This document shows, in pieces, positions 1 to 64,000 of a stretch of 64,000 nucleotides of DNA. How positions within the stretch are numbered: the first letter of the stretch is position 1; each line of letters begins with the position of its first letter. The notes below the pieces were generated by a model. That model was not told where the DNA came from. It searched no databases and worked only from the letters and a program-made list of their open reading frames with translations. Source of the stretch: a virus (taxonomy: Duplodnaviria; Caudoviricetes); the IMG/VR virus record IMGVR_UViG_3300025357_000908, positions 1 to 64,000 of that record. One strand, given 5' to 3'. Made by a program: the position numbers and the translations under genes.

Positions 1-5
1 AACCA

Positions 6-1304
6 TTATAATGGCGGTCCAGGCGGTGGAGCTGGTGGATTAGGTGGTGGAGGCGCTGGTGGAGGCGCTGGTGGAGGGGCTGGAGGTGGAGCTGGTGGCG
101 GGCCAGGAGGGGGCGCAGGAGGAGGTGCTGGTGGTGGGTTCGGTGGAGGTGGAGGGTTTGGAGGTGGCGGACCAGGTGGTGTCGGTGGAGGTGGAGGGTT
201 TGGAGGTGGCGGACCTGGAGGTGTTGGTGGAGGTGGAGGGTTTGGTGGCGGAGGACCTGGAGGTGTTGGTGGTGGTGGTGGAGTAGGAGGAACTGGTGTT
301 GGAGTAGGTGGTGGCGGTGGTGGAACCGGAGGTGGTGGAACTGGGGTTGGTGTTGGAGTTGGTGGAGCTGGTGGTGGGGCTATTAGTGTAAAGACTGCGG
401 TAATTGGCAAGTCAGCTGCAGGCATATTGAATGAGAATGGATTATCTGATGTTATATATGCATGGCTGGTTGAATTTTCCCAATGATCAAAGCGAGTGAC
501 ACCAGCAATCGGATATGCCTGAATAGATACCGAAGCGTTTAAAGCGTATGTACCACCACCTGTTGTACCACCATAACCTGCAGGATCTACTGAAAGATTT
601 ACATTATATGTAGGCACCGGAGTAGGCGTAGGTGTAGGTGGTGGTGGTGTAGGTGTTGGTGTTGGAGGTGGTATAACTATACAAGTTACACTGTAGTTAT
701 GCGATGGCATAAAAAACGAAACATCTGTACCACCGCCAATATTATTACCATTGCTATCTTGCCAATGATCGACTGTATAACCAGCATTTAAATACGCTGA
801 AATAAATACGTGTTGGTTGTATGTAGCTGTACCTGAGGAAGGTACTACATAACCACCAGCTGATGGGTATATAGATGCTGAATAACTATACGTAGGAATC
901 GGTGTAGGTGTTGGTGTAGGTGTTGGTGTAGGTGTTGGTGTAGGTGGAATGTAACCACATGATGGGCTATTGTACTGTATAACCGAATCATAATACCCGC
1001 AACTACCATTAGCATATGAGCCTATCAATGTATAGCCGGAACAGTAAGTTGAAAGAAGTGTACCAGCCGAAGGACAAGGTGTTGGGGTAGGTGTTGGAGT
1101 AACTGTAGGTGTAACTGTAGGTGTAACTGTAGGTGTTGGAGTAACGGTAGGTGTTACTGTGGGGGTAGGGGTTACAGTAGGTGTAACTGTAGGGGTCGGA
1201 GTTAAAGTAGGTGTTCTTGTTGGAGTAGGTGTAATTGTCGGTGTAACCGTCGGGGTAGGCGTAGGGGACGGGTTAAACATGAAAAATGGCTGTACTACGC
1301 TCAT
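6..1304 (-). CDS. Pro/Thr-rich putative virion fibre/decoration protein with two InlB-B-repeat-like (Ig-like) domains and a polyproline tail
   Basis: PT/PTVT repeats, a 4-Cys module ([12 protein letters not shown]...SCGY), two Y.....P..GG...G.Y....V.I.A...GY..DHW modules, C-terminal PPPx repeats; follows the fibre and baseplate genes on the same strand. Confidence 0.55.
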
Positions 1305-1316
1305 TTTTTTATTTTA

Positions 1317-4103
1317 TCAGGTTATACCCGGTCCAGATATTACAAACAAACCAGAATTACCAACCGCTAATAAAGTACATAAGCCATAATTAGCTAATGT
1401 ACGAGTACCGGTACTTGTTGTACCTGCCCATTGTAGTATAACACCAGAGCCTTGTATAATAGACATACTACTTGCGCTGTTATTGTATATAGTAATAACG
1501 TTGCCATCGTTAAAAACGCTTGATGGTACAGTAACATTACCGGAAGTAATATTAATATATTTGCCGTTATCTCCAGCCTGTAGTGTATAGCTTGTAGACT
1601 GAGAGTTAGATTTTATTGAAATGGCGCCGCTATAACCACTAATACCAGACCAACCAGATATGCCACTATAACCACTTGTACCAGACCAACCAGATATGCC
1701 AGAATAACCAGAAATACCAGACCCGCCTGAGTAGCCTGAAATACCTGACCAACCAGAAATACCACTATAACCGCTTACACCAGATGTACCGGAATAACCA
1801 CTGATACCAGACCACCCACTGTAACCTGAAATACCAGACCAACCACTGTAGCCTGAAATACCTGACCAACCTGAGTAACCAGACCATCCGCTTATACCAG
1901 AATAACCCGATACACCAGAGTATCCGCTAATACCAGAGTAACCCGAAATACCTGATGTTCCACTAAAACCTGATATACCGCTATAGCCGCTTGTACCGCT
2001 ATAACCAGAAGTACCGGAGTAACCGGATGTACCGGAGTAACCACTCGCACCATTACTACCTGAATAACCGCTTGTACCGGAATACCCAGATATTCCGCTA
2101 AAGCCTGATTGACCACTGTAACCACTATAGCCAGATGTACCTATGGCGCCTCTATAAATACCGGTTGAAATAAAACTATAATGATCTGTACCTAAATAGT
2201 AGAATTGTATACTAACGTTAGTACTGGTTGTGGTTGCAAATACTCTATACACTAACCTATCAGTACTGTTGATAGCAATAGGTGTAGTAATCGTATATTG
2301 AGTAGTCTGTAATAATGGGTTAGTTAAATCTGTATTAGTGAGTGGATCACCTGCAGCTGAAAATAATAACGTTTCAGTACCACCGGTTGATCTACTATAT
2401 ATAGAATGAATTAAATGAGTGTTATAACTATTGGTAGTACCAGATAAAGAATAAAAAGCATTAAACTGCCATGTACTTTTATTAATTACAACTTCTGTAG
2501 GGTCCCCAACTTGAGTAATGACCTGTCCAAGTGTTACAACACCCTGGGTTGCACTTAAACTATAGTTAATGTTGGTTTGTGCACCGGTTTGCGGTACCTG
2601 ACTTAAATAACCGTATGTAATGCCAATATCAGAAGCTGAAGTTGTAGGGTAGTACGTGATACCTACAGCGGGTACACCAGACCACCCACTAAATCCTGAA
2701 TACCCAGATGTACCAGAGTAACCTGAAGTGCCTGAGTAGCCTGATAAACCAGAATAACCCGATAAACCAGAATAACCGGAAATACCACTATAGCCAGATA
2801 TACCGCTATAGCCAGACGAACCTACGAAAGCAGCTCCACTAAAACCTGAAATACCACTATAGCCAGAATAACCAGAAGCTGCTGCTTCACCAGGTAAACC
2901 GGAATAACCAGATATACCACTATAACCGCTTGTTCCAGAATAACCTGAAACACCTGAACCACTAAAGCCTGATACACCACTAAAACCAGAATACCCTGAT
3001 ATACCACTATAACCTGAGGTACTGTTACCTGAATAACCGCTTATACCAGAATAACCAGATACACCTGAATAACCTGAAATACCTAATGCGCCACTATAAC
3101 CAGATGTACCAGAATAACCTGAAATACCAGAATAGCCGCTATAACCAGATATACCACTATAACCACTTATACCACTATAACCACTTATACCACTAAAACC
3201 TGAAATACCTGAATAACCTGATGTACCGGAGTAACCAGAAAGACCAGAATAACCACTGTAACCTGAAACACCAGAGTAGCCTGAAATACCACTGTAACCA
3301 CTTATACCAGAATAGCCTGACGTACCACTGAAACCGGAAATACCTAAAGTGCCGGAGTACCCCGATAAACCAGAGTAACCTGAAGCACCGCTAAAACCAG
3401 AAATACCTGAAGTACCGCTTGTTCCAGAATAACCTGAAAAACCTATACCTGATGTACCAGAGTACCCTGATATGCCAGAGTAACCAGAAATACCAGAAGT
3501 ACCGCTAAAACCACTTATACCACTGAAACCGGAAAAGCTTGAGTAACCGCTTATACCACTGAAACCGGAAATACCACTGTAACCTGAAATACCAGAATAA
3601 CCGCTTAACCCAATTCCACTAAAGCCGCTAATACCACTGAAGCCCGAGATACCGGTATAGCCAGAATAGCCTGACCAACCACTAATACCACTATAACCGC
3701 TTGTACCGCTATAACCGCTTGTACCGCTAAAACCAGAAATACCAGATGTACCAGAAAAACCACTTAAACCTGTTCCACTAAATCCTGAAATACCTGAATA
3801 ACCAGATGTACCGCTATAGCCTGAAATACCAGACCACCCAGAATAACCACTACCTGCAGCTGCACCGTTCAACCCACTTATACCAGAATAACCAGATGTA
3901 CCTTGTTGACCTGAATAACCAGACCGTCCAGAAGCACCTGATGAACCAGATATACCAGAGTAACCAGAAAGACCGTTAATACCAGAACGACCGGAATAAC
4001 CAGAGTAACCAGAAGCATTACCACTATAACCAGAAATACCAGAGTACCCGCTTGTAGACGGGTCTACTATCATGTTTTGATTAACTTTAATTATAGCGGA
4101 CAT
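1317..4103 (-). CDS. Gly/Ser-repeat (SGYSGI)n tail-fibre-like protein
   Basis: Two long (S-G-X)n blocks separated by a globular domain, plus a C-terminal globular domain; lies in the baseplate operon. Confidence 0.6.
1630..2145 (-). repeat. Coding tripeptide repeat block 2, (Ser-Gly-X)n
   Basis: Same periodicity, richer in SGW units; boundaries approximate. Confidence 0.9.
2680..4055 (-). repeat. Coding tripeptide repeat block 1, (Ser-Gly-X)n
   Basis: Degenerate 9/18-nt periodicity (accactata/accagaata-type units); boundaries approximate. Confidence 0.9.
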
Positions 4104-4104
4104 A

Positions 4105-5100
4105 TTAATAACGTTTTACGATTAGTATTAAATTGTTTGGTGGGGGTGGTTCCAGGAACGTAATTGTTTGCGTTATTATACTAATAGTGTAGCTACTATC
4201 AGGTGTTTGCATAACACCATCTACCGATACCTGATAGTCGCTTGCACGGGAAGAGGTAAGATTAGATAAAGTGTACGTAGTTGTTACACCATCTGATATA
4301 AATGTCCAATATGTTGGTAGTGTAGTAGCCATTAAGAGTGCGTTTGCCTCAGCTGCAGCTGCTACAACTTGTGCTATTAGATACTCTTCTGGTAATCTAT
4401 AAGAACCAGCAGAATAAAGAGCTTCAGGTGTACCAGTTGCAACTGTAGTATATGTACTTATCGATAGGGACGGGTCTATATCAAAGTAATTGTTTGTATC
4501 ATATAATTCCTGTATTTCTACACTAAAATTACCGGCTATTACATTTATATAAGGTAGAGAAGTTAAAATATCCGGATTAGTAATATCAAAACTGGTTGTA
4601 ATAATATTATCTGGTGCTATCTTACGTGTAAAAGCGTTTAATATATAATTGTAAAATAAACGCTCTAATGAAGCACTTGTACCAACGAGATTGTTTTTTA
4701 GTTTAGTATAAACAACATGATTACGTTTATTAGCTAAATAAACAGATATATCTTTAAGTCTACGAGCGTACCCTACTATAGCAGCTTGTAAACTAATGTC
4801 GTCGTTTATATCTACTGCATTAAAGAAAGACTCTTCATCAGGGGTACGCGCTGTAATGCCTAATGTCTTTAAGAATGTCTTATAATATTCTTTAACGTAG
4901 TTTACAGATACAGCATTAGACAGACCTTTGTTTAAGTACCAACTTGTTACATAATTGTTATACTGAGCTGAAAGATCGATTGAATTAACATTATTGTTAC
5001 GCTGTTTCCAGTCTTGAAACGAGTATGGCTGCGTGGTATCTGCACCACCAGTTACGTTAATAGCACTCGCTAAAGTATTAATTGTATTAAAAACAGGCAT
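4105..5100 (-). CDS. Putative baseplate/tail structural protein
   Basis: Operon position; C-terminal FISDGVTTTY...VSVDGVMQTP...ITF..PP module typical of phage structural repeats. Confidence 0.5.
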   Translation of the reverse strand: MPVFNTINTLASAINVTGGADTTQPYSFQDWKQRNNNVNSIDLSAQYNNYVTSWYLNKGLSNAVSVNYVKEYYKTFLKTLGITARTPDEESFFNAVDINDDISLQAAIVGYARRLKDISVYLANKRNHVVYTKLKNNLVGTSASLERLFYNYILNAFTRKIAPDNIITTSFDITNPDILTSLPYINVIAGNFSVEIQELYDTNNYFDIDPSLSISTYTTVATGTPEALYSAGSYRLPEEYLIAQVVAAAAEANALLMATTLPTYWTFISDGVTTTYTLSNLTSSRASDYQVSVDGVMQTPDSSYTISIITQTITFLEPPPPNNLILIVKRY

Positions 5101-5104
5101 AGTA

Positions 5105-7462
5105 TTACTTTATTAACCCCAATCCTTTGTGTATATAATAATTATATATTGTTTCTAATATACCTTCATCCTTGACCCATTCAAGGTGAGAGGTACCTGA
5201 TAATTCAGGTAGTGTAGTCATACTATCATCCCAATTCACTAAACCCTCAACTTGTTGACCATCGACAACATCGTTATAAACAAAAAATCTATAATTTTGT
5301 GCTACTGGAGTTTTTAATCCCCATCCTAAGAACGCACTTAAAGGGTAAGCAGAAAGAGGATAAGCAGAAACAGGGTACGCATTTACCGGTAGTAGAGCAT
5401 TTAATCCACGAGCTGTAACACTACTATAACTTGTAATGTTAGATACTTCTATTAATTCATAATAATCAGAATTAAATAAATCATTAACTACTATTTTTTG
5501 TCCTGCTGAAACCATAGTAGTGTATATGTTGTACTCTCTAAGAGATGTATTTAAATTAACGTGACCCGCACTTAAAGCAAAGTTTCTTGCATACTGAGAA
5601 CGCGCACCCCATACTACACTTTGCTGGACAGAATACAAGTCGAATATTCTACCCAGTGTAGGTGGAACATCGTAATTGTAATTATCAAGCGTTAAGCCTA
5701 ATGATTCAGCAAGAGAATAAAACGCATTTACGTTGGTGCAAGATGGGTCAGCATTATTTTGTACAAAATTTGCAATCTTTTCGTACACCACCCCGCCATA
5801 CGTATCGTCGTTTGTAGCACTTGTACCGGCAATTGAAGATAAATAACTATCAAAAAATACAGAATTCTGATTAATTGTAGGTTGTAAAGCATATGACTTT
5901 AACTGTGCACCGTAATCAAAACTTCCATTAAATTTACGTGTAAAATAAGTACTATTAAAATCTACTATATTAAATACTCTGCTTTGACCGGTAAACCCTT
6001 GCTTACCATAAGAATTAGTATAGCTATTATTAATATAATTAACTACTGGTGTAGGTGGTATACTAATATAATACGGGTTATACCCTGTTACAGTGTTTGG
6101 CAGTAAATCATTTACATAGGCAAAACCGCTTGCTCCGTTTGAAAGTGTACTACGAGTTACTATTGTAGCAGCTCCTGTAGTATAAGGTGTAAATGTACCT
6201 AAATAGTAACCACCTATATCTCTACCTAAACTATCATAACGTTGTAAAGTGTATTTTAATAAATTACCATGTGTGGGGGTTGTGCTAAGATTATAATCTG
6301 CGCTCATTGCATACGCAGATGTAGATTGAATGTATAACTGAAATGTATTGTTAATAGCGTCGTTAGTGTTTGATGTATTTAATGGGTAATTCAATAACGG
6401 TACATCAGAAAGGAATGTAGCAGTACTATTAGTAAGATGAGAACTGTTAACAGTAGTTACAAATCTACTTTCAACCCCTGGCCAATATACACTGTTAAAC
6501 GGTACGCTACCGTTTATTGTAACACCAATATTATCTGGTTGTAAACTCTGTACATAATAATAAGAAGATAAACTAACTAACGAGTTCGAATAAGAAGGAA
6601 CATTTACATAATCATACGAAGGTGTATTTGGTATATTGATAGTATCCAGTGTTACCCATATGGTAGTAGGGTGTGCAGATACTAACAAGGTGCCTGTATA
6701 ATTGTGTACCACCATCGATGGAATATCATCTATATAATAGAAACTACCAGACCCCGATAGACCAACTAATGTTCCTGTTGGTGATAAATTACCATTGCTA
6801 TCTATTCTAATTTCAGTGCTGCTGATTGGTTTAAAATTAGTTATTACTAATCCATCGTCTAACGGGCTTGCAGAAACTGTAGTAAAGCGCCATCTTGGAC
6901 GTAGATTGGAAATCTGACTAACTGGTATTTCACTATAAGGTTGAGATAAGGAATTATCTGAGTATAGCGAAAAGTTTAAAGTACTATTATCAGTTATACT
7001 TGTTTGATAGTTAAATGTAAGCGGTACAGGGCCAGATGAAACTACCCCAGACTTACAAGATTGATAACCAAAGAAACACGCACCAGATAACGGATTACCA
7101 ACCATTATATTATTCCACTGAGAATAGTCCCAAGATAAGTTATCTACAAGAAAATTACTTGCGGTTACTGTTTGTGAAAATGTTAATGGGGTTATTCCAG
7201 TATTATTATTAAAAATACCAAGTTTTACCTCATATATACCTGGCCAGGAATAAACATGTGATGGGGAATAATCTGTACTATAAGTACCATCCCCGAACCA
7301 CCAAATTAAGTTGTAATTTGATGTAATAGCTGCTTGAGTTATACCAGCCTGGGTGCTTAAATTACAACTAAACGTAGTAGCAGAAGTAAAGCCGCTAAGC
7401 GGTGACGCAGTTAAACCACTTACCGTTATACCATGAAATGCACTTAGTGGTATCGATACCAT
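5105..7462 (-). CDS. PKD-domain-containing putative baseplate wedge protein (gp7-like position)
   Basis: PKD motif WWFGDG...SPSHVYSWPGIYEVKL; directly follows gp6. Confidence 0.55.
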   Translation of the reverse strand: MVSIPLSAFHGITVSGLTASPLSGFTSATTFSCNLSTQAGITQAAITSNYNLIWWFGDGTYSTDYSPSHVYSWPGIYEVKLGIFNNNTGITPLTFSQTVTASNFLVDNLSWDYSQWNNIMVGNPLSGACFFGYQSCKSGVVSSGPVPLTFNYQTSITDNSTLNFSLYSDNSLSQPYSEIPVSQISNLRPRWRFTTVSASPLDDGLVITNFKPISSTEIRIDSNGNLSPTGTLVGLSGSGSFYYIDDIPSMVVHNYTGTLLVSAHPTTIWVTLDTINIPNTPSYDYVNVPSYSNSLVSLSSYYYVQSLQPDNIGVTINGSVPFNSVYWPGVESRFVTTVNSSHLTNSTATFLSDVPLLNYPLNTSNTNDAINNTFQLYIQSTSAYAMSADYNLSTTPTHGNLLKYTLQRYDSLGRDIGGYYLGTFTPYTTGAATIVTRSTLSNGASGFAYVNDLLPNTVTGYNPYYISIPPTPVVNYINNSYTNSYGKQGFTGQSRVFNIVDFNSTYFTRKFNGSFDYGAQLKSYALQPTINQNSVFFDSYLSSIAGTSATNDDTYGGVVYEKIANFVQNNADPSCTNVNAFYSLAESLGLTLDNYNYDVPPTLGRIFDLYSVQQSVVWGARSQYARNFALSAGHVNLNTSLREYNIYTTMVSAGQKIVVNDLFNSDYYELIEVSNITSYSSVTARGLNALLPVNAYPVSAYPLSAYPLSAFLGWGLKTPVAQNYRFFVYNDVVDGQQVEGLVNWDDSMTTLPELSGTSHLEWVKDEGILETIYNYYIHKGLGLIK

Positions 7463-7463
7463 A

Positions 7464-9293
7464 TTAGTAAATTACAATTGACGCATTTTGGGAAGCTTCC
7501 TGTTGTATTACAACACGGGTTAGCAACTCATTAATGTCGTTTAAATACACTGTTTGGAATGGTTGTACGGTGAATGTTTTAGATGTGAAAGTTATATCGT
7601 TGTCGGGATACGAAGGATTGTAAACTATTAAAGATACACCATTAACTGTTTCAGTACTGTTTACTGTTGCAACAGATTGTACATCAGTTAGAGCTAATAT
7701 ACTACCTGTAATGTCAGGTATGTTAATTGTGCACCCTAATTTTAAGCTTGATGGATTAAAATACGATTCAAATATAGATTGAATACTGCTTAATATAACA
7801 CTTGCAGGTGTCTTAGCGCCTCTATTTAATGTAATTACTAATTTAGAATTCGTTACATCAGCAAGTGTAGTAGTAGTACCTACACCTACACCGGTCGTAA
7901 CTGCTAAATACACCGGATCCATAATTACTACCTCTGAGGTTAACGTTTTTTTATCGTTTACAGTAGATACAATTAATTGCTTCTGAGATGGTGTTAAGTA
8001 GTTAATGTAGTTGTTTGTTAAAAGCTTTGTTGCCTTAGGTAATACGTATACATATACGTTATTAAAATTACATGCATCAGCAAACGCCATTTGATTGTAA
8101 AGTACTCTATAATCTACACCCGGGTTAGTTAGTCCAATGTTGTATAGATACTTTAAATGCGAATTAACATACTGATTATTGTTTAGTACAGCTACATCGT
8201 TAATAATGTTAGCAAAGTTACTTGTAATATATGACTTATAGTCAGCTGTAGTTACAACTCTAAATTGAGATTTAAATGAAGCAGGCGCATTACTACGAAT
8301 ACTGTTTACACTTTCAATATCGGTGAATGATGTTGATATATTTGTGTTTGCAAACTGTAGACCTAAAACCTTTACGTCATCTAATAGATTTAAATCACTA
8401 CTTGTAACATCTGGCTGTATTAAACCGAATTGACTTGTTGTATAAATAGCGGCTTTTTGACCGTCTATTGCGCCTACACCAATTTGACCACCAGTACCAG
8501 TAGATTGTAAATAATATATAGCTACTAAGTCGCTTGGGTTTAATTGAGCGCCGTTAATACCATCACCAAATTTAAACTCATAATTTTTATTACTATTTAA
8601 ACGCAGTTCAAAGCATTTATCTGTAGCATTTTGTAAATAAAGCGACTCTGTACGTAACCATTTAGTCCATTTACTTGTATTAACATCTTTTACATAAACG
8701 TCAATATTAAAGTGATCAACAGTAACATTTGAACCTGGAACTAAATAGACTACTTCGTTAGATTCACCACGCGCGGTATAAATAGGGTATTCAATATAGT
8801 TACCTTGATATAATAGATACTGATTACTTACAGTAGTTAAATTTTCTGTACCTGTTACTGTTTTAGTAAAAGTAACATCTTCATTAAATGAATAAGCCGC
8901 ATTACCCGCTCTAATAAGCGTATAACGTGGTATTGTATAAGAGCCTGGTACTAAATCTGAAGTTGCAGAAATTGAAAATGATAATGTAGATGTTTGTGCT
9001 CCAATAGGAGAGTAGTTCAGCAACTTAACAATACGATTCATGTTTTCGTAAAGCTGGGCTTCACTAAACAAAGATTCGGTTGATGTTTGATTGAGATAAT
9101 AAAGTAAGGTATGAAACGAATAAGCTATGATATTGTTAATAGCTGTAATATTAGAACCTTCATAGTTTTGATCGGTTATAATACCGCTTTGATTTAAACG
9201 GTTCGATATAAAACTTCTTAATGAAAGTGCATCAAATGCTACGTATTCGTTTGAAGCTATATTAAGATCTTTATTGTCTGAAGCTGTATTCAT
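7464..9293 (-). CDS. gp6: Baseplate wedge subunit, T4 gp6-like
   Basis: DQNYEGSNI, ESLFSEAQL, FGDGING, SIRSNAP...QFRVVTTADY motifs; follows gp25. Confidence 0.88.
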   Translation of the reverse strand: MNTASDNKDLNIASNEYVAFDALSLRSFISNRLNQSGIITDQNYEGSNITAINNIIAYSFHTLLYYLNQTSTESLFSEAQLYENMNRIVKLLNYSPIGAQTSTLSFSISATSDLVPGSYTIPRYTLIRAGNAAYSFNEDVTFTKTVTGTENLTTVSNQYLLYQGNYIEYPIYTARGESNEVVYLVPGSNVTVDHFNIDVYVKDVNTSKWTKWLRTESLYLQNATDKCFELRLNSNKNYEFKFGDGINGAQLNPSDLVAIYYLQSTGTGGQIGVGAIDGQKAAIYTTSQFGLIQPDVTSSDLNLLDDVKVLGLQFANTNISTSFTDIESVNSIRSNAPASFKSQFRVVTTADYKSYITSNFANIINDVAVLNNNQYVNSHLKYLYNIGLTNPGVDYRVLYNQMAFADACNFNNVYVYVLPKATKLLTNNYINYLTPSQKQLIVSTVNDKKTLTSEVVIMDPVYLAVTTGVGVGTTTTLADVTNSKLVITLNRGAKTPASVILSSIQSIFESYFNPSSLKLGCTINIPDITGSILALTDVQSVATVNSTETVNGVSLIVYNPSYPDNDITFTSKTFTVQPFQTVYLNDINELLTRVVIQQEASQNASIVIY

Positions 9294-9733
9294 TATGTAA
9301 GAAGTGTGTATCCGTTTTTACTTAAAACACCAGGTAATTTGATCTGCTGATTAAGAGCGGGTATCAAAATACTTAATACTATAGTAAAGGTTTGCTCGTC
9401 TTGATTAACATTAATATTAACGTTTTGTACAGAAATACGGGGTTCAAAGTTAGTCAAATTATCAATAATGTGCTTACCTATCATATATGCTGTTGTGTCA
9501 GTTGCTGGTTCAAACACGTATTTCATTAAATTTAATCCGTATTCCGGATTTAATAAGTTTTGACCAGGCATCGTGTTGAATAGATTAACTATTGAGTTTG
9601 CAACAGCCTCCCCATCATAATCTGTTACTATATCTCTTTGTATAGGATTACTGAAATCTAAGTGTACATCTACAAAGTTATACTTTTTTGAAGAAAGTAC
9701 CTTTTGTAGACCGTTAAAACTGATCGATGGCAT
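9293..9733 (-). CDS. gp25: Baseplate wedge subunit, T4 gp25-like
   Basis: AVANSIVNLFNTMPGQNLLNPEYG and NFEPRISV, a GPW/gp25 signature. Confidence 0.88.
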   Translation of the reverse strand: MPSISFNGLQKVLSSKKYNFVDVHLDFSNPIQRDIVTDYDGEAVANSIVNLFNTMPGQNLLNPEYGLNLMKYVFEPATDTTAYMIGKHIIDNLTNFEPRISVQNVNINVNQDEQTFTIVLSILIPALNQQIKLPGVLSKNGYTLLT

Positions 9734-9783
9734 GTAATTACTTAGGAATAGAGTATAAAAACATAAGTAATAATATACATTTT

Positions 9784-10869
9784 ATGAAGAACAGTAAGTT
9801 TATCCCTCTCTATGAAACTATCTATAATCGCTACAAACAAGGAGCTGGTTTTTTAGAGGGTGACATAGTAAAGCTTAAATCCGGCTACAAATCCTTAGAT
9901 TGCTATAAAAATCTAAGCGATTCAGTAAAAGCACACTTAGAAGGTGCAGAAAAATCTGGCTACAACTTACGTGTAGGTCGTTTACACACCCCTGACAACC
10001 AATACGGTTCAATGGGTTACATTAATTTACCTGCAACTCATGCAGATCTTTATCAAGAAAAATCTCCAGGTAACTTCGGCGGTCTTGTTACAATTCCGAT
10101 TGAACTAATCGAAGTACTTGATACCGGTGTCAATCTTGCGTCCGTTTCTGATAACAATAAACGTGCAAACGGCCAATATCAAAAAGCTGGTAAATGGAAA
10201 TCTAACCCAGATACAGAAGAAACAAAAGAACAAAATCATTTAGGTCATGAAGAAAATTGGGTTAAAAAAGGCGATTACGATTTAGCTACAAAGAATAAAA
10301 AATCGGTAGTTGGAGCAAATTCATATAATGATGAAAAACCTTCTGAATTTAAACCATTACCTAAAAACGGTAAGAAGCCAAAGACATTAAAGGAATCGGA
10401 AGAAATTTTAAATGAGCTTTACGTACACATTTTACGTGAAGACGATAGTGAAGCAGAACGTGCAGAAGAGTCAACTGAAGAAACCACTGAAACACCAGTA
10501 GAAGAAAAAATCTGTCCAATTTGCGGTATGGATGTGTGCCAGTGCAAAAAGGAAGAAGGTGCTGGTGTAATGCACTTTAAAGATCAGCAAGCTAAAGCAG
10601 CTGGTAAAGATACTTTTGAGCTTGGCGGTAAATCATTTCCTGTTAAAGAAGAGGAAGAAGTTTACGATGAATCAGATCTTAAGCACCATGTTAAAGATGA
10701 ATGCTGGAACATGGAAGATAATAGATTAGTTGATGAGTGCTGGGAAGAAGATGGTTCTGTTAAAGAAGAGTGCTGGAAAATGGCTGAAGAAGAAGCAGCA
10801 ATGCCAGAAAATGATCCAGCAGCACAAGACAATAACGCTAAGGATCCAGAACAGACTTCTGCTTTATAA
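9784..10869 (+). CDS. Hypothetical late protein with acidic C-terminus (candidate internal head protein)
   Basis: Start moved to ATG 9784 behind TAAGTA (9764-9769); CPICGMDVCQC motif, three ECW repeats, several L/I-x-E sites. Confidence 0.6.
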   Translation: MKNSKFIPLYETIYNRYKQGAGFLEGDIVKLKSGYKSLDCYKNLSDSVKAHLEGAEKSGYNLRVGRLHTPDNQYGSMGYINLPATHADLYQEKSPGNFGGLVTIPIELIEVLDTGVNLASVSDNNKRANGQYQKAGKWKSNPDTEETKEQNHLGHEENWVKKGDYDLATKNKKSVVGANSYNDEKPSEFKPLPKNGKKPKTLKESEEILNELYVHILREDDSEAERAEESTEETTETPVEEKICPICGMDVCQCKKEEGAGVMHFKDQQAKAAGKDTFELGGKSFPVKEEEEVYDESDLKHHVKDECWNMEDNRLVDECWEEDGSVKEECWKMAEEEAAMPENDPAAQDNNAKDPEQTSAL

Positions 10870-11805
10870 TTGACTTAATGCGATAAGACAGCTAAAGAAA
10901 TTGATTTCTTGATCCATTACTAAAGCTGATCGATATAGATATTCCGAGACTTGCAGTAATGCAAGTCTTTTTTTATCCTCTTTCATTGAGCTTTTGTATA
11001 CTGAATTAAATAAGTCTTTCATTAACTTTGGATAATCATTACCAAAGGATTGTTCTGATTCTATAATAAACTTACGTATAGACATTAAGTCTTCTTTATC
11101 TTCAATTTTACCAAGGATATCTTCAGCGAATCCCTCATTATTAATAACGTCTTGTATAACGAGCTTGTTATCAATAACACTACGTTGTATATAGTTAATA
11201 ATTCTACGTAGATCTGGATAATAGTAACGTATAACCTCTTTAATGCGATCTACCTGACCGGCTTCAATAGTTACCTTTTCTTGCTGTAGTATGTACTTTA
11301 TTCGTTTAGCATATTCTCCAATAGGAGGAGTAAAATCAGTGAAAACTTGGCATCGAGACTGAATCGGTTGGATAATACGATGTAGATAGTTGCCAGTGAG
11401 GATAAAACGGGTATTACCAGCATACTCTTCCATAACATTACGCAAAGCTCTTTGACCCGCATCAGTAAAGTTATCAAACTCGTCCAGAAAGATAACTTTA
11501 ATTTTGCCATCCAGGCTCTTAGTTTGAGCAAACGTAAGAATAGAGGTACGAACTTCATCGATGCCGTTCTTTTCGCTTGCGTTAATGTAGAAGTACTGTG
11601 CATCGAGTATTTCATTAATAATAACTTTAGCTAAGGTAGTTTTACCTGTACCTGCATTACCAACAAGTAACATATTAGGTATTTCGCCTTTACGTTTACA
11701 TTCTTCTACAAATGCACGTAGAGGCTCAGATAGAACCATATCGGCCAGTTTTGATGGCCGATACTTTTCTACCCACACGTTCATTAACTGTTCGTTAATG
11801 GTCAT
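10864..11805 (-). CDS. gp44: Sliding-clamp loader AAA+ subunit (gp44/RFC)
   Basis: WVEKYRP, Walker A GNAGTGKT, LDEFD, SRC motif. Confidence 0.93.
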   Translation of the reverse strand: MTINEQLMNVWVEKYRPSKLADMVLSEPLRAFVEECKRKGEIPNMLLVGNAGTGKTTLAKVIINEILDAQYFYINASEKNGIDEVRTSILTFAQTKSLDGKIKVIFLDEFDNFTDAGQRALRNVMEEYAGNTRFILTGNYLHRIIQPIQSRCQVFTDFTPPIGEYAKRIKYILQQEKVTIEAGQVDRIKEVIRYYYPDLRRIINYIQRSVIDNKLVIQDVINNEGFAEDILGKIEDKEDLMSIRKFIIESEQSFGNDYPKLMKDLFNSVYKSSMKEDKKRLALLQVSEYLYRSALVMDQEINFFSCLIALSQL

Positions 11806-12362
11806 TATTTTCTTTTAGGTTTAACTGAAAAACCACCATCTGGGTCTGCTACTATTTCAACTTCAGTAGGTTGTACACTATTTCTCTTTTTGTTGTATAC
11901 ATCTGATGCATCGGTTGATTTGTCAGACGAGCCAAAGCCTTTTTCACCGCGAGTTGTTTCACTTACTTGATCCGTCCATTCAATGTCAGCCTGGATAAGA
12001 GGGTAGACAATTAACTGCGCAATCTTATCACCGGCTTTAAATGTCTGGTCTTCTGTACCAAAGTTATAAAGCTTGATACCCATGTCACCTCTATAAGGGT
12101 TGTCAATAATACCAAAATGTGGGAAGATATGCTTTTTAAACCCCACACCGGAACGACCTTCAACTCGAATCCAGTAACCAGGTGTTAAATAACCTAACTT
12201 AAGACCTACAGACACTACAGCATAACCTTTAGCAGGTATAGTAATCTCTTCTACTGCAGTAAGATCTAAACCAGAGTCTCCTGTATAAGGATCTGAATGG
12301 TTAAATTTAGGTAACACAGCATCTTTGTGTGTCTTAACGAATTTAATAGTAACAGGGAACAT
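11805..12362 (-). CDS. dut: Trimeric dUTPase
   Basis: SGLDL, GRSG, GIIDNPYRG, KIAQL, RGEKGFGSS motifs. Confidence 0.95.
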   Translation of the reverse strand: MFPVTIKFVKTHKDAVLPKFNHSDPYTGDSGLDLTAVEEITIPAKGYAVVSVGLKLGYLTPGYWIRVEGRSGVGFKKHIFPHFGIIDNPYRGDMGIKLYNFGTEDQTFKAGDKIAQLIVYPLIQADIEWTDQVSETTRGEKGFGSSDKSTDASDVYNKKRNSVQPTEVEIVADPDGGFSVKPKRK

Positions 12363-12370
12363 AATTAGGT

Positions 12371-12398
12371 AGTATAGAGAAAATTAATATTAAATCAA
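12371..12398 (-). promoter_or_regulatory. sigma70-like early promoter of dut-gp44
   Basis: TTGATT-N16-TATACT. Confidence 0.65.
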
Positions 12399-12406
12399 TG
12401 ATTAAA

Positions 12407-13993
12407 TTATTTTTTAATCAAATGTTTTAGAAACACTTTATGGTTTACTAATGATGGTAACATCCGAGATGTATTAATTTCATGTTGAAGCTTAAGACTT
12501 TCAAGCATATCTCTACGATGGCCAGTATTGTAAGCATTAAATATATTAGTAGCTTCATCTTTATTGTAAAAACCTATACCAATCCCTACTTGATCCCAAC
12601 TATACAAACTAAACGCGCCGTTAAGACTTTCTTCGTATGAATAAGATTTATGCAGTGTTAGTATACTATTGTTATCGTTTATAATTTTTTGTAACCCTAT
12701 AGGGGGTTTGTTCTTTTTTCGAAAATCTCTCCAAAATTCGGTGTCTGCTCTTTTTGTGTAATAATGAAAACATACAAACGTTAGCACTGAGTTGGTAATA
12801 TTATTAACTGTCTTGTTAAATATCTTTCTTGCTCTTTCGTTATCATCGTCTAACCCATCTAAATGACGTAAGAAACTACAAAGAGTTAGTATAGTGGTCA
12901 TTATTGATGTTGACTCTAACGGTTCAATAAAACCACTTGCAAGTCCTACTGCAATGCAATTTTTCGTCCATATGTTTTTATATGTACCAGCTTCAAAAGA
13001 AACAGTTTTACCTATTTTAATACTATCACCAAAGTATTCGTTTAGCTCAGCTTTAGCTTGATCTTCGTTTATATAACTACTATCAAACACATAACCACAA
13101 CCGGATCTATGTTGTAATGGTGTTTTCCATACCCACCCGTATTTCATAGCTACTGCTTCAGTGTAAGGTGGAATAACCTCAGGCATTAAAGGCTGAGAAA
13201 AAGTTATTGCTTTATTAACAGGGAGGTGCTCTTTATAGCTTTCCCATTCACTCTTATAATGTTTACCTATAATTAGACGTTTAAAACCGGTACAATCAAA
13301 TACAAAATCGCAACTTACTATAGTTTTGTCTTTAAGTTCAATTGATTTAATATATTCATTTTTATCGTTATTTATTTTACTAATTGTACCGTCTATAACC
13401 TGTATACCTCTTGTTAGCCCTATCTTTTTAAAATAACTTGAAGTTAAGACTCCATCGATATGTAATGCATGATTGCCGTGAGATTTAAAACGATTTACAG
13501 GTGAGTCTGTTTGAGGTTTAGAAATAAACTGTGAATTAGGAGAGTACCTCACTCTATTATGTTCACAGGCTTGAGATGTTAGATCTATACTATTTAATAT
13601 ATCTGTTTTATCGTTTTTTATTATTTCCAGTGCTCTCATTGACGGAACACAGTAATCTGGTCCCATACTGTGCCAACTTACATTAGGATCTTGACTAAAC
13701 CCATGATAATAGTGTTTATTATCCCCATTCCAGTTAGTAAATTTTATAGCATTTTTAAAAGTACTTTGCGTATTTGTAATGAAATCTTCTATACTAATTC
13801 CAAGCTCATTAATCATAGAGAAAAAATGTGGCGTGGTGCTTTCTCCTACCCCTATCACGCCTATTTCTGGGTTCTCTATAACAGTAACATTGGTTTCAGG
13901 AAAATAATGTTTTACCCAAAGAGCGCAAATCCATCCAGCTGTACCGCCACCCGCTACAACGAAATTGAATTTATTATTAAGTTTAACTTTCAT
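12407..13993 (-). CDS. Flavin-dependent halogenase (tryptophan halogenase/PrnA family)
   Basis: GGGTAG FAD motif, GVGEST, TFKNAIKF catalytic Lys, WVWKTPL, FIEPLEST; start moved to 13993 behind the promoter. Confidence 0.88.
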   Translation of the reverse strand: MKVKLNNKFNFVVAGGGTAGWICALWVKHYFPETNVTVIENPEIGVIGVGESTTPHFFSMINELGISIEDFITNTQSTFKNAIKFTNWNGDNKHYYHGFSQDPNVSWHSMGPDYCVPSMRALEIIKNDKTDILNSIDLTSQACEHNRVRYSPNSQFISKPQTDSPVNRFKSHGNHALHIDGVLTSSYFKKIGLTRGIQVIDGTISKINNDKNEYIKSIELKDKTIVSCDFVFDCTGFKRLIIGKHYKSEWESYKEHLPVNKAITFSQPLMPEVIPPYTEAVAMKYGWVWKTPLQHRSGCGYVFDSSYINEDQAKAELNEYFGDSIKIGKTVSFEAGTYKNIWTKNCIAVGLASGFIEPLESTSIMTTILTLCSFLRHLDGLDDDNERARKIFNKTVNNITNSVLTFVCFHYYTKRADTEFWRDFRKKNKPPIGLQKIINDNNSILTLHKSYSYEESLNGAFSLYSWDQVGIGIGFYNKDEATNIFNAYNTGHRRDMLESLKLQHEINTSRMLPSLVNHKVFLKHLIKK

Positions 13994-14006
13994 ACAATTA
14001 ATTACC

Positions 14007-14034
14007 ATTATATGCAATAAACTTGATAACTCAA
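14007..14034 (-). promoter_or_regulatory. sigma70-like promoter of the halogenase
   Basis: TTGAGT-N16-TATAAT. Confidence 0.65.
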
Positions 14035-14058
14035 CTAATATCCTAAATATTACTATTA

Positions 14059-14634
14059 ATGAATCCTTCAATGCCAGACAGTACTCCAGCAGGTAATCAA
14101 CAAATAATAGATCAAATCGATGATTTTATTGCTGGATTGAGCCCTGTTGCTAAAGAAGCAATGGATACTAAGATACCTGAAACAATTATTCCGGTTGTAC
14201 CTAATACACCAGAAGAAATGCAAACGTTTGTATTGAAGCATTCAGCAGAACTGGTTGAAAATAGTGTTAAGAGTATAATGGAACTACAAAAATTAACAGT
14301 AGCTACCGGCGATCCAGAAATGATGGCCGGGTTAGCAAGTTTAATTGCCGCAAGTACGGGAGCAATTGAAACTGTTAATAAGATGAATTTACAGCATAAG
14401 AAATCAGAAGCTAATAAAGAACTTAAAAAATTAGAAATTGAAGGTAAAAAAGAAATACAACGACTTAAGAACGATGGTTATCTTAACTTACCTCAGGGTA
14501 ACACTAACATATTAGTAGCTACCCGTGAAGAAATTATAGCTCAACTAACCGGTAAGGCTAAAGAAAAAGCTGTTAACGTTACGGAGTTGGAGAGTTTGCA
14601 GATGACGGCGCTTTCTGCGATGCCTTCTTCTTAG
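14059..14634 (+). CDS. gp16: Probable terminase small subunit (gp16-like)
   Basis: Helical core followed by NTNILVATREEII, resembling the C-terminal NN..FVGST.EL motif of T4-like small terminases; TAAATA upstream. Confidence 0.6.
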   Translation: MNPSMPDSTPAGNQQIIDQIDDFIAGLSPVAKEAMDTKIPETIIPVVPNTPEEMQTFVLKHSAELVENSVKSIMELQKLTVATGDPEMMAGLASLIAASTGAIETVNKMNLQHKKSEANKELKKLEIEGKKEIQRLKNDGYLNLPQGNTNILVATREEIIAQLTGKAKEKAVNVTELESLQMTALSAMPSS

Positions 14635-15535
14635 CTTTAAGTAGTTCAAATACTATAGCTAATAATATAATACCACCTAAAGAGGCACCCACTACCCACA
14701 TTTCAACGGTAGCAGCTACATAGGCCAATGCTAAAGATAATATAGCTCCAATACCCATAGAAATACTCTTTAAAATTATAGCTAATATAAGGAACAGTAT
14801 ACCAACACCTAATAATGCTTTAAAGATTAACCCTACCATTTCTGCTTTTTGTGCAGCTTTAGCTAAAGCAAGTTGATCAGCTGCTTCTTTTCTGATCTTA
14901 TCTAATTCAGCATTTCTTTCTGATTGTAGTTTGTCTAATGTTACCTTTTCAGCCTCTCTTATAGCAGCTTTTTCCTTTTCTTTTTGATCAATAACAGCTT
15001 GTGCATTATCTAAGGCTTGTTTTTGTACGATAGCTAATTCAACTGCACCGTTATACTTTGTATATAATTGATCTATAGTTAAAGCTTTTTCTTTATTAAT
15101 TTCAGCTACAATAGCTGCTTTTTGCGTATCTGGAAGTTTATCTGTACGGTTCATTATTTCTTTAGCGCGTAAATGTGCAACAAGAGTATTCATATCTTGT
15201 TTCTTTTTCTCTTGTGTAACCATGTACACACCGTAGTTTAACTTACCGATTTCAGCAAAATTAGCATCGTCTTTAGCTTTTAAATCATCATAAGCTTTTT
15301 GAAGCTCGTTTCTAAATGCAGCATATTTTGCTTCCATCTCTTGGCGTGCCTGCTCGACTTTCTTATTAGCTTCTGCTACTTGATCAACTTGTTTTTGGGT
15401 GTCTTCAGCTTTAACTACTGCAACAGCTTTTTTACCTATTTCTGTAGTGGGGCTGTTGCTGAACGCATCTGGTGTTTTAATTCCAAGTGTACAGCTGGTT
15501 AAAAAAAGAAGTGATAATATTGCAAACTGTTTCAT
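14579..15535 (-). CDS. Lipoprotein with long coiled coil and C-terminal transmembrane helices (candidate unimolecular spanin)
   Basis: MKQFAILSLLFLTS-C lipobox, about 240 aa of heptad-rich sequence, about 3 hydrophobic segments then KAKKK. Confidence 0.55.
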   Translation of the reverse strand: MKQFAILSLLFLTSCTLGIKTPDAFSNSPTTEIGKKAVAVVKAEDTQKQVDQVAEANKKVEQARQEMEAKYAAFRNELQKAYDDLKAKDDANFAEIGKLNYGVYMVTQEKKKQDMNTLVAHLRAKEIMNRTDKLPDTQKAAIVAEINKEKALTIDQLYTKYNGAVELAIVQKQALDNAQAVIDQKEKEKAAIREAEKVTLDKLQSERNAELDKIRKEAADQLALAKAAQKAEMVGLIFKALLGVGILFLILAIILKSISMGIGAILSLALAYVAATVEMWVVGASLGGIILLAIVFELLKAKKKASQKAPSSANSPTP

Positions 15536-15549
15536 ATATATATTTACAT

Positions 15550-15577
15550 AAAAAAGGGGAGAGATTACTCTCTCCCC
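15550..15577 (-). terminator. Rho-independent terminator after hsp20
   Basis: GGGGAGAGA-GTAA-TCTCTCCCC then a T6 tract on the minus strand. Confidence 0.88.
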
Positions 15578-15596
15578 GCTCGTACCTTGCCAGTTA

Positions 15597-16007
15597 TTAG
15601 CTAATATCAATAACTTTCTTGCCGTTAGTATCAGCCTTATTCTTTGGAAAGGTTAAGGTTAATACACCGTCAGTTTGCGAGGCTTTAGCCTTGTCGATAT
15701 TATACGTAGCAGCTACAGTAAAGCTACGACTAAAGGTCTCTTCTTGGGTACCACCTTTGTGAATAACCTTACGAGCTCCTTCAATCGTTACCACCCTACC
15801 TTCCACTGTAACGTTTGTTTTATCTTTAGGCACACCGGGAAGATCCACCTCTACAGTGAGTTCATCCCCTTCTTTAAACCTTACAGTGTCTCCTGTACGG
15901 CTGACGTCACCCCAAAAGAAAGGGTGATCGAATGGATCCCTGTTGAATAATTGTTCAACGAGAGATGTTGGTCTATATATGCTATTATTGTAGTTAGTTA
16001 GTTTCAT
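15597..16007 (-). CDS. hsp20: Small heat-shock protein (Hsp20)
   Basis: VDLPGV, FSRSF, DGVLTLTFPK alpha-crystallin motifs. Confidence 0.92.
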   Translation of the reverse strand: MKLTNYNNSIYRPTSLVEQLFNRDPFDHPFFWGDVSRTGDTVRFKEGDELTVEVDLPGVPKDKTNVTVEGRVVTIEGARKVIHKGGTQEETFSRSFTVAATYNIDKAKASQTDGVLTLTFPKNKADTNGKKVIDIS

Positions 16008-16018
16008 AGCAATAATAA

Positions 16019-16213
16019 TTATTGCTCGTTTCTAAAAAAATCAATAATTTTTTTAATATCTAATTTACAACGATTACATCTATCTGCGCAACTACAATAC
16101 TGTTGTAGATCTTTTATTGTTTTTATATCTTCGTGTTTATCAACAAGATGTATAATTTCTTTATATGAAAGTTTGTTACAAACACAGTGAGTGTTGGTTA
16201 ACTTAAGTTCCAT
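16019..16213 (-). CDS. BFD-like [2Fe-2S] ferredoxin
   Basis: CxC...C..RCxxC spacing in 64 aa. Confidence 0.7.
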   Translation of the reverse strand: MELKLTNTHCVCNKLSYKEIIHLVDKHEDIKTIKDLQQYCSCADRCNRCKLDIKKIIDFFRNEQ

Positions 16214-17865
16214 TAGGATTCACAACTTGAACAGGTTAATATAGAACGAGCAAGTTCTTGCGCGGGGTTAGCGGAACGCTGATAGTAAAGACTCTTAATG
16301 CCGTTTTCCCAAGCAAACACTATTAGCTCGTTAACGTCTTTTGGTTTAGTACTTGGTGGTATCATTAAGTTTAATGACTGACCTTGATCAATATATTTTT
16401 GACGAGCAGCAGCTTGAATTACTATTTCTTTTTGACTGATTTCACCGAAAGTTTTAAATACAGCCTTTTCTTCTGGTGTAAGGAACTCAAGATGTTGTAC
16501 GGAACCGCCTTTAACTAATATTGACTTCCAAACACCTTCTGTATTCTTTTTCTTTGCTTCAAGTAAAGCTTCAAGGTAAGGGTTCTTATATGTAAACTTA
16601 CCTTTAGCTAAGTCTTTCACAAAGTAATTAGAGTTTAGAGGCTCTACCGAAGGAGAAGCTTGACCGAGAATAAATGAACTGGAAGTAGTAGGCGCTACAG
16701 CAAGTGTAGTCACGTTACGGCGACCATAACCCTTAAGTAGAGGTGGTTCACCGTATTCTACAGCCATTTGAGCAGTAGCAGCATCTGCTTTCTTACGTAC
16801 AAAACTCCATATTTGAGTATTGAGTAGCTTTGCTTCCATTGTCTCAAACCCGATCATTTTAGACTGAAGGTATGTGTGCCAACCGAGTGCTCCAATACCG
16901 AGTGCACGCTGATTAATAGCGAAGTTTCTTGGGTGTACCATAAACTTCATCTTTTCAGTCTTATTAATGAACTCAGTCATTACAGCATCAAGGAAGTATA
17001 CAAGTGTTTCTACTGCATCAGTGTTCTTCCAGTTGTCCCATTGTTCAAAGTTAAGAGAAGATAAATCACAGACGAACGATTCTTCGTTATCGTTTGATAG
17101 CATAATTTCTGTACAGAGATTGCTTTGATTAATCTTAATGTTCTTATCTTTATATACTTGTGGTGCTTGATTGTTAGCGTTATCAGTAAAGAATATATAA
17201 GGATAACCAGATTCAAAGCGCTTCTTAATAACTAAGCCCCAGATACGACGCTTTTCTTTATCGCCTTCGATCATAGACTTTAACCATTCATCGGTTACAC
17301 AAACACCAATAGAAAGGTTTTGAATATCATCGCCTTCACTTCTAATCTTTAAAAACTCTTCTACGTCTTTATGATCAATAGGTAGGTACGCAGCAAATGA
17401 ACCTCTACGTACATTACCTTGTGAAATATAATCTGTTAGTGTTTCAAATACAGTTAACTGGTGATGTACCCCGGTAGATTCCCCGCCAGACGAAATAGAT
17501 GCACCACGAGGACGTATTTTACCGAAATAAGCAGACGTTCCACCACCTGCTTTTGACATAGTGCCTATTTCTGATATCTTATACAGAATAGCGTCCATGT
17601 CATCGTCAATGTACGAACCAAAGCAAGATATAGGTAAGCCGCGATTACGACCGAAGTTTGACCAGATAGGAGAAGCTAAGGAATAAAAACCTTGGTGCAT
17701 ATAGCTTTCAAACTTATCTGCAAAACCTTTCAACTTGAGATACTCTTCAGCTTTTTCAGCTATATCCCTGATACGTTGTTCAGCAGTTTCTCCGTCTAAG
17801 AGATAACCGCGTTCGAGGAATTTGCGAGAGTCGCTATTCAGCCAGTAAATGTTCTTGTTACTCAT
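16213..17865 (-). CDS. nrdA: Ribonucleotide reductase class Ia alpha subunit
   Basis: PISCF, SQGNVRRG, SNLCTE, APTTSSS, C-terminal CSSCES; no ATP cone. Confidence 0.95.
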   Translation of the reverse strand: MSNKNIYWLNSDSRKFLERGYLLDGETAEQRIRDIAEKAEEYLKLKGFADKFESYMHQGFYSLASPIWSNFGRNRGLPISCFGSYIDDDMDAILYKISEIGTMSKAGGGTSAYFGKIRPRGASISSGGESTGVHHQLTVFETLTDYISQGNVRRGSFAAYLPIDHKDVEEFLKIRSEGDDIQNLSIGVCVTDEWLKSMIEGDKEKRRIWGLVIKKRFESGYPYIFFTDNANNQAPQVYKDKNIKINQSNLCTEIMLSNDNEESFVCDLSSLNFEQWDNWKNTDAVETLVYFLDAVMTEFINKTEKMKFMVHPRNFAINQRALGIGALGWHTYLQSKMIGFETMEAKLLNTQIWSFVRKKADAATAQMAVEYGEPPLLKGYGRRNVTTLAVAPTTSSSFILGQASPSVEPLNSNYFVKDLAKGKFTYKNPYLEALLEAKKKNTEGVWKSILVKGGSVQHLEFLTPEEKAVFKTFGEISQKEIVIQAAARQKYIDQGQSLNLMIPPSTKPKDVNELIVFAWENGIKSLYYQRSANPAQELARSILTCSSCES

Positions 17866-17891
17866 TTTTATATATTATACTATACTTTTTA

Positions 17892-18863
17892 TTAAAATAA
17901 ATCGTCTTCTGAAAAGCTTTGTGATTTTTTAGAGTACTCTACAGGACGAGAATGGAAGAAGTCGGTCATATTATTACCGAGTAATTCTTCGTTAAACCAG
18001 GAAGTATCTTTGAGAAGCTTAGAATCCGTTTCATATACCTCTGGAAAACCAATACCCTTGAGAGATTCATTGATACGGTCTTTTACAAACTCTTTAAGAT
18101 GAGCTGCAGTTAATCCGTCTTCACTGATACCATTAACCATCCAATCAATAATCTTTGCTTCACTTTCATATGCTTCTTTAGCTTCAGCAAGGATTCTTTC
18201 TGTGAGCTCTTCATCAAAAAGCTCTGGGTGCTCTTCTCTAATAGTGTTAATAATTTTCATACCGACAAGAGCATGAATATGTTCTTCGTTACGAGTATAC
18301 TTTACTTGTTGATCGGTATCTTTGAGTAGGTTTTTATTACGTGCAAACCAGTTAATGATGTAGAACTGACTCATTAACGAGACGTTTTCAACAAATAAGG
18401 TAAAAAGTATAAGAGCGTAGAGATACTGTTTCTTTTTATCTTTATAATAACGATGCGTGTATTTCTTGAGATATTTTACACGTCCCTGTATCCATTCTAA
18501 CTTAAGGTTTTCTTCAAACACATCTTCAAGACCGAGTACTGTGAGCAGTCTTTCATAAGCATTGTTATGAATAACTTCTGTATTAGCCATTACATACCCT
18601 AAGTCTTGTAATGAAGGGTGTGGTAAGTTTTCACCAAGCTTAGCCCAAAATGTTTTTACTGCTACCTCAATTTGACCAATAGCAGATAAAGTACGAATAA
18701 TAATCTCTCTTTCTTGATCATTTAACTTAACTTTAAATTGCTGTACATCTGACTTAAAACTAAATTCTTTATGAGTCCAAAAGCCATTATGCATGGATTC
18801 GATAAATTCCTCTGTCCAAGGATAATGATTAGGTTTGCGAGAGATCTGTTCGTCGAATATCAT
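17892..18863 (-). CDS. nrdB: Ribonucleotide reductase class Ia beta subunit
   Basis: EVIH..AY, EEHIH iron ligands, DFFHSRPVEY tail. Confidence 0.95.
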   Translation of the reverse strand: MIFDEQISRKPNHYPWTEEFIESMHNGFWTHKEFSFKSDVQQFKVKLNDQEREIIIRTLSAIGQIEVAVKTFWAKLGENLPHPSLQDLGYVMANTEVIHNNAYERLLTVLGLEDVFEENLKLEWIQGRVKYLKKYTHRYYKDKKKQYLYALILFTLFVENVSLMSQFYIINWFARNKNLLKDTDQQVKYTRNEEHIHALVGMKIINTIREEHPELFDEELTERILAEAKEAYESEAKIIDWMVNGISEDGLTAAHLKEFVKDRINESLKGIGFPEVYETDSKLLKDTSWFNEELLGNNMTDFFHSRPVEYSKKSQSFSEDDLF

Positions 18864-18971
18864 AGTTTTAGTACAGGGAATATTATTTACGTATTGTACG
18901 TGCTTTTATATTTTTATCTCTAAGAAAAAAATATTTTTTATTCGCCCGTGGGTTGGACGTGGTTAGAAAAG

Positions 18972-19751
18972 TTAGTTCTTCTTATTGTATAATTCTAATT
19001 TTTTTACAATATACCGCACAATTTCACTACGTACAATATCTGCTTCTGTTAAGGTGAAAACATGAATGCCCATATCTCGGCTTTCTGCGTCATTAAACAC
19101 GTTACACATCTTTTCAAATCCTGATTTACCATTAATATCGGATTGCATCGGATCACCGCAAATGAATAGTTTACTGAACTGTCCAACACGTGTTAGTAGT
19201 GTAGTTAGCTCTCTAAACGTACTATTTTGTGCTTCGTCCATAATAATGGCTTTAGCATTCCAGGAAAGCCCACGAAGATATCCTGTTGGTTTACCTTCGA
19301 TACGGTTTTCTTTCATAAGCATATTAATATCGGCTTTCATTAACAACTCGTCAAGCTTTTCCATTAGTGGTTCAAGATAAGGAGTTAGCTTCTCATTAGC
19401 ATCACCCGGGAGATATCCCATTTTATTATCTGAACTCTCAACTATACTACGAATATAGATTAAGTCAGAAACCTTTTTTAGGTTCAATAATTCCAAAGCA
19501 ACTAATGTTGCTAAAAAGCTCTTACTACTACCAGAGGGGCCAGTAATAAAGACAATTTTAGTGTTATTGTCTAAAGCTAATTTAAGAAATTCTTTCTGTC
19601 TGTTAGTTAGGTCCGGTCTTTGTCGAATCTGTACCGGCCTTTCTAACTTATCGGCCTGATGTACTAAAAGACTCTTGTCCTTAGTAGCAGGTGTATTATT
19701 TGAACTGTTTTGAGCTAACTTCTGTTTTAACAGGCGTTTTTTCTTACTCAT
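18972..19751 (-). CDS. phoH: PhoH-like ATPase
   Basis: GPSGSSKS, MGYLPG, YLRGLS, DEAQN, GDPMQSD, DIVRS. Confidence 0.93.
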   Translation of the reverse strand: MSKKKRLLKQKLAQNSSNNTPATKDKSLLVHQADKLERPVQIRQRPDLTNRQKEFLKLALDNNTKIVFITGPSGSSKSFLATLVALELLNLKKVSDLIYIRSIVESSDNKMGYLPGDANEKLTPYLEPLMEKLDELLMKADINMLMKENRIEGKPTGYLRGLSWNAKAIIMDEAQNSTFRELTTLLTRVGQFSKLFICGDPMQSDINGKSGFEKMCNVFNDAESRDMGIHVFTLTEADIVRSEIVRYIVKKLELYNKKN

Positions 19752-19785
19752 CTATTATTATTTACTTATAAACATAAATATATAT

Positions 19786-20133
19786 ATGTTATTTAAGAAC
19801 TTTGATGCAAGGTATGAAAGTCTATTAAAAGAATTTACAGAAACTTTTCCTGTAGAAGGACATGCACCTACATGGCAGAAAAAAGCTGGGAAATCCCCTT
19901 CTGGTGGTCTTAACCGTAAAGGTATTATGAGCTACCGTCGTTCTCATCCTGGTAGTCATCTATCTATGGCAGTTACTACTAAACCAAGTAAACTTAAACC
20001 TGGTAGTAAAGCAGCTAAAAGACGTAAAAGTTTTTGTGCTCGTATGAAGGGGGTCAAAGGTCCAATGAAAAAACCTAACGGTAAGCCTACACGTAAAGCA
20101 TTGGCTTTACGTAAGTGGAATTGTCACGAATAA
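19786..20133 (+). CDS. Small basic conserved phage protein (DUF6321-like)
   Basis: GGLN.KG..SY...PGS, RRKSFCARM, ALRKWNC pattern; TAAATA 5 nt upstream. Confidence 0.65.
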   Translation: MLFKNFDARYESLLKEFTETFPVEGHAPTWQKKAGKSPSGGLNRKGIMSYRRSHPGSHLSMAVTTKPSKLKPGSKAAKRRKSFCARMKGVKGPMKKPNGKPTRKALALRKWNCHE

Positions 20134-20801
20134 CGACTGTATATAATTTGATGACCTCTATCGGCTAATCTTAGCCCCTCTTCTCCGAAAGAACCCTGCC
20201 CTTTATGATATGCTGGAAAACTGGTTATGTATCGACGGTTTTCTTTATCATGTATTCTTTCTCCAACTAACTGTAGTTCATATCCATCTCTGACAGTTTT
20301 AAAACAAAAATCGATATCTTCTCCGTAACCCGGACTAAAGACCATATCTAAATATCCGTATTTTTCTAATACACTCTTTTGTAATCCTACGCAGAAGAAA
20401 GGAAAGTACATTTTTCCCATAGCATACATATTAGCGGAGCATGTAACCGATATGTTAGGGTTTTGTTTAATAGGATCTATTAGCATATTAATCCATGTGT
20501 GCGGAGCCATATAGTCTAATATAACTACATCCGTGTTTAACAAAATAATATAAGGAGTAGAAGCATGCTTTAAGCCTATATTAGCTGCAGCTGTAAACCC
20601 CAAAGCATTCGAATGCCAAATAAATTTAATAGCGCTATTGTTTAATTGTACCAAGTAGTCTGCACTCTCTTTATCACTACCATTACACACTACTAATATA
20701 TCCACCCTACTTAAATCCGAGCACTTTATTATAGAATCAATACACTCTTTAAGCAGAGCTACCGGTTTATATGCTGGAATTACTATAGTGGTATCTTTCA
20801 C
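20124..20801 (-). CDS. Glycosyltransferase family 2
   Basis: TIVIPAY, LGF..A.N.G, LLNTD, GYGEDIDFC. Confidence 0.88.
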   Translation of the reverse strand: MKDTTIVIPAYKPVALLKECIDSIIKCSDLSRVDILVVCNGSDKESADYLVQLNNSAIKFIWHSNALGFTAAANIGLKHASTPYIILLNTDVVILDYMAPHTWINMLIDPIKQNPNISVTCSANMYAMGKMYFPFFCVGLQKSVLEKYGYLDMVFSPGYGEDIDFCFKTVRDGYELQLVGERIHDKENRRYITSFPAYHKGQGSFGEEGLRLADRGHQIIYSRYS

Positions 20802-20835
20802 GTAATTTAATTACATAAGCTCGGGAATAAGCAAT

Positions 20836-20869
20836 AAGAAACCCGCTCATTACTGAGCGGGTTCTTTTT
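20836..20869. terminator. Probably bidirectional intrinsic terminator after gp23
   Basis: AACCCGCTCA-ttac-TGAGCGGGTT with T-rich tails both ways. Confidence 0.88.
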
Positions 20870-20897
20870 AAGACACTTTTTACTAAGTGTAAACCTC

Positions 20898-22346
20898 TTA
20901 GAGGAATACAGCTTGTGTACCAGGTGTAAAGGATTGATGTAATCCTGTTACAATGATTAAGTGGTAGTATAATGCTGCACCGAAGATGTGGTCAATAACG
21001 CCATAACGGGTCATTAAACCAACACGTGGGCTGAAGTCATTAGGTCCGATTGTACGTTGTACCAATACTGGGATGTATGGGCAGTATACAATACCTGTAT
21101 CATAGTATTCAGCACCCTTGTAACCTAATAGAGCATACTCTAATGGGTTAGCACGTGTACCTACTTGATACTGAGCTTCTGTACGTGTATCACGGTAAAC
21201 ATTGAAACGTCCACCAACTGTACCTACCTTAGCGATACCAACAGGTTGAGTGTTGACATTACCTTGAACAGGGAACCATTGGAATTCAGGAAGCATTTCT
21301 AACATTGCGCAAACACGAGGTGTAGCAACAATGAAGTTAGCTGCGCCACGACGGTTACGGATAGCAACGCGGTTAGCTTCAACGATAACACGTGCATAGA
21401 AGTCACGGTTACGTTCACCTAACCAACGGCCATCTGCTGAAACAGGTGACCATACTGAATAACCAGCACCAAAGCCTGCATTGATTGCAACTTGGCACAT
21501 ACGGATAATCATTTCACGGTCGATTTCAGCCTGAATTTCGTACGACATTGCGTTCGTTAATTCATTGTCAACGTCGATACCGTTCATGTTCTTGAGATCT
21601 TGCTCAAGTTCAACAGACCAACGAGCTGCTAAACGACGTGTACCAGCTTCAACTGCTGTCTTTTCGAAAGCAACAACCATCTGAGGGATGTTTGAGCTTA
21701 ATTCAAAGTTTGCTAATAAGTTAGCAACGCCTTGATCAAGAGCAGGTACTGGGAAAATGTCGGAACCTGTTGGAGCTGTAGCACCACCGGATAACCAGGA
21801 AGCTGATGTACCAGTGAAAGCTGTGTTTAGATAATTCCAGCCAGCTTCTGTGCCGTCTGTATCATCTGTCCAGCCTTGGACATTGTTTGCTGTTGCACCA
21901 TAACCACCATCTGGGCTTGAAGCACCGAGTGGAGTTGATTCGTATTTATAACGAAGAGCGAATGCGAGACCGACTGGACCGCTCATAGGTTGAACACCAA
22001 CGATTTCGTTTGTGATCAATTCTGGGAAAGTACGACGGATCATCGGAATGAGAATCTTTGGCAGACGGGCATCACCAGTTGCATAGAAGTCACTGGAAGG
22101 TTTACCACCGAAGCCCATTGAGCCTGCTGAACCGAATACGCCACCAGCACCTGCTGTGTTAACGCCTTCGTTTAAGCACCATTGTTCTTGATTTTCAAGA
22201 AGAATAGCAGTGTTTAACTTTGTGTGATCATCTTTAATAGCTGGAGTTGCTTCATCAGCGTGCTCGAGCAATGGAGCCCACTTTTTGAGTAAGCTTGCTG
22301 CACGATCCTGATTGATATATGATTGTGAAGGTTTGATTGATTTCAT
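20898..22346 (-). CDS. gp23: Major capsid protein
   Basis: GVQPMSGPVGLAFALR, ELEQDLKNMNGID, YCPY, TRYG motifs of T4 gp23. Confidence 0.97.
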   Translation of the reverse strand: MKSIKPSQSYINQDRAASLLKKWAPLLEHADEATPAIKDDHTKLNTAILLENQEQWCLNEGVNTAGAGGVFGSAGSMGFGGKPSSDFYATGDARLPKILIPMIRRTFPELITNEIVGVQPMSGPVGLAFALRYKYESTPLGASSPDGGYGATANNVQGWTDDTDGTEAGWNYLNTAFTGTSASWLSGGATAPTGSDIFPVPALDQGVANLLANFELSSNIPQMVVAFEKTAVEAGTRRLAARWSVELEQDLKNMNGIDVDNELTNAMSYEIQAEIDREMIIRMCQVAINAGFGAGYSVWSPVSADGRWLGERNRDFYARVIVEANRVAIRNRRGAANFIVATPRVCAMLEMLPEFQWFPVQGNVNTQPVGIAKVGTVGGRFNVYRDTRTEAQYQVGTRANPLEYALLGYKGAEYYDTGIVYCPYIPVLVQRTIGPNDFSPRVGLMTRYGVIDHIFGAALYYHLIIVTGLHQSFTPGTQAVFL

Positions 22347-22409
22347 AACTAATATAATTTTTTAAACTAACAATATCTCAAGTACTTAACAGTACTTCAA
22401 CGTTAGATA

Positions 22410-22415
22410 TATTTA
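22410..22415 (-). promoter_or_regulatory. Late promoter TAAATA of gp23
   Basis: Lies immediately after the gp22 terminator; same motif precedes most structural genes. Confidence 0.65.
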
Positions 22416-22416
22416 C

Positions 22417-22444
22417 AAAAAAAGCCCCGATTTCTCGGGGCTTT
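22417..22444 (-). terminator. Intrinsic terminator after gp22
   Basis: GCCCCGA-GAAA-TCGGGGC then T7 on the minus strand. Confidence 0.9.
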
Positions 22445-22467
22445 GACAAATTATTTTATCCTAAAAC

Positions 22468-23424
22468 TTAGTAAGGTTTTTTTGTAAATTCACTTACGTA
22501 AGCTTTTGCAACATATTCTGCACCTTCAGTTGCTTCTGATTCGGCTGAAGAATAAGATCTGGATTCTTTGATCACTTCTTTTGGTTGTGATACATCAACA
22601 CCTTTTGTCTTTGTTTGTGCGGATTCTTTAAGAATCTGTACTTCATCTTCTTCCTTCTTATCATACATTTCTGCAACGTAATTAAAGTTTTCTTTAATTG
22701 CTTCCATTTTCTTTTCACTGAGAACACGGAGCATATAGTCTTTCTTAGCCTTTGGGAAGTTTTCGAGCTTCTTTTCTAAGAATAATTGTTTTTCAGCTTT
22801 TTCAGCTTTTTCTGTTACAAGTTGTAATTGACCTTGAAGTTTCTTGATTTGTTCATTAGCTTCATCGATCTGCTGCTTGCCATCTAATAGAGCTTCTTTA
22901 ACACCTTCGTTAACGAATTCATCACTTAGACCGACTAAACGTTTTACTTCATCAACAATCTTACGAGAACGAGCATTTTGTGTTGCTTCTGCGATTTGTT
23001 GAGCAGGAATTGCTTTATCAATATAAAGATCAATATAGTTTGAAAGTTGTTCTACTAATGTTTCTTTAAATTTCTTTGCTTCACTATTTAGTGCATTTTC
23101 ATAAAGCTTTACAAGCTTTACTAATTTTTCACTGTGAGCTTCATCAAGCGCGGTTAAGGCGTGTTTAAATTTAACAGCATGTGCTTCATCAATACGAGCA
23201 ACAATCTTGTCAAGTTTTTCAGTATGATCAGCGTCGATAGCTTCTAATACTGCTTCAAGTTTCGAAGCATAATCTTCATCTTGTTTAACTAAAGCTGCTT
23301 CAACAGCGAGGGATACCTTTTCTTCGGCTTTCTTTTCGACAGCTTCAGATACAGCTTTCAAGGTTTCATCAGAAAGTAAATCCTTGGTAGCTTCTTTTAA
23401 AAGAGAATTAATGTCTTGGCTCAT
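22468..23424 (-). CDS. gp22: Prohead core scaffold protein
   Basis: Acidic coiled-coil protein between gp21 and gp23, with L/I-K-E sites. Confidence 0.82.
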   Translation of the reverse strand: MSQDINSLLKEATKDLLSDETLKAVSEAVEKKAEEKVSLAVEAALVKQDEDYASKLEAVLEAIDADHTEKLDKIVARIDEAHAVKFKHALTALDEAHSEKLVKLVKLYENALNSEAKKFKETLVEQLSNYIDLYIDKAIPAQQIAEATQNARSRKIVDEVKRLVGLSDEFVNEGVKEALLDGKQQIDEANEQIKKLQGQLQLVTEKAEKAEKQLFLEKKLENFPKAKKDYMLRVLSEKKMEAIKENFNYVAEMYDKKEEDEVQILKESAQTKTKGVDVSQPKEVIKESRSYSSAESEATEGAEYVAKAYVSEFTKKPY

Positions 23425-23470
23425 ATATGATTATTATTACTTATATAAATTGATGGTAAAAAACAAGATT

Positions 23471-23623
23471 TTACTTATCCTGTGTTGAAAGTTTCTTGTC
23501 TGCAGCTACAATACGTTGTTTGATTTTTTCATTAACGATGGCTGCAAGCTGTGTATCGGCTTTCTTAAAGTCGTTACGGGCTACATGATTAATGAACTTA
23601 GAGATTGACTGCTTTGTATCCAT
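23471..23623 (-). CDS. Small prohead core-like protein (50 aa, not in the ORF track)
   Basis: MDTKQSISKFINHVARNDFKKADTQLAAIVNEKIKQRIVAADKKLSTQDK*; starts 1 nt after the gp21 stop. Confidence 0.65.
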   Translation of the reverse strand: MDTKQSISKFINHVARNDFKKADTQLAAIVNEKIKQRIVAADKKLSTQDK

Positions 23624-23624
23624 A

Positions 23625-24284
23625 TTATTTAATTGAGTTAATAAATTGTATAATTTGCTCTCTTAAATAGAGATCAACATCTTTTCTTGGTAATGATTTA
23701 AGTTTGCCTTCGAATGTGTCATATACTTCTTCGTAAAGGCCATTACCTTTTAAAATAAATGCTTTAGATTCTAAAATACCATCAACAAATGCACCAGGAG
23801 CGGATGGGTCAGCAACAACGTCTACAGTGATAAGTTTCATATTTTTAACATGATTGACACCACTTTTTTCTTCAAGCTCACCGAGTGCTCTGGAAGAAAC
23901 ACCAACTTTAACACCATCTCTAATTAAGCTCTTTAATACTTCTCCTAATGGAGTACTTAGTACTTTACTTTTGCCGCGGCAAATATTACCATCCATGCGC
24001 AATTCAGTAATAAGATGGCAAGCGCGCTCACTGTTAACTGTAGCGCTTTGTGGGTGCTCGAGCTCTCCTAATGCGCGGTTGTTTTTAACAAATTCATTGT
24101 TATAACGCTCAACTTCTTTTGCCATTTCATCGATGTTATAGATACGATTATTACGATTCTTTTCACCAGCTACCATATAGGTACCTGCAATGTACATTGT
24201 TGAGGGTTTATCTTTGTTACCTTCTTCAATAAGATAATCAAGACCTTCCGTGATTGGATTTTGCGTTATTAACTTTAGTAACAT
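23625..24284 (-). CDS. gp21: Prohead protease
   Basis: KNRNNRIY, ALGELEHP, GVSSRALG, DVVADPSAPGA. Confidence 0.95.
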   Translation of the reverse strand: MLLKLITQNPITEGLDYLIEEGNKDKPSTMYIAGTYMVAGEKNRNNRIYNIDEMAKEVERYNNEFVKNNRALGELEHPQSATVNSERACHLITELRMDGNICRGKSKVLSTPLGEVLKSLIRDGVKVGVSSRALGELEEKSGVNHVKNMKLITVDVVADPSAPGAFVDGILESKAFILKGNGLYEEVYDTFEGKLKSLPRKDVDLYLREQIIQFINSIK

Positions 24285-24310
24285 GTTGCTTATATTATTT
24301 ATGTAACTCC

Positions 24311-24338
24311 TTGCTTTTTCTATGGTGTATTATAATAT
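24311..24338 (+). promoter_or_regulatory. sigma70-like promoter of the GT operon
   Basis: TTGCTT-N16-TAATAT. Confidence 0.55.
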
Positions 24339-24343
24339 AAAGC

Positions 24344-25411
24344 ATGGTTAAACCCAAATATAGTGTAGTTATTCCGACTTATAACCATTTAGATGACTTC
24401 TTAAAACCGTGTTTAGAAAGTATAATTAAGTATACGGATTTAGAGAGTACTGAAGTGATAGTTGTTGCAAACGGTTGTAAAGATAATACAGCTGGTTACG
24501 TTAATAATCTAACAACTACATATCCAAACATTAAGCTTATAGAAGAAAAAGACGGGCTTGGGTATACTAAAGCTACAAATATTGGTATTAAAGCATCTCA
24601 AGGTGAATATATAGTACTATTAAATAACGACACTATACTATTAGAACAGTATAAGAATCAGTGGTTAGATATGTTAGAAGACCCGTTTAAGAATGACCCG
24701 TTAATGGGTGTGACAGGTCCTTTGTGGCAAGTTGATAAGATTACAAAATACAGATTCATTATTTTCTTTTGTGCAATGGTACCTAAAAAGTTATTCGATG
24801 AGTTGGGTATATTAGATGAAATATTCTCACCCGGTAGCGGAGAAGATATTGACTTCTGCATTAAAACTCAATTAAAAGGATACAAAGTACAAGTTGTACC
24901 TGTATATACCCAATTAGAAGCTAAAGACAGAAAGATTGTTGCTGGTAATTTTCCTATATACCATTATGCAGAAGGTACGTTTGAGCATATTGAAGATTAT
25001 AGTAGTGTAACATTTAAGCGTAATAGTTTAGTTAATTTAAAAAGATATAGTACTGACATAAAGCTTCATTTAACATCTAAAAACACGGCTGGTTTGTTAC
25101 CTGGGCATATTAAAGTACATCCCTCTAACCCCACATGTGATATACTATCAAATTGGAATTCATTAGACTTTAATGATAGTACTGTAGAAGAGGTAGCACT
25201 AATGGACTCTGTAGATGAAATACCAATAACATTTTTACAGGACTGTACAAAGGAATGGAACAGAGTATTAAAGCCGTCTGGTAGGTTGTTAATATTAGCG
25301 CAAAAATTAAGCACCGCAGTAATTATACAAGCTATCTTAAAGAGTAAATTTAAGGTAGAGGGTACACAAGAATATAACGACAAAATGTTTATACAAGCTT
25401 CAAAATTATGA
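24344..25411 (+). CDS. GT2 glycosyltransferase fused to a degenerate class I methyltransferase-like domain
   Basis: SVVIPTYN, LLNND, GEDIDFC; C-terminal EWNRVLKPSGRL. Confidence 0.82.
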   Translation: MVKPKYSVVIPTYNHLDDFLKPCLESIIKYTDLESTEVIVVANGCKDNTAGYVNNLTTTYPNIKLIEEKDGLGYTKATNIGIKASQGEYIVLLNNDTILLEQYKNQWLDMLEDPFKNDPLMGVTGPLWQVDKITKYRFIIFFCAMVPKKLFDELGILDEIFSPGSGEDIDFCIKTQLKGYKVQVVPVYTQLEAKDRKIVAGNFPIYHYAEGTFEHIEDYSSVTFKRNSLVNLKRYSTDIKLHLTSKNTAGLLPGHIKVHPSNPTCDILSNWNSLDFNDSTVEEVALMDSVDEIPITFLQDCTKEWNRVLKPSGRLLILAQKLSTAVIIQAILKSKFKVEGTQEYNDKMFIQASKL

Positions 25412-26457
25412 TAACAGACAAAGTTACAGCCACTGTTTCTACTAAGGGTAGATATTACAATACTTTTCCTTTAGTACTGACGTCATTAGCTAATCAAACA
25501 CTTAAACCATCTCGTCTTATTATATATGATGACAACGATACGTTAGAAGATATAAGAGAAAATGAAATATATAAAAACATTTTAACCCTTTTAAACAGAG
25601 TAGGTATAAACTGGGAAGTAACAGTGGGTGCACGTAAAGGTCAAATACATAACCATCAACGTGCTTTAACCGATGTAAAATCAGAATTTATATGGCGATT
25701 GGATGATGATAATGTAATGGAAACTGACACATTAGAGAAACTATATAACCACATTACTACAGATAAAAAAATTGGAGCAGTAGGTCCGCTTATACTGGAC
25801 CCCAAGAAAGAAATGTATCACAGAATGGCTTCCAATAAAATAGAAGATATATTTTTAGGTTTCAATATACAGTGGATAGACCCTAAGAAAGAATCATATA
25901 TTGAAGTAGATCACTTACAGGGTAGTACATTCTTATTTCGTAAAGAAGCTGGTAAACATGGTTACGATTTAAATCTTTCACGTGTAGGGCATAGAGAAGA
26001 AACCATCTTTACATATGAAATGAGACGCGCAGGTTGGAAACTTGTAGTCTTAACAGGCGTGAAGACTTGGCATATGCGTTACGGAGCCGGTGGTATACGT
26101 AGTAGTAATCAAATTGAAATGTTTGATCATGATGAAAAAATATTCCATAGTTATCTTAAGAAGTGGAATGTGAAGGCCGCTAATGTAAAAGTAATACCTT
26201 TAGATGCAGGTATTGGAGATCATTATGCATTTAGAATTGCGCTACCTGCAATTAAAGAAAAGCACAAAGGTAGTAGAATAGTGATTGGCGCGTGTTATCC
26301 TGCTGTATTCGAAGACGAAGAAGGAGTTGAAGTGATAAGTTTAGCAGAAGCAGCTGCGTTTGTAAAAATAGAAGACCACAATATATATGGTTGGATGGAT
26401 AGACATAACTGGAAAAAATCATTGTCAGAAGCATATAAAACAGCATATACAACATGA
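25408..26457 (+). CDS. GT2 glycosyltransferase fused to a GT9-like N-terminal half
   Basis: WRLDDD, HREET; C-terminal AGIGDH...LPAIKEKH. Confidence 0.78.
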   Translation: MITDKVTATVSTKGRYYNTFPLVLTSLANQTLKPSRLIIYDDNDTLEDIRENEIYKNILTLLNRVGINWEVTVGARKGQIHNHQRALTDVKSEFIWRLDDDNVMETDTLEKLYNHITTDKKIGAVGPLILDPKKEMYHRMASNKIEDIFLGFNIQWIDPKKESYIEVDHLQGSTFLFRKEAGKHGYDLNLSRVGHREETIFTYEMRRAGWKLVVLTGVKTWHMRYGAGGIRSSNQIEMFDHDEKIFHSYLKKWNVKAANVKVIPLDAGIGDHYAFRIALPAIKEKHKGSRIVIGACYPAVFEDEEGVEVISLAEAAAFVKIEDHNIYGWMDRHNWKKSLSEAYKTAYTT

Positions 26458-26927
26458 AAAAAGTATTAATAAGCCCATTTGCACAAAAATTACGTAACGG
26501 TAAAGAAAACCCTAAAAACTTTCCTTACTGGAAAGAGTTAGTAGCACTAATGAATAACGCTGATATACAAGTTATTCAAATAGGAGCAGGTAAAGATGTA
26601 CCAGTGGAGGGAGTAACTGATTTTAGACAAGGTCTTAAGCTTGCAGAAATAAGAGATCTTGTAAAAGAATGTAATACTTGGATATCTGTAGATAGTTTTT
26701 TACAACATTTGTGTGCATATTATAAATTTAAACGCGGTATTGTTATATTCAGTCAATCAGACCCAAAACACTTTGGATATACCCGTAATCTTAATATGCT
26801 TAAGAGTGAAAGGTACTTAAGAGAAAAGCAATTCTGGCTATGGGAGCAATGTGATTACAAACAAGAAGCGTTTGTAACAGCTCAAGAAGTAATGGATACG
26901 TTATCAAAACTATTAAGTGGTAAGTAA
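26454..26927 (+). CDS. GT9 (heptosyltransferase-like) C-terminal half
   Basis: KNFPYWKELV, VIQIG, ISVDSFLQHL, GIVIF...P..FGY. Confidence 0.75.
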   Translation: MKKVLISPFAQKLRNGKENPKNFPYWKELVALMNNADIQVIQIGAGKDVPVEGVTDFRQGLKLAEIRDLVKECNTWISVDSFLQHLCAYYKFKRGIVIFSQSDPKHFGYTRNLNMLKSERYLREKQFWLWEQCDYKQEAFVTAQEVMDTLSKLLSGK

Positions 26928-26937
26928 GTATTAGCGT

Positions 26938-27822
26938 ATGGCTAATCCTAACAGCACCGTAGGTCCTTCAGACTTTCTATCTACAAATTTAAATAGTAGA
27001 ATTAAAAGCTATGATATGCTTGCTGAGCGTATCTTTTTTCAGCTCGGTGCACCTGTTATTAATTTAGAAATAGCTTGTAATGCTGCGTACGATGCTATTG
27101 CATATGCAATAGAAATGTATACAAAGTTTACACCTGGTACAGAAGAGTTATTAGTATTTGATAGCGCTCTATATACTGCAGGTCAGGGTATAAGAATGGA
27201 CACTCTTATTAATAATACTTTAAATCCAGAAGTATCAGCATTAAGCTCTACATTTCAATCTGGTTGGGATGTAGATTTGAATGATTATAGAAAAGTAATT
27301 GACGTTACTTCATTCTCGGTTGGTACTAATAACGGTGTTAATACATTGTTTACTATTGAACAATCAATGGCACAACAAATGCACTTTGCATATAGCTTAG
27401 GTAGCAAAGCATTCGATGTTATTTCGTGGCACATTTTAAAAGATTGGTTAAAGACTCGTGAAAAGGTGTTTGCACAGCAACCTTACTTCAGATTCGACCC
27501 TCGCACTCAAGTTTTACGTATTACTCCTGATCCTGCGCAAGCTGGTAAAGATAGATACTGGGCAACTGTAAGTTGTAAGATTGAAAGACCGATAAAAGAT
27601 TTAGTAAAAGAGCGCTGGGTAATGGAATACGCTAAAGCTCTTGTTAAGATTAACATAGCTAATACGCGTGGTAAATTCCAAAATACACAACTGTTTGGTA
27701 GCGGTACACTACAATATAACGAGTTAATGACACAAGGCACGACAGAAAAGAAAGATCTTGAAGATCAACTTTTAAATACGCGTCAGGAGGATCAAGAACC
27801 TCCAATGTTTTTCATGGGTTAA
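26938..27822 (+). CDS. gp13: Neck protein, gp13-like
   Basis: LGAPVINLEI, WVMEYAKAL, GKF, C-terminal PPMFFMG. Confidence 0.85.
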   Translation: MANPNSTVGPSDFLSTNLNSRIKSYDMLAERIFFQLGAPVINLEIACNAAYDAIAYAIEMYTKFTPGTEELLVFDSALYTAGQGIRMDTLINNTLNPEVSALSSTFQSGWDVDLNDYRKVIDVTSFSVGTNNGVNTLFTIEQSMAQQMHFAYSLGSKAFDVISWHILKDWLKTREKVFAQQPYFRFDPRTQVLRITPDPAQAGKDRYWATVSCKIERPIKDLVKERWVMEYAKALVKINIANTRGKFQNTQLFGSGTLQYNELMTQGTTEKKDLEDQLLNTRQEDQEPPMFFMG

Positions 27823-29613
27823 TTATTGAGCGCCTGGAAGTGCGCTTGGTGCACCGCCTGCTGCTTCAGGACCCGCTGGAGCTGCTCCACCAGCTGGTGC
27901 TTCTCCACCTTGAGGTGGTAATGCACTACCACCGCCACCTGGCCCTGGACCAAATGCTGGAGGTGTACCACCACCCGCTGCACCCCCACCGCCACCACCA
28001 CCTTGTGCACCACCACCAGTAATACCTTCACGCCAGTTAGGACCAGCATTGGTGATTTGAGCAACTTCAAATGCAAAGGCGGCATCTTTCTTCATCCATT
28101 CACGGTTAACTTTGAGTTCCTCATCAGTCCAATTCATATACTTCTTTAAGGCATATGATTTAGATACAGCTTCAGTTTGAATAGCATCGTTTAATGATTT
28201 AACCTTTAAGTCGTGTATTTGTGCTTCACGAGCTGCATGGAAATAAGTAGGTGGGTTAAATGATACATGTATTTCTTGCTCTTTTAACTTATACTGATCC
28301 CAAAGACCCTTTAACTTTAAATGCGTAATTAAAGTTTCTTTTAATGTGGAAGCAAATTGACGCTGAAAGCGAATGATAAGACGAGCAAATTTAAGCTCTT
28401 CACGTAAAATTTCAGCACCATCAGCATATTTTGCTTCTGGGTCTAAGCGGCTTGTTGGAACACGTAGCGCTTTATATAATTTCTTAACAAAGTAATTTAA
28501 GTCATCTAATTGACCTAAGTTTGCACCACCTGGTAATGAAGTAACATCTGTACCTGTACCGTCTGGACGTTTAGCAAACCAATAACTATCTAACATTGAT
28601 TGCGGGTCGTAAACATTAACATTACCACCCTGAGTTGAATCATAAGTTCTACGAGACCAATATGATTGCATTAGACGCTTAATGTAAGCCTCTGCTTTAG
28701 GTGCAGGTAAATTGCCTACATCTACTTTAAATACTAAACGTTCTGGAGCTCTTACTAAGCGATAAACAATAATACTATCTTCAATTAAGCTTAACTGTTT
28801 GTATGCTCGGCGCGCCACTTCAAGATAAGGTAAACGAATTGTTTTATGTTCATTCCATGTATGAGAGTGAAAATATGTTACCTGGTGACGCTCTAAAGGA
28901 ATTAGCTCTTGTTTAGCGGTATTTCTGTTTTGTGCATCTTTATCTATAACAGGCTTGCGTAATAAAAAGCCTTTGATCAGCATATTTTGAATATTGTCAT
29001 AGATTGGATTAATATGCTCTGTAGGTATCTGAACAACACCTATAATACCGGCATCTTTTTTGTCCTCATGTATAACGTTCTCAAAATACAGTTCAGCATC
29101 AATTAAAATTGATCTAAAATATTCAAAACCTTTATTATCTAAATTGAATTGTTCGACTAAATTGTGAAAGTTCTTTTGAAGTTCTTTTGCAATAACAGGG
29201 TCTTTACTCTCTGCAACAGTTAAATTAACGTACTTACCTTTATCGTCTTTAACAAGCATTTCATCGCAAATTTCATCTAATGCGTGGCTAATTTCTGCAT
29301 AAGAAGCCATAACACGATAATCTGCTAAACGTTTTGGTTTGTCGGTATCAATTAATGCGTATAAAAAGTCATGATATGCTTTGTTAATAACAATACCTTC
29401 AAGTGAAGGCATGCCTGGCATATCTTGTTGAGTAGAAACAGCTTGCTTATAAACACGCTCCTTAGCGGAGCTATTAATATTATAAAATGTTTCAAACTTA
29501 GGATTAAGCTCTTTAATGTTGTCGATTACTTGAGCATTACCAGTATACGGCAACCTGTTAACAATGTTGTTAAATGTGCGAGTAAAGAAATTAGGTTGTA
29601 CGTTGTCAGCCAT
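27823..29613 (-). CDS. gp20: Portal vertex protein
   Basis: EDSIIVYRLVRAPERLVFKVDVGNLP, LPGGANLG, EILREELKF; Gly/Pro-rich C-terminal tail. Confidence 0.96.
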   Translation of the reverse strand: MADNVQPNFFTRTFNNIVNRLPYTGNAQVIDNIKELNPKFETFYNINSSAKERVYKQAVSTQQDMPGMPSLEGIVINKAYHDFLYALIDTDKPKRLADYRVMASYAEISHALDEICDEMLVKDDKGKYVNLTVAESKDPVIAKELQKNFHNLVEQFNLDNKGFEYFRSILIDAELYFENVIHEDKKDAGIIGVVQIPTEHINPIYDNIQNMLIKGFLLRKPVIDKDAQNRNTAKQELIPLERHQVTYFHSHTWNEHKTIRLPYLEVARRAYKQLSLIEDSIIVYRLVRAPERLVFKVDVGNLPAPKAEAYIKRLMQSYWSRRTYDSTQGGNVNVYDPQSMLDSYWFAKRPDGTGTDVTSLPGGANLGQLDDLNYFVKKLYKALRVPTSRLDPEAKYADGAEILREELKFARLIIRFQRQFASTLKETLITHLKLKGLWDQYKLKEQEIHVSFNPPTYFHAAREAQIHDLKVKSLNDAIQTEAVSKSYALKKYMNWTDEELKVNREWMKKDAAFAFEVAQITNAGPNWREGITGGGAQGGGGGGGAAGGGTPPAFGPGPGGGGSALPPQGGEAPAGGAAPAGPEAAGGAPSALPGAQ

Positions 29614-29672
29614 TTATATATTATTTACACTGTAAGCTATTATTATATACTGGATTTATTAAATTACAACTA

Positions 29673-30797
29673 TTAAACTACTTGTATACCTTGAGTGTAG
29701 GGGAGCTGTACAGTAAACTCAGGATTATAAGAGCTTTCGGAAAGAAGCGTATAACCTGCATCATTAAATACAATAACATCAAAATAGCCTGTAGTAGTCG
29801 GTGCTGGGTATACTACTTGCATTTTATTATCGTTAAATTCGTAATAGCTTATTGCAGGCACTAAACCAGTTAAAGCAGGATAGTTTGCTGATAAGCTACT
29901 CGAAAAAGCATATAAATCTACAGTCTTAGTAGCGCTTGTAGGTCCAAACATGTTGTTGTTACCGCTAAGATAAACATAGTTAGTATGGCTTAAATTGCTA
30001 CCGTATAGATTTAATGATCCAGAGAGACTGCTTACCGGTGTTAACCAACGGTCTGTATAAGGTATAATTGGCGCTGCTGATATTACAAAAGATTCGGTGA
30101 GGTTCGGATCAGTCAAATATTCAAGATTTTCTAATGTGGGGGTAGCTGATACTGAATAGAAATTAGTATCAATCTTAAAAATTCTACCAACAGGGTTAGT
30201 GTCTGCTTTAAATAACCAACCTTTAATAGTAAAAGACGTATCGCAAGTAACTCGGGTCGGTTGTGTGGGTTGTTGCTCTACAGGGTACCCCATTGATAAT
30301 TGACCGTTCCATAAAACTTCAGAACGAATTTCTATATTAGGCATTTCCCTACGTGTCCAAGAAATAATAAAATACGGATCACTATATGGAACAAAGTTGC
30401 TTAGAATTTGATCCATATCAGTTTGAAAGCGTGTCAGTATGCTAACAGATATTTCTATATTAACCGGTACAGGTTGTAGGTTTTGATCGGCTGTTGAAGT
30501 AGTAAACCCAGCTATATTGGGGTTAACGTTAAACTGACCATAGAGCTTATTAAATACTCTGGATTGATCCCTACTGACACTATTAATAAAGAACGCGACT
30601 ACTGGTAATGTAAAATTTTGAGCAGGATCGACTAAATCAAAAAGAACTCGCTGTTTAGGGGCATACACATATCTTACAGCTATATTATTACCAACGTTAC
30701 CCTTATTGTCGTAACGCTTCACTATTGCTCCATCAAATGCCTGGAGGAATTGTGTTAATAAATCCTTAACTTCCCAATGATACGTGTAGTTCTGCAC
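29673..30797 (-). CDS. gp15: Tail terminator/sheath stabiliser gp15-like with C-terminal Ig-like extension
   Basis: YAPKQR, PVPVNI, DMDQIL.NF.PY, FTIKGWLF. Confidence 0.8.
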   Translation of the reverse strand: MQNYTYHWEVKDLLTQFLQAFDGAIVKRYDNKGNVGNNIAVRYVYAPKQRVLFDLVDPAQNFTLPVVAFFINSVSRDQSRVFNKLYGQFNVNPNIAGFTTSTADQNLQPVPVNIEISVSILTRFQTDMDQILSNFVPYSDPYFIISWTRREMPNIEIRSEVLWNGQLSMGYPVEQQPTQPTRVTCDTSFTIKGWLFKADTNPVGRIFKIDTNFYSVSATPTLENLEYLTDPNLTESFVISAAPIIPYTDRWLTPVSSLSGSLNLYGSNLSHTNYVYLSGNNNMFGPTSATKTVDLYAFSSSLSANYPALTGLVPAISYYEFNDNKMQVVYPAPTTTGYFDVIVFNDAGYTLLSESSYNPEFTVQLPYTQGIQVV

Positions 30798-30805
30798 CTA
30801 TATAC

Positions 30806-32413
30806 TTATACAATACGGTCTAAGAAGTGTTTAGGTAAGATCTTCTTATTATCTATTATAGTTTTAGCGGATAAACCGTCTAATATATAAGTTATACTTT
30901 CATCTTCTACGCTTCTGGTACATCTACCACAGGCTTGTATTAATGCAATAAACATACGCATTTTATACCAACCTGGATCTTCTTCGAATAGCTTTTTAAC
31001 ACGCTTACCACCTAAAGATGGATATGGTAGTTTTATAATAATTTGCCACTTACCTAAGTCACCTTTTAGATCTAACCCCATAGTTAATGAGGGGCTTACT
31101 AAAACAGTATCATCAGGTCTCAATACGTGCTCTTTAATAATATCTTCATTAGTTGAACCTTCTTCTCTACATAAAAAACGCTTACCCTTAAGTTTCTTTT
31201 GTACAGCCTGTGTAATAGCAAAAGAATGAGTGTGTATTATACCCTTTTCCCCCTTATGGTTATCTGCCAATGTATTAGTGAGCTCTACAACCGGTGGTAG
31301 GTTCTTTTCCATTAACTTATGATTTAATGGGTATTTGGTATGACAGTAAATAGGACTCTTTTTAGGGTCAAACGTAGATTCAATCTCTACATATTCAAAA
31401 TCAGTAATACCTAACGTCTTTGCAAATATGTTTTTATCTACAATAGTTGCACTCATTAAAATTACCGTGTCAGCATAATCAAATAGACAGCCGCTAAGCT
31501 TGTCAATCTTTAACGGTGTAAAGATTGCTTTTTCGCCATCTTTTTCAATAATATATTGAGTGTCATCCCAATGGTCTATAGTATTAACAATAGACTCATA
31601 AAGGTCTTTTCTAAACTGCTGTTGTATGAGTTCTACCTTATTACTATCGTAACGAGAGCGATTAGCACGAGAATCAATTACGCCTTTGACTGATTCAGCT
31701 AAGTCTGTTAACCAACCTAATGCTTTAACAGGGTTGTCAGTTGTTAGCTTACTAAACTCTATGTCGCTTTGAGTTAGACGGCGGTAATCAATAACCGTAG
31801 AAAAGTTCTTTACAATTTCATCTTCTAACTCAGAACACTCATCAGCAACGATAATTTGTCTGTGTTTTAAATGATCCGGTAGATTAAAGAACGAAGCATA
31901 GTTTAATACAGTGAACCGTTCTATTAACGCACTATTACGGGCTTCGTAATATGGACAACGATGCTCTTCCCAGCATTCTTTTCTCATCTTTTGTGTAATA
32001 ACACAAGGAGCATAGTCTACAGTAAAGCTTTCATCTACATCACATTGGTAATTAGATTTACCTTTAAATATTGACGATTCATTAAATAATTGCTTATACT
32101 GGTTTTGTAATGCTTTGGTTGTAGTGAGAGCAAATAAACCATGTAAAGGAAACCTGGCCATTACATCAATATAGTCTTCGTCATAAGCGTGGTAGTTAAA
32201 AACTAAGTTTTTAAACTCTGGATCACACTCATCCGTAGCGTTAGAAAGAGTCTTACTAATAAATGATTTACCTGACCCTGTAGGTGCTTGTACTATAATA
32301 AACTTTTTTTCTTTTTTTATAGCTGCTTCTATATCCTGAAGACCTTTTATTTGATGTGGTCGAGGTGTATAACCAGCAGGAAAGTATTCGAGTAACGGTT
32401 TATTGAGCAACAT
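30806..32413 (-). CDS. DinG/Rad3-family SF2 helicase
   Basis: QAPTGSGKS, DECS, 4-Cys cluster, MSAT, GLDL, QACGRCTR. Confidence 0.88.
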   Translation of the reverse strand: MLLNKPLLEYFPAGYTPRPHQIKGLQDIEAAIKKEKKFIIVQAPTGSGKSFISKTLSNATDECDPEFKNLVFNYHAYDEDYIDVMARFPLHGLFALTTTKALQNQYKQLFNESSIFKGKSNYQCDVDESFTVDYAPCVITQKMRKECWEEHRCPYYEARNSALIERFTVLNYASFFNLPDHLKHRQIIVADECSELEDEIVKNFSTVIDYRRLTQSDIEFSKLTTDNPVKALGWLTDLAESVKGVIDSRANRSRYDSNKVELIQQQFRKDLYESIVNTIDHWDDTQYIIEKDGEKAIFTPLKIDKLSGCLFDYADTVILMSATIVDKNIFAKTLGITDFEYVEIESTFDPKKSPIYCHTKYPLNHKLMEKNLPPVVELTNTLADNHKGEKGIIHTHSFAITQAVQKKLKGKRFLCREEGSTNEDIIKEHVLRPDDTVLVSPSLTMGLDLKGDLGKWQIIIKLPYPSLGGKRVKKLFEEDPGWYKMRMFIALIQACGRCTRSVEDESITYILDGLSAKTIIDNKKILPKHFLDRIV

Positions 32414-32419
32414 TAACTA

Positions 32420-32447
32420 ATGATACACTACTATCTAATTAGTTCAA
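32420..32447 (-). promoter_or_regulatory. sigma70-like promoter of the helicase
   Basis: TTGAAC-N16-TATCAT. Confidence 0.55.
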
Positions 32448-32774
32448 TGACGAAATTGTAAGAACAGCATTATAAAATTTGCATTTTTTAACCTGATTTG
32501 TTGCCTTTAAATTGACTAACAAATCATAATCCTGTTCTGCTAAAGCTTCTAAAGTATAATCAAACACAAGCTTATTATTTTCTGTTTTCATAGAAAAAGG
32601 AAACGGTATTTCAAATGTTTCTTTTTTCTTTTCTGTAAGCATTACTATTGAAATATAACAACCGGAAAGCTTAAAATTAATAAGTTTACCTTTTTTGTAT
32701 TGCTTATTTTTAAGAGTCAATACAACGCTTTTTTGAAAGTATTCTTTGAGGCTGTTATCAATAATATTAAGCAT
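32439..32774 (-). CDS. Hypothetical protein
   Basis: Tightly packed in-operon ORF. Confidence 0.7.
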   Translation of the reverse strand: MLNIIDNSLKEYFQKSVVLTLKNKQYKKGKLINFKLSGCYISIVMLTEKKKETFEIPFPFSMKTENNKLVFDYTLEALAEQDYDLLVNLKATNQVKKCKFYNAVLTISSLN

Positions 32775-32775
32775 T

Positions 32776-33159
32776 TTATTTGTCCATAAACCGTTCTTTT
32801 TCGGCTGTAGACATTCTACTTAATACCTCACTGAAATATTTCCAGAACTGTTCTGGTGGTGTAGATGGTATAACACTAACAACATCAGCAGATTCTGCAG
32901 GAATTAACCTATAGTCTTGCATGAATATATCCCAAGTTAATATCAATCCTTTTTGCTGAGGATTAAATTTTAAGTGGCCAGTAGCCGGTCTGAAGTTAAG
33001 CGCAGTCCTTCCAGCTGAACTATTTAGCAAAATAGTGTCATTAGTTGCAAGCATTCTCCTGGTGGCGGGTTCTCCAGGAGAAGGTCGCCTTCTTACAAAC
33101 TTAATCTCTAAAACATTTTTAGTTAGTAGAGTAGCTAATGCTCCTTGGGAAAGTCTCAT
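32776..33159 (-). CDS. Hypothetical protein, possible Sm/SH3-like (WYL_2/DUF2693-like) barrel
   Basis: LEIKFVRR...RRMLAT...TWDI...YR pattern. Confidence 0.5.
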   Translation of the reverse strand: MRLSQGALATLLTKNVLEIKFVRRRPSPGEPATRRMLATNDTILLNSSAGRTALNFRPATGHLKFNPQQKGLILTWDIFMQDYRLIPAESADVVSVIPSTPPEQFWKYFSEVLSRMSTAEKERFMDK

Positions 33160-33635
33160 TTAACATACTTATCATATGTTTCTTCTGGTTCTGCTACACC
33201 GAAAATACGATCTTCATTAAGAAACACAATGTTTTTTAAATTATTAACATTACTTGCTTTCAAACCAAAGGTGCTTGGAAAAATAACATGTTGACCGGGC
33301 TTAACTTTTGCGCGAGGTCCCGATAAAATTACTTTAGCTACACGCCATGCTTGATTAACAGCATTAATAGGTATCCAGATATCACCTCTACGGATCATTG
33401 TGCCATCTTCGTTAGTGTCTGCAAACTGACAGAAAAGAATATCATCCAACACGGCTGTTAGCTTCCAGCTTTTTAAGTTTAAATCGCTATTTGCATACTC
33501 TTCAAGCCTGACCATACCTTTTGTGTTATCAGTCTCGACTTGCTCGTTTGCTTCTAAAGCCTTGTTTTGTTCAGCGTATGATAAACCGCTTTGCTTGATA
33601 TCTCTCTCAATTTTATGTTGTATAGTTTTCTTCAT
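33156..33635 (-). CDS. GroES-like co-chaperonin (functional analogue of T4 gp31)
   Basis: GDIWIP, AKVILSGP..KVKPGQHVIF, FLNEDRIFG. Confidence 0.75.
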   Translation of the reverse strand: MKKTIQHKIERDIKQSGLSYAEQNKALEANEQVETDNTKGMVRLEEYANSDLNLKSWKLTAVLDDILFCQFADTNEDGTMIRRGDIWIPINAVNQAWRVAKVILSGPRAKVKPGQHVIFPSTFGLKASNVNNLKNIVFLNEDRIFGVAEPEETYDKYVK

Positions 33636-34277
33636 TTAAATTGTAAAGTCAAAATTAATAATACATCTTACGTTTTTAGTGGGCCCAGAGCTTGAATGGT
33701 AACGTTCACCGTTAAATATCACCACTCTACCTTTTTTGGGTGCAACCTTTTTAATAATATTAAAATTAGTCTCCTTGTACTCATTACCGTTATCTTGATT
33801 TACTTCTCCTAAAGTTTTATCAAAAAAATGAGTATCACCATCAGTGTCGTTTACGTAGTAAAGACAAACCATGTGGGGAATAGTCAAATCAATATGGGGG
33901 TTATTGTGGTTCTTGTTTAAAGAAGCATTTAAAGGAAAGCTTATAAAGCTTCTGGCCATTAGTATTTTTTGAGGTGTTAAATTAGCTTTTGCACACGCAG
34001 AAAACAGCACTGGTTGTACTGTTTTTAGTATGTCAGGGTTAACAACAACAACTTTCGTTGCATCATCATCAAGATACACAAAGGTGTTATTTATTGCTGG
34101 TGTTAGTTTGGTAATTTTCTTTTCTTTAATTCTTTTTCTATTAAAAGTAATATCGTTAACAAATATCCATTTTAATTTTGACCCTAACATATAATCTTCA
34201 AGAAAATCTTGTTGTTCTTTAGGAACAACATCATCAAAAATATATAAATCTTTAATGTTATTATTTTCTATTTTCAT
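33636..34277 (-). CDS. 2OG-Fe(II) oxygenase
   Basis: PHID...LYYVND.DGDT...PKKGRVVIF...YHSS...R.IINF (HxD...H...R). Confidence 0.85.
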   Translation of the reverse strand: MKIENNNIKDLYIFDDVVPKEQQDFLEDYMLGSKLKWIFVNDITFNRKRIKEKKITKLTPAINNTFVYLDDDATKVVVVNPDILKTVQPVLFSACAKANLTPQKILMARSFISFPLNASLNKNHNNPHIDLTIPHMVCLYYVNDTDGDTHFFDKTLGEVNQDNGNEYKETNFNIIKKVAPKKGRVVIFNGERYHSSSGPTKNVRCIINFDFTI

Positions 34278-34647
34278 TTGGAATTTTTAATTGAAAGAGT
34301 TCTATATACTGATTTACTTCTCTTACGGAAATTTCAAGATGGTTGGCAACTGTCTTTACGTTTGATTTATTATTGTTTTTATCGGTATCTTTCTTTTTCT
34401 TTATATATTCCAATCGTTTAAACTTAGAATTAGGTATAATACTATGTAGGTAACTAAACCACATAGTATTATTTTCTAATATTGGCCAAACACGATTACT
34501 TGTTTGATTTACAAGATTAGATACTTCAGGTGAATACATAGAACACCATCTCTGTATTAAAAAAGGCTGAAACTCCTTAACCTCATTTATAGTAGAGGTG
34601 TCAGGAGTCTTAGTCTTAAAAAGTATCTTGTTAAGATATTCGAACAT
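34261..34647 (-). CDS. gp62: Clamp-loader small subunit, gp62-like
   Basis: FEYLN.I, FQPFLIQRW.S, YIKK, EIS.RE...Y pattern. Confidence 0.72.
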   Translation of the reverse strand: MFEYLNKILFKTKTPDTSTINEVKEFQPFLIQRWCSMYSPEVSNLVNQTSNRVWPILENNTMWFSYLHSIIPNSKFKRLEYIKKKKDTDKNNNKSNVKTVANHLEISVREVNQYIELFQLKIPNENRK

Positions 34648-35228
34648 TAAACTGTAATTTTAGTGGTAGCAATAAAAATATTATCTACCATACTGTAGAA
34701 CTGATCAATAACAGCTTTTTGAAATTGCTGTGTTTGTTCCGGTGTTAAGTTAGTACTATACGCAAAAGCAGGAGCCTTTTTACCGGCTGTTACATTGACA
34801 CCGGTATGACCGATAGCAATACCGTCTTTAGAGTAGGTAATACTAACAGAAGCTTTACCTTTTTGTTGTACAATGCCACCTTGGGTAAATTCAGCATGTA
34901 CCATAATATCGTCACCCTTCATTTCAATAGGCTTATTAATAATTTTATAAAGAATATTAGCTATTGATGTATTGAATAAACGTTGAAAACATACAGCACC
35001 CATTGGATCCAAGTTAGGTATTTCCCAACAGAAATTAACCATTGAATCACTATAAATGTAGTCGTTTTCAAGAGAATCTTCGAGGTCGATAAGGTTAATA
35101 GTAACTTCAACCGGTGCAACAAAGCTAACAATATTACCGATCGGTAATGTGCGATCTCTAAAATATTTATAAGCAAAACGCTTGTGAATAAAATCGCCGT
35201 TATATATTTTTTGGTCTGTTATAATCAT
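34647..35228 (-). CDS. DUF366-family protein (biotin/lipoate ligase-like fold)
   Basis: YNG..I...FAY, IDLED, IYSD.M.NF..E, GDDI, KASVSI, HTGVN. Confidence 0.72.
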   Translation of the reverse strand: MIITDQKIYNGDFIHKRFAYKYFRDRTLPIGNIVSFVAPVEVTINLIDLEDSLENDYIYSDSMVNFCWEIPNLDPMGAVCFQRLFNTSIANILYKIINKPIEMKGDDIMVHAEFTQGGIVQQKGKASVSITYSKDGIAIGHTGVNVTAGKKAPAFAYSTNLTPEQTQQFQKAVIDQFYSMVDNIFIATTKITV

Positions 35229-35249
35229 AATTGTATGTTAATATAAATT

Positions 35250-35930
35250 TTAATATTCTCCACGATTAAATTTATTTAAAAACCAGTCTTGACCTTCAAG
35301 CCATTCTTTAGTAAACGATTTGAGCCCTGGAGATGCATGAGTCACATTAATATTGATAGTGCCTAACTTTAATTTGGCTTTATTACATGCCAAACTAAAA
35401 TCGATATCATAAAAATGAAAACCAGCTGGACATGATTCATCAAATTTAACACCTGTATTGAATAGTTTCTTAGGGTTAAAAGCTAAGAACAAACCATCAA
35501 GTATTAATACTCTACCGGTTTTACCGAAGTGTGTTTTAAATGTTTTATTATCTACGTGGTGACCGACTGTACCGCTATGGGTTTCTCTCGGACACATGAT
35601 ATGCCATAAACAAGGCTGTCTAATGGATGGGTTACTACCACCCGCAAGCCCTACAACATCATATTTTTCAAGCGCTTGATGTAATTTAACTATCCAGTTC
35701 TTATCTGTAATAAGAATATCATCATGAGCTAAAACTAAAATACAATCTTCATCTTTATAGGTATTAATATATGAGTTATAAACTTTAGCTATAGCGGTTT
35801 TATTGTTAAAAGCACCGCTTGTGAGTGCTACACCGTCTAAGCCTTCACTATTAACAATAGTGAACTTACTTCTTTCTTTGAGATTTGAATAAGAAGTAGC
35901 TGTAGAACAATAACTAAGATATACATTCAT
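35250..35930 (-). CDS. Glycosyltransferase (GT-A, Glyco_tranf_2_5-like)
   Basis: YN, HDD, GLAGG, LDGLFLA, FDE, FHFYDIDFS. Confidence 0.82.
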   Translation of the reverse strand: MNVYLSYCSTATSYSNLKERSKFTIVNSEGLDGVALTSGAFNNKTAIAKVYNSYINTYKDEDCILVLAHDDILITDKNWIVKLHQALEKYDVVGLAGGSNPSIRQPCLWHIMCPRETHSGTVGHHVDNKTFKTHFGKTGRVLILDGLFLAFNPKKLFNTGVKFDESCPAGFHFYDIDFSLACNKAKLKLGTININVTHASPGLKSFTKEWLEGQDWFLNKFNRGEY

Positions 35931-36193
35931 TAGTCAGTGATAACACTACTGCACGGCAAATTCGAAAATGTTTGTTTAGTTTTTTCTGCTAAAACTGGGT
36001 TGTCAAAAGGGCCGCCCTCGAAGAGGTAAATGTTGCTGAGCTTAATATCAGGGTTATTAAGTTTTTGAGCAAGTTCAACCATGAGCTGATTTTGCTTCGG
36101 TGTCCATTCAGCACATATATCAGTAATGCTTGAAAATAATAAAGCTTCTACCAGTAATTGTTTTTCTTCTAAAGTTAATTGTATACCCTTCAT
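35930..36193 (-). CDS. Hypothetical protein
   Basis: ORF behind TAGATT-N16-TATACT (36203-36230). Confidence 0.7.
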   Translation of the reverse strand: MKGIQLTLEEKQLLVEALLFSSITDICAEWTPKQNQLMVELAQKLNNPDIKLSNIYLFEGGPFDNPVLAEKTKQTFSNLPCSSVITD

Positions 36194-36234
36194 ATTAAGA
36201 AGAGTATAGCTACTTTTCTTAACAAATCTACATT

Positions 36235-36606
36235 TTATTTACCAAAAAAATGTATTAATAGATCTGTCATACTACCTATTAAAGCTACCCAAATTGCTGT
36301 TTGTATATGCCAGTGTAATTTTTGTCTCTCACTGTGCTTTGTTGCACATTTATTGAGTGTATCATGAAGTTCTTCGTAATGAGATGTCATGAAATCACGT
36401 TGCTCTTCAAGTCTAATATCTAATTCTGTCTTAAGATGTTCTATTTCAGTTTGTATAGTGGCAATCTGTTGCATTAAGCTTGGATGTCCATTACCATCTC
36501 GTACAATCTTACTAAGGACTTGTAAATCTTCTTTTACATTAACTATATCTCTGTTAATGTAATCAATGGCGGTGTTTCTTTCGGATGGCGTTTTCTTAGA
36601 GGGCAT
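36235..36606 (-). CDS. Coiled-coil protein with C-terminal membrane anchor (holin/XhlA-like candidate)
   Basis: Hydrophobic C-terminus AIWVALIGSMTDLLIHFF; TAAATA 4 nt upstream. Confidence 0.45.
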   Translation of the reverse strand: MPSKKTPSERNTAIDYINRDIVNVKEDLQVLSKIVRDGNGHPSLMQQIATIQTEIEHLKTELDIRLEEQRDFMTSHYEELHDTLNKCATKHSERQKLHWHIQTAIWVALIGSMTDLLIHFFGK

Positions 36607-36623
36607 CCAATATTTATTGAATT

Positions 36624-37280
36624 TTATATAAAAAAGTAGGGGGATTTGTGTTTAAACCTACCTGCAGGTACTATACAGTTGTAGTCCTGTACATCATAAA
36701 CAATTCCCTCCTTCAAGGATTCACTACCTTCAAATTCTGTAGATGAAAAACAGCCTGTAACCGAATTTGCAAATAATGTGCTCGCACTTCTGGCTAAATA
36801 TGTTTTTTTATGTTTAGAGTTAAAAGCCCATATAGCAAACGTACCTTTAAGTAATTCCATAGCTTCTGACACTTGCGGTTTAATCTCTAACATACGAGGT
36901 ATAATGCAGCTGTCGGTTCTACCGAAAAAATCTTCATCAGGAAAATACTCTTTACATAAACTCTCAAAGTTACTAATAATACCGTTATGAGATACTATCC
37001 AGTCACCATAAGTGAATGGGTGATTGTCGCCTGGTTCGAACGATTTCGTTTCTACTGTAGGGCCACGAGAGTGATACAAAAAATAACGACTGTAGGTGTC
37101 TATACCTGGTGGGTTAAAACAGTCTATAGATTCATTAAAAACCCCTTCAGTTTTATGTATACGGTACTGATCATTAGAGTCTAATGTTAATGCACCAGAA
37201 CTATAATAACCCCTTGTAAGATTATTTTTATATAAATTAAAAGCTTTGTCTTTGTATTTTGAGCCAGCTATACCGCACAT
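36624..37280 (-). CDS. Class II (Ntn) glutamine amidotransferase, stand-alone
   Basis: N-terminal MCGI, RG, HSR.PT, HPF, HNGIISN, TDS. Confidence 0.88.
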   Translation of the reverse strand: MCGIAGSKYKDKAFNLYKNNLTRGYYSSGALTLDSNDQYRIHKTEGVFNESIDCFNPPGIDTYSRYFLYHSRGPTVETKSFEPGDNHPFTYGDWIVSHNGIISNFESLCKEYFPDEDFFGRTDSCIIPRMLEIKPQVSEAMELLKGTFAIWAFNSKHKKTYLARSASTLFANSVTGCFSSTEFEGSESLKEGIVYDVQDYNCIVPAGRFKHKSPYFFI

Positions 37281-37281
37281 A

Positions 37282-38004
37282 TTATGTTAAATAGGTTAAA
37301 GGTTTACAGTCGTATTGTTCCCAAGGTATATTACGTGAATATTTAATAGGGTCAATAGCTTTGTTATCAATAAAACCTTTGATACGTGCAGCACACGATA
37401 CACATTCACCGCAAGCAGGATCAGTACCCTCATAACAAGTATGCGTCTGTCTGAAGTCTACCTGTAAGTCAATACCAGTCTTAATTACTTCTTCTTTAGA
37501 ATAACGCATAAACGGCGCATTAACTTTAATAGTATTTTTACGATTAAGACCGTAAATGTCATTAACTTTATTTAAAAACATTGAGGTACAGTCCCAATAA
37601 CCGCTAAAGTCATCTGTCTCCACTGCGCCATAAAACAAGTCTTGAGCACCAATAGATTCAGCCCAACCTGCCGCGCTTGTTAAGAGTAACAAGTTTCTAA
37701 AAGGTACATAGCTTAAGGGTTGAGCGTTACCTACATCATCTTTAGCTTTAGGTATTTTAAGATCTTTATTGGTTAAAGCAGACATAGTTGATATGTCTCT
37801 AAAGAAATCCATATCAATAACTTTGTGCTCTTTAACATTGCATGCTTTAGCTTGGAATATTGCACAGTCAATTTCTCGAGCAATCCGCTGACCGTAGTTA
37901 AACGTTACAGCATATACCTCATCGTATTTAAGTGTTTTAGTTACATAATGTAGTAACACGGTACTATCCATTCCGCCTGATAATATAACTAATGCTTTAT
38001 TCAT
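37282..38004 (-). CDS. queC: 7-cyano-7-deazaguanine (preQ0) synthase
   Basis: SGGMDS, YGQR, YVPFRN, GYWDC, TCY...CGECVSC..R. Confidence 0.95.
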   Translation of the reverse strand: MNKALVILSGGMDSTVLLHYVTKTLKYDEVYAVTFNYGQRIAREIDCAIFQAKACNVKEHKVIDMDFFRDISTMSALTNKDLKIPKAKDDVGNAQPLSYVPFRNLLLLTSAAGWAESIGAQDLFYGAVETDDFSGYWDCTSMFLNKVNDIYGLNRKNTIKVNAPFMRYSKEEVIKTGIDLQVDFRQTHTCYEGTDPACGECVSCAARIKGFIDNKAIDPIKYSRNIPWEQYDCKPLTYLT

Positions 38005-38010
38005 GTGTGT

Positions 38011-38038
38011 ATTTTAAGTTATAAATGAGAAAATTCAA
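38011..38038 (-). promoter_or_regulatory. sigma70-like promoter of queC-gat
   Basis: TTGAAT-N16-TAAAAT. Confidence 0.6.
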
Positions 38039-38064
38039 TGTGATTTGATAAATAATATGTACAT

Positions 38065-38805
38065 ATGTCTACGTTTGCAAATAAATTTTTGAAAGCTCTT
38101 AACGAGGATACAGAAGGTAATGCTTTTACTGGTGCTTTACACAATACTAAAAAAGGTGAAAAAGCTAAAGTAGACGGTAAAGAAATCACCAACACTACTG
38201 GTACAATTCCAGAAGATAAAAAGTGGATCCAGCACACACATGCTAAAAAGGGCGGTTTACATAAAGCTTTACACGTTAAACAGGGTGAAAAGATTCCAGC
38301 TGCTAAATTAGATAAAGCTTTACATAGCAAAAATGCTCACTTACGCCACATGGCTCAGTTTGCAAAGAACGTTAAAGGTCTAAAAGAAAACGTAATGGAA
38401 GCCCCAAAAGCTCAACCGGAAGCCCCTGCAGCTGATGCACCTACTCAAGATGATGACTCAGCAGCTTGGCAAAAATCATTAGATAAAGGTACTGATCCAA
38501 AAGCTTTCGACACCCCAGATAACCCTCAACACACTGTTGATACAACTGGTATTCAAGCAGCTCATGAGTGGATACAAAAGCTTGAAGAAATGGCACACTT
38601 TGTTAACGGTACAGGCCCAGAAAGCTTAAACTCACAAATCAATCAATTAGAAATTAAGAATTCAGTTCCTTTCCGTGGTATTGTTCGTCGTGAAGAAAAA
38701 CGTATTACTAAGTTGGCTGAAAACTTACGCGGTTTAGCAGAAGTGTTTAAGTCAGTAGTTATTACTTCTGAAAAGAAGATTAAAGACGTTAACTCACCTC
38801 GTTAA
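38065..38805 (+). CDS. Hypothetical late protein (candidate internal head protein)
   Basis: Basic KWIQ...GGLHKALHV..GEKIP module; TAAATA upstream; ALNE/GLKE sites. Confidence 0.65.
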   Translation: MSTFANKFLKALNEDTEGNAFTGALHNTKKGEKAKVDGKEITNTTGTIPEDKKWIQHTHAKKGGLHKALHVKQGEKIPAAKLDKALHSKNAHLRHMAQFAKNVKGLKENVMEAPKAQPEAPAADAPTQDDDSAAWQKSLDKGTDPKAFDTPDNPQHTVDTTGIQAAHEWIQKLEEMAHFVNGTGPESLNSQINQLEIKNSVPFRGIVRREEKRITKLAENLRGLAEVFKSVVITSEKKIKDVNSPR

Positions 38806-39821
38806 TTACATTTAACCTGAGAGTAGTACAATAGACCTTTCATACCGCAATAGGTATGTTTGTTTATAAATTCCGGGTTTATTTCATCTTTCTTAGTGTG
38901 CACACACAACTCATTTAAATCTTTAAATTTGTTAAGTTCCTTAGGCCAAATAAACACACATTGATCTGCTTCAAGTAATTCTTTAGTTATCTTGTGTGAT
39001 GTCTTATCTCTCCATTGATTATCTAAAACATATACTATCTTATGAAACGGAAACTTAGTGGTTATAGTATTTAACTGCTCTTCAGTGGGATGTATACCTG
39101 CTAAAGCTACACTATTACGTAAGAACATAGCATCAATAGGTCCCTCTTGTAGATAAATGTAATCAATATCAGAAGTAACTTTATCTAAGTTAAATATTCC
39201 TTTTTCACTATTAGCTTTAGATAGATACTTTGCTCTGTCTTCATCTACCTTATATAATGCTCTGGATTGATAGTGCTCTACCTTAGCATTACTATCTGCT
39301 GAATAAAAAGGAAATATAACTCTATTTTTGTGCGTATAATCTGTTAGACTTAACCAAAGCGCTCTCGGTTTATTAATAGCGGTGTCAAGTCGTCTATTAG
39401 TTATAAACGCTAAAGCATCCTGTATTACTTGGTTTTCTTTATAAAACGATACTTGATTGGTGTCGTACAAATTAATACTATCGTCCGGTAAACTCTTGGG
39501 GTTATATTTTTTATATGTTGCTGATTTTTTAATAATATCTTCTACAGTTTCAGCATGTGTTTCAGATTCGGATAATATCTCAGTTAAAGACATACCTGTT
39601 CTGTCTTTAACAAAGTCTATGCCGCTTTTACTTTCATTACAGTTATGACAGTATAGATGATCTTCTTCTGGAATATAAAAGAATCTACGCTTTCTACCTG
39701 CACTCTTGCCTTCATGGCAGTATGGGCACTCTCCTGCATACGTACCGGTACTTTTCTTAAATACTGGTCTTTTACAGTATTGAAAGAATGTACGAATAAC
39801 TAAATTTTGAGAAATTTGCAC
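38802..39821 (-). CDS. gp61: DNA primase, gp61-like
   Basis: CPYC...CHNC zinc finger, EGPIDAMF, LDN TOPRIM motif, KDLNE; start uncertain (GTG 39821 or upstream). Confidence 0.9.
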   Translation of the reverse strand: MQISQNLVIRTFFQYCKRPVFKKSTGTYAGECPYCHEGKSAGRKRRFFYIPEEDHLYCHNCNESKSGIDFVKDRTGMSLTEILSESETHAETVEDIIKKSATYKKYNPKSLPDDSINLYDTNQVSFYKENQVIQDALAFITNRRLDTAINKPRALWLSLTDYTHKNRVIFPFYSADSNAKVEHYQSRALYKVDEDRAKYLSKANSEKGIFNLDKVTSDIDYIYLQEGPIDAMFLRNSVALAGIHPTEEQLNTITTKFPFHKIVYVLDNQWRDKTSHKITKELLEADQCVFIWPKELNKFKDLNELCVHTKKDEINPEFINKHTYCGMKGLLYYSQVKCN

Positions 39822-39840
39822 GGTAGAGTAATTATATGTT

Positions 39841-40296
39841 ATGGGCACCGCTAAAAATAGCAAATATATTCAAGGAATTTATAACCCTATAAACAAAGAA
39901 AAGTATATAGGTAACACAAATCCTTCATATAGATCTCTACTTGAGCGGAAGTTTTTCTACTACTTTGATACTAACCCGAACGTTACCGCGTGGGCAAGTG
40001 AGTCAATTGTAGTTCCTTATTATAACGACGTTGATAAAAAAGTACACAAGTATTATGTAGATTTAGTTGCAGCTATTAAAGATGATAATGGTAATGTACA
40101 AAAGTACTTGATAGAGGTTAAACCACACACTCAAACACAACCCCCAGTACCTTCTGATAGGAAAAAATCGAGTACAGTGTTATACGAGAATTTAATGTAC
40201 CATCAAAATCAGTGCAAATGGAAAGCCGCGAGTGATTACGCGGCTAAGAAAGATATGAAGTTTGTTGTACTGACCGAAAAGTTTTTAGGTAATTAA
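39841..40296 (+). CDS. gp4: Head completion nuclease, gp4-like (TnsA-N fold)
   Basis: YRSLLE, WASE, YYVD, LIEVKP, NQCKW.AA, LTEK. Confidence 0.88.
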   Translation: MGTAKNSKYIQGIYNPINKEKYIGNTNPSYRSLLERKFFYYFDTNPNVTAWASESIVVPYYNDVDKKVHKYYVDLVAAIKDDNGNVQKYLIEVKPHTQTQPPVPSDRKKSSTVLYENLMYHQNQCKWKAASDYAAKKDMKFVVLTEKFLGN

Positions 40297-40928
40297 TCAG
40301 ATTCTACTGCATCTGTTTCATCAGCATCGTAAGGGCTCTTTTTCATTGCCTTTACATAATGTGAAACATAAGGATCAGCTTCTACTTCGTCTTCATCTTC
40401 GTCTTTATCTACTTTAGGGGCAACTTCAGCTGCTTTACGTTTTGCAGCTAAAATACGATCGCGTTCAGCTTTTGGCTTCATGAAAAACTTACGCAAACGA
40501 GCCATCTTAGCAGCTTTTTCAGCTTCAGGATCAAATTCGGGTTCAACTTCACTTGGTTCTTCACCTTTTGCTAAAGCTACCATGCCCACTACATCCTTAA
40601 GACTACCTTCAAATGGTGTTTCGCCTGGTAATGTGTTTTTGAGATGTTTATATATTTCTTCTGGAGATAGGCCTTGAGATACTAATTGATCAACAACTTC
40701 TTGTTTACGTGGATCAATCTCTGTAGGTGTATGTTGTACAACAGGTGCAGCTGCTGGTGTAGTGCCACCTCTTGTGGATTTCTTAAAGTGATAATATGCA
40801 CTTGGACCTTTAGCTAATTCAGGATTAGCTGCTTTCCAATCAGCAAAAGAAGCATTAGGGTTACGACCTTCTGTTTCTTCAGAGGTAATAGATTCGTTAA
40901 TTACGTTTGCAAGCTTGTTGAAATTCAT
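40293..40928 (-). CDS. Hypothetical late protein (candidate internal head protein)
   Basis: TAAGTA upstream; MNFNKLANVINE N-terminus. Confidence 0.65.
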   Translation of the reverse strand: MNFNKLANVINESITSEETEGRNPNASFADWKAANPELAKGPSAYYHFKKSTRGGTTPAAAPVVQHTPTEIDPRKQEVVDQLVSQGLSPEEIYKHLKNTLPGETPFEGSLKDVVGMVALAKGEEPSEVEPEFDPEAEKAAKMARLRKFFMKPKAERDRILAAKRKAAEVAPKVDKDEDEDEVEADPYVSHYVKAMKKSPYDADETDAVESD

Positions 40929-40967
40929 ACGATTAATATGATTACTTACACAAATTAAGGCAAGTTT

Positions 40968-41678
40968 TTATTTCATTTTTTTCATTGGCTCAATTAAGTT
41001 CTTTTCCAGTAATTCTTTTTGTAAGAAATCCGAAACAATAGACTCATTTTCACCAAACATATCACCTTTATCGTTAATATAAAGGTTTATCATTGCAATA
41101 CGCTCTTGTCTACTACCAAAAATAGGGATAATAGGTGGGCAATCATCATGATTAAAGAAACGTGTTCCTGTACCTTTTTCCCACGCTTTATAAATACCTT
41201 CAAATATATGGCCTATTTCAGAACGATAAACAGGGTCAATGTCTCTGTTGGGTGCAGCGGTTAACAACACGTCGTTTTCTTTACAGAAAGGTAGATAGAA
41301 TATAACTGAATATGAACTCATAGCGTTACGAACAAGAGTTACACACTTGTTAATAAACGCTTCATCGATACCACCTAAACCCTTATCAAACAGCCAAAGT
41401 GAATACACTAAATTATCTAATGGTGTACGGTCAAATACCATTTTTTTCTTACCATAGTTTTCCATTGCTTCATCAATAAGAAAATTAAGTATTGTTTCTT
41501 GAGATTCCTTTGTAGCATCCTTATTCAAAGGAAGATTCTTTTCTTTTACTAAGTCTCTATAAGTCTTGCTTGGAGACTGAAACATTGGCCATTTTTCTTT
41601 AAAATCTGCAATAAGTGTAGATTTGCCTACACATTGTGTACCGATAATGCCAACTTTTTTAAGTTTTGAGGTGCTCAT
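40968..41678 (-). CDS. P-loop nucleotide kinase-like protein (AAA_28/NMP kinase)
   Basis: GTQCVGKST, DRTPLD...Y. Confidence 0.75.
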   Translation of the reverse strand: MSTSKLKKVGIIGTQCVGKSTLIADFKEKWPMFQSPSKTYRDLVKEKNLPLNKDATKESQETILNFLIDEAMENYGKKKMVFDRTPLDNLVYSLWLFDKGLGGIDEAFINKCVTLVRNAMSSYSVIFYLPFCKENDVLLTAAPNRDIDPVYRSEIGHIFEGIYKAWEKGTGTRFFNHDDCPPIIPIFGSRQERIAMINLYINDKGDMFGENESIVSDFLQKELLEKNLIEPMKKMK

Positions 41679-41715
41679 TTATTAGAATTTACGCTTTTTA
41701 GTGATATTAGCAACC

Positions 41716-41943
41716 TCATTCATCATCTTCAGGTGGTTGACCGGTTTCAACATCTACCCAATCAAGAACGCAATTGTCAGGTGGGTTGTAACCTATAGCT
41801 TTAACAAAAGCGTTAAACTGCTCTGTTAATTCCTGTAAGTCGGCTTGACCGTCAAATATAATTTCAATTTTACGAGGCACACTGACATTAATATCGTCAT
41901 TAGTATGCTCTAACGTATATGTGAATTTTACTTCTTGCTTCAT
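41716..41943 (-). CDS. Hypothetical protein
   Basis: In-operon ORF; F..FVKAIGY motif common in small phage proteins. Confidence 0.7.
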   Translation of the reverse strand: MKQEVKFTYTLEHTNDDINVSVPRKIEIIFDGQADLQELTEQFNAFVKAIGYNPPDNCVLDWVDVETGQPPEDDE

Positions 41944-42101
41944 ACTACCTCCTCTGCAATACCGAGTAGTTCAGCAAATATTAATAAAGCACCTGCTGAA
42001 GCCATATAGCCTATAAAAAGAGCACCACCAGCAGCAATACGAAAGATGCTTTTAATTAAGCTAATATAAAAATGAGTTTTAGGGTCTGGATTGTAGCTCA
42101 T
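41940..42101 (-). CDS. Small membrane protein
   Basis: HFYISLIKS.FRI...AELLGIAEE, two hydrophobic segments. Confidence 0.65.
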   Translation of the reverse strand: MSYNPDPKTHFYISLIKSIFRIAAGGALFIGYMASAGALLIFAELLGIAEEVV

Positions 42102-42105
42102 AATA

Positions 42106-42909
42106 TTATACCTTGAGTGCACGATCCCAGACCTGCAAGTGTAATCTATTAGAAAATTTAAAATTATACTTCTTGCACAGTTCAGCTACTACAGGCCCTA
42201 CTTCTAATAATTCTTTACGACTACCACAGCAAGGCATAATCCAAACCTGCTCTGAACGCAAACCAATGTCTGGGTTGTTGAGATAATTTTCTAACACTTC
42301 ATTTAAATCTGACTCTTGACGAGCTACAAACTTAAAGCAGGCGTCGTTTTCAACTAAGAAACGCAGTACTTCCGGTTTAAACCGCTTATCCGCCGGATCC
42401 CCGTTACTTGATAACTTAGGAGATGTAGTAAACGTTATAGTAACCCCTAATAAGAACCACTCTGGATCAGGCATTAGTGTTCCGTTAGTTTCAAAATCAA
42501 TATGTAATAAAGGCTTACCGATATCTTCTTTAGTAAGAGTTCTACTGTAATTAGCAAACCCCCAACGGTCTCTAATAAACTTAACAAATTCAATTAAGTT
42601 CTTTTGCTGAATGAAAGGCTCACCACCGGTAATCTTAAGTAAAGCACCCTGTCTTAAATTTTCATCATAGCCGTTCTTTTCATAGAATTGAGCTATTTCC
42701 TCAAAAGACATTTTGTTCTTTTTAGACCAGCTCACATATGAATCACATCCGAACGGTGCATCTTCACTCTTAAAACCTATACAAGTGAGATTACACATAG
42801 ACAATCTCATAAACACTGAAGGATAACCAATATAACGGCCTTCACCTTCTAATGTATAGAATACAAAGTCGTCTGATAGAAATAAAGTTTTATTAGGATC
42901 GATTGACAT
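42106..42909 (-). CDS. queE: 7-carboxy-7-deazaguanine synthase (radical SAM)
   Basis: EGEG...G..SVF.R...CNL.C...CDS, TGGEP, ETNGT, SPK, RLH..W. Confidence 0.93.
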   Translation of the reverse strand: MSIDPNKTLFLSDDFVFYTLEGEGRYIGYPSVFMRLSMCNLTCIGFKSEDAPFGCDSYVSWSKKNKMSFEEIAQFYEKNGYDENLRQGALLKITGGEPFIQQKNLIEFVKFIRDRWGFANYSRTLTKEDIGKPLLHIDFETNGTLMPDPEWFLLGVTITFTTSPKLSSNGDPADKRFKPEVLRFLVENDACFKFVARQESDLNEVLENYLNNPDIGLRSEQVWIMPCCGSRKELLEVGPVVAELCKKYNFKFSNRLHLQVWDRALKV

Positions 42910-42930
42910 ACGTTATTATATTATATAAGA

Positions 42931-43395
42931 TTAGCTTTTCCACTCACCGTCATGAATAGTTTCAAATATAGCACTATTGCCTTCATGCTCCCATACTTCT
43001 ACTTTAGAGCACCAACAACGACCTAAAGTTAGGTCGTCTACAAATTCATTTGCTGCTTTATGACAATATTCAGCAAACTTCTCAATACCAACACCATCTG
43101 GCATTATACGTAAATCTATAATTTCTTTCTTATTGAGTAATTGGAATGTCTGCAATTCAGGGTCTTTTTCCCACACAACAGTGGTATGATCAAACTGTTC
43201 CTCTAATGCTGTTTTTAATTGTTTGAGAGCGCCAAAATCCACTACCCAATTATTATCATCTAATTTATTACACTCAAACCAGAACTTGGCTTGTAACCTG
43301 TAACCATGAATAAAATGACAGTGACTATTTGCAAAAGGTTGACGGAATGCACACGAACCTAATGGTATAACTTTAGTAGAAGTGTATTTTGACAT
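42931..43395 (-). CDS. queD: 6-carboxy-5,6,7,8-tetrahydropterin synthase
   Basis: HC..IHGY, WVVDFG, FDH, E.FA, VWE. Confidence 0.9.
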   Translation of the reverse strand: MSKYTSTKVIPLGSCAFRQPFANSHCHFIHGYRLQAKFWFECNKLDDNNWVVDFGALKQLKTALEEQFDHTTVVWEKDPELQTFQLLNKKEIIDLRIMPDGVGIEKFAEYCHKAANEFVDDLTLGRCWCSKVEVWEHEGNSAIFETIHDGEWKS

Positions 43396-43401
43396 AACTT
43401 C

Positions 43402-43429
43402 ATATTATAATAAAAAAACTATTAATCAA
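43402..43429 (-). promoter_or_regulatory. sigma70-like promoter of queD-queE
   Basis: TTGATT-N16-TAATAT. Confidence 0.62.
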
Positions 43430-43775
43430 GCTTTTCTAAATGATTTTGTACCCATTTTAAAAGAATCTCTTCGCTTATATCATCAGGAGCACACATCATT
43501 GCATTATTATCTGCATCGTTAGTATCAAACAGACTTCTTTGTAATGTGCGTTTTTCTTCTTTTTCATCAATTCTAAAATAAATAAAAGCTCTTTTATCTT
43601 TAATAACAGACTTGCCCGCTAACACAAAATACATACAATTTACCTTACACCATGTACCAAGTTCGTAATATTGCAATAAGTTTATGAAATCATTACGGTT
43701 TTTATCTGTTTTAAAATAGATAAAAATTGGTAAGTCAGTACTACTGTATGTTTTATCGCGATACTTTATATACAC
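43422..43775 (-). CDS. Hypothetical protein
   Basis: ORF only. Confidence 0.55.
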   Translation of the reverse strand: MYIKYRDKTYSSTDLPIFIYFKTDKNRNDFINLLQYYELGTWCKVNCMYFVLAGKSVIKDKRAFIYFRIDEKEEKRTLQRSLFDTNDADNNAMMCAPDDISEEILLKWVQNHLEKLD

Positions 43776-43794
43776 TTTATTATGGCATATTTAT

Positions 43795-43802
43795 TATAAA
43801 TA
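43795..43802 (+). promoter_or_regulatory. Canonical T4-type late promoter TATAAATA
   Basis: Exact T4 gp55 consensus 6 nt before the lysozyme ATG. Confidence 0.7.
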
Positions 43803-43808
43803 TAACTA

Positions 43809-44423
43809 ATGCAATCGGTAAAGCATAATAACCAAATAAATATAAAAGAAGCCATGGATGTACCTCCACCCCCACCTACCATCCATTTTAATGAACCCAC
43901 CGCAATTGTACACAAAGTAAACAAACCGGCTGCTGACTTTAAGTCTTTTTATCAGGCAAGCTTTATGCCAACACCTGATTTTATTAATTATATTAAAAGT
44001 GTTGAAAACAGTACACATACCGGGTTTAAGCACGGTTTATGGCATCCGCATAAAAGTGTAGAGGGTGGGACGGATACTATTGCATATGGTCACAAATTAC
44101 ATGCTGGTGATAATTTCAGTAAAGGGCTTGCAGACGAAGAAGCAACTAAGCTTTTAATTAAAGATATAATGAAAGCTTCAGAAACAGCTAAACATATTGT
44201 TAACAAAACTTATGGTGCTGGTGTCTTTGAAAATTTACCTAATAAGAGCAAAGAGATGTTAATAGATTTTGCGTTTAACGGAGTTATCAATAAGTTTCCG
44301 CAGTTTATAGACGGGGTAATTAATAATGACACCGAAACAATGATGGCACAATACAAGCGCCACTCTAACGGTAAGGAATTAACCGGCCGCAATCATGCTT
44401 TCGCTAACCGGTACTTTAATTAA
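43809..44423 (+). CDS. Lysozyme-like muramidase (GH24/T4 e-like)
   Basis: IKSVE...TIAYGHKL, LL.KD, LIDFAFNG...FP.F, R. Confidence 0.75.
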   Translation: MQSVKHNNQINIKEAMDVPPPPPTIHFNEPTAIVHKVNKPAADFKSFYQASFMPTPDFINYIKSVENSTHTGFKHGLWHPHKSVEGGTDTIAYGHKLHAGDNFSKGLADEEATKLLIKDIMKASETAKHIVNKTYGAGVFENLPNKSKEMLIDFAFNGVINKFPQFIDGVINNDTETMMAQYKRHSNGKELTGRNHAFANRYFN

Positions 44424-44761
44424 AGTCCTTCTACGATCTGCTTAATACGGTCCGCTACTTGATCAGCGTTATCCTTAGTAACGTGTGTCTCAAATATAGA
44501 CTTATCTTGTTCACTGATTGTTGAAGAATCTACCGCTAATGCCTTAAGAGCAAGCTCTACTAAAAACACTTTACCCTCTGGTGTCATTGGTTGGGCTTCT
44601 TGCTGCTCCGGAGTAGCAGGGGCCTGTGCTTGAGCAGGAGCAGGAGCAGCTGCCACGTTTTGATCTCCCTGCTGACCACCTGTTTGATCTAAGCCAGGTT
44701 GCTGATCGGCTTCTAAAAGATTAAAATAAAATTCGTTTAATTTTTGATTAAATTTGCTCAT
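44420..44761 (-). CDS. Hypothetical late protein (candidate internal head protein)
   Basis: MSKFNQKL...NLLE then a low-complexity linker. Confidence 0.65.
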   Translation of the reverse strand: MSKFNQKLNEFYFNLLEADQQPGLDQTGGQQGDQNVAAAPAPAQAQAPATPEQQEAQPMTPEGKVFLVELALKALAVDSSTISEQDKSIFETHVTKDNADQVADRIKQIVEGL

Positions 44762-45135
44762 GGTTGTTTCATTATTGCTTGAGCTTGTTGTAACTTTGCA
44801 TTAGCTGCAGCAAGTGCAGCCGTAGCAGCAGCTTTTTGTGCTGGGTCTTGTGTATTAGCTTGACTCTTAAGTTGGCCCATTTGACTGTTAATTGAATTAA
44901 TATCTTGTTGAGCTTGTACTTTTTGTTTTTTCTTTAAATCAGCCGTATCTTTGTTAACCTTGTCTTGTGCTTGTGCTAAAGCTGGGTTTGGAGCAGAAGT
45001 TGGTGCAACCGGCGCGGTACCAGCTAATGCTCCAGGATTTGCTCCATCTTCAGTTGCAAGACCGCTTTTATTAAATTTTGCTACAACAGCTAAAAATTTA
45101 CTTTTAGTTTTAAACTTCTCGTATAACGTTTCCAT
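44758..45135 (-). CDS. Hypothetical Ala/Gln-rich late protein
   Basis: TAAGTA 6 nt upstream. Confidence 0.65.
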   Translation of the reverse strand: METLYEKFKTKSKFLAVVAKFNKSGLATEDGANPGALAGTAPVAPTSAPNPALAQAQDKVNKDTADLKKKQKVQAQQDINSINSQMGQLKSQANTQDPAQKAAATAALAAANAKLQQAQAIMKQP

Positions 45136-45177
45136 TATTATTACTTACTGACTTACAACAAAAATAAAGAACTATAG

Positions 45178-45340
45178 TTGATTTTTCGTGGATTCATTTA
45201 ATATAATACCGAGGAGAGAAAAGACAGGGCATGTATAGATAGTAATCTATACGTTATGTTTGATATAAGGTTTTTTCTTGTTTATTTTTTAATAGGCTCG
45301 CTGCGCTCGCCTGATATATCATATATAATTATATATCTCC
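45178..45340. other. Largest non-coding stretch: orphan promoter, two hairpins and AT palindrome (candidate origin or ncRNA)
   Basis: TTGATT 45178, TATAAT 45202, hairpin 45233-45252, T-rich tract, GA-mismatch hairpin 45294-45312, palindrome 45321-45336. Confidence 0.4.
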
Positions 45341-45350
45341 CGGAAACTTG

Positions 45351-45833
45351 CTACTTGTATTGGTTTAGAAAATCCGGGTTTATTTTGCGTTTTTTAAGGT
45401 ATGTTACTAATTTCCGGTGGGAGTATTTGTTATGATCGAAATTAAAGCGGTAATTAGTTATACTGTTAATTACTTCAGTAGATTCCCCGGATTTGCTGTA
45501 TATACAATCATAGTCTATTGCATTGGTATGTACTATTAGATTTAATGCATTCGCTACGCTTTTAAAGTTAGATTTAATGTCTTTGTATGTATCTAACTTT
45601 TCGTTAATATAAAATATAATATTTTTTTTATGCTCTTTAAATTTTACCTGTATCTCAAGTACATGTTGTAATATATAATAAACTAACAGTCTGCTTGCAT
45701 CTTTTTTAGGTAAATCGTCAGCAAACACCCGAAACTCACTTCTCAACTTTGTTAGATAGCTGTTTTGTATATCTTCAGCTACACTTTCAAAGTCTACTAC
45801 TATCAAGTGAAGATCTGTCTGGTAATAACGCAT
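45351..45833 (-). CDS. Hypothetical protein (possibly a degenerate PIN/5'-nuclease N-domain)
   Basis: LIVVDF start followed by helices; weak. Confidence 0.45.
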   Translation of the reverse strand: MRYYQTDLHLIVVDFESVAEDIQNSYLTKLRSEFRVFADDLPKKDASRLLVYYILQHVLEIQVKFKEHKKNIIFYINEKLDTYKDIKSNFKSVANALNLIVHTNAIDYDCIYSKSGESTEVINSITNYRFNFDHNKYSHRKLVTYLKKRKINPDFLNQYK

Positions 45834-46284
45834 TACTGTTTATAGTAGTGCCAATTTCTTGTTGTGCAAGCTTTTTTAATAGTGCATCCGGTGCTCTACC
45901 TATACGACAGTTAATAATACCGTTGTAAAACCCTTCTTTTAATAATACATTATTATCGAACTGTATTTTAGCTTCATAGTATGCTAACTCAAACTTACTA
46001 TCACAAAAGCGTAGTATTTCAAATTTAAATTTGTCTTTACCGAGTGTTTCAATATCTTTATTAACATCATTTGACGATGATGTGTAGGTTTTCCAGTCGG
46101 TCTCTATATCAAAGTGTCTTTTGTTTTTTCTTCCTTTGAGAGGTTTGAGTTTTTTGACGCTTTTAATTTGTTTTTTTCCAAAATATACCCGACCGTTAAC
46201 GGTGTTAGTAATGCGGTATATAAAACCGTAAGGTAGATTATTGCTATCAAAACTCTCATTAGTAGTCCAATGCCCTAAGTCCAT
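45787..46284 (-). CDS. GIY-YIG-family nuclease-like protein
   Basis: GFIYRITN...YFGKK, WKTY.SS, FEIL, YYE, YN. Confidence 0.8.
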   Translation of the reverse strand: MDLGHWTTNESFDSNNLPYGFIYRITNTVNGRVYFGKKQIKSVKKLKPLKGRKNKRHFDIETDWKTYTSSSNDVNKDIETLGKDKFKFEILRFCDSKFELAYYEAKIQFDNNVLLKEGFYNGIINCRIGRAPDALLKKLAQQEIGTTINSNALLPDRSSLDSSRL

Positions 46285-46297
46285 TTAAGTTGACTTA

Positions 46298-46570
46298 TTA
46301 CAAACCTGGCGGAGTTCTACGGATGACCTTAAACTTGGATTTAAAGCCTGGATTGTTTTTAGGGGCTTTAAATTTAGATTTTCTCTTTTTAGGTGCTTGA
46401 TTACCCCAAATATTACGTGCATCTCCGGGGGCATAAAAATCACCCGACTGACCGGTATTTGCTGGATGAGCTTGCCCGGAACCGAAAGCTGTACCGGTAG
46501 TAACACCTGCACCAGCAGCTGCTCCCATATCTTCTAAAATTTCTTGTATCTTTTTATTAAATTTTTTCAC
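46298..46570 (-). CDS. Small late protein, basic C-terminus (candidate internal head protein)
   Basis: GTG start, MKKFNKKIQEILE, YAPGDAR motif; TAAGTA at 46597-46602. Confidence 0.6.
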   Translation of the reverse strand: MKKFNKKIQEILEDMGAAAGAGVTTGTAFGSGQAHPANTGQSGDFYAPGDARNIWGNQAPKKRKSKFKAPKNNPGFKSKFKVIRRTPPGL

Positions 46571-46572
46571 GG

Positions 46573-46600
46573 TTGATTATATTAAGAATTATAATATACT
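46573..46600 (+). promoter_or_regulatory. sigma70-like promoter of the uvsY operon
   Basis: TTGATT-N16-TATACT. Confidence 0.65.
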
Positions 46601-46613
46601 TATGTTGTTTATT

Positions 46614-47015
46614 ATGGACTTACCTGATTTAGATACACTATTTAATAATTACCAAACTGAAATCGTTCAGGATATACAGGTAGATGAACTATCCCTTAAG
46701 GATAAAGCAATGCTTGTACCTACTATTAAACATAAATGGGTAGCTCGAATGATGCAACACAAAGCACAACTACGTAAGTTCCAAGCAAAGAAAAAAGAAC
46801 TTATTAAGAACACCGCAAATGCGAGTCCTGTTTCAATGAGTAAAACTGCCTTAGAACAACTTTCTCAAAATAACCCAAATATAGTACAGTTAACCGAGTA
46901 TATTGAAAAATTAGAAGGTATTATTGAATACCTTGAAAAAGTAGAAAAGCTAACCAGCTCGTTAACATACGATTGTAAGAACGTAATTGATCTACAAAAG
47001 CTTGAAACAACCTAA
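46614..47015 (+). CDS. uvsY: Recombination mediator UvsY-like
   Basis: Helical 133 aa, D..ID/VD...P..KHKW, KN.ID..K; directly before uvsW. Confidence 0.72.
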   Translation: MDLPDLDTLFNNYQTEIVQDIQVDELSLKDKAMLVPTIKHKWVARMMQHKAQLRKFQAKKKELIKNTANASPVSMSKTALEQLSQNNPNIVQLTEYIEKLEGIIEYLEKVEKLTSSLTYDCKNVIDLQKLETT

Positions 47016-48466
47016 TGGTAGTAGAATTTCAATACGACCCTAAGCGTAAAGAAGTAAAGATTGTTTCGGAATACCTTAACAATATTAAAGAACGTTTTAG
47101 TGTAAAAAATCCGGGCGCTCGTTTTAATCGTTATCAGAGATTTTTACCTCAGCGTACCTATGCTATAACTAATGCTGGTTATTGTGGTATAGGTTTGGTT
47201 CCAGAGATTATAGATTATCTTAACTCTCAAACTATACCTTTTGAAATAAAAGCTAATCAAGAGTATAAAGATGTATTACAACAAACACATATTCTTGTAC
47301 CTGGATCGCATAAAATATTAGAGAGTGAATTTAAGCTTAGAGATTACCAAGAAGCTGCTGTTAATAAGGCTTTAGAAAAGGGTCATGGAGTTGTAGAGTT
47401 AGCCACAGGTGGTGGAAAGACATTAATTATAGCTAATTTAGTTTATGCAGCGCTGCACAGTATCAAACTTACTGAAAAAGTATTGATTGTGGTGCCAGAC
47501 TTAGGCTTAGTAGCTCAAACATATAAAGACTTTACTTCATATAATTTTCCTATGGAAATAGTGAGTAAATGGACAGGCGATACTGAGTTAGATCCTAATG
47601 CCCGGGTTATTATAGCTAATATGGGTATATTACAAAGTAAATCTTCAGATATAACTTGGTTTAACAAAGTTGGTTTGTTAGTTGTAGATGAATGTCATAA
47701 ATTGCGTAGAGGTAACAAAGTATGTAAACTTATAGATAAAATACCTACTTTAAGGCGTATTGGTTTTACCGGTACATTACCAGAGAACGACATCGATAAA
47801 TGGAATATTAATAATTTTATCGGGCCTGTAATATTTAAAAAGACTACTACCGAGTTAAGAGAAGCAGCTGGTGGGGAATATATTGCTAATGCTCAAGCTC
47901 TATCACTACATATAGAATATGCAATGAAGCCTGATTATACCGCAGTATCTGCATCTCAGCGCTATTTGGTAGAGTTAGACTTTATACATACAAATAAATT
48001 TCGTAATGAGGTTATTAAGAGTATTATTAGTAAACTAAATAATAACAGCCTTATACTTGTGGATCACATAGCACACGGTGAAAACTTATATAATACTCTA
48101 TCTACCTTAGCCGGTAAACAAGTATACTTTATACAAGGCAGTGTTGAAGTTGAAGACCGTAAAAAAGTACAAGAACTAATGGAACAACATAACAATGTTG
48201 TATGTGTTGCTATAAGTAAGATTTTTTCTACTGGAATTTCTATAAAAAACATACATTATATAGTGTTTGCTGCAGGCGGTAAGTCAAAGATCAAAACTTT
48301 ACAGTCTATTGGTCGTGGTCTACGCGTTCATGAAAATAAAGATATTCTTACTATCATTGACGTTGTGGATGAGCTTATCTATGGTGGTAAACATTACGAA
48401 AAACGAAAAGAATTTTATGCCCTTGAACAAATCAAAATTACCGAAAAAACAATTACCGAAAGCTGA
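47015..48466 (+). CDS. uvsW: UvsW SF2 helicase
   Basis: LRDYQ, ATGGGKT, DECH, GFTGT, STGISI, QSIGRGLR. Confidence 0.93.
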   Translation: MVVEFQYDPKRKEVKIVSEYLNNIKERFSVKNPGARFNRYQRFLPQRTYAITNAGYCGIGLVPEIIDYLNSQTIPFEIKANQEYKDVLQQTHILVPGSHKILESEFKLRDYQEAAVNKALEKGHGVVELATGGGKTLIIANLVYAALHSIKLTEKVLIVVPDLGLVAQTYKDFTSYNFPMEIVSKWTGDTELDPNARVIIANMGILQSKSSDITWFNKVGLLVVDECHKLRRGNKVCKLIDKIPTLRRIGFTGTLPENDIDKWNINNFIGPVIFKKTTTELREAAGGEYIANAQALSLHIEYAMKPDYTAVSASQRYLVELDFIHTNKFRNEVIKSIISKLNNNSLILVDHIAHGENLYNTLSTLAGKQVYFIQGSVEVEDRKKVQELMEQHNNVVCVAISKIFSTGISIKNIHYIVFAAGGKSKIKTLQSIGRGLRVHENKDILTIIDVVDELIYGGKHYEKRKEFYALEQIKITEKTITES

Positions 48467-48917
48467 AAGCCCACCTAAGGTTAAAAAACCTTTAAGTGAG
48501 TCAGCTAAAGCTAAAAAAGTATATTATGTGAGCCCAGCTGAATTTACAGCTGAGTTACGCAAATACTATGAAACAGACATTATTACTGATGACTTAGCAA
48601 TGATGATTAAAAACATTGCTTATGGCCTCGCACATGCCTCGAATTTCATTAATTATACATTTAAAGAGGATGCTATCGGTGATTCATTAATAAACATGTT
48701 TAATGCATTGAAAGATAAAAAATACAACTTTGACAAGGGTAGTAATCCATTTTCGTATTTTAACTCAATTTCTTTCAACTGTTGGCGTAGCCGTATAAAA
48801 AAAGAAAAACGTATGAGAGATACATTAGCAGCATATCAAGAAGAAGTATACAGCATTATTGGACCTCAAGTAGGTGTTGATGATCCTGTTAACCCTAACA
48901 ACAAACATGCAGATTAA
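48417..48917 (+). CDS. gp55: Late-transcription sigma factor
   Basis: YYV...F, IA.GL...NFINYT, NPFSYF..I, RIKKEK; start moved to ATG 48417. Confidence 0.9.
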   Translation: MPLNKSKLPKKQLPKAESPPKVKKPLSESAKAKKVYYVSPAEFTAELRKYYETDIITDDLAMMIKNIAYGLAHASNFINYTFKEDAIGDSLINMFNALKDKKYNFDKGSNPFSYFNSISFNCWRSRIKKEKRMRDTLAAYQEEVYSIIGPQVGVDDPVNPNNKHAD

Positions 48918-49962
48918 TAGTCCAAGAGTAGGTATTTTTTCAGACCCTCATTATGGTGTGCACCGTAATAGTGAAACGTGGCACAAGATTGCTTTAGAGC
49001 ATGCAAGGTGGGCGTCGGAACAATTCAAACAACAGGGCATAAAAGATATAATAATACCAGGAGATATATTTCATGATCGTAATGACATTGCTGTTAACAC
49101 TCTTCATGTGGCTACTGACATTTTTGATATATTGCGTGATTTTAACAACATTGTTACTGTGGGCAACCACGATGCTTATTACCGTGACAATTCTACCGTT
49201 AATTCCGTATCCATACTTCGCGGTTGGAGTAATATTACTGTTGTTGATAAGCTTGCGATCGAAACACTCCAAGGAAAGAAAATAGCTTTTTGTCCATGGG
49301 GTCAGGATATTAATGAAGTACCTAAGTGCGATTTAATTATAGGTCATTTTGAGGTTAATAGTTTCAAGATGAACTCTTATAAAGTATGTACTAATGGGCT
49401 TAAAGCTTCAGATTTAACAGATAGAGCTCCTTTAACTATTACAGGGCATTTCCATCATAGAGAGGAACGCAAATACAAGGATGGTACGATTCTTTATGTG
49501 GGTTGTCCTTATCAGCAGGATTGGGGTGATTATGGTACTACCAAAGGTTTGTATATTTTAGACTTAAAAGACTTAAGTTATGAGTTTATTGTTAACAATG
49601 TATCACCTCGTTATAACAAGATTAAATATTCTGAAATAGCTAATGGTGTATACACAGCTGAATCACTAAAAGGATTTATACGTAACAATATAGTAAAGTT
49701 TTATATAGATAAACAACTTACACCTGAAGTAGTAGATAACATTGTCAGAAAGATTGCTTCAATTAAACCTGTTGAACTTACTTTAGAGTATGATTATTCA
49801 GAACTATCTAAACTTAATGTAGAAGAAGCTAATACTAAGGATTTTAGTATAAGTGTTGAAAACTCTATATCGGAATTTATTGATTTATTAGATGTTAATC
49901 ATAAAGATAAGGTAAAGAGTTACGTAACTGATTTATACCATAGAGCACTAACAATAACATGA
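48907..49962 (+). CDS. gp47: Mre11/SbcD-like recombination nuclease
   Basis: SDPHYG, GDIFH, GNHD, GHFH phosphoesterase motifs. Confidence 0.93.
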   Translation: MQINSPRVGIFSDPHYGVHRNSETWHKIALEHARWASEQFKQQGIKDIIIPGDIFHDRNDIAVNTLHVATDIFDILRDFNNIVTVGNHDAYYRDNSTVNSVSILRGWSNITVVDKLAIETLQGKKIAFCPWGQDINEVPKCDLIIGHFEVNSFKMNSYKVCTNGLKASDLTDRAPLTITGHFHHREERKYKDGTILYVGCPYQQDWGDYGTTKGLYILDLKDLSYEFIVNNVSPRYNKIKYSEIANGVYTAESLKGFIRNNIVKFYIDKQLTPEVVDNIVRKIASIKPVELTLEYDYSELSKLNVEEANTKDFSISVENSISEFIDLLDVNHKDKVKSYVTDLYHRALTIT

Positions 49963-50756
49963 AAATAGGAGTAGCAGTAATAGCGTGCGATAGACTGGAA
50001 TACACTAAACAGTGTGTTGCAAGTGTACTCGCAAATAAAGGTCCATTGACTGATATTATTTTAATTAACGATGGTGTTAAGATACCAGACGGGGAATTAC
50101 CTGAAGGAATTGAAATAATGAACAATAGACCCCCTTATCAGTCTGTCGGTAAGGCTAAAAATAGAGCTATGCAGGTATTAGTAAATAGAGATTGTGATCA
50201 TATATTTCTTATTGAAAATGATATTATAGTTCAAACACCAGACGTATGGCAAAAATATATTGATGTTGCTAAGACTACCGGTGTAAAGCATTTAAATTTC
50301 GGTTATCATGGCCCAGCTAATAGAACACCGGATTATAAGAAACCGAATCCCAGATACGTTGTAGAGTATCCAGACGGTATTAAATTAGCACTTAATTTAC
50401 ATTGCGTTGGTGCGTTTTCATATTTTAATAAAGCATTTATGAAAGACGTTGGTTACCATGACACTTTCTTCAAAAATGCATGGGAGCATGTAGAGTTATG
50501 TCAAAGAGCTATTGCTAAAAATTATTTACCTGCTTTTTGGTGGTTTCCTGATGTAGAAGGTAGTGATGAAATGCTTAAAGAAATACCCGGCTCTATACAA
50601 AATAGCTCTATTACTCATACCGAGAAATGGACAGAAAATATGCACAAAGGTGCAGAACATTATAGAAAAATACATGGTGTTTCAGCTGTAGAAAACCCAG
50701 ATACTGATATAAAAATTGTGTTACAACGTTTAAAAGAAATATACAAATGCAAGTAA
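49959..50756 (+). CDS. Glycosyltransferase family 2-like
   Basis: INDG, VGKAKN, LIEND, AWEHVE. Confidence 0.78.
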   Translation: MKIGVAVIACDRLEYTKQCVASVLANKGPLTDIILINDGVKIPDGELPEGIEIMNNRPPYQSVGKAKNRAMQVLVNRDCDHIFLIENDIIVQTPDVWQKYIDVAKTTGVKHLNFGYHGPANRTPDYKKPNPRYVVEYPDGIKLALNLHCVGAFSYFNKAFMKDVGYHDTFFKNAWEHVELCQRAIAKNYLPAFWWFPDVEGSDEMLKEIPGSIQNSSITHTEKWTENMHKGAEHYRKIHGVSAVENPDTDIKIVLQRLKEIYKCK

Positions 50757-51532
50757 CCCATTTAGCATTAGCACCTAATGGCAACAGTGGTAGATTTGGT
50801 AATCAATTATTTTTAGTTGCCAGTACTATAGGTATAGCACTAAACAATAATATGAAATATGCTTTTCCTGAATGGAAGAACAATATTTACTTTAAAAAGA
50901 AATTGCCGCAATTAGCGCCTGGTACTGGTATAACATATAGCGAGCCGTCCTTTAAGTATACCCCAGTAAATTTTACTGATAAACAATTTGTATATCTTAG
51001 CGGTTACTTTCAAAGCCCTAAGTATTTTCAAAACTATGAAGACACAATAAGAGAGACATTTGAATTTAAAGATAATTTTATTAATAATGTAAAATCTGTA
51101 CTTGATGAAGCAAAATTAGGTACTACGTGTTCAATTCATGTACGTAGAGGAGATTATTTAAACTATACCGATATACATCCGCAGCAGCCGGCTGAATACT
51201 GGAGTAGTGCACAAAAAGTAATAGAAGATCATGAAAATATTAACACATACGTGGTTTTTTCTGATGATATTAACTGGTGTAAGCAAAATAAGCAGCTATT
51301 CAATACTACTGGTAAGAGAGTTGTTTTTATGCAAGGCAGAAACGAAATTGATGATTTTATAGGTATGATGTATTGTGATCACAATATTATTACTAACTCT
51401 ACTTTTTCATGGTGGGCAGCATGGTTAAATACTAATAAAAACAAAGCTGTTGTAATGCCTAAATTATGGTTCGGACCTAAAGGACCACCAGATAGTACAG
51501 ATTTGCAGGTAGAAGGATGGAAAATTATATGA
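50747..51532 (+). CDS. GT11 alpha-1,2-fucosyltransferase-like
   Basis: GRFGNQLF, GYFQS.KYF, HVRRGDY, FSDD..WC, NSTFSWW.A. Confidence 0.92.
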   Translation: MQVTHLALAPNGNSGRFGNQLFLVASTIGIALNNNMKYAFPEWKNNIYFKKKLPQLAPGTGITYSEPSFKYTPVNFTDKQFVYLSGYFQSPKYFQNYEDTIRETFEFKDNFINNVKSVLDEAKLGTTCSIHVRRGDYLNYTDIHPQQPAEYWSSAQKVIEDHENINTYVVFSDDINWCKQNKQLFNTTGKRVVFMQGRNEIDDFIGMMYCDHNIITNSTFSWWAAWLNTNKNKAVVMPKLWFGPKGPPDSTDLQVEGWKII

Positions 51533-52350
51533 AAAAAGAACTTTATTTAAAAGATAGTAATTTCGGGCATTGTGCATTCAGCAACAATCCCACACCACCG
51601 GTTAGTTTTTCTGAACATATTATATGGAATCGCGGACCTGCACCTATAGGTGCTGACGTAGTATGTACGGACTGTCATTTAAATGACGGTAATATTGCCT
51701 GGATATTGGAACCATACGAAATTAATTCAGGCCCGTACATACACGTTAAAAATAATAGTTTGAAGTATAAAGAAATTTGGACACATGATAAAGAGCTTTT
51801 AACATTACCTAATGCTAAATGGTATCCGGTTGGAGGGTGTTGGTTAGAAGTACCTGAAAGAAAAATCTACGAAAAGAGCAAAATGTTCTCTATTATAGCT
51901 TCTAATAAGAATCAACTACCAGGTCATCAACTAAGACATCAAATAATACAAGCTTCTGGTAATAAGATAGATGCTTACGGGCATTCTTATACTCAATTTA
52001 AGAAACACTCAATGCATAAAATAGAGGGTTTAGCAGATTACCGTTATCATTTTGCAATTGAAAATTGTAAGAGAGATTTTTATTTTACAGAAAAACTTAT
52101 TGATACCTTGATGTCTGGTACAATTCCTATATACTGGGGATGTCCTTCTATTGATAAGTTCTTTAATACTGACGGCTTTATTATCTTTAATGACTTGTAC
52201 GATTTAAAAGAAAAACTTAAAAATTGTACAGTAGAGTTTTATGATAGTAAGAAAGCAGTTATTGAAGAAAACTTTAAATTAGCTCAAAACTACATCTTAT
52301 CAGAAGACTGGATATATAATAATATACTACAAAATGAAAAGACAATTTGA
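51529..52350 (+). CDS. GT10 alpha-1,3/4-fucosyltransferase-like
   Basis: K...L..YRYHFAIEN....YFTEKL.D....TIPIYWG. Confidence 0.88.
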   Translation: MKKELYLKDSNFGHCAFSNNPTPPVSFSEHIIWNRGPAPIGADVVCTDCHLNDGNIAWILEPYEINSGPYIHVKNNSLKYKEIWTHDKELLTLPNAKWYPVGGCWLEVPERKIYEKSKMFSIIASNKNQLPGHQLRHQIIQASGNKIDAYGHSYTQFKKHSMHKIEGLADYRYHFAIENCKRDFYFTEKLIDTLMSGTIPIYWGCPSIDKFFNTDGFIIFNDLYDLKEKLKNCTVEFYDSKKAVIEENFKLAQNYILSEDWIYNNILQNEKTI

Positions 52351-52648
52351 TACAGGCGCACAAAGAGATACAGATGTTGGTAAGCCGAGAATAAGTTTAG
52401 TACCTCATGAAGAACTTATGAGGGTAGCAAGTCATTTCGTATCTGGCGGTCAAAAGTATGGGTTCAACAACTGGAAAAAGGGCATGAACTCTTCAGTATA
52501 TTATGATAGTGCACAACGCCACTTGATTAAATACTGGCAAGGTGAAGATGATGAAGACCATGCTGCAGCTGCTGTATGGAATATTATGTGTATGATGTGG
52601 ACTGAAAAGAACAAACCAGAATTAGATGATAGAAAAGAATACCAATGA
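52334..52648 (+). CDS. dATP/dGTP diphosphohydrolase (DUF5664)
   Basis: TGAQRD...KPR.SL.P, G..KYG..NW.KG, S..RH, EDH.AA..WN. Confidence 0.85.
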   Translation: MKRQFDTGAQRDTDVGKPRISLVPHEELMRVASHFVSGGQKYGFNNWKKGMNSSVYYDSAQRHLIKYWQGEDDEDHAAAAVWNIMCMMWTEKNKPELDDRKEYQ

Positions 52649-53400
52649 AAATTGATTTAAAAAACTTAACATTTACAGTACCTGTTAGAATTGATAGTGA
52701 AGACAGGGCGTTTAATCTTAACTATATTATTGAGTATTTACTGCATAATTTTGATACAAATATTATTGTATACGAGAACGGGCCTAAGTCTTTATTTAAA
52801 AACAAGTATGATATAACGCATATTTACGAGCAAAATGATGGTATTTTTCATCGCACTCGTTACCTCAATAATATGGCTAAACAGGCTACTACTGATTTTA
52901 TCGCTAACTATGATTGTGATGTGATATTTCCTGTAAAACAAATAGTTAAAGCTTATAACCTACTAAAAAGTAATAATTTAGATTGTGTTTACCCATATAG
53001 CGGGTACTTTGTTAACATTAAACGTGATATTTTAAATGAAATTACAAATTTAGACCCTGTTAATTTAAATCCAGATATATATCAAAATTTTGGTAAAAAT
53101 TCTTTTGGTGGTGCGGTATTTTGGTATAAAAAAGCTTTTATAGAGGGGGGTATGGAAAATGAAAATTGCGTATCTTGGGGATGTGAAGACTGGGAGCGTT
53201 TAAAGCGTTTTGAAATTCTCGGTTATCGTATTGCGAGAGTAAATGGGCCACTGTATCACATTGATCATGCAAGAACTCAGGATAGTAGTGAAGCTAACCC
53301 GTTTTATAATAACAACAGAAAAGAATTTGATAAAATATTAAACTCTAAAAAAGAAGATTTATTAAAATATGTTAGTACGTGGCCTTGGACAAAAACATAA
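52645..53400 (+). CDS. GT-A glycosyltransferase (GT2/GT7C-like)
   Basis: NYDCDV, GGAVF, GGMENE...WGCED.ER, LYHIDH. Confidence 0.82.
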   Translation: MKIDLKNLTFTVPVRIDSEDRAFNLNYIIEYLLHNFDTNIIVYENGPKSLFKNKYDITHIYEQNDGIFHRTRYLNNMAKQATTDFIANYDCDVIFPVKQIVKAYNLLKSNNLDCVYPYSGYFVNIKRDILNEITNLDPVNLNPDIYQNFGKNSFGGAVFWYKKAFIEGGMENENCVSWGCEDWERLKRFEILGYRIARVNGPLYHIDHARTQDSSEANPFYNNNRKEFDKILNSKKEDLLKYVSTWPWTKT

Positions 53401-54182
53401 TGAAAAAAGTATACATTACTTTTAGTGGTAGTATCTATGATGATACTACCCGTATAATAGTTCAAGATGGTATAAAATATGGTGCTGATGAAGTTAAGGT
53501 GTACGATGATGTGTGGTTAATGAAACAACCATTTTTTGAACAAAATAAATGGCTCTGGGAACACCCGCACAAAAGAGGATTTGGATGGTACTGTTGGAAA
53601 CCGTTTATAATATATCATGCTTTACAGAACCTACAAGACGGAGATATAGTGTTGTTTACAGATGCTGATTGTTACCCTATTAGTGATTTAAATGTATTGT
53701 TTAATCAATGTGATAAAGATGGTGGTGTAATGTTATTTGCTGCTAACGGACAAACACACTCTTACTGGTGCAAAAAAGATTGCTATATAATAATGGGTCA
53801 AAATGACCCTAAATATTACAACGTACAAGCTGGTGTAGCACGGTTTATGTTATTTCAAAAAGGTAAATGGAAGGCTACACAGTTTTTAATGGAGTGGTTA
53901 ACATATTGCGTTAACCCATTAGCTACAACGTTTGATAAGAGTGTTCTTGCTGAAGAAACGCCTGAATTTATTGAACATAGAACCGAACAAGCAATAATGA
54001 CCAGTCTTGCACACAAGTATGGTTTAAAGCTTTATAGAGAAGCCTGCGGAGCTGGTAACAGGTATAGTTTTGATAAGGAGTTATATGAGCAATTATTCAT
54101 ACAGTTTAATCCTACCGATTTAGTTGGTAGTGAAAAAGCTACAATTAAACCCATAGGCTCTAAGTTTGCTAATGTTAATTGA
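53400..54182 (+). CDS. Putative glycosyltransferase
   Basis: RGFGWYCWKPFII, TDAD (DxD), EHRTEQAI; embedded in the GT operon. Confidence 0.6.
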   Translation: MKKVYITFSGSIYDDTTRIIVQDGIKYGADEVKVYDDVWLMKQPFFEQNKWLWEHPHKRGFGWYCWKPFIIYHALQNLQDGDIVLFTDADCYPISDLNVLFNQCDKDGGVMLFAANGQTHSYWCKKDCYIIMGQNDPKYYNVQAGVARFMLFQKGKWKATQFLMEWLTYCVNPLATTFDKSVLAEETPEFIEHRTEQAIMTSLAHKYGLKLYREACGAGNRYSFDKELYEQLFIQFNPTDLVGSEKATIKPIGSKFANVN

Positions 54183-54190
54183 GTTTACAG

Positions 54191-54218
54191 TAGAAAAAAA
54201 ATAGTTTTATAATATACT
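54191..54218 (+). promoter_or_regulatory. sigma70-like promoter of gp46
   Basis: TAGAAA-N16-TATACT. Confidence 0.5.
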
Positions 54219-54226
54219 ATTAAGTA

Positions 54227-56050
54227 ATGCGCTATGTTTATTTCAAACATTTAAAAATTACTAATTTCCTGTCTGTAGGTAAAAGACCGGTAGTTGTAGA
54301 TTTTAAGCCTGGACTAAATATCATTACAGGTAAAAACTATGATAAAGCTGATAGAGCGAATGGCGTTGGAAAGTCCACTATTGCTGACGCAGTGCATTTT
54401 GCTTTGTATGGTAGCACTATACGCGATCTTAAAAAAGAAAACATAGTAAACGATCAAGCACCTGATCAGTTGTGTGAAGTCGAGCTCGAGCTTACATACC
54501 AGCAAGACGGTAAAAATAATGAATGCCGGATATTAAGAACTCTTAATCCTACTAAGTGCTTTTTCTTCGTTAATGGTGAAGATGTTACCAGATCTGGTGT
54601 ACCACAAACTACAGAGCTAATAGTTGATACCATTAAAACATCTTCTGAAATATTTCAAAATAGTGTTGTTATGTCAATTAACACCACGGTGCCATTTATG
54701 GCGCAGAAAAAGATAGAAAAACGTAAGTTTATCGAGGGTATTCTTGGTCTTGAAGTATTTAGTAATATGTTAAGCTTTGCACGTTTTGATTATAATGAAG
54801 CAAAACGTCTGCTCGATATTGAAAGTACAAAGATAGAAGAGACGAACAGGTCTTTAGCCGATGCGGTTAAACAAAAAGAAAATTACGAAGACACTAAAAA
54901 GAAAAGACTTGAAGTACTATTAACACGTCAGTCTAATAACGCTAAGGAATTAGCGAGTATAGATGAAAAGCTTAATAGTTTAGAATCTGTTGATATAGCA
55001 GCAGAAAAACAAATACAAGATAAATTATCTACTTTAAAAACAGCTGAAGGGGTATGTGACCGTAAAATTGCTTCTATTAATAAGATTATTACAGAAGCAG
55101 AAACACATATTAAGCTCAATAATGATCGCATTAAAAAACTTAAAAAAGTAGATAGCAAATGTCCACATTGCGGTAAAGACTTGGCAGAAGCAGTAAATGT
55201 ACAATATGAGAAAGATAAAGCCGAGTGCCAGTTAGAAATACAGAAATATACAGAAGTTATTAGTACACAAAAACCGCTCTTAGTGGATTCCCAAGATCAA
55301 TTAAATAAGGTTGAAAAAGCTATTGTTACAATACAAAAGAAGATAAACGATTTTAATATTCGTAAAAAAGAAGTAGAGAATATTAACAACAGAGTAAAGC
55401 AGCTTAATGAATGGCAAGCTTCGTTAGTTGTAGATATCGATCAACTTAATAAAGACTCTAATAATTTTCAAGATACTATAGATACTATTGTGACAAGGCA
55501 GAACGATATCAAGAAGCAAATCAGCTCATTACAAGAGAGAATAGATATTGTTGAATCCGCTAAATTTATCGTAGACGAAGAAGGTGTAAAATCTTATATT
55601 GTTAAGAAGATATTACAAGTACTAAATATGCGTTTAGCGCAATACTTACGTAGACTTGAAAGTAACAGTATTGTTACATTTAACGAGTTCTTCGAAGAGT
55701 CTATTACTAATGAAAGGGGTAGTCAATGTAGTTACTTTAACTTTTCTGGGGCTGAACGCAAAGCTATCGACCTTGCAATGTTATTTACGTTTCAGGATAT
55801 TCGTAGAGCGCAAGCAGATGTATGGTTAAATTTGAGTATGTTTGATGAGTTATTTGACTCCTCTTTAGATGAAAAAGGCATTGAATTAGTACTTGATATT
55901 CTCAAAGAGAGGGTAGATAATTACAATGAGTCGATTTATATTATTTCTCACCGTAAAGAAAGTAAAAAGTACTGTATTGGTGGGGAGATAGTATATCTTG
56001 AAAAGAAGAATGGTATAACAACAAGAACAACAACTTATGACATTTCCTAA
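54227..56050 (+). CDS. gp46: Rad50/SbcC-like recombination ATPase
   Basis: NGVGKST, CPHC zinc hook, FSGAE signature, DELFDSSLD, ISH. Confidence 0.95.
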   Translation: MRYVYFKHLKITNFLSVGKRPVVVDFKPGLNIITGKNYDKADRANGVGKSTIADAVHFALYGSTIRDLKKENIVNDQAPDQLCEVELELTYQQDGKNNECRILRTLNPTKCFFFVNGEDVTRSGVPQTTELIVDTIKTSSEIFQNSVVMSINTTVPFMAQKKIEKRKFIEGILGLEVFSNMLSFARFDYNEAKRLLDIESTKIEETNRSLADAVKQKENYEDTKKKRLEVLLTRQSNNAKELASIDEKLNSLESVDIAAEKQIQDKLSTLKTAEGVCDRKIASINKIITEAETHIKLNNDRIKKLKKVDSKCPHCGKDLAEAVNVQYEKDKAECQLEIQKYTEVISTQKPLLVDSQDQLNKVEKAIVTIQKKINDFNIRKKEVENINNRVKQLNEWQASLVVDIDQLNKDSNNFQDTIDTIVTRQNDIKKQISSLQERIDIVESAKFIVDEEGVKSYIVKKILQVLNMRLAQYLRRLESNSIVTFNEFFEESITNERGSQCSYFNFSGAERKAIDLAMLFTFQDIRRAQADVWLNLSMFDELFDSSLDEKGIELVLDILKERVDNYNESIYIISHRKESKKYCIGGEIVYLEKKNGITTRTTTYDIS

Positions 56051-57200
56051 TAACGGCATTATTGGTGCCCCTCAAATGCCTTTTGGTGCACCTGTTGTGG
56101 GTAGCCCATTAACACAGCCCACCCCACCGCCAGTTTCAGTTGTACCGGAAGGTATGAGACGTGCTATAAGTTATGCTGCAGACCACCAAGGGTGCGGGTT
56201 TTGGAGAATGCACTGGGCTGAGTCTATTATTAATGGTAATCAATTGGGTATCATTAATAATAATAATTTTATGATCTTACAGGAGAACTTTTATCAAGGT
56301 ATATCTTGTGTAAGAATACAAAGACAGGTTACACCCACACAGCTACAATTTGTAAGACTTTTAAGAGACATTTCTAATAGAACCAACAATTTTAAGATTT
56401 ATTACGAAATTGATGATGTTATTTTCCCAGAAGATATTCCACTTTATAACAAAGCACGTGAAGCATTTGTTGATCCTGCCATTGGAGCTACTGCAATAGA
56501 AATTATGAAGCTTTGTGATGGTATTACAACGCCTACAGATTACATGTCAAAGTACTACGAAGAAAGAACCGGCGTAAAAGGAATCACACTTCCTAACTAT
56601 ATGCCAAGGTTCTGGATGGATCGTTTTTACAACAAAAATAAGATTTCTGAAAATTACGAATACAATAAAAAACGACCTCGTATCGGTTATGTGGGTAGTC
56701 CAACTCATTTTAATATTGCTGGTACTCCTGGAGTGAAAGACGACTTCGGTGATATATTAGATGTTATTGTAAAAACTGTAAAGCAGTTTAAATGGGTATT
56801 AATGGGCGGTTGCCCTCAGGAGCTTGCTGAATACGTGCGTAGTGGAGATATAGAATATGTAGGCTGGACAAAGCTTTGGGACTACCCTACAGCTTTTAAC
56901 AATTTAAACGTTAATATGGTAATTGCACCACTACAAAACAATAAATTTAATTTAGCAAAAGCTAATATTAAACATATTGAAGCAGGTGCGTTAGGTATAC
57001 CATGTGTTTGTCAAAATTTAGAGCCGTATAAAGAAGCTCCTTTACGGTTCAATACTCCTGATGAAATGATAAGCGTGATTAAAAAAACATTAAGCGACCG
57101 TCGTACTTATTTAACTGAATCGGATATAGCACGTAAAAATGCATGTAAATATTGGTTAGAAGATCATATTGATGAGCATTGCAAACTATATTTCACTTGA
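56037..57200 (+). CDS. GT-B (GT4-like) glycosyltransferase
   Basis: GCGFWR, YEIDD, RIGYVGS.TH, IAPL..N.FN..K.NIK.IE. Confidence 0.78.
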   Translation: MTFPNNGIIGAPQMPFGAPVVGSPLTQPTPPPVSVVPEGMRRAISYAADHQGCGFWRMHWAESIINGNQLGIINNNNFMILQENFYQGISCVRIQRQVTPTQLQFVRLLRDISNRTNNFKIYYEIDDVIFPEDIPLYNKAREAFVDPAIGATAIEIMKLCDGITTPTDYMSKYYEERTGVKGITLPNYMPRFWMDRFYNKNKISENYEYNKKRPRIGYVGSPTHFNIAGTPGVKDDFGDILDVIVKTVKQFKWVLMGGCPQELAEYVRSGDIEYVGWTKLWDYPTAFNNLNVNMVIAPLQNNKFNLAKANIKHIEAGALGIPCVCQNLEPYKEAPLRFNTPDEMISVIKKTLSDRRTYLTESDIARKNACKYWLEDHIDEHCKLYFT

Positions 57201-57224
57201 TATTTTTGTAAAAGGTCACATAAT
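57197..57224 (+). promoter_or_regulatory. sigma70-like promoter of the polymerase-deazaguanine operon
   Basis: TTGATA-N16-CATAAT. Confidence 0.55.
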
Positions 57225-57232
57225 AATGACCT

Positions 57233-59797
57233 GTGTATCGTAACATATATTACAGTCAACGGGATAGTACTTGCCACCTCTTTACTTGGGATAAAGACGG
57301 TAACCGTGTAATCAAAAAGACACCTTACCAGCCTTATTTTTATATAGAGACTAATGCAGAAAGTGCAGACGCTCTTTCTATCTTTAATACTAAATTAAAG
57401 AAAAAAGTATTTAAAAGTAATTTTGATCGTAATAAAGCAGCACAAGACGGGGCAATTAAACGACTTTATCACAATATACAAGTAGAACAGCAATTCCTTA
57501 TTGAAAATTTTAAGGATGAATATGAAAAGCCTGAGTTTTCTGCTAACCCTTTAAAGGTTTGTTTTCTTGATATTGAGGTTTACTCTCCAGATGAGTTTCC
57601 TGAAGCTAAAGACGCTAAACACCCTATCAATCTATTAACGATTTATGATAACTTATCTGAACAATTTTATACCTGGGGGTGTAAGCCTTATACTCCAACT
57701 CGTAGTAACGTTACATATACTGAGTGTACAAGTGAGTACAATCTTTTAGAAAAGTTTTTAGAATTTTGGGAAAACGGTTATTATCCTGATATACTATCCG
57801 GGTGGAATACAGACTTTTTCGATTTTCCTTATCTGATTAACCGTATCAATAACCTTTTAGGTGAAGACGCTGCTAAACGTTTATCTCCTGTAAAAAGTCT
57901 TTGGTGTCGTAAAGGTATATTTGTTAAAGGTCAAGAGTTAGATCGTTGGTACATTCACGGTATTTCAGCAATGGATTATCTTGAAGTGTATAGAGGTTTT
58001 GCGCGTGGTTTATTAGAGTCTTATGCACTAAACTTTGTAGCTCAACACGAATTAGGTGAAGGTAAGTTAGCTATTAATGCTACTAACTTAGCCTCACTAT
58101 CTGAAAACGACTGGAATAACTTTGTAGATTATAATATTCAAGACGTTGATCTATTGGTACGCATGGAAAAGAAACTACAATTCTTTAAGATTATACGTAT
58201 GTTAGCGTACAAAGGATTGACATCGTTTGAAGCAGCTTTAGGTAAAGTATCTATTGTAACTGGCTGTGTTGCCTTACAAGCGTATAAACACGGTATGATT
58301 ATACCTACGTTTGTTGAAGGACCTTTAAGAGAGGAAATCCAGGGTGGTTTTGTAAGAGAACCCGAGAGAGGTCTACAGAGATCGATTGTGAGCTATGACG
58401 CTAACTCACTATACCCTAATACTATAATTACCCTGAATATATCCCCCGAGACGAAGTTCGGTAAGATAGTTAATAAGAACGATAAGGAAGTTATTATTCG
58501 TTATAGTAACAATAAAGAACAACCTATATCACACGAAAAGTTTATACAGTTTATGCAGGTTGAAAAACTTGCACTATCTAAAGCTAATGTTCTTTACACA
58601 CAAAAGAAAAAGGGTGTAGTTCCTGCTTTAATTGACGGTCTTTATAGTGAACGTGTAACAAACAAGAATCAGTATGTTGAGCTTAAAAAGAAACTAAGTA
58701 AATTAACCCCAGATACAGATGAGTACAAAACGTGTAAGTTTAATATGGAACGAGCGGACACTATCCAGCACGTCATCAAGATTCTTCTCAATTCTATCTA
58801 CGGGGTTTTTGCTAATAAGTTTAGCCCTATTTGTGATAGTGATCACGCTGGTAGCATTACTCTTACTGGGCAGTCGGTGGTTAAGCAAGCAAGTGATATC
58901 ATTGATCAATATGCTAAAGAAAAGTTTGGCTACACTGGTAAGTCGTTAACCATATATAACGACACGGATAGTACTCACGTTACTATTCAGCCGTTGTTAG
59001 ACCAGATGAAACTAAACATATTAACCGATAATAAGGTTAACAAAGAAGGTTTAAAATTCATCGATGATGAATTAGGAGTTTATCTTAATAATAACATTAA
59101 ACAATGGGCAAAGGATAAACTAAATTCTGTAGACCCTCGTTACTTCTTTAAACGTGAATCAATTTGTGATGTTGGTGTTTATCTTGAAAAGAAACGTTAC
59201 ATTATACATGTGTTGAACGATGAAGGCGCAGACGTTAATAAGTTTAAGTACGTCGGTGTTGAAATTGCACGCTCTACTACACCTAAGAAAGCTAAAGAAT
59301 TAATTAAGAAGGTTATTGAAAACAGTTTATTGGTACAAGATCAAAATAAGGCTAATGCTATTTATAGAGATGTGTATGACGGTTTTAAATCGTTAACTAT
59401 TGATGACGTAGCTATTAGAGGTGGTTTAAGTGACTTAGAAAAACATGAAGTTCGTTCAGAAGGCTTTAAAATAGCTAAAGGCACACCAAATCACGTAAAA
59501 GGCGCAATTTGGTATAACATGCTATTAAAGCATAGAGGGTTAGAAACAAAGTACGAACGTATTACTTCAGGTGGTAAGGTAAAAAAGATTTATATTGCAC
59601 CTAACAAGTATAATATTGATACTCTTTGCTACCCCGTCAGTTTTCCACCAGAATTAAACGATTTTCAAGTTGATTACGAAGAAATGTTCGATACAATTAT
59701 AGTACCTCCAGTAAAAGCAGTTTATGAAGCTCTTAACTGGCAGTTACCGCAAGTAAACAATCAAGCACAAACAGATTTATTCGACCTATTCACATGA
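57233..59797 (+). CDS. gp43: Family B DNA polymerase
   Basis: Exo DIE, FD, YN..D; pol DANSLYP, K..LNS.YG, YNDTDS, KKRY. Confidence 0.97.
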   Translation: MYRNIYYSQRDSTCHLFTWDKDGNRVIKKTPYQPYFYIETNAESADALSIFNTKLKKKVFKSNFDRNKAAQDGAIKRLYHNIQVEQQFLIENFKDEYEKPEFSANPLKVCFLDIEVYSPDEFPEAKDAKHPINLLTIYDNLSEQFYTWGCKPYTPTRSNVTYTECTSEYNLLEKFLEFWENGYYPDILSGWNTDFFDFPYLINRINNLLGEDAAKRLSPVKSLWCRKGIFVKGQELDRWYIHGISAMDYLEVYRGFARGLLESYALNFVAQHELGEGKLAINATNLASLSENDWNNFVDYNIQDVDLLVRMEKKLQFFKIIRMLAYKGLTSFEAALGKVSIVTGCVALQAYKHGMIIPTFVEGPLREEIQGGFVREPERGLQRSIVSYDANSLYPNTIITLNISPETKFGKIVNKNDKEVIIRYSNNKEQPISHEKFIQFMQVEKLALSKANVLYTQKKKGVVPALIDGLYSERVTNKNQYVELKKKLSKLTPDTDEYKTCKFNMERADTIQHVIKILLNSIYGVFANKFSPICDSDHAGSITLTGQSVVKQASDIIDQYAKEKFGYTGKSLTIYNDTDSTHVTIQPLLDQMKLNILTDNKVNKEGLKFIDDELGVYLNNNIKQWAKDKLNSVDPRYFFKRESICDVGVYLEKKRYIIHVLNDEGADVNKFKYVGVEIARSTTPKKAKELIKKVIENSLLVQDQNKANAIYRDVYDGFKSLTIDDVAIRGGLSDLEKHEVRSEGFKIAKGTPNHVKGAIWYNMLLKHRGLETKYERITSGGKVKKIYIAPNKYNIDTLCYPVSFPPELNDFQVDYEEMFDTIIVPPVKAVYEALNWQLPQVNNQAQTDLFDLFT

Positions 59798-60600
59798 TTA
59801 AAATATCTCACGAATCCCCTTTAAGTATGCTCGAGATCTCTCGTACATACAACGATTACGACTACGCTCTCGTACACTTGTTCGAAGAGCACCCAGAATA
59901 TTACAAGTTCTTTGAAGATAGTGTTAAAATGGGTAGACATGTCTTATTAGATAATTCTATCTTTGAATTAGGTGAATCTTTTAACCCTAAACGCTATGCT
60001 TATTGGATTCAAAGACTTAACCCTACTGAGTTTATCGTACCAGACGTATTAGAAGATTGTCAAGGTACTATTGATTCTGCTAAGAAATGCTTGTGGCACG
60101 ATTGGGACTTTGTTACTAACTCTAAAATAATGGGTGTTGTACAGGGTAAGACATATGGTGAATTAGTTAAGTGTTATGTAGCCTTAGACCAAGAGATCGG
60201 TGTAGATAAGTTAGCTATTTCATTTGACTATTCTTATTACCTCAAACTATTCCCACACCCTAACAAATGGGTATCTTATATGATGGGTAGAGTGATGACT
60301 CTTAATCAATTAATGAATGACGGTATTATTAATAAAGATAAACCTCACCACTTATTAGGTTGCGCACACCCAAGAGAATTTAGTTTCTATCAAGGACCTG
60401 AATATAACTGGATCGAGACGTTAGATACATCATCTCCTGTTGTTCACGGTATTAAAAGAGTAAGGTACTCTGATGCTATTGGTAACTGGAAGAAGGAGTC
60501 TACCAAGCTTGTAGATCTTTTAGATGTAATACCGGATGCAATGCAAGAAAAAATCATTGCAAATAATTTAATTGAGTTTAGAAACTACGTTAATGGATGA
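59794..60600 (+). CDS. Divergent TGT-like transglycosylase (DpdA-like, possibly DpdA3 type)
   Basis: TGT-barrel motif order LLDNS, VPDV, GVVQG, HHLLG, LDTSSP; context of que genes. Confidence 0.65.
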   Translation: MIKISHESPLSMLEISRTYNDYDYALVHLFEEHPEYYKFFEDSVKMGRHVLLDNSIFELGESFNPKRYAYWIQRLNPTEFIVPDVLEDCQGTIDSAKKCLWHDWDFVTNSKIMGVVQGKTYGELVKCYVALDQEIGVDKLAISFDYSYYLKLFPHPNKWVSYMMGRVMTLNQLMNDGIINKDKPHHLLGCAHPREFSFYQGPEYNWIETLDTSSPVVHGIKRVRYSDAIGNWKKESTKLVDLLDVIPDAMQEKIIANNLIEFRNYVNG

Positions 60601-60827
60601 CAACATTAGAAGCTATAACCAACTCAGTTTATGCTAACTATCCCCATCTTTTGGCAGATAACGTGTCTATTGTTGATTATTGTTTTTGGGATTGTTTGTC
60701 AAATACGGAGATACCAGTAAAAGAAATGAAAGAAGTCAAAAATTACTTGACTTCTAACGGAATCGTTGATTTTACACTTGTAATTTTCTTTAGTGATAAT
60801 ACAATAGGTTATCGTCTAAAAATATGA
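60597..60827 (+). CDS. Hypothetical protein
   Basis: ATGA-coupled on both sides within the operon. Confidence 0.65.
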   Translation: MTTLEAITNSVYANYPHLLADNVSIVDYCFWDCLSNTEIPVKEMKEVKNYLTSNGIVDFTLVIFFSDNTIGYRLKI

Positions 60828-61402
60828 AACGTAACTTAATCTGGAAAGCATTCTTCTCTCAGAGTGGATCTGAAATAAATGAAATATCTAATAAGGTAGA
60901 AAGGTACCCGGATGCAATTATTACTAATAAGAGTTTTGACGATTTAGATAAAATTAACCCCGAATTACTTGAAAAGTGCTTTAATAAGTTCATATTTCTG
61001 CCGAAGAAACCAACTGTAGAAGAATACCGGGAAGCTATTAGACATACTGATGTCATAACGTTACATGGTTATCTTCGTATTCTACCGCCAGAAATATGCG
61101 GTAAATTTAAAATATATAATGGACATCCAGGACTTATAACCAAGTACCCAGAACTAAAAGGTAAAGACCCTCAAGCTAAAACATGGTACGCATACCCTGA
61201 AAAGAAGTACAACACACATGGACATGTTATTCATGAAGTTATACCAGAAGTAGATGCAGGTAGGGTTGTATCTGAAATGCGCTTCAGTACAGAGGATTTA
61301 TATTTAGATTATAAAAGTTTAGATTTATTTACTGAACATTTACATAGCGTAGCAATTCAAAATTGGGTTGGCTTTATGCGTAAAAGCCTATTAAATAAAT
61401 AA
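60824..61402 (+). CDS. PurN-like formyltransferase (DpdN-like)
   Basis: FSQSGSE, LHGYLRIL, YNGHPGL, H.V..EVDAG formyl-THF motifs. Confidence 0.82.
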   Translation: MKRNLIWKAFFSQSGSEINEISNKVERYPDAIITNKSFDDLDKINPELLEKCFNKFIFLPKKPTVEEYREAIRHTDVITLHGYLRILPPEICGKFKIYNGHPGLITKYPELKGKDPQAKTWYAYPEKKYNTHGHVIHEVIPEVDAGRVVSEMRFSTEDLYLDYKSLDLFTEHLHSVAIQNWVGFMRKSLLNK

Positions 61403-61404
61403 TT

Positions 61405-61980
61405 ATGAGATCAAACTATAAAGCTGCAATCTGTGGCGCTCATTCACAAGGTAAGACTACATTAGTAAAAGCACTAAAAGATGATCTGTTCTTAGATGAT
61501 CAGCATTTTAGTTTTAGAACTAATCTAACAAGAGGTCTTAAAGATTTAAACGTACCTATTAATGAAGGTGGTACTTCTTTAACTCAATATCTGGTAATGG
61601 CTCGTCATTTAGAGTATGCTCTAACTCCAGGTAACTGGATCTTAGATAGAGGTGCTTTAGACGGAATTGCATATACTGCTTATTTTTATGAGAAAGAACA
61701 AGTCAATAAAGATGTATATCAAGCAGCTTTATCTGTTTATGAATCACTGTTAGGTACTTACGATAAGATTTTTTATGTTGTACCCGAACTTGATATTAAA
61801 GATGACGGTGAAAGAAGTACAAATAAAGAATTCTTTGATGGTGTAGTAAAACAATTTGATTTTTATATCAAACATCATTCAATGCCTAAAGACAAACTTG
61901 TTTATGTGATAGGATCAGTAAAAGATAGAGTTAAAATAATAACAGATACAATTAAAAAAGATTTTACCAATGAGCTATAA
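61405..61980 (+). CDS. P-loop nucleotide kinase-like protein (AAA_28/NMP kinase)
   Basis: GAHSQGKTT, DRGALD..AY, DDGER. Confidence 0.75.
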   Translation: MRSNYKAAICGAHSQGKTTLVKALKDDLFLDDQHFSFRTNLTRGLKDLNVPINEGGTSLTQYLVMARHLEYALTPGNWILDRGALDGIAYTAYFYEKEQVNKDVYQAALSVYESLLGTYDKIFYVVPELDIKDDGERSTNKEFFDGVVKQFDFYIKHHSMPKDKLVYVIGSVKDRVKIITDTIKKDFTNEL

Positions 61981-62890
61981 TACTAATAATATCGATAAAG
62001 TACTCGGTCAGAGAGTAGACTCTCCAAGTACATATACCCCAGAGATTTTGGTGCGTGAAGAGCGCCAACGTAACCGCACATATCTTGATCTTAAGAACGG
62101 TTCTTTACCTTTCGTGGGTTATGATATCTGGAATGGCTACGAATGTAGTGCATTAACAGATAGTGGTTTACCTGTTACTTGTGTTGCTAAAGTAGTATAC
62201 TCTGCTGAAAACGATTTCATTGTAGAGTCTAAGTCAATGAAGCTTTATTGGAACTCATTTAATATGCAGAAAATGGGTAAGAATACTAAGGAAGTACTTA
62301 AGAACATTAAACAAACAGCTTCTAAAGACCTATCCTTATTATTAGAGACTGATGTTAAGGTAGAGCTATTCTCTCAAATTACTGACACTGAAACCGAAAA
62401 AGATAGAGAAGTTTGGTTTTCAGATCATAGTTCCAAAATTTGGCGCCCATTAGAACAAATTAAGAGTGCAGAAAAGATTAAGTTTACTGTATTCAACGAG
62501 AATGCTGATCTGTTAGTAGCTAATGAAACCGAATCAACAGAACAACACTTCTATATGAGTACTCTGTTACGTTCTAACTGTAAAATTACAAAGCAACCAG
62601 ATTCGGGCGATATTTTCATTTACTATAAAGGTAATAAAGCAGTAACTGAACAATCTCTATTAGAATGGATTGTTTCATTCCGTAATGAATGTCATTTCCA
62701 CGAAGAAATCTGTGAAGCTGCTTATAAGCGTTTATGGGACTTGTTACAACCTGAAGAGCTTATGGTAACTTGCTACTACGCAAGACGTGGTGGTTGGGAT
62801 ATTGTTCCTACACGTGCTTCTCATAAGAAACTACTCAACAAGTATCTTGTTAATGTAAAAGCACCTTACTTTAAATTTCCTCGTCAATAA
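61970..62890 (+). CDS. queF: NADPH-dependent preQ0 reductase, bimodular type
   Basis: D.WN.YE, ESKSMKLYWNSF QueF motif, SNCKITKQPD, FHE, RRGG. Confidence 0.95.
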   Translation: MSYNTNNIDKVLGQRVDSPSTYTPEILVREERQRNRTYLDLKNGSLPFVGYDIWNGYECSALTDSGLPVTCVAKVVYSAENDFIVESKSMKLYWNSFNMQKMGKNTKEVLKNIKQTASKDLSLLLETDVKVELFSQITDTETEKDREVWFSDHSSKIWRPLEQIKSAEKIKFTVFNENADLLVANETESTEQHFYMSTLLRSNCKITKQPDSGDIFIYYKGNKAVTEQSLLEWIVSFRNECHFHEEICEAAYKRLWDLLQPEELMVTCYYARRGGWDIVPTRASHKKLLNKYLVNVKAPYFKFPRQ

Positions 62891-62892
62891 AC

Positions 62893-62920
62893 TTGATTAT
62901 AACAAAAACTATATTAATAT
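62893..62920 (+). promoter_or_regulatory. sigma70-like promoter of the uvsX unit
   Basis: TTGATT-N16-TAATAT. Confidence 0.62.
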
Positions 62921-62926
62921 AACTAT

Positions 62927-63280
62927 ATGAACTCAGATCAAATCATTGTATTCCTTGATAACATTCAACGTACTATCGTTGCTACATATGTAAGCAGTGA
63001 CGATAACAATATCGTTGTAACTAAGCCTGCTATTTTAAACGTAACACCCTCACAAGACAAAAAATTACAAGTACAACTCTATCCTTTAATGTTTAGAGAG
63101 TTCTTTAAAGACCGCGATGTATTTCCTACATGGACATACAGCAAGTCACAAATTGCTTTAGCACAAGATCTTGACCTTGAAGCTAATCTTATTGCTCAAT
63201 ACACAGAAATGTTCAAAGTAATTAAGAACGAACCTGCTCCTACCATCAAGCTATTTGATGCTGATGACGATAAGAGCTAA
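62927..63280 (+). CDS. Hypothetical (Sm-like) conserved phage protein
   Basis: beta-rich 117 aa ORF behind the promoter. Confidence 0.65.
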   Translation: MNSDQIIVFLDNIQRTIVATYVSSDDNNIVVTKPAILNVTPSQDKKLQVQLYPLMFREFFKDRDVFPTWTYSKSQIALAQDLDLEANLIAQYTEMFKVIKNEPAPTIKLFDADDDKS

Positions 63281-63285
63281 TCTAT

Positions 63286-64000
63286 ATGGCACGCAAACCA
63301 CGTACAGAAAACAATAACGATGAAACGAAAGCTTCATCATTAAAAGATATCTTTGAAGCTGTTGATGCATTGAATCAAGATGCATCAATGCTCTCTGAAG
63401 ATAATTCTTTATCTATTGTAAGCGATTGGATTGACACTGGCTCTTATGCACTTAATGCTATCTTTTCTGGATCTCTTTATAAGGGTATTCCTGTTGGTAG
63501 GGTTACTGGTTTTTCCGGGCCTTCCGGTGCGGGTAAGACGCTTATTGTTAATAAGATCATTGCGAACGCTCAAAAGAAAGGCTACTTTGCTGCTGTCTGG
63601 GATACGGAAGCAGCGGTAGATAAGCAATCCGCAGAAGGTGTTGGTATCGATCCAAAACGCTTAAAGTACTATCCTGTAGAAACAGTAGAAGATTGCCGTA
63701 ACCAAATTGCTACATTCTTAGATAAGATTATTGCAGCTAATGACCCTAACTTAAAGGTTATTGTCGCTATTGATAGTCTTGGTAATTTAGCGAGTGCTAA
63801 AGAGCTTCGTGATGTTACAGAAGGTAAGGATGCAGCAGATATGGGCACTAAGGCTAAAGCAATGAAGTCTATGATGCGCGCCTTAACCTTTAAAGCAGCT
63901 AAGGCTCGTGTGCCTATTCTGTTTACTAACCATATTTATGACAACCCAACTTCACTCTATCCTGAACTGGTTAAGCGTCAATCCGGTGGTAGTGGCCCTA
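63286..64000 (+). CDS. uvsX: RecA-like recombinase UvsX (runs off the window end; not in the ORF track)
   Basis: Hand translation: IDTGSYALN, GPSGAGKT, DTE, IDSLG, TNH.Y, SGG. Confidence 0.93.
   Translation, partial: MARKPRTENNNDETKASSLKDIFEAVDALNQDASMLSEDNSLSIVSDWIDTGSYALNAIFSGSLYKGIPVGRVTGFSGPSGAGKTLIVNKIIANAQKKGYFAAVWDTEAAVDKQSAEGVGIDPKRLKYYPVETVEDCRNQIATFLDKIIAANDPNLKVIVAIDSLGNLASAKELRDVTEGKDAADMGTKAKAMKSMMRALTFKAAKARVPILFTNHIYDNPTSLYPELVKRQSGGSGP

Follow-up and report, generated by a model that had tools for sequence, protein, structure and literature searches.

We identified eleven genes for soluble cytoplasmic glycosyltransferases (GTs), in at least five independently inherited modules, in an uncultured freshwater T4-like myovirus. 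Based on gene association, the best reading is that these enzymes O-glycosylate proteins of the phage's own virion while it is being assembled, to which we give a probability of about one half. Because one GT module adjoins collagen-like fibre genes in many other phages, the phage studied here probably sugar-coats its own fibres.

Glycosyltransferase genes and their modules

The window, that is, the whole 64,000-nucleotide stretch of DNA analysed, belongs to a record that is 58% complete. GTs account for 11 of ~76 ORFs in the window (14%); for comparison, T4 has 2 GTs among 296 annotated features. All 11 ORFs were found where a first-pass annotation had placed them. Its start at 51529 is the second ATG within ORF 51517-52350 (a trivial difference), and its start at 53400 is an ATG inside the GTG-started ORF 53379-54182 that is also used by the protein atlas. 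Eight of the ORFs pass the curated Pfam cut-off, and the remainder are identified by a PHROG GT family (2456, for 49959) or by confident structure models (56037 and 53400). No transmembrane (TM) or signal segment was detected in the 11 proteins (highest 19-residue Kyte-Doolittle mean 1.59), and the neighbours are as annotated, around the capsid genes and among the replication genes (gp23, gp21 and gp20; gp47, gp46 and gp43 verified). Pseudogene-like dN/dS, which the first-pass annotation had named as grounds against its glycan assembly line, was not seen, as all of them are under purifying selection (0.08-0.29, comparable to core genes). Its picture of many distinct GT families, intact, soluble and phage-encoded, is borne out.

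The absence of sugar-nucleotide synthesis genes, also claimed, holds for the ~65 window ORFs scanned, but not for the record, which encodes UDP-galactopyranose mutase (Glf) outside the window, nor for the gp47-gp46 slot of relatives, which carries dehydratase, aminotransferase, epimerase, O-methyltransferase and carbamoyltransferase genes. The record also encodes, outside the window, a GT11, a GT25-like gene (below its Pfam cut-off) and a GT60-type polypeptide GlcNAc-transferase (PF11397, 194 bits), the last adjoining baseplate genes together with Glf. There are at least 14 GT-type genes in this 58% of a genome.

Synteny in ~240 related loci revealed at least five GT modules that were gained, lost, shuffled or conserved independently:

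Module 1: optional GT2 after gp23
Module 2: GT2-methyltransferase/GT2/GT9-half in the gp21-gp20 interval
Module 3: GT-A tied to QueC plus a GATase
Module 4: hypervariable cassette in the gp47-gp46 interval
Module 5: clade-core GT-B in the gp46-gp43 interval

A single assembly line producing one branched oligosaccharide, as first proposed, is unsupported because the modules are inherited independently and could differ in product as well as in target.

Head-module glycosyltransferases and collagen-like fibres

Modules 1 and 2 and a neighbouring gene are:

20124-20801, minus strand: GT2 (GT-A; Pfam Glycos_transf_2, 60 bits)
24344-25411, plus strand: GT2 that opens the head-module GT island (Pfam Glycos_transf_2, 75 bits)
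25408-26457, plus strand: GT2, obligate partner upstream of the GT9-half (Pfam Glycos_transf_2, 42 bits)
26454-26927, plus strand: GT9-half (Pfam Glyco_transf_9, 27.8 bits, C-terminal half only)
26938-27822, plus strand: conserved gene of the head/neck module, in the orientation of the GT island (PHROG 211, 1.8e-22)

A bidirectional hairpin terminator (20839-20864) parts gp23 from the GT2 at 20124. Some close relatives have a homologue of this GT2 (50-59% identity) and others have none, as indicated by synteny; homologues also occur within the fibre-linked GT module of three distant phages (L301, L313 and L298).

The 24344 product ends in a weak methyltransferase-like domain (Methyltransf_11, E 0.008). 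Its 643-residue homologue in another phage locus, L287, has two GT2 domains and a methyltransferase domain and is encoded directly 3' of collagen-like fibre genes. The GT9-half is a stand-alone C-terminal (donor-binding) Rossmann half of 157 residues, covering profile positions 106-229 of 247; in relatives it is always 142-166 residues long, and its dN/dS is 0.29. The family appears essentially confined to phages, with 11 matches in 185,579 species genomes, every one on a MAG contig. Where a locus extends past the 5' end of the GT9-half, the second GT2 is almost always its immediate neighbour on that side (80 viral and 11 MAG loci). In relatives with a major capsid protein (MCP) ~68% identical, synteny places the counterpart of 26938-27822 in the gp20-gp21 interval, on their strand, without GTs. 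The GT2(-methyltransferase), GT2 and GT9-half genes form a mobile cassette specific to phages, whose present site in this genome is the gp21-gp20 interval.

Of the three targets offered by the first-pass annotation (virion proteins, modified DNA bases and host surface glycans), virion proteins gain support from the genes that accompany this pair elsewhere. Specifically, among distant-phage loci (GT9-half 41-56% identical, dereplicated at 90% nucleotide identity), 11 of 20 have runs of at least eight G-x-[ST] triplets within 10 kb of the GT2 and GT9-half pair, compared with 0/22, 0/35 and 1/43 in control loci (Fisher p 4e-5 to 1e-6, values that ignore phylogeny). In L287 and L321, methyltransferase/GT2, GT2 and GT9-half come after Collagen and Peptidase_S74 fibre genes; all are encoded on one strand, and stops overlap. 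The arrangement in L352 is similar. Other phages transcribe the cassette together with tail-fibre genes of the collagen-like (Gly-X-Ser)n type.

The window encodes two candidate acceptors:

1317-4103, minus strand: proline-free (Gly-X-Ser)n collagen-like fibre, 928 residues (Pfam Collagen, 269 bits, 11 stretches)
6-1304, minus strand: Thr/Pro-repeat protein, 432 residues (from sequence; Pfam Flg_new_2, 52 bits)

The fibre contains 198 G-x-[ST] triplets, and the repeat protein combines two InlB B-repeat-like domains with (Thr-Pro)n linkers and has a tail of poly-Pro. Further fibres are encoded at 112.9-122.7 kb of the record. The pair itself is in the head module, and the closest fibre gene of this phage is ~22 kb away.

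Bacillus (BclA) and C. difficile (BclA3/SgtA) have collagen-like surface proteins that are glycosylated by dedicated GTs; TibC and Aah are GT9-related autotransporter heptosyltransferases. As in these systems, which belong to bacterial spores and adhesins rather than phages, repetitive Gly-X-Ser/Thr or Ser-rich surface fibres adjoin the decorating GTs. Unlike TibC and Aah, the GT9-like protein of the window is a C-terminal half only and does not match the BAHT model, its sole NCBIfam match being heptosyltransferase I (E 1.4e-3).

Glycosyltransferases among replication and QueC genes

Modules 4, 5 and 3 comprise, in that order:

49959-50756, plus strand: GT-A, first gene and most conserved member of the gp47-gp46 cassette (PHROG 2456 'glycosyltransferase', 1e-20)
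50747-51532, plus strand: GT11 alpha-1,2-fucosyltransferase-type (Pfam Glyco_transf_11, 106 bits)
51517-52350, plus strand: GT10 alpha-1,3/4-fucosyltransferase-type (Pfam Glyco_transf_10, 46 bits)
52334-52648, plus strand: dATP/dGTP diphosphohydrolase N-terminal-domain protein, not a GT (Pfam dGTP_diPhyd_N, 89 bits)
52645-53400, plus strand: GT-A with a Glyco_transf_7C domain, galactosyltransferase-like (Pfam 29.9 bits; PHROG 15655, 2.5e-59)
53400-54182, plus strand: retaining-type GT-A with a GT6/GT8-like fold (AF2 pLDDT 91; Foldseek)
56037-57200, plus strand: GT-B (GT4-like) in the gp46-gp43 interval (AF2 pLDDT 88; below the Pfam cut-off)
35250-35930, minus strand: GT-A with QueC and a class-II GATase as neighbours (Pfam Glyco_tranf_2_5, 43.8 bits)

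A homologue of the first cassette gene follows gp47 in 42 of 44 loci. The motifs HVRRGDY and STFSWW are intact in the GT11, and the GT10 has FAIEN...FYFTEK. The 52334-52648 product, although inside the GT cassette, probably belongs to the guanine-replacement pathway. No matching model was found for the 53400 product in Pfam, PHROG or NCBIfam. Its Foldseek matches are exclusively retaining GT-A enzymes of GT8/GT6 (E 2e-6, TM 0.45-0.56), including XXYLT1, LARGE1, glycogenin, BoGT6a and ABO transferases, and D88-A-D90 (DAD) is invariant. It has more than 462 homologues, all environmental and none named, and the family seems to be essentially phage-only.

Relatives all carry the GT-B, even at 35% gp46 identity, with one copy in each of five records. 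After a disordered, Pro-rich N-terminus (residues 1-35), the model aligns with GT4 enzymes SPS, BshA, MshA and PimA (VIA Z 24, rmsd 3.0-3.5 A over ~300 residues). The cassette and the GT-B are translationally coupled to gp47, gp46 and gp43 of the replication/recombination module, and the best sigma-70-like sites precede gp46 and gp43.

The linkage of QueC, GATase and the GT at 35250 is kept clade-wide, through reordering and translocation in three genomes (G001, G002 and G005), and the GT has invariant HDD, LDG, FHFYDIDF and THxSxG motifs. No Que genes were found near its distant homologues. GT-rich aquatic T4-like phages have already been published, and at least seven other genomes proved here to have gp47-gp46 islands; the most novel lead is the GT linked to QueC.

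Candidate targets and related systems

We propose that the gp21-gp20 module would add a first sugar, possibly methylated, to fibre serines, the GT9-like half giving its partner protein a donor-binding domain. The gp47-gp46 cassette (GT-A, GT11, GT10, GT7C-type and GT6/8-like) may extend or vary a fucosylated glycan, drawing on host GDP-fucose and UDP-sugars, and cassette swaps between relatives would diversify the exposed glycan. Virion glycosylation is supported by the lack of a DNA acceptor pathway, by GTs free of TM segments, by scanned ORFs free of a flippase, polymerase or priming transferase, by sugar-modifying genes in relatives that match the make-up of a surface-glycan locus, by the near-confinement of the GT9-half family to phages, by the purifying selection on every GT, and by the GT60-type enzyme, Glf, fibres and TP-repeat protein of the record. 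Counting against it are the replication/recombination setting of the cassette and GT-B, the kind of position held by the T4 DNA glucosyltransferases; the diphosphohydrolase within the cassette; a GT tied to QueC and not to structural genes; the ~22 kb between the pair and a fibre gene; and the published reading of similar phages, host LPS modification (PMC7029224, PMC12801897).

Virion O-glycosylation was demonstrated by mass spectrometry in Che8, Corndog and other actinobacteriophages (Freeman et al. 2023, as cited in PMC12619734 and PMC12801897). According to these citing accounts, GTs there also lie beside structural genes, and the phages are siphoviruses with two to four GTs that modify the C-termini of capsid and tail-tube subunits. 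Here virion glycosylation is proposed, the GT families differ, and the putative acceptors are collagen-like Gly-X-Ser fibres and TP repeats.

Alternatively, the GTs might act during infection on lipid-linked O-antigen, LPS-core or capsule intermediates, the altered host surface blocking superinfection or keeping progeny off debris. We consider this unlikely. It is the standard reading for the 'LPS / cell-wall synthesis' GT clusters of cyanomyophages P-SSM2, S-SCSM1 and S-SCSM2R (13 GTs of at least seven families, including GT10, GT11 and GT25) and of pelagimyophages (PMC12801897, PMC9602691, PMC7029224), although these papers offer interpretation, not experiment. Those phages are likewise T4-like aquatic myoviruses with many soluble mixed-family GTs of putative function, including fucosyltransferases, in hypervariable regions and small genome-wide clusters, often near tail-fibre genes. 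The families found here (GT2, GT9, GT10, GT11, GT25-like and GT4) are those of O-antigen/LPS loci, the weak best NCBIfam matches are EPS, PglI and heptosyltransferase models, and the hypervariable cassette with its sugar-modifying genes is built like an O-antigen locus. The GTs could conceivably also act on host lipid-linked glycans because soluble O-antigen GTs likewise lack TM segments. However, neither the GTs nor the scanned ORFs include a priming phosphoglycosyl transferase, flippase, polymerase, ligase or TM protein, two of the families appear essentially phage-only, and the fibre-gene linkage of the GT2 and GT9-half pair would be unexpected. The phage studied here, which has no cultured relative, also differs from the cyanophages in its MCP (~34% identical to their gp23), and from both groups in its islands in fixed core-gene slots (gp21/gp20 and gp47/gp46), its GT-B that is a core gene, its GT-type gene count (14 or more, from 58% of a genome), and data that point to fibre glycosylation.

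Mixed targets, with the fibre-linked module acting on virion proteins, the QueC-linked GT-A on a 7-deazaguanine base or precursor, and the cassette and GT-B on yet another target (a small molecule, the host envelope or a different virion protein), seem doubtful. Independent inheritance of the modules and the persistence of the QueC-GATase-GT trio would fit, and the GT4 fold includes the small-molecule transferases BshA, MshA and SenB. HuiG, which N-glycosylates a preQ0-derived 7-deazapurine in huimycin and is encoded beside QueC-type genes, offers a chemical precedent for sugar on 7-deazaguanine (10.64898/2026.04.15.718813), but HuiG belongs to actinomycete secondary metabolism and is a GT-B (PF13439), whereas the window's enzyme is a GT-A of putative role. 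Positive support reaches no second target, adjacency within one clade can reflect inherited gene order, and no Que genes lie near the distant homologues of the QueC-linked GT.

Some or all GTs might instead attach sugars, from monosaccharides to oligosaccharides, to a modified base of the genome, and an arms race against modification-dependent nucleases would then drive the variation of the cassette. The cassette and GT-B lie among gp47, gp46, gp43 and DpdA, much as T4 a-gt lies beside gene 47 and b-gt/42 beside 43; they seem co-transcribed with replication genes, and the cassette includes the diphosphohydrolase. Multi-GT phage clusters akin to LPS enzymes (including heptose transfer) build up to trisaccharides on 5hmC and can sit among structural genes (Pyle et al., 10.1101/2023.12.21.572611). 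Arabosyl-5hoC phages also glycosylate a modified base, and poly-arabinosylation is known (Lee et al., PMC13326640). Unlike in T4 and these clusters, no ThyA-family dCMP hydroxymethylase or 5hoC synthase was found in the record or in three complete relatives, and no Tet_JBP or C5-methyltransferase in the record, whose 58% completeness means that an absent gene is no proof for this phage. DNA as the target is improbable: the acceptor pathway was not found, the predicted guanine replacement, formylated preQ1, has no hydroxyl to offer, T4 a-gt and b-gt are absent from the best 50 structural matches of the GT-B, and 11 to 15 GTs are far above any described DNA system.

Glycosyltransferase genes of a T4-like phage

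The source record is 122,736 bp long and 58% complete (CheckV). The window encodes T4-like myovirus markers, including gp23 (298 bits), the gp21 protease, the gp20 portal (349 bits), gp15, gp25, gp47, gp46 and gp43. The major capsid protein (MCP) shares only ~34% identity with cyanophage gp23, and megablast of both glycosyltransferase (GT) islands against 50,697 phage records gave no nucleotide-level match to any deposited phage. More than 599 relatives of the capsid protein, 66-95% identical, are present in IMG/VR.

All eleven GT ORFs reported in the first-pass annotation exist.

Glycosyltransferase ORFs of the window, by start or coordinates
20124: GT2-type GT-A, Glycos_transf_2, 60.3 bits (cut-off 23.3)
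24344: GT2-type GT-A, Glycos_transf_2, 74.7 bits
25408: GT2-type GT-A, Glycos_transf_2, 42.1 bits
26454-26927: GT9-type protein of 157 aa (GT9-half)
35250-35930: QueC-linked GT-A, Glyco_tranf_2_5
49959: Glycos_transf_2, 17.5 bits, below the cut-off of 23.3; PHROG GT family 2456 at 1e-20
50747-51532: GT11, 105.8 bits
51517-52350: GT10, 46.2 bits
52645-53400: GT7C
53400-54182: GT-A by predicted structure
56037-57200: core GT-B

Eight of them exceed curated Pfam cut-offs (three Glycos_transf_2 and one each of Glyco_tranf_2_5, Glyco_transf_9, Glyco_transf_11, Glyco_transf_10 and Glyco_transf_7C), and the rest are backed by PHROG or structure models. In the GT11 product, the family motifs HxRRGDY and SxFSWW appear as HVRRGDY (residue 131) and STFSWW (residue 218); profile and motifs together identify it as a predicted GT11 alpha-1,2-fucosyltransferase. 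The GT10 gene carries FAIENCKRDFYFTEK at residue 185, a variant of FxxxFEN...YxTEK with Cys for Ser after EN; profile and motif together identify its product as a predicted GT10 alpha-1,3/4-fucosyltransferase.

No match to ORF 53400-54182 was found in Pfam, PHROG, NCBIfam or PDB sequences. In Foldseek its predicted structure (pLDDT 91) resembles retaining GT-A enzymes of the GT8 and GT6 families and no others, with XXYLT1, LARGE1, glycogenin, BoGT6a and ABO GTA/GTB at the top (E 2e-6 to 5e-5, TM 0.45-0.56), and a protein atlas agreed with the GT-A direction. The more than 462 homologues, at identities of at least 56%, are environmental and unnamed, and D88-A-D90, a DxD-type motif, is invariant in the family. 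This is a GT-A family without an existing model and with hundreds of environmental members. In distant phages its members at times lie near other GTs, with no link to fibre genes.

The core GT-B scores 21.5 bits against Pfam Glyco_trans_1_4, short of the 27 required. Modelling from 27 homologues (pLDDT 88) gave a GT-B fold whose nearest structures are GT4 enzymes (Foldseek E 1e-11 to 1e-8); in VIA it aligns to SPS, BshA, MshA and PimA with Z 24 and an rmsd of 3.0-3.5 A over ~300 residues. A profile of the 27 homologues found no match among PDB sequences, and tblastn against deposited phages gave only weak partial matches, to rV5-like and Streptomyces phages. The first ~35 residues (56037-56141) are rich in Pro and Gly, are disordered (pLDDT < 50) and show the conserved pattern GAPxLPxGxPxxGxP.

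As also claimed at first pass, there is no TM-like segment in any GT, and no sugar-nucleotide synthesis genes were found among the window ORFs scanned. Outside the window, the record encodes a UDP-galactopyranose mutase (270 bits) and a GT60-type 'GlcNAc' transferase (194 bits), in the same neighbourhood as a second GT11 and a weak GT25-like gene, adjoining a gp5-like baseplate gene. Pseudogene-like dN/dS was looked for; the GTs gave core-gene-like values of 0.08-0.29, against 0.10-0.27 for flanking core genes, in pairwise comparisons with relatives in which dS was often saturated. The GTs are not pseudogenes.

GT-rich aquatic T4-like phages are abundant. Reports on cyanomyophages and pelagimyophages describe the phenomenon (PMC7029224, PMC9602691, PMC12801897); they offer no experiments and read it differently. 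The literature assumes host LPS or DNA as the substrate. Moraphages (PMC12619734) have four core GT groups, but we rejected them as relatives since they apparently belong to a different lineage, which that paper places distantly near huge sediment phages.

Separately inherited modules

The GTs had been proposed to form a single glycan assembly line. This was not borne out by our comparison of ~240 related loci, in which at least five modules (a to e below) are inherited independently. Module a is the GT2 gene 20124 after gp23, found at 50-59% identity in some close relatives and missing in others. Between gp23 and this gene lies a perfect 10-11 bp GC-rich hairpin (20839-20864) with T-runs on both strands, resembling a terminator that acts in both directions. 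The genes of module b, located in the gp21-gp20 interval and reading from the opposite strand, are GT2_24344, GT2_25408, GT9-half and ORF 26938. Relatives with MCP identity of at least 77% retain the last three genes, and only some have GT2_24344; in relatives at ~68%, the gp20-gp21 interval contains ORF 26938, on the strand of those two genes, and no GTs. Because ORF 26938 stands there without them, the module b GTs are best described as an insertion beside a conserved head-module gene. In module c, GT 35250 is part of the conserved string QueC-GATase-x-x-GT-DUF366.

Module d, the slot between gp47 and gp46, is hypervariable, with 0 to 13 ORFs and 47 sequence families across 44 loci. Only its first GT (49959-like) is near-constant, and GT11, GT10 and GT7C are shuffled, inverted or replaced. 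The replacements include other GTs (Glyco_trans_1_2, GT2, GT47, GT25, FucT), sugar enzymes (NDP-sugar epimerase/dehydratase, Polysacc_synt_2, DegT aminotransferase, RmlD-type reductase), O-methyltransferases, a carbamoyltransferase, an RpiB-like fusion and a HAD phosphatase. The two genes gp47 and gp46 are directly adjacent, with no cassette, in the most distant relatives. Module e, the core GT-B, occupies the gp46-gp43 interval of every relative, even those with gp46 identity as low as 35%, and each of five records (three complete) has one copy.

The cassette also contains a 104-aa protein with a dATP/dGTP diphosphohydrolase N-terminal domain (52334-52648, + strand), kept by only part of the relatives, which probably serves guanine replacement rather than glycan synthesis. 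The replication region encodes an ORF with a TnsA-like endonuclease N-domain (39841-40296, + strand) and a SegE-type GIY-YIG homing endonuclease (45787-46284, - strand). These are mobile elements, and they may contribute to reshuffling of neighbouring modules.

A search for expression signals found the T4 late-promoter motif TATAAATA unenriched (19 found against ~30 expected) and sigma-70-like sites no more frequent than in shuffled sequence. The motif TAA[AG]TAATA occurs 17 times in 123 kb, including window positions 18881, 19756, 23435, 24293, 29619, 38049 and 45139, and 13 copies lie 3-17 nt upstream of start codons. It precedes gp20, gp21, gp22, nrdB, phoH and baseplate genes, with none directly before a GT gene, and may be a phage promoter or translation-initiation element. 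Because it also precedes nrdB and phoH, we did not use it for timing GT expression.

Linkage of a GT2 and GT9-half pair to collagen-like fibre genes

An IMG/VR search with GT9-half returned 80 loci. A GT2_25408 homologue lies directly upstream in nearly all loci extending that far, even in phages otherwise unrelated. GT9-half is a conserved single-domain protein and no truncation product: 55 distinct intact-frame homologues span 142-183 aa (all but one 142-166), with one extra 87-aa copy cut short. A two-domain GT9 heptosyltransferase would have both Rossmann domains and ~320 aa, whereas GT9-half has 157 aa and aligns to profile positions 106-229 of 247. We rejected read-through or fusion with GT2_25408, as the two are always separate ORFs in different frames and no GT9 signal was detected in the GT2_25408 C-terminus. 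A BAHT (TibC/Aah) protein O-heptosyltransferase was likewise rejected, with no match to the model TIGR04414; the only NCBIfam matches at E <= 0.1 were heptsyl_trn_I (17.9 bits, cut-off 185) and RfaC.

Among 185,579 species genomes, GT9-half occurs on only 11 contigs, all of them MAG contigs from unrelated phyla, one with gp21/gp23 homologues. The pair lies on short contigs (loci L352-L362) in MAGs labelled Nitrosotalea, Mucilaginibacter, Saccharibacteria, Opitutae, Patescibacteria and others. These are probably mis-binned phage DNA, which beyond the gp21/gp23-bearing contig we infer for the remainder. We regard GT9-half as a phage-specific half-GT-B.

Co-occurrence with Ser/Thr-rich virion proteins had been among the checks suggested, and for this pair it was observed. 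Runs of at least 8 Gly-x-Ser/Thr triplets were found within 10 kb in 11 of 20 distant loci (each at least 9 kb, dereplicated), compared with 0/22 other-GT loci, 0/35 gp46 loci and 1/43 capsid loci (Fisher p 4e-5 to 1e-6). Locus L287 has two Collagen + Peptidase_S74 fibre genes; behind them, co-directional and with overlapping stops, come the gene for a 643-aa protein with two GT2 domains and a methyltransferase domain, then GT2 and GT9-half. In another locus (L321), a collagen fibre gene is followed by a methyltransferase, GT2 and GT9-half. The C-terminus of GT2_24344 is faintly methyltransferase-like, and homologues of GT2_20124 were found inside the fibre-linked module in other phages. By baseplate genes, the window itself encodes a collagen-like protein of 928 aa (1317-4103; Pfam Collagen, 269 bits), built of (Gly-X-Ser)n and free of proline, and further such fibres occur in the record.

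Also by baseplate genes, a 432-aa protein (6-1304, - strand) has (Thr-Pro)n linkers and two InlB B-repeat-like domains. Its C-terminal tract of ~100 residues is almost pure proline. The protein's gene reaches beyond the contig start, on the side of the other strand.

The presence of the GTs is confirmed and their earlier interpretation partly supported. Their most likely function is to glycosylate virion proteins. Gene linkage argues for this role for four of the eleven genes, namely 24344, 25408 and 26454 through the fibre genes and 20124 only through homologues within this module in other phages; by extension, the remaining seven may act similarly. Mycobacteriophage-type virion glycosylation is defined by a glycan covalently attached to virion proteins; for this phage the evidence is genomic linkage to fibre genes. 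One module is tied to collagen-like fibre genes by statistics and operon structure. If this reading is true, many uncultured phages would have glycan-coated, swappable fibre surfaces. This would matter for how phages recognise hosts, for evading recognition by hosts or grazers and for the annotation of phage 'LPS genes'.

A host-surface glycan would be suggested by an O-antigen or capsule locus, and none of its genes (priming phosphoglycosyl transferase, Wzx/Wzy, ABC exporter, membrane proteins) was detected by Pfam in ~65 window and 10 other ORFs of the 58%-complete record.

DNA as a possible acceptor and the QueC-linked GT

Gene order suggests DNA as a target. T4 has the orders a-gt, 47.1, 47, 46 and 43, imm.1, imm, 42, b-gt, with GTs beside 47 and 43, and the window has the matching order gp47, cassette, gp46, GT-B, gp43. 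Multi-GT DNA glycan clusters also exist (10.1101/2023.12.21.572611; PMC13326640). However, the gp42-type enzyme that makes the acceptor in T4 is absent here: no ThyA-family PF00303 (dCMP hydroxymethylase type) was found in the 58%-complete record or in any of five relatives, of which three are 100% complete. The methyltransferase + 5mYOX + GT clusters of Pyle et al. differ in the same way, C5-cytosine methyltransferase (PF00145) and TET/JBP (PF12851) both being absent from the record at E <= 1. Neither T4 a-gt nor b-gt is among the 50 best structural matches of the core GT-B, and the S-TIM5 'DNA alpha-GT' ranks only 13 in BFVD, at generic GT-B level.

A 2OG-Fe(II)-oxygenase-like ORF (33636-34277, - strand) with weak matches to prolyl-hydroxylase-type families only is an insertion unique to this phage; relatives run directly from the 34261 homologue to the 33156 homologue. 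We rejected it as hydroxylase partner of a GT because it is missing from every relative.

The phage carries a QueC/QueD/QueE/QueF, formyltransferase and DpdA-type set, and GT 35250, whose catalytic-type motifs are invariant, is never more than 2 kb from QueC and a separate class-II GATase in the arrangements seen across the clade (window 35250-38004; loci L363, L364 and L365). The order is QueC-GT-GATase in relative G005 and QueC-GATase-GT in relatives G001 and G002, where the group is relocated between uvsX-like and dnaB-like genes and DUF366 is >30 kb away. Distant IMG/VR homologues of 35250 lack Que neighbours. No homologue was found in deposited phages by tblastn, and 'DUF366' is not mentioned in the searchable literature. 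Glycosylated 7-deazaguanine is not known from DNA. None of the eight 7-deazaguanine DNA derivatives in PMC10516641 bears a sugar, and the main phage deazaguanine paper contains no word beginning 'glycosyl'; in huimycin, a natural-product GT glycosylates a preQ0-derived base (10.64898/2026.04.15.718813). We consider it very unlikely that 35250 tailors the 7-deazaguanine pathway such that the phage DNA carries glycosylated 7-deazaguanine, a sugar that the core GT-B, beside polymerase and DpdA, could extend. If true, this base would be the first purine of a viral genome to bear a sugar. The linkage is a lead, not a finding, and the QueC-persistent GT merits attention as a candidate base-tailoring enzyme.

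Among the replication and nucleotide genes, the phage also encodes a 554-aa homologue of flavin-dependent tryptophan halogenase (Pfam Trp_halogenase, 354 bits).

The Trp_halogenase homologue and genes of its region
10864-11805: gp44-like clamp loader, same region
11805-12362: dUTPase-family gene, same region
12407-14071, - strand: Trp_halogenase homologue
16213-18863: RNR large and small chains, same region

Follow-up and report, generated by a model that had tools for sequence, protein, structure and literature searches.

An uncultured T4-like phage carries a DpdA3-type formyl-preQ1 DNA module whose base exchange may take place before replication

An uncultured, T4-like phage (virus record IMGVR_UViG_3300025357_000908, 122.7 kb, of which the first 64,000 nt are the window analysed here) carries a DpdA3-type 7-deazaguanine DNA module. 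The guanine of its genome is predicted, with good support from sequence similarity and gene order, to be replaced by 7-(formylamino)methyl-7-deazaguanine (formyl-preQ1), as measured in Flavobacterium phage immuto. The gene set itself is of a known kind, with the same gene order as in immuto. Regarding the route, we consider a base exchange before replication, on free deoxyguanosine nucleosides or nucleotides, to be the single most likely reading, with roughly even confidence. If true, this would be a whole-base swap by a TGT-fold transglycosylase that is unprecedented for the TGT superfamily.

Six open reading frames run head to tail from 57233 to 62890: polB, a TGT-fold gene, a 76-aa ORF, a PurN-like gene, a P-loop kinase gene and a two-domain QueF gene (Table 1). 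These frames and their junctions bear out the operon of overlapping or abutting genes proposed in the first-pass annotation, the successive junctions from polB to QueF being overlaps of 4, 4 and 4 nt (each ATGA, the first joining the polB stop to the DpdA3 start), a 2-nt gap and an 11-nt overlap. More than 50 viral contigs share the arrangement GT-polB-DpdA3-orf76-DpdN-kinase-QueF-orf117-UvsX, with polB identities down to 52%. The order as a whole is no chance juxtaposition. A single promoter had also been claimed for the operon. A CTTGAT-N16/17-CATAAT pair, kept in position and motif in diverged relatives, ends 8 nt before the GTG start codon of polB, and the hairpin AGGTCA/TGACCT abuts this codon, its arms varying in sequence in three relatives (L080, L081 and L084) with their pairing retained. 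A generic promoter scan remained at chance level (48 sites found vs 42.5 +/- 7.6 expected), and the pair is a candidate promoter.

Table 1. Coordinates of the module, the pathway genes and related features; positions refer to the window unless indicated.
Feature	Coordinates	Strand	Basis
Promoter-like pair TTGATA-16-CATAAT with overlapping hairpin AGGTCA/TGACCT	57197..57232	+	motif and position conserved; function predicted
Family B replicative DNA polymerase (T4 gp43-like), 854 aa	57233..59797	+	PF00136, PF03104; phrog_262 E 9e-190
DpdA3-type 7-deazaguanine transglycosylase, TGT-fold TIM barrel, 268 aa	59794..60600	+	homology to immuto DpdA3; fold of model
76-aa ORF, clade-specific	60597..60827	+	sub-threshold GST_C_3 match only
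DpdN-like formyltransferase (PurN superfamily), 192 aa	60824..61402	+	PF00551 E 2.7e-7
AAA_28 P-loop nucleoside/nucleotide kinase, 191 aa	61405..61980	+	PF13521 E 4e-10
Two-domain QueF (preQ0 to preQ1 reductase), 306 aa	61970..62890	+	PF14819 (E 6.4e-27), PF14489 (E 1.6e-19)
Stand-alone class-II glutamine amidotransferase	36624..37280	-	PF13522, PF13537; directly after queC
QueC (preQ0 synthase)	37282..38004	-	PF06508 E 7.6e-62
Second AAA_28 kinase paralogue, 236 aa	40968..41678	-	PF13521 E 1.7e-9; phrog_2107
QueE-like radical-SAM protein	42106..42909	-	weak Fer4_12 match; homologues adjoin FolE in group-2 loci
QueD (6-carboxytetrahydropterin synthase)	42931..43395	-	PF01242 E 1.3e-17; 39% identical to immuto QueD
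MazZ-like dATP/dGTP diphosphohydrolase N-terminal domain protein, 104 aa	52334..52648	+	PF18909 dGTP_diPhyd_N E 1.8e-25
FolE	71075-71608 of the record (outside the window)		E 3.8e-49

The full FolE-to-QueF set is encoded within the record. QueC, a QueE-like gene and QueD lie on the minus strand at 37-43 kb, where queC, queE and queD had been announced, and folE, rightly noted as absent from the window, is located 7 kb past its end. The pair formed by QueC and the amidotransferase is conserved across group-2 DpdA3 loci. QueF combines the QueF_N and QueF domains, is 43.5% identical to its immuto counterpart and matches TIGR03138 with an E-value of 1.7e-65, under the equivalog cut-off. The DpdN-like protein is 44.5% identical to immuto DpdN and conserves an N-terminal S-x-S-G-S-E loop. 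The 76-aa ORF has no Pfam, PHROG or NCBIfam match above threshold; it is 74-95% identical within the window's clade, including a locus without DpdN and QueF (L086), and is absent from group-2 loci. What the analysis establishes is the gene content, the homologies, the folds and the linkage of DpdA3 with the kinase. From these we infer what DpdA3 takes as substrate, what the kinase phosphorylates, when DpdN acts and which base the virion DNA contains: FolE, QueD, the QueE-like protein, QueC and QueF would convert GTP to preQ1, DpdN would add the formyl group and DpdA3 would swap guanine for the deazaguanine base.

The TGT-fold protein shares 50% identity with immuto DpdA3 and 42-43% with the CP220-group protein, and its sequence retrieved no Pfam match and no PDB sequence match. 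In structure comparisons, its AlphaFold model (pLDDT 92.6) resembles tRNA-guanine transglycosylases, with E 4e-8 in Foldseek and Z 17.7 in VIA (rmsd 3.2 A over 232 of its 268 residues), so that the sequence and structure searches suggested for this gene place it in the DpdA3 family with a TGT fold. Across 54 diverged relatives, three Asp residues (D53, D84 and D211) never vary.

The gene complement closely resembles that of immuto. The order DpdA3, small ORF (likened by position), DpdN, kinase and QueF is identical, and the full preQ1 pathway is present in both phages. They differ in that the polymerase of immuto is of family A and lies 3 kb downstream, instead of being a family B polymerase whose gene overlaps the DpdA3 start, and in that QueC, the QueE-like gene and QueD are here 17-23 kb away, with a stand-alone amidotransferase after QueC. 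Immuto DNA contains 345,000 fdPreQ1 per 10^6 nt and no dG (PMC10516641), and the claimed replacement of G by formyl-preQ1 is thus well supported by homology and synteny. In the present phage the product is a prediction, and tRNA-guanine transglycosylases are the solved structures nearest to DpdA3. Both points would suit a cassette that leaves the phage genome alone and modifies tRNA or another RNA, or makes a 7-deazaguanine nucleoside or nucleotide as a signal or inhibitor. We regard this as very improbable, given that close homologues occur in the same gene order in a phage with fully fdPreQ1-substituted DNA, that the DpdA3 gene is embedded in a replication module between polB and uvsX, and that the three tested DpdA3 phages, according to PMC10516641, are all fully substituted (CP220, from Crippen et al. 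as cited there, phiST and immuto).

The kinase is the most constant partner of DpdA3. Across 36 DpdA3 locus clusters sharing less than 80% identity, counting partners up to 2.5 kb downstream, the AAA_28 kinase was found in 35, QueF in 32 and DpdN in 29. It is retained without DpdN and QueF (L086) and without DpdN alone (L112, L122 and L126). Among phage records, 12 of 13 with DpdA3 encode it (including CP220, CC_R7 and immuto); neither the two deazaguanine phages without DpdA3 (9g and VH7D) nor 19 control loci contain it. The kinase is therefore nearly inseparable from DpdA3. It shares 36% identity with the immuto kinase and 33% with gp057, which lies beside the DpdA3 of Campylobacter phage CP220 (dADG; DpdA3 42% identical). 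In Cellulophaga phage phiST (dDG), whose gp042 matches the DpdA3 family profile (E 4.6e-25), the neighbouring P-loop kinase-like gp041, annotated AAA_18, does not match the kinase profile. Both of these phages end at CDG-derived bases, without QueF or DpdN, and phiST further differs by DpdL and a Pol III alpha polymerase. The kinase model (pLDDT 90.5) is closest to NadR ribosylnicotinamide kinase (Z 17.1), dCK (16.3), dGK (16.2) and thymidylate kinases (15.1-15.5), with no polynucleotide kinase among the best rows and no guanylate kinase in the best 50. The modelled fold is accordingly of the small-molecule nucleoside/nucleotide kinase type, nearest to nucleoside kinases.

This almost constant pairing raises the possibility of a swap on free nucleotides before replication. 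DpdA3 would act on free deoxyguanosine, as nucleoside or nucleotide, and exchange its base, the kinase would phosphorylate the presumed product, a host NDP kinase would complete the triphosphate and the phage polymerase would incorporate it. The claim of such an exchange on free dG nucleotides is plausible but unproven. Its kinase argument stands, on the loci, the records and the fold, and its polymerase and dGTPase arguments do not discriminate. Alternatively, with the same module and product, ordinary G-containing DNA would be made first and DpdA3 would then flip out and exchange every G, inserting preQ1 or formyl-preQ1, perhaps at the fork or shortly behind it; we give this tentative credence, somewhat less than the pre-replicative route. 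To our knowledge, the TGT-superfamily enzymes characterised so far all work on polynucleotides (tRNA or DNA), none being known to use free nucleotides, which counts against the pre-replicative route. The same three Asp are used by bacterial DpdA, which acts on DNA (PMC10164549), and the DpdA3 motif HLLG...D-T-S-x-P (also D-[ST]-[ST]-P) aligns to bacterial DpdA 7UI4, with a weak E-value. DpdA3 lacks the Zn site and large DNA-binding insertions of bacterial DpdA (PMC10164549); no feature of its sequence or model sets it apart from a DNA-acting enzyme. Insertion by DpdA3 after replication is also the published proposal (Cui et al., PMC10516641), a view that follows from the presence of DpdA3 rather than from an assay.

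In a post-replicative scheme, the kinase might play a supporting role: released guanine would be converted to GMP by a phosphoribosyltransferase and to GDP by the kinase, refilling GTP for FolE, or the kinase could phosphorylate dNMPs generally for dNTP supply, like T4 gp1. Immuto-like phages fit such a salvage loop, as their cluster places a phosphoribosyltransferase gene next to FolE, but this gene is absent from the present record and from T4-like groups. Furthermore, post-replicative exchange gives no specific reason for a kinase at 35/36 DpdA3 loci that is missing from DpdA1 and VH7D loci and genomes, and it has against it a kinase fold nearest to nucleoside and TMP kinases, with no guanylate kinase in the best 50 rows. 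Among deazaguanine phages, complete replacement is confined to those with DpdA3, DpdA3 by itself showed no activity in an E. coli test, with no DNA modification, and ADG nucleoside was detected in the cytoplasm during CP220 infection (Cui et al., PMC10516641), while the DpdA1 subfamily modifies 0.1-30% of Gs (PMC10516641). Together with the kinase linkage and fold and the nearby NTP pyrophosphatases, these data plausibly favour the pre-replicative route.

Coupling to the polymerase does not discriminate between the two routes. Enterobacteria phage 9g (dG+) shares with the bacterial DpdA/DpdB/DpdC system, and with the present module, a TGT-superfamily exchange with a 7-deazaguanine, and its DpdA1 is likewise short (317 aa), acidic (pI 5.6, net charge -8), without CxCxxC and beside clamp and polymerase genes, in agreement with post-replicative insertion. 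The 9g genome and 17 related DpdA1 loci differ by having no AAA_28 kinase. Similarly, the dGTP-destroying enzyme invoked for the pre-replicative route, the MazZ-like gene located 4.6 kb before polB, occurs only in the nearest relatives (L063, L072 and L074); five DpdA3 phage genomes of other clades, all complete or near-complete, lack it. It stands here instead of the MazG/PRA-PH gene directly upstream of DpdA3 in immuto. In immuto-like phages, nine loci have a PRA-PH/MazG-like gene 165-212 nt upstream of DpdA3 and a tenth (L121) has it downstream of the kinase, and MazG (gp039) adjoins DpdA3 in phiST. The complete genome G001 has no PF18909, PRA-PH or MazG match, and no dGTP-excluding enzyme sought through these three families is conserved across DpdA3 phages. 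This lack of conservation counts against the pre-replicative route, as does the lack of a DpdA3-kinase fusion, although DpdA3-DpdN (P0277, P0366) and DpdA3-QueF fusions were found.

Phage T4 replaces a base at the pool level with the gp56 dCTPase, the gp42 dCMP hydroxymethylase, the gp1 dNMP kinase and gp43. If pre-replicative, the present system would be functionally analogous, modifying a mononucleotide, phosphorylating it with a phage kinase and incorporating it with a phage polymerase, with the difference that the modifying enzyme would be a TGT-fold transglycosylase replacing the entire base. Separately, the second AAA_28 copy of the window is also present in G001, G007, CP220 and CC_R7.

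The record, 122.7 kb long, linear and approximately 58% complete, of which the window forms the first 64 kb, carries a co-oriented gene run located between SbcC/SbcD-like genes and several glycosyltransferases, on one side, and uvsX on the other. The polB product, containing exonuclease (PF03104) and polymerase (PF00136) domains and matching phrog_262 over residues 6-849, is predicted to be a full-length family B DNA polymerase similar to T4 gp43. From polB to queF, the junctions measure -4, -4, -4, +2 and -11 nt in ORF coordinates, exactly as described in the first-pass annotation. On the opposite strand, QueC, a class-II GATase, a second AAA_28 kinase, a QueE-like radical-SAM protein and QueD are encoded at 36.6-43.4 kb, so that the earlier placement of queC, queE and queD at 37-43 kb holds, as does that of folE outside the window. 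The DpdA3 gene is thus co-encoded with 7-deazaguanine synthesis genes, QueF, QueC, QueD and the QueE-like protein in the window and FolE in the record.

Coordinates of the features in the window and, for FolE, in the remainder of the record
Feature	Position	Strand	Remarks
dUTPase	11805-12362		ordinary in appearance
2OG-Fe(II) oxygenase-like protein	33636-34277	-	weak match; just downstream of the queC-GATase pair
DUF366 protein	34647-35228	-	E 1e-19; just downstream of the queC-GATase pair
Stand-alone class-II GATase	36624-37280	-	starts right after queC
QueC	37282-38004	-	
Second AAA_28 kinase paralogue, 236 aa	40968-41678	-	between primase and the QueE-like gene with QueD
Glycosyltransferase run	49959-57200		GT2-like, GT11, GT10 fucosyltransferase-like, GT7C-like, GT1-like; directly upstream of polB
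-35/-10-like pair	57197-57232		CTTGAT-N16/17-CATAAT, 8 nt from its end to the polB start codon (GTG); the interval includes the overlapping hairpin
polB	57233-59797	+	family B polymerase (Pfam, PHROGs)
DpdA3 (TGT-like), 268 aa	59794-60600	+	
orf76, 76-aa ORF	60597-60827	+	
DpdN, 192 aa	60824-61402	+	PurN-type formyltransferase; PF00551 E 2.7e-7
AAA_28 P-loop kinase, 191 aa	61405-61980	+	Pfam
Two-domain QueF, 306 aa	61970-62890	+	PF14819 (QueF_N) E 6.4e-27; PF14489 (QueF) E 1.6e-19
FolE	71075-71608		beyond the window

The TGT-like product can be assigned, from its sequence relatives, to the DpdA3 subfamily of 7-deazaguanine transglycosylases named by Cui, Hutinet et al. (PMC10516641). It is 50% identical over 100% of its length (E 6e-78) to the DpdA3 of Flavobacterium phage immuto, where the annotation reads DNA guanine transglycosylase DpdA. 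It also shares 42-43% identity with a protein without annotation in the Campylobacter CP220 group, and a profile of its relatives matches phiST gp042 (E 4.6e-25). No match was found in Pfam or NCBIfam, and sequence and profile searches of the PDB gave nothing significant; the relationship to TGTs was revealed by the fold search alone. With 45 relatives as input, AlphaFold gave a model (pLDDT 92.6) whose top Foldseek matches are nearly exclusively tRNA-guanine transglycosylases (best E 4e-8) and which, in VIA, aligns with the Z. mobilis TGT over 232 of 268 residues (Z 17.7, rmsd 3.2 Å). As modelled, DpdA3 has a TGT-type (β/α)8 barrel, and the TGT-like character previously attributed to this gene is borne out by the fold together with the identity to the immuto protein.

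Across 54 relatives at 36-52% identity, three aspartates never vary (D53, D84 and D211); they are candidates for the three active-site Asp of TGT and DpdA, which serve as general acid/base, in base recognition and as nucleophile. The sole sequence-level match in the PDB, a weak one (E 0.93), is the bacterial DpdA 7UI4; in this alignment, which covers an HLLG...D-T-S-x-P motif, the nucleophile Asp is matched by D211 and the base-stacking Leu by the second Leu. D53 and D84 are putative active-site Asp by motif resemblance only. No Cys follows D211, after which about 57 residues remain to the C-terminus, and therefore both the structural Zn site (CxCxxC...H) and the large Ins8 insertion are absent. 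In this respect, DpdA3 differs from canonical TGTs, which have a structural Zn site and the Ins8 helical insertion, and from bacterial DpdA, which presents a CXCX2CX22H motif and conserved insertions (PMC10164549), whereas the DpdA1 of phage 9g also lacks the CxCxxC motif. The family is acidic (median pI 5.6, net charge -8). The combination of a short, acidic protein without Zn site or Ins8 was considered as evidence against DNA binding and dropped, as 9g DpdA1 has the same properties. Natural fusions of DpdA3 with DpdN (P0277, P0366) and with QueF (P0391, P0392, P0394) tie it to the enzymes of the base pathway and do not tell its substrate. Other family members are fused to a DUF3310 domain (P0342) or carry an intein with a LAGLIDADG endonuclease (P0393 and P0395; PF14890, PF03161).

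The immuto cluster has the order MazG-like, small ORF, DpdA3, small ORF, DpdN, "thymidylate kinase", QueF, two ORFs and PolA, and its DpdN, kinase and QueF are 44.5%, 36% and 43.5% identical to those of the window, respectively. Immuto DNA contains 345,000 fdPreQ1 per 10^6 nt and no dG, and complete replacement of G in virion DNA has been measured for CP220 (by Crippen et al. 2019, as cited in PMC10516641), phiST and immuto only (PMC10516641); that the cassette has a non-genomic target seems highly improbable. Because its genes are homologous and syntenic to those of a phage with fdPreQ1-substituted DNA, the module of the window is best read as another fdPreQ1/DpdA3 system. The gene set has already been described, and what the window adds is a new, abundant, uncultured T4-like lineage in which DpdA3 is translationally coupled to PolB. 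More than 50 viral contigs share the order GT-polB-DpdA3-orf76-DpdN-kinase-QueF-orf117-UvsX, among them those of a clade with only 52% polB identity. More broadly, a DpdA3 relative is encoded in 534 viral-contig stretches, and approximately 3,400 cluster representatives (50% identity) match the family profile, 436 of them at E < 1e-30.

The DpdN gene encodes a putative preQ1/dPreQ1 formyltransferase of the PurN superfamily, like its immuto counterpart. A conserved S-x-S-G-S-E loop follows its first strand, at a position where PurN holds the 5'-phosphate of its ribonucleotide substrate, which offers a lead and no more. Regarding the base pathway, the stand-alone GATase may be the ammonia source of QueC, or else a sign that a second product is made. 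The queC-GATase pair occurs here in a phage also having QueF, and it is kept in the second T4-like group of DpdA3 loci, called group-2 (e.g. L090:11019-12396). In these loci, the deazaguanine cluster also contains a methyltransferase and a protein of dCTP-deaminase/dUTPase fold (L090:12554-13048; PF22769, E 4e-12), both of which are encoded between Gat and QueD.

The kinase is a more constant neighbour of DpdA3 than either QueF or DpdN. Among the clusters formed at 80% identity from 119 full-length DpdA3 loci, 36 reach 1.5 kb or more downstream; an AAA_28 kinase was found within 2.5 kb downstream of DpdA3 in 35 of these, compared with QueF in 32/36 and DpdN in 29/36. The kinase is retained in a polB-DpdA3-orf76-kinase-UvsX locus missing both DpdN and QueF (L086) and in three loci missing only DpdN (L112, L122, L126). 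In one of the latter, which is immuto-like, the DpdA3-adjacent kinase (L112:6123-7079, 318 aa) has a weakly GNAT acetyltransferase-like C-terminal part (E 0.002), a hint that preQ1 may receive some acyl group different from formyl. A homologous kinase directly follows DpdA3 in CP220, and Campylobacter phage CC_R7 has a tight QueC-DpdA3-kinase-polymerase block (L061, PQ092953.1 103384-107848); its DpdA3-like gene is distant (27% identical to that of CP220), and several transposase genes adjoin the block. The sole exception among the 36 clusters is Bacillus phage BSTP12, in which a 187-aa P-loop ORF overlaps the start of the DpdA3-like gene and PolA overlaps its end; this ORF was rejected as a kinase homologue, sharing only the P-loop. 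In phiST, the order is MazG-DpdL-"ATPase" (AAA_18 according to its annotators)-DpdA3-small ORF-Pol III alpha, and the P-loop "ATPase" gp041 does not match the kinase profile.

Of 13 DpdA3 phage records searched over their whole length, 12 contain a member of the kinase family; the same searches found none in 9g or VH7D, two deazaguanine phages without DpdA3. No kinase match at E < 1e-3 was obtained in 19 control loci, a small and phylogenetically narrow set made up of 17 DpdA1 loci retrieved using the 9g DpdA1 sequence, a 50-kb part of the 9g genome and the VH7D region. VH7D gp012 received no support as a DpdA from Pfam or PDB sequence searches, and therefore VH7D counts, with respect to the kinase, only as a negative at the level of the whole genome. 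Neither the best 150 family representatives nor proteins of at least 502 aa include a DpdA3-kinase fusion. The first-pass annotation had singled out the kinase of this operon, and its linkage to DpdA3 is near-obligate in the loci counted. We did not find this association in the searchable literature, and the word "kinase" is absent from the paper defining DpdA3 (PMC10516641).

The best structural match to the kinase model (pLDDT 90.5) is NadR, in its ribosylnicotinamide kinase domain (Z 17.1), followed by dCK (Z 16.3), dGK (Z 16.2) and thymidylate kinases (Z 15.1-15.5). These three kinase classes (NadR RNK, dNK and TMPK) lie within 2 Z units of each other, and the phosphate acceptor may be a nucleoside, a dNMP or GMP. 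Its invariant residues are G11 and G16-K17-T19 of the P-loop, D81-R82 of a DR motif, D134 and the lid arginine R137. The predicted fold is consequently that of a nucleoside or nucleoside-monophosphate kinase (NadR RNK, dNK, TMPK), and its closest matches all act on free nucleosides or nucleotides. A second AAA_28 copy is also present in CP220, CC_R7 and two further DpdA3 phage genomes (G001, G007), and the two paralogs might catalyse consecutive phosphorylation steps.

The question raised is by which route G comes to be replaced at 100% in DpdA3 phages, and both a pre-replicative and a post-replicative one fit the data. In the former, to which we give even chances, DpdA3 would act on free deoxyguanosine, in nucleoside or nucleotide form, and swap its base; the AAA_28 kinase would then phosphorylate the product and the phage polymerase would incorporate the resulting 7-deazaguanine dNTP. 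This route would explain the near-obligate kinase and the complete replacement, as well as the ADG nucleoside reported from the cytoplasm of CP220-infected cells and the inactivity in E. coli of DpdA3 on its own (PMC10516641). Alternatively, DpdA3 would exchange G in DNA, with the kinase working in salvage or in the supply of dNTPs in general. For this second route, which we consider plausible and somewhat less likely than the first, speak all biochemical precedents from the TGT superfamily and the phosphoribosyltransferase next to FolE in immuto-like clusters. The pre-replicative reading would make DpdA3 the first TGT-fold base-swapper of free deoxyguanosine nucleosides or nucleotides, instead of a DNA-modifying enzyme, with an obligate kinase feeding a 7-deazaguanine dNTP to the replisome; complete G replacement would then be pre-replicative in CP220, phiST, immuto and the large freshwater T4-like clade of the window, contrary to the published proposal, and we hold this whole to be evenly balanced between right and wrong. 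The near-obligate kinase makes it directly testable in the culturable immuto, CP220 and phiST, and, if true, it would constitute an enzymatic route to 7-substituted 7-deaza-dGTPs.

Three further arguments for synthesis at the pool level, namely polymerase adjacency, the acidic Zn-less DpdA3 and a dGTP-destroying enzyme, are weak. A polymerase beside DpdA3 does recur (PolB here, PolA in BSTP12 and immuto-like phages, Pol III alpha in phiST and the CC_R7 polymerase). Nevertheless, the DpdA1 of 9g, whose subfamily modifies only part of the Gs (PMC10516641), also adjoins clamp and polymerase genes, and the group-2 loci have no polymerase within 8 kb, which rules out adjacency as evidence. The dGTP-destroying enzyme is a 104-aa protein whose family match is real (PF18909, E 1.8e-25, 89.2 bits against a gathering cut-off of 27), covering only the 99-position N-terminal domain; it is a predicted member of the MazZ-type dATP/dGTP diphosphohydrolase family. 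However, the gene is kept only in the closest relatives, and five DpdA3 phage genomes from other clades, complete or nearly so, lack PF18909. In immuto-like phages and phiST, other NTP pyrophosphatases adjoin DpdA3, and some group-2 genomes encode them away from it; the complete genome G001 has no PF18909, PRA-PH or MazG match. Such enzymes are common in phages generally. In the approximately 58% complete record of the window, no member of the HD, MazG, PRA-PH, DCD or phosphoribosyltransferase families was found. CP220 gp055 (HD and AAA_33 kinase) was not counted as a dGTPase, since its architecture resembles that of HD-Pnk end-healing enzymes. Therefore, of the first-pass proposal that G is replaced by formyl-preQ1 through the nucleotide pool, the fdPreQ1 module stands by homology and synteny with immuto, while the pool route is left at an even balance, two of its arguments (the coupling to the polymerase among them) being non-discriminating.

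Upstream of the module, the glycosyltransferase run is interleaved with SbcCD-like genes, and the glycosyltransferase adjoining polB is kept with the module in relatives. The -35/-10-like pair preceding polB is overlapped by a hairpin with 6-bp arms (AGGTCA...TGACCT) and an 8-nt loop. In relatives the hairpin is kept with arms that are changed yet complementary, AGGTCATA/TATGACCT in the DpdA3 locus L081 and AGGCCATA/TATGGCTT in L080 and L084, and this element may act either as a translational operator of the gp43 type or as a regulated leaderless promoter.
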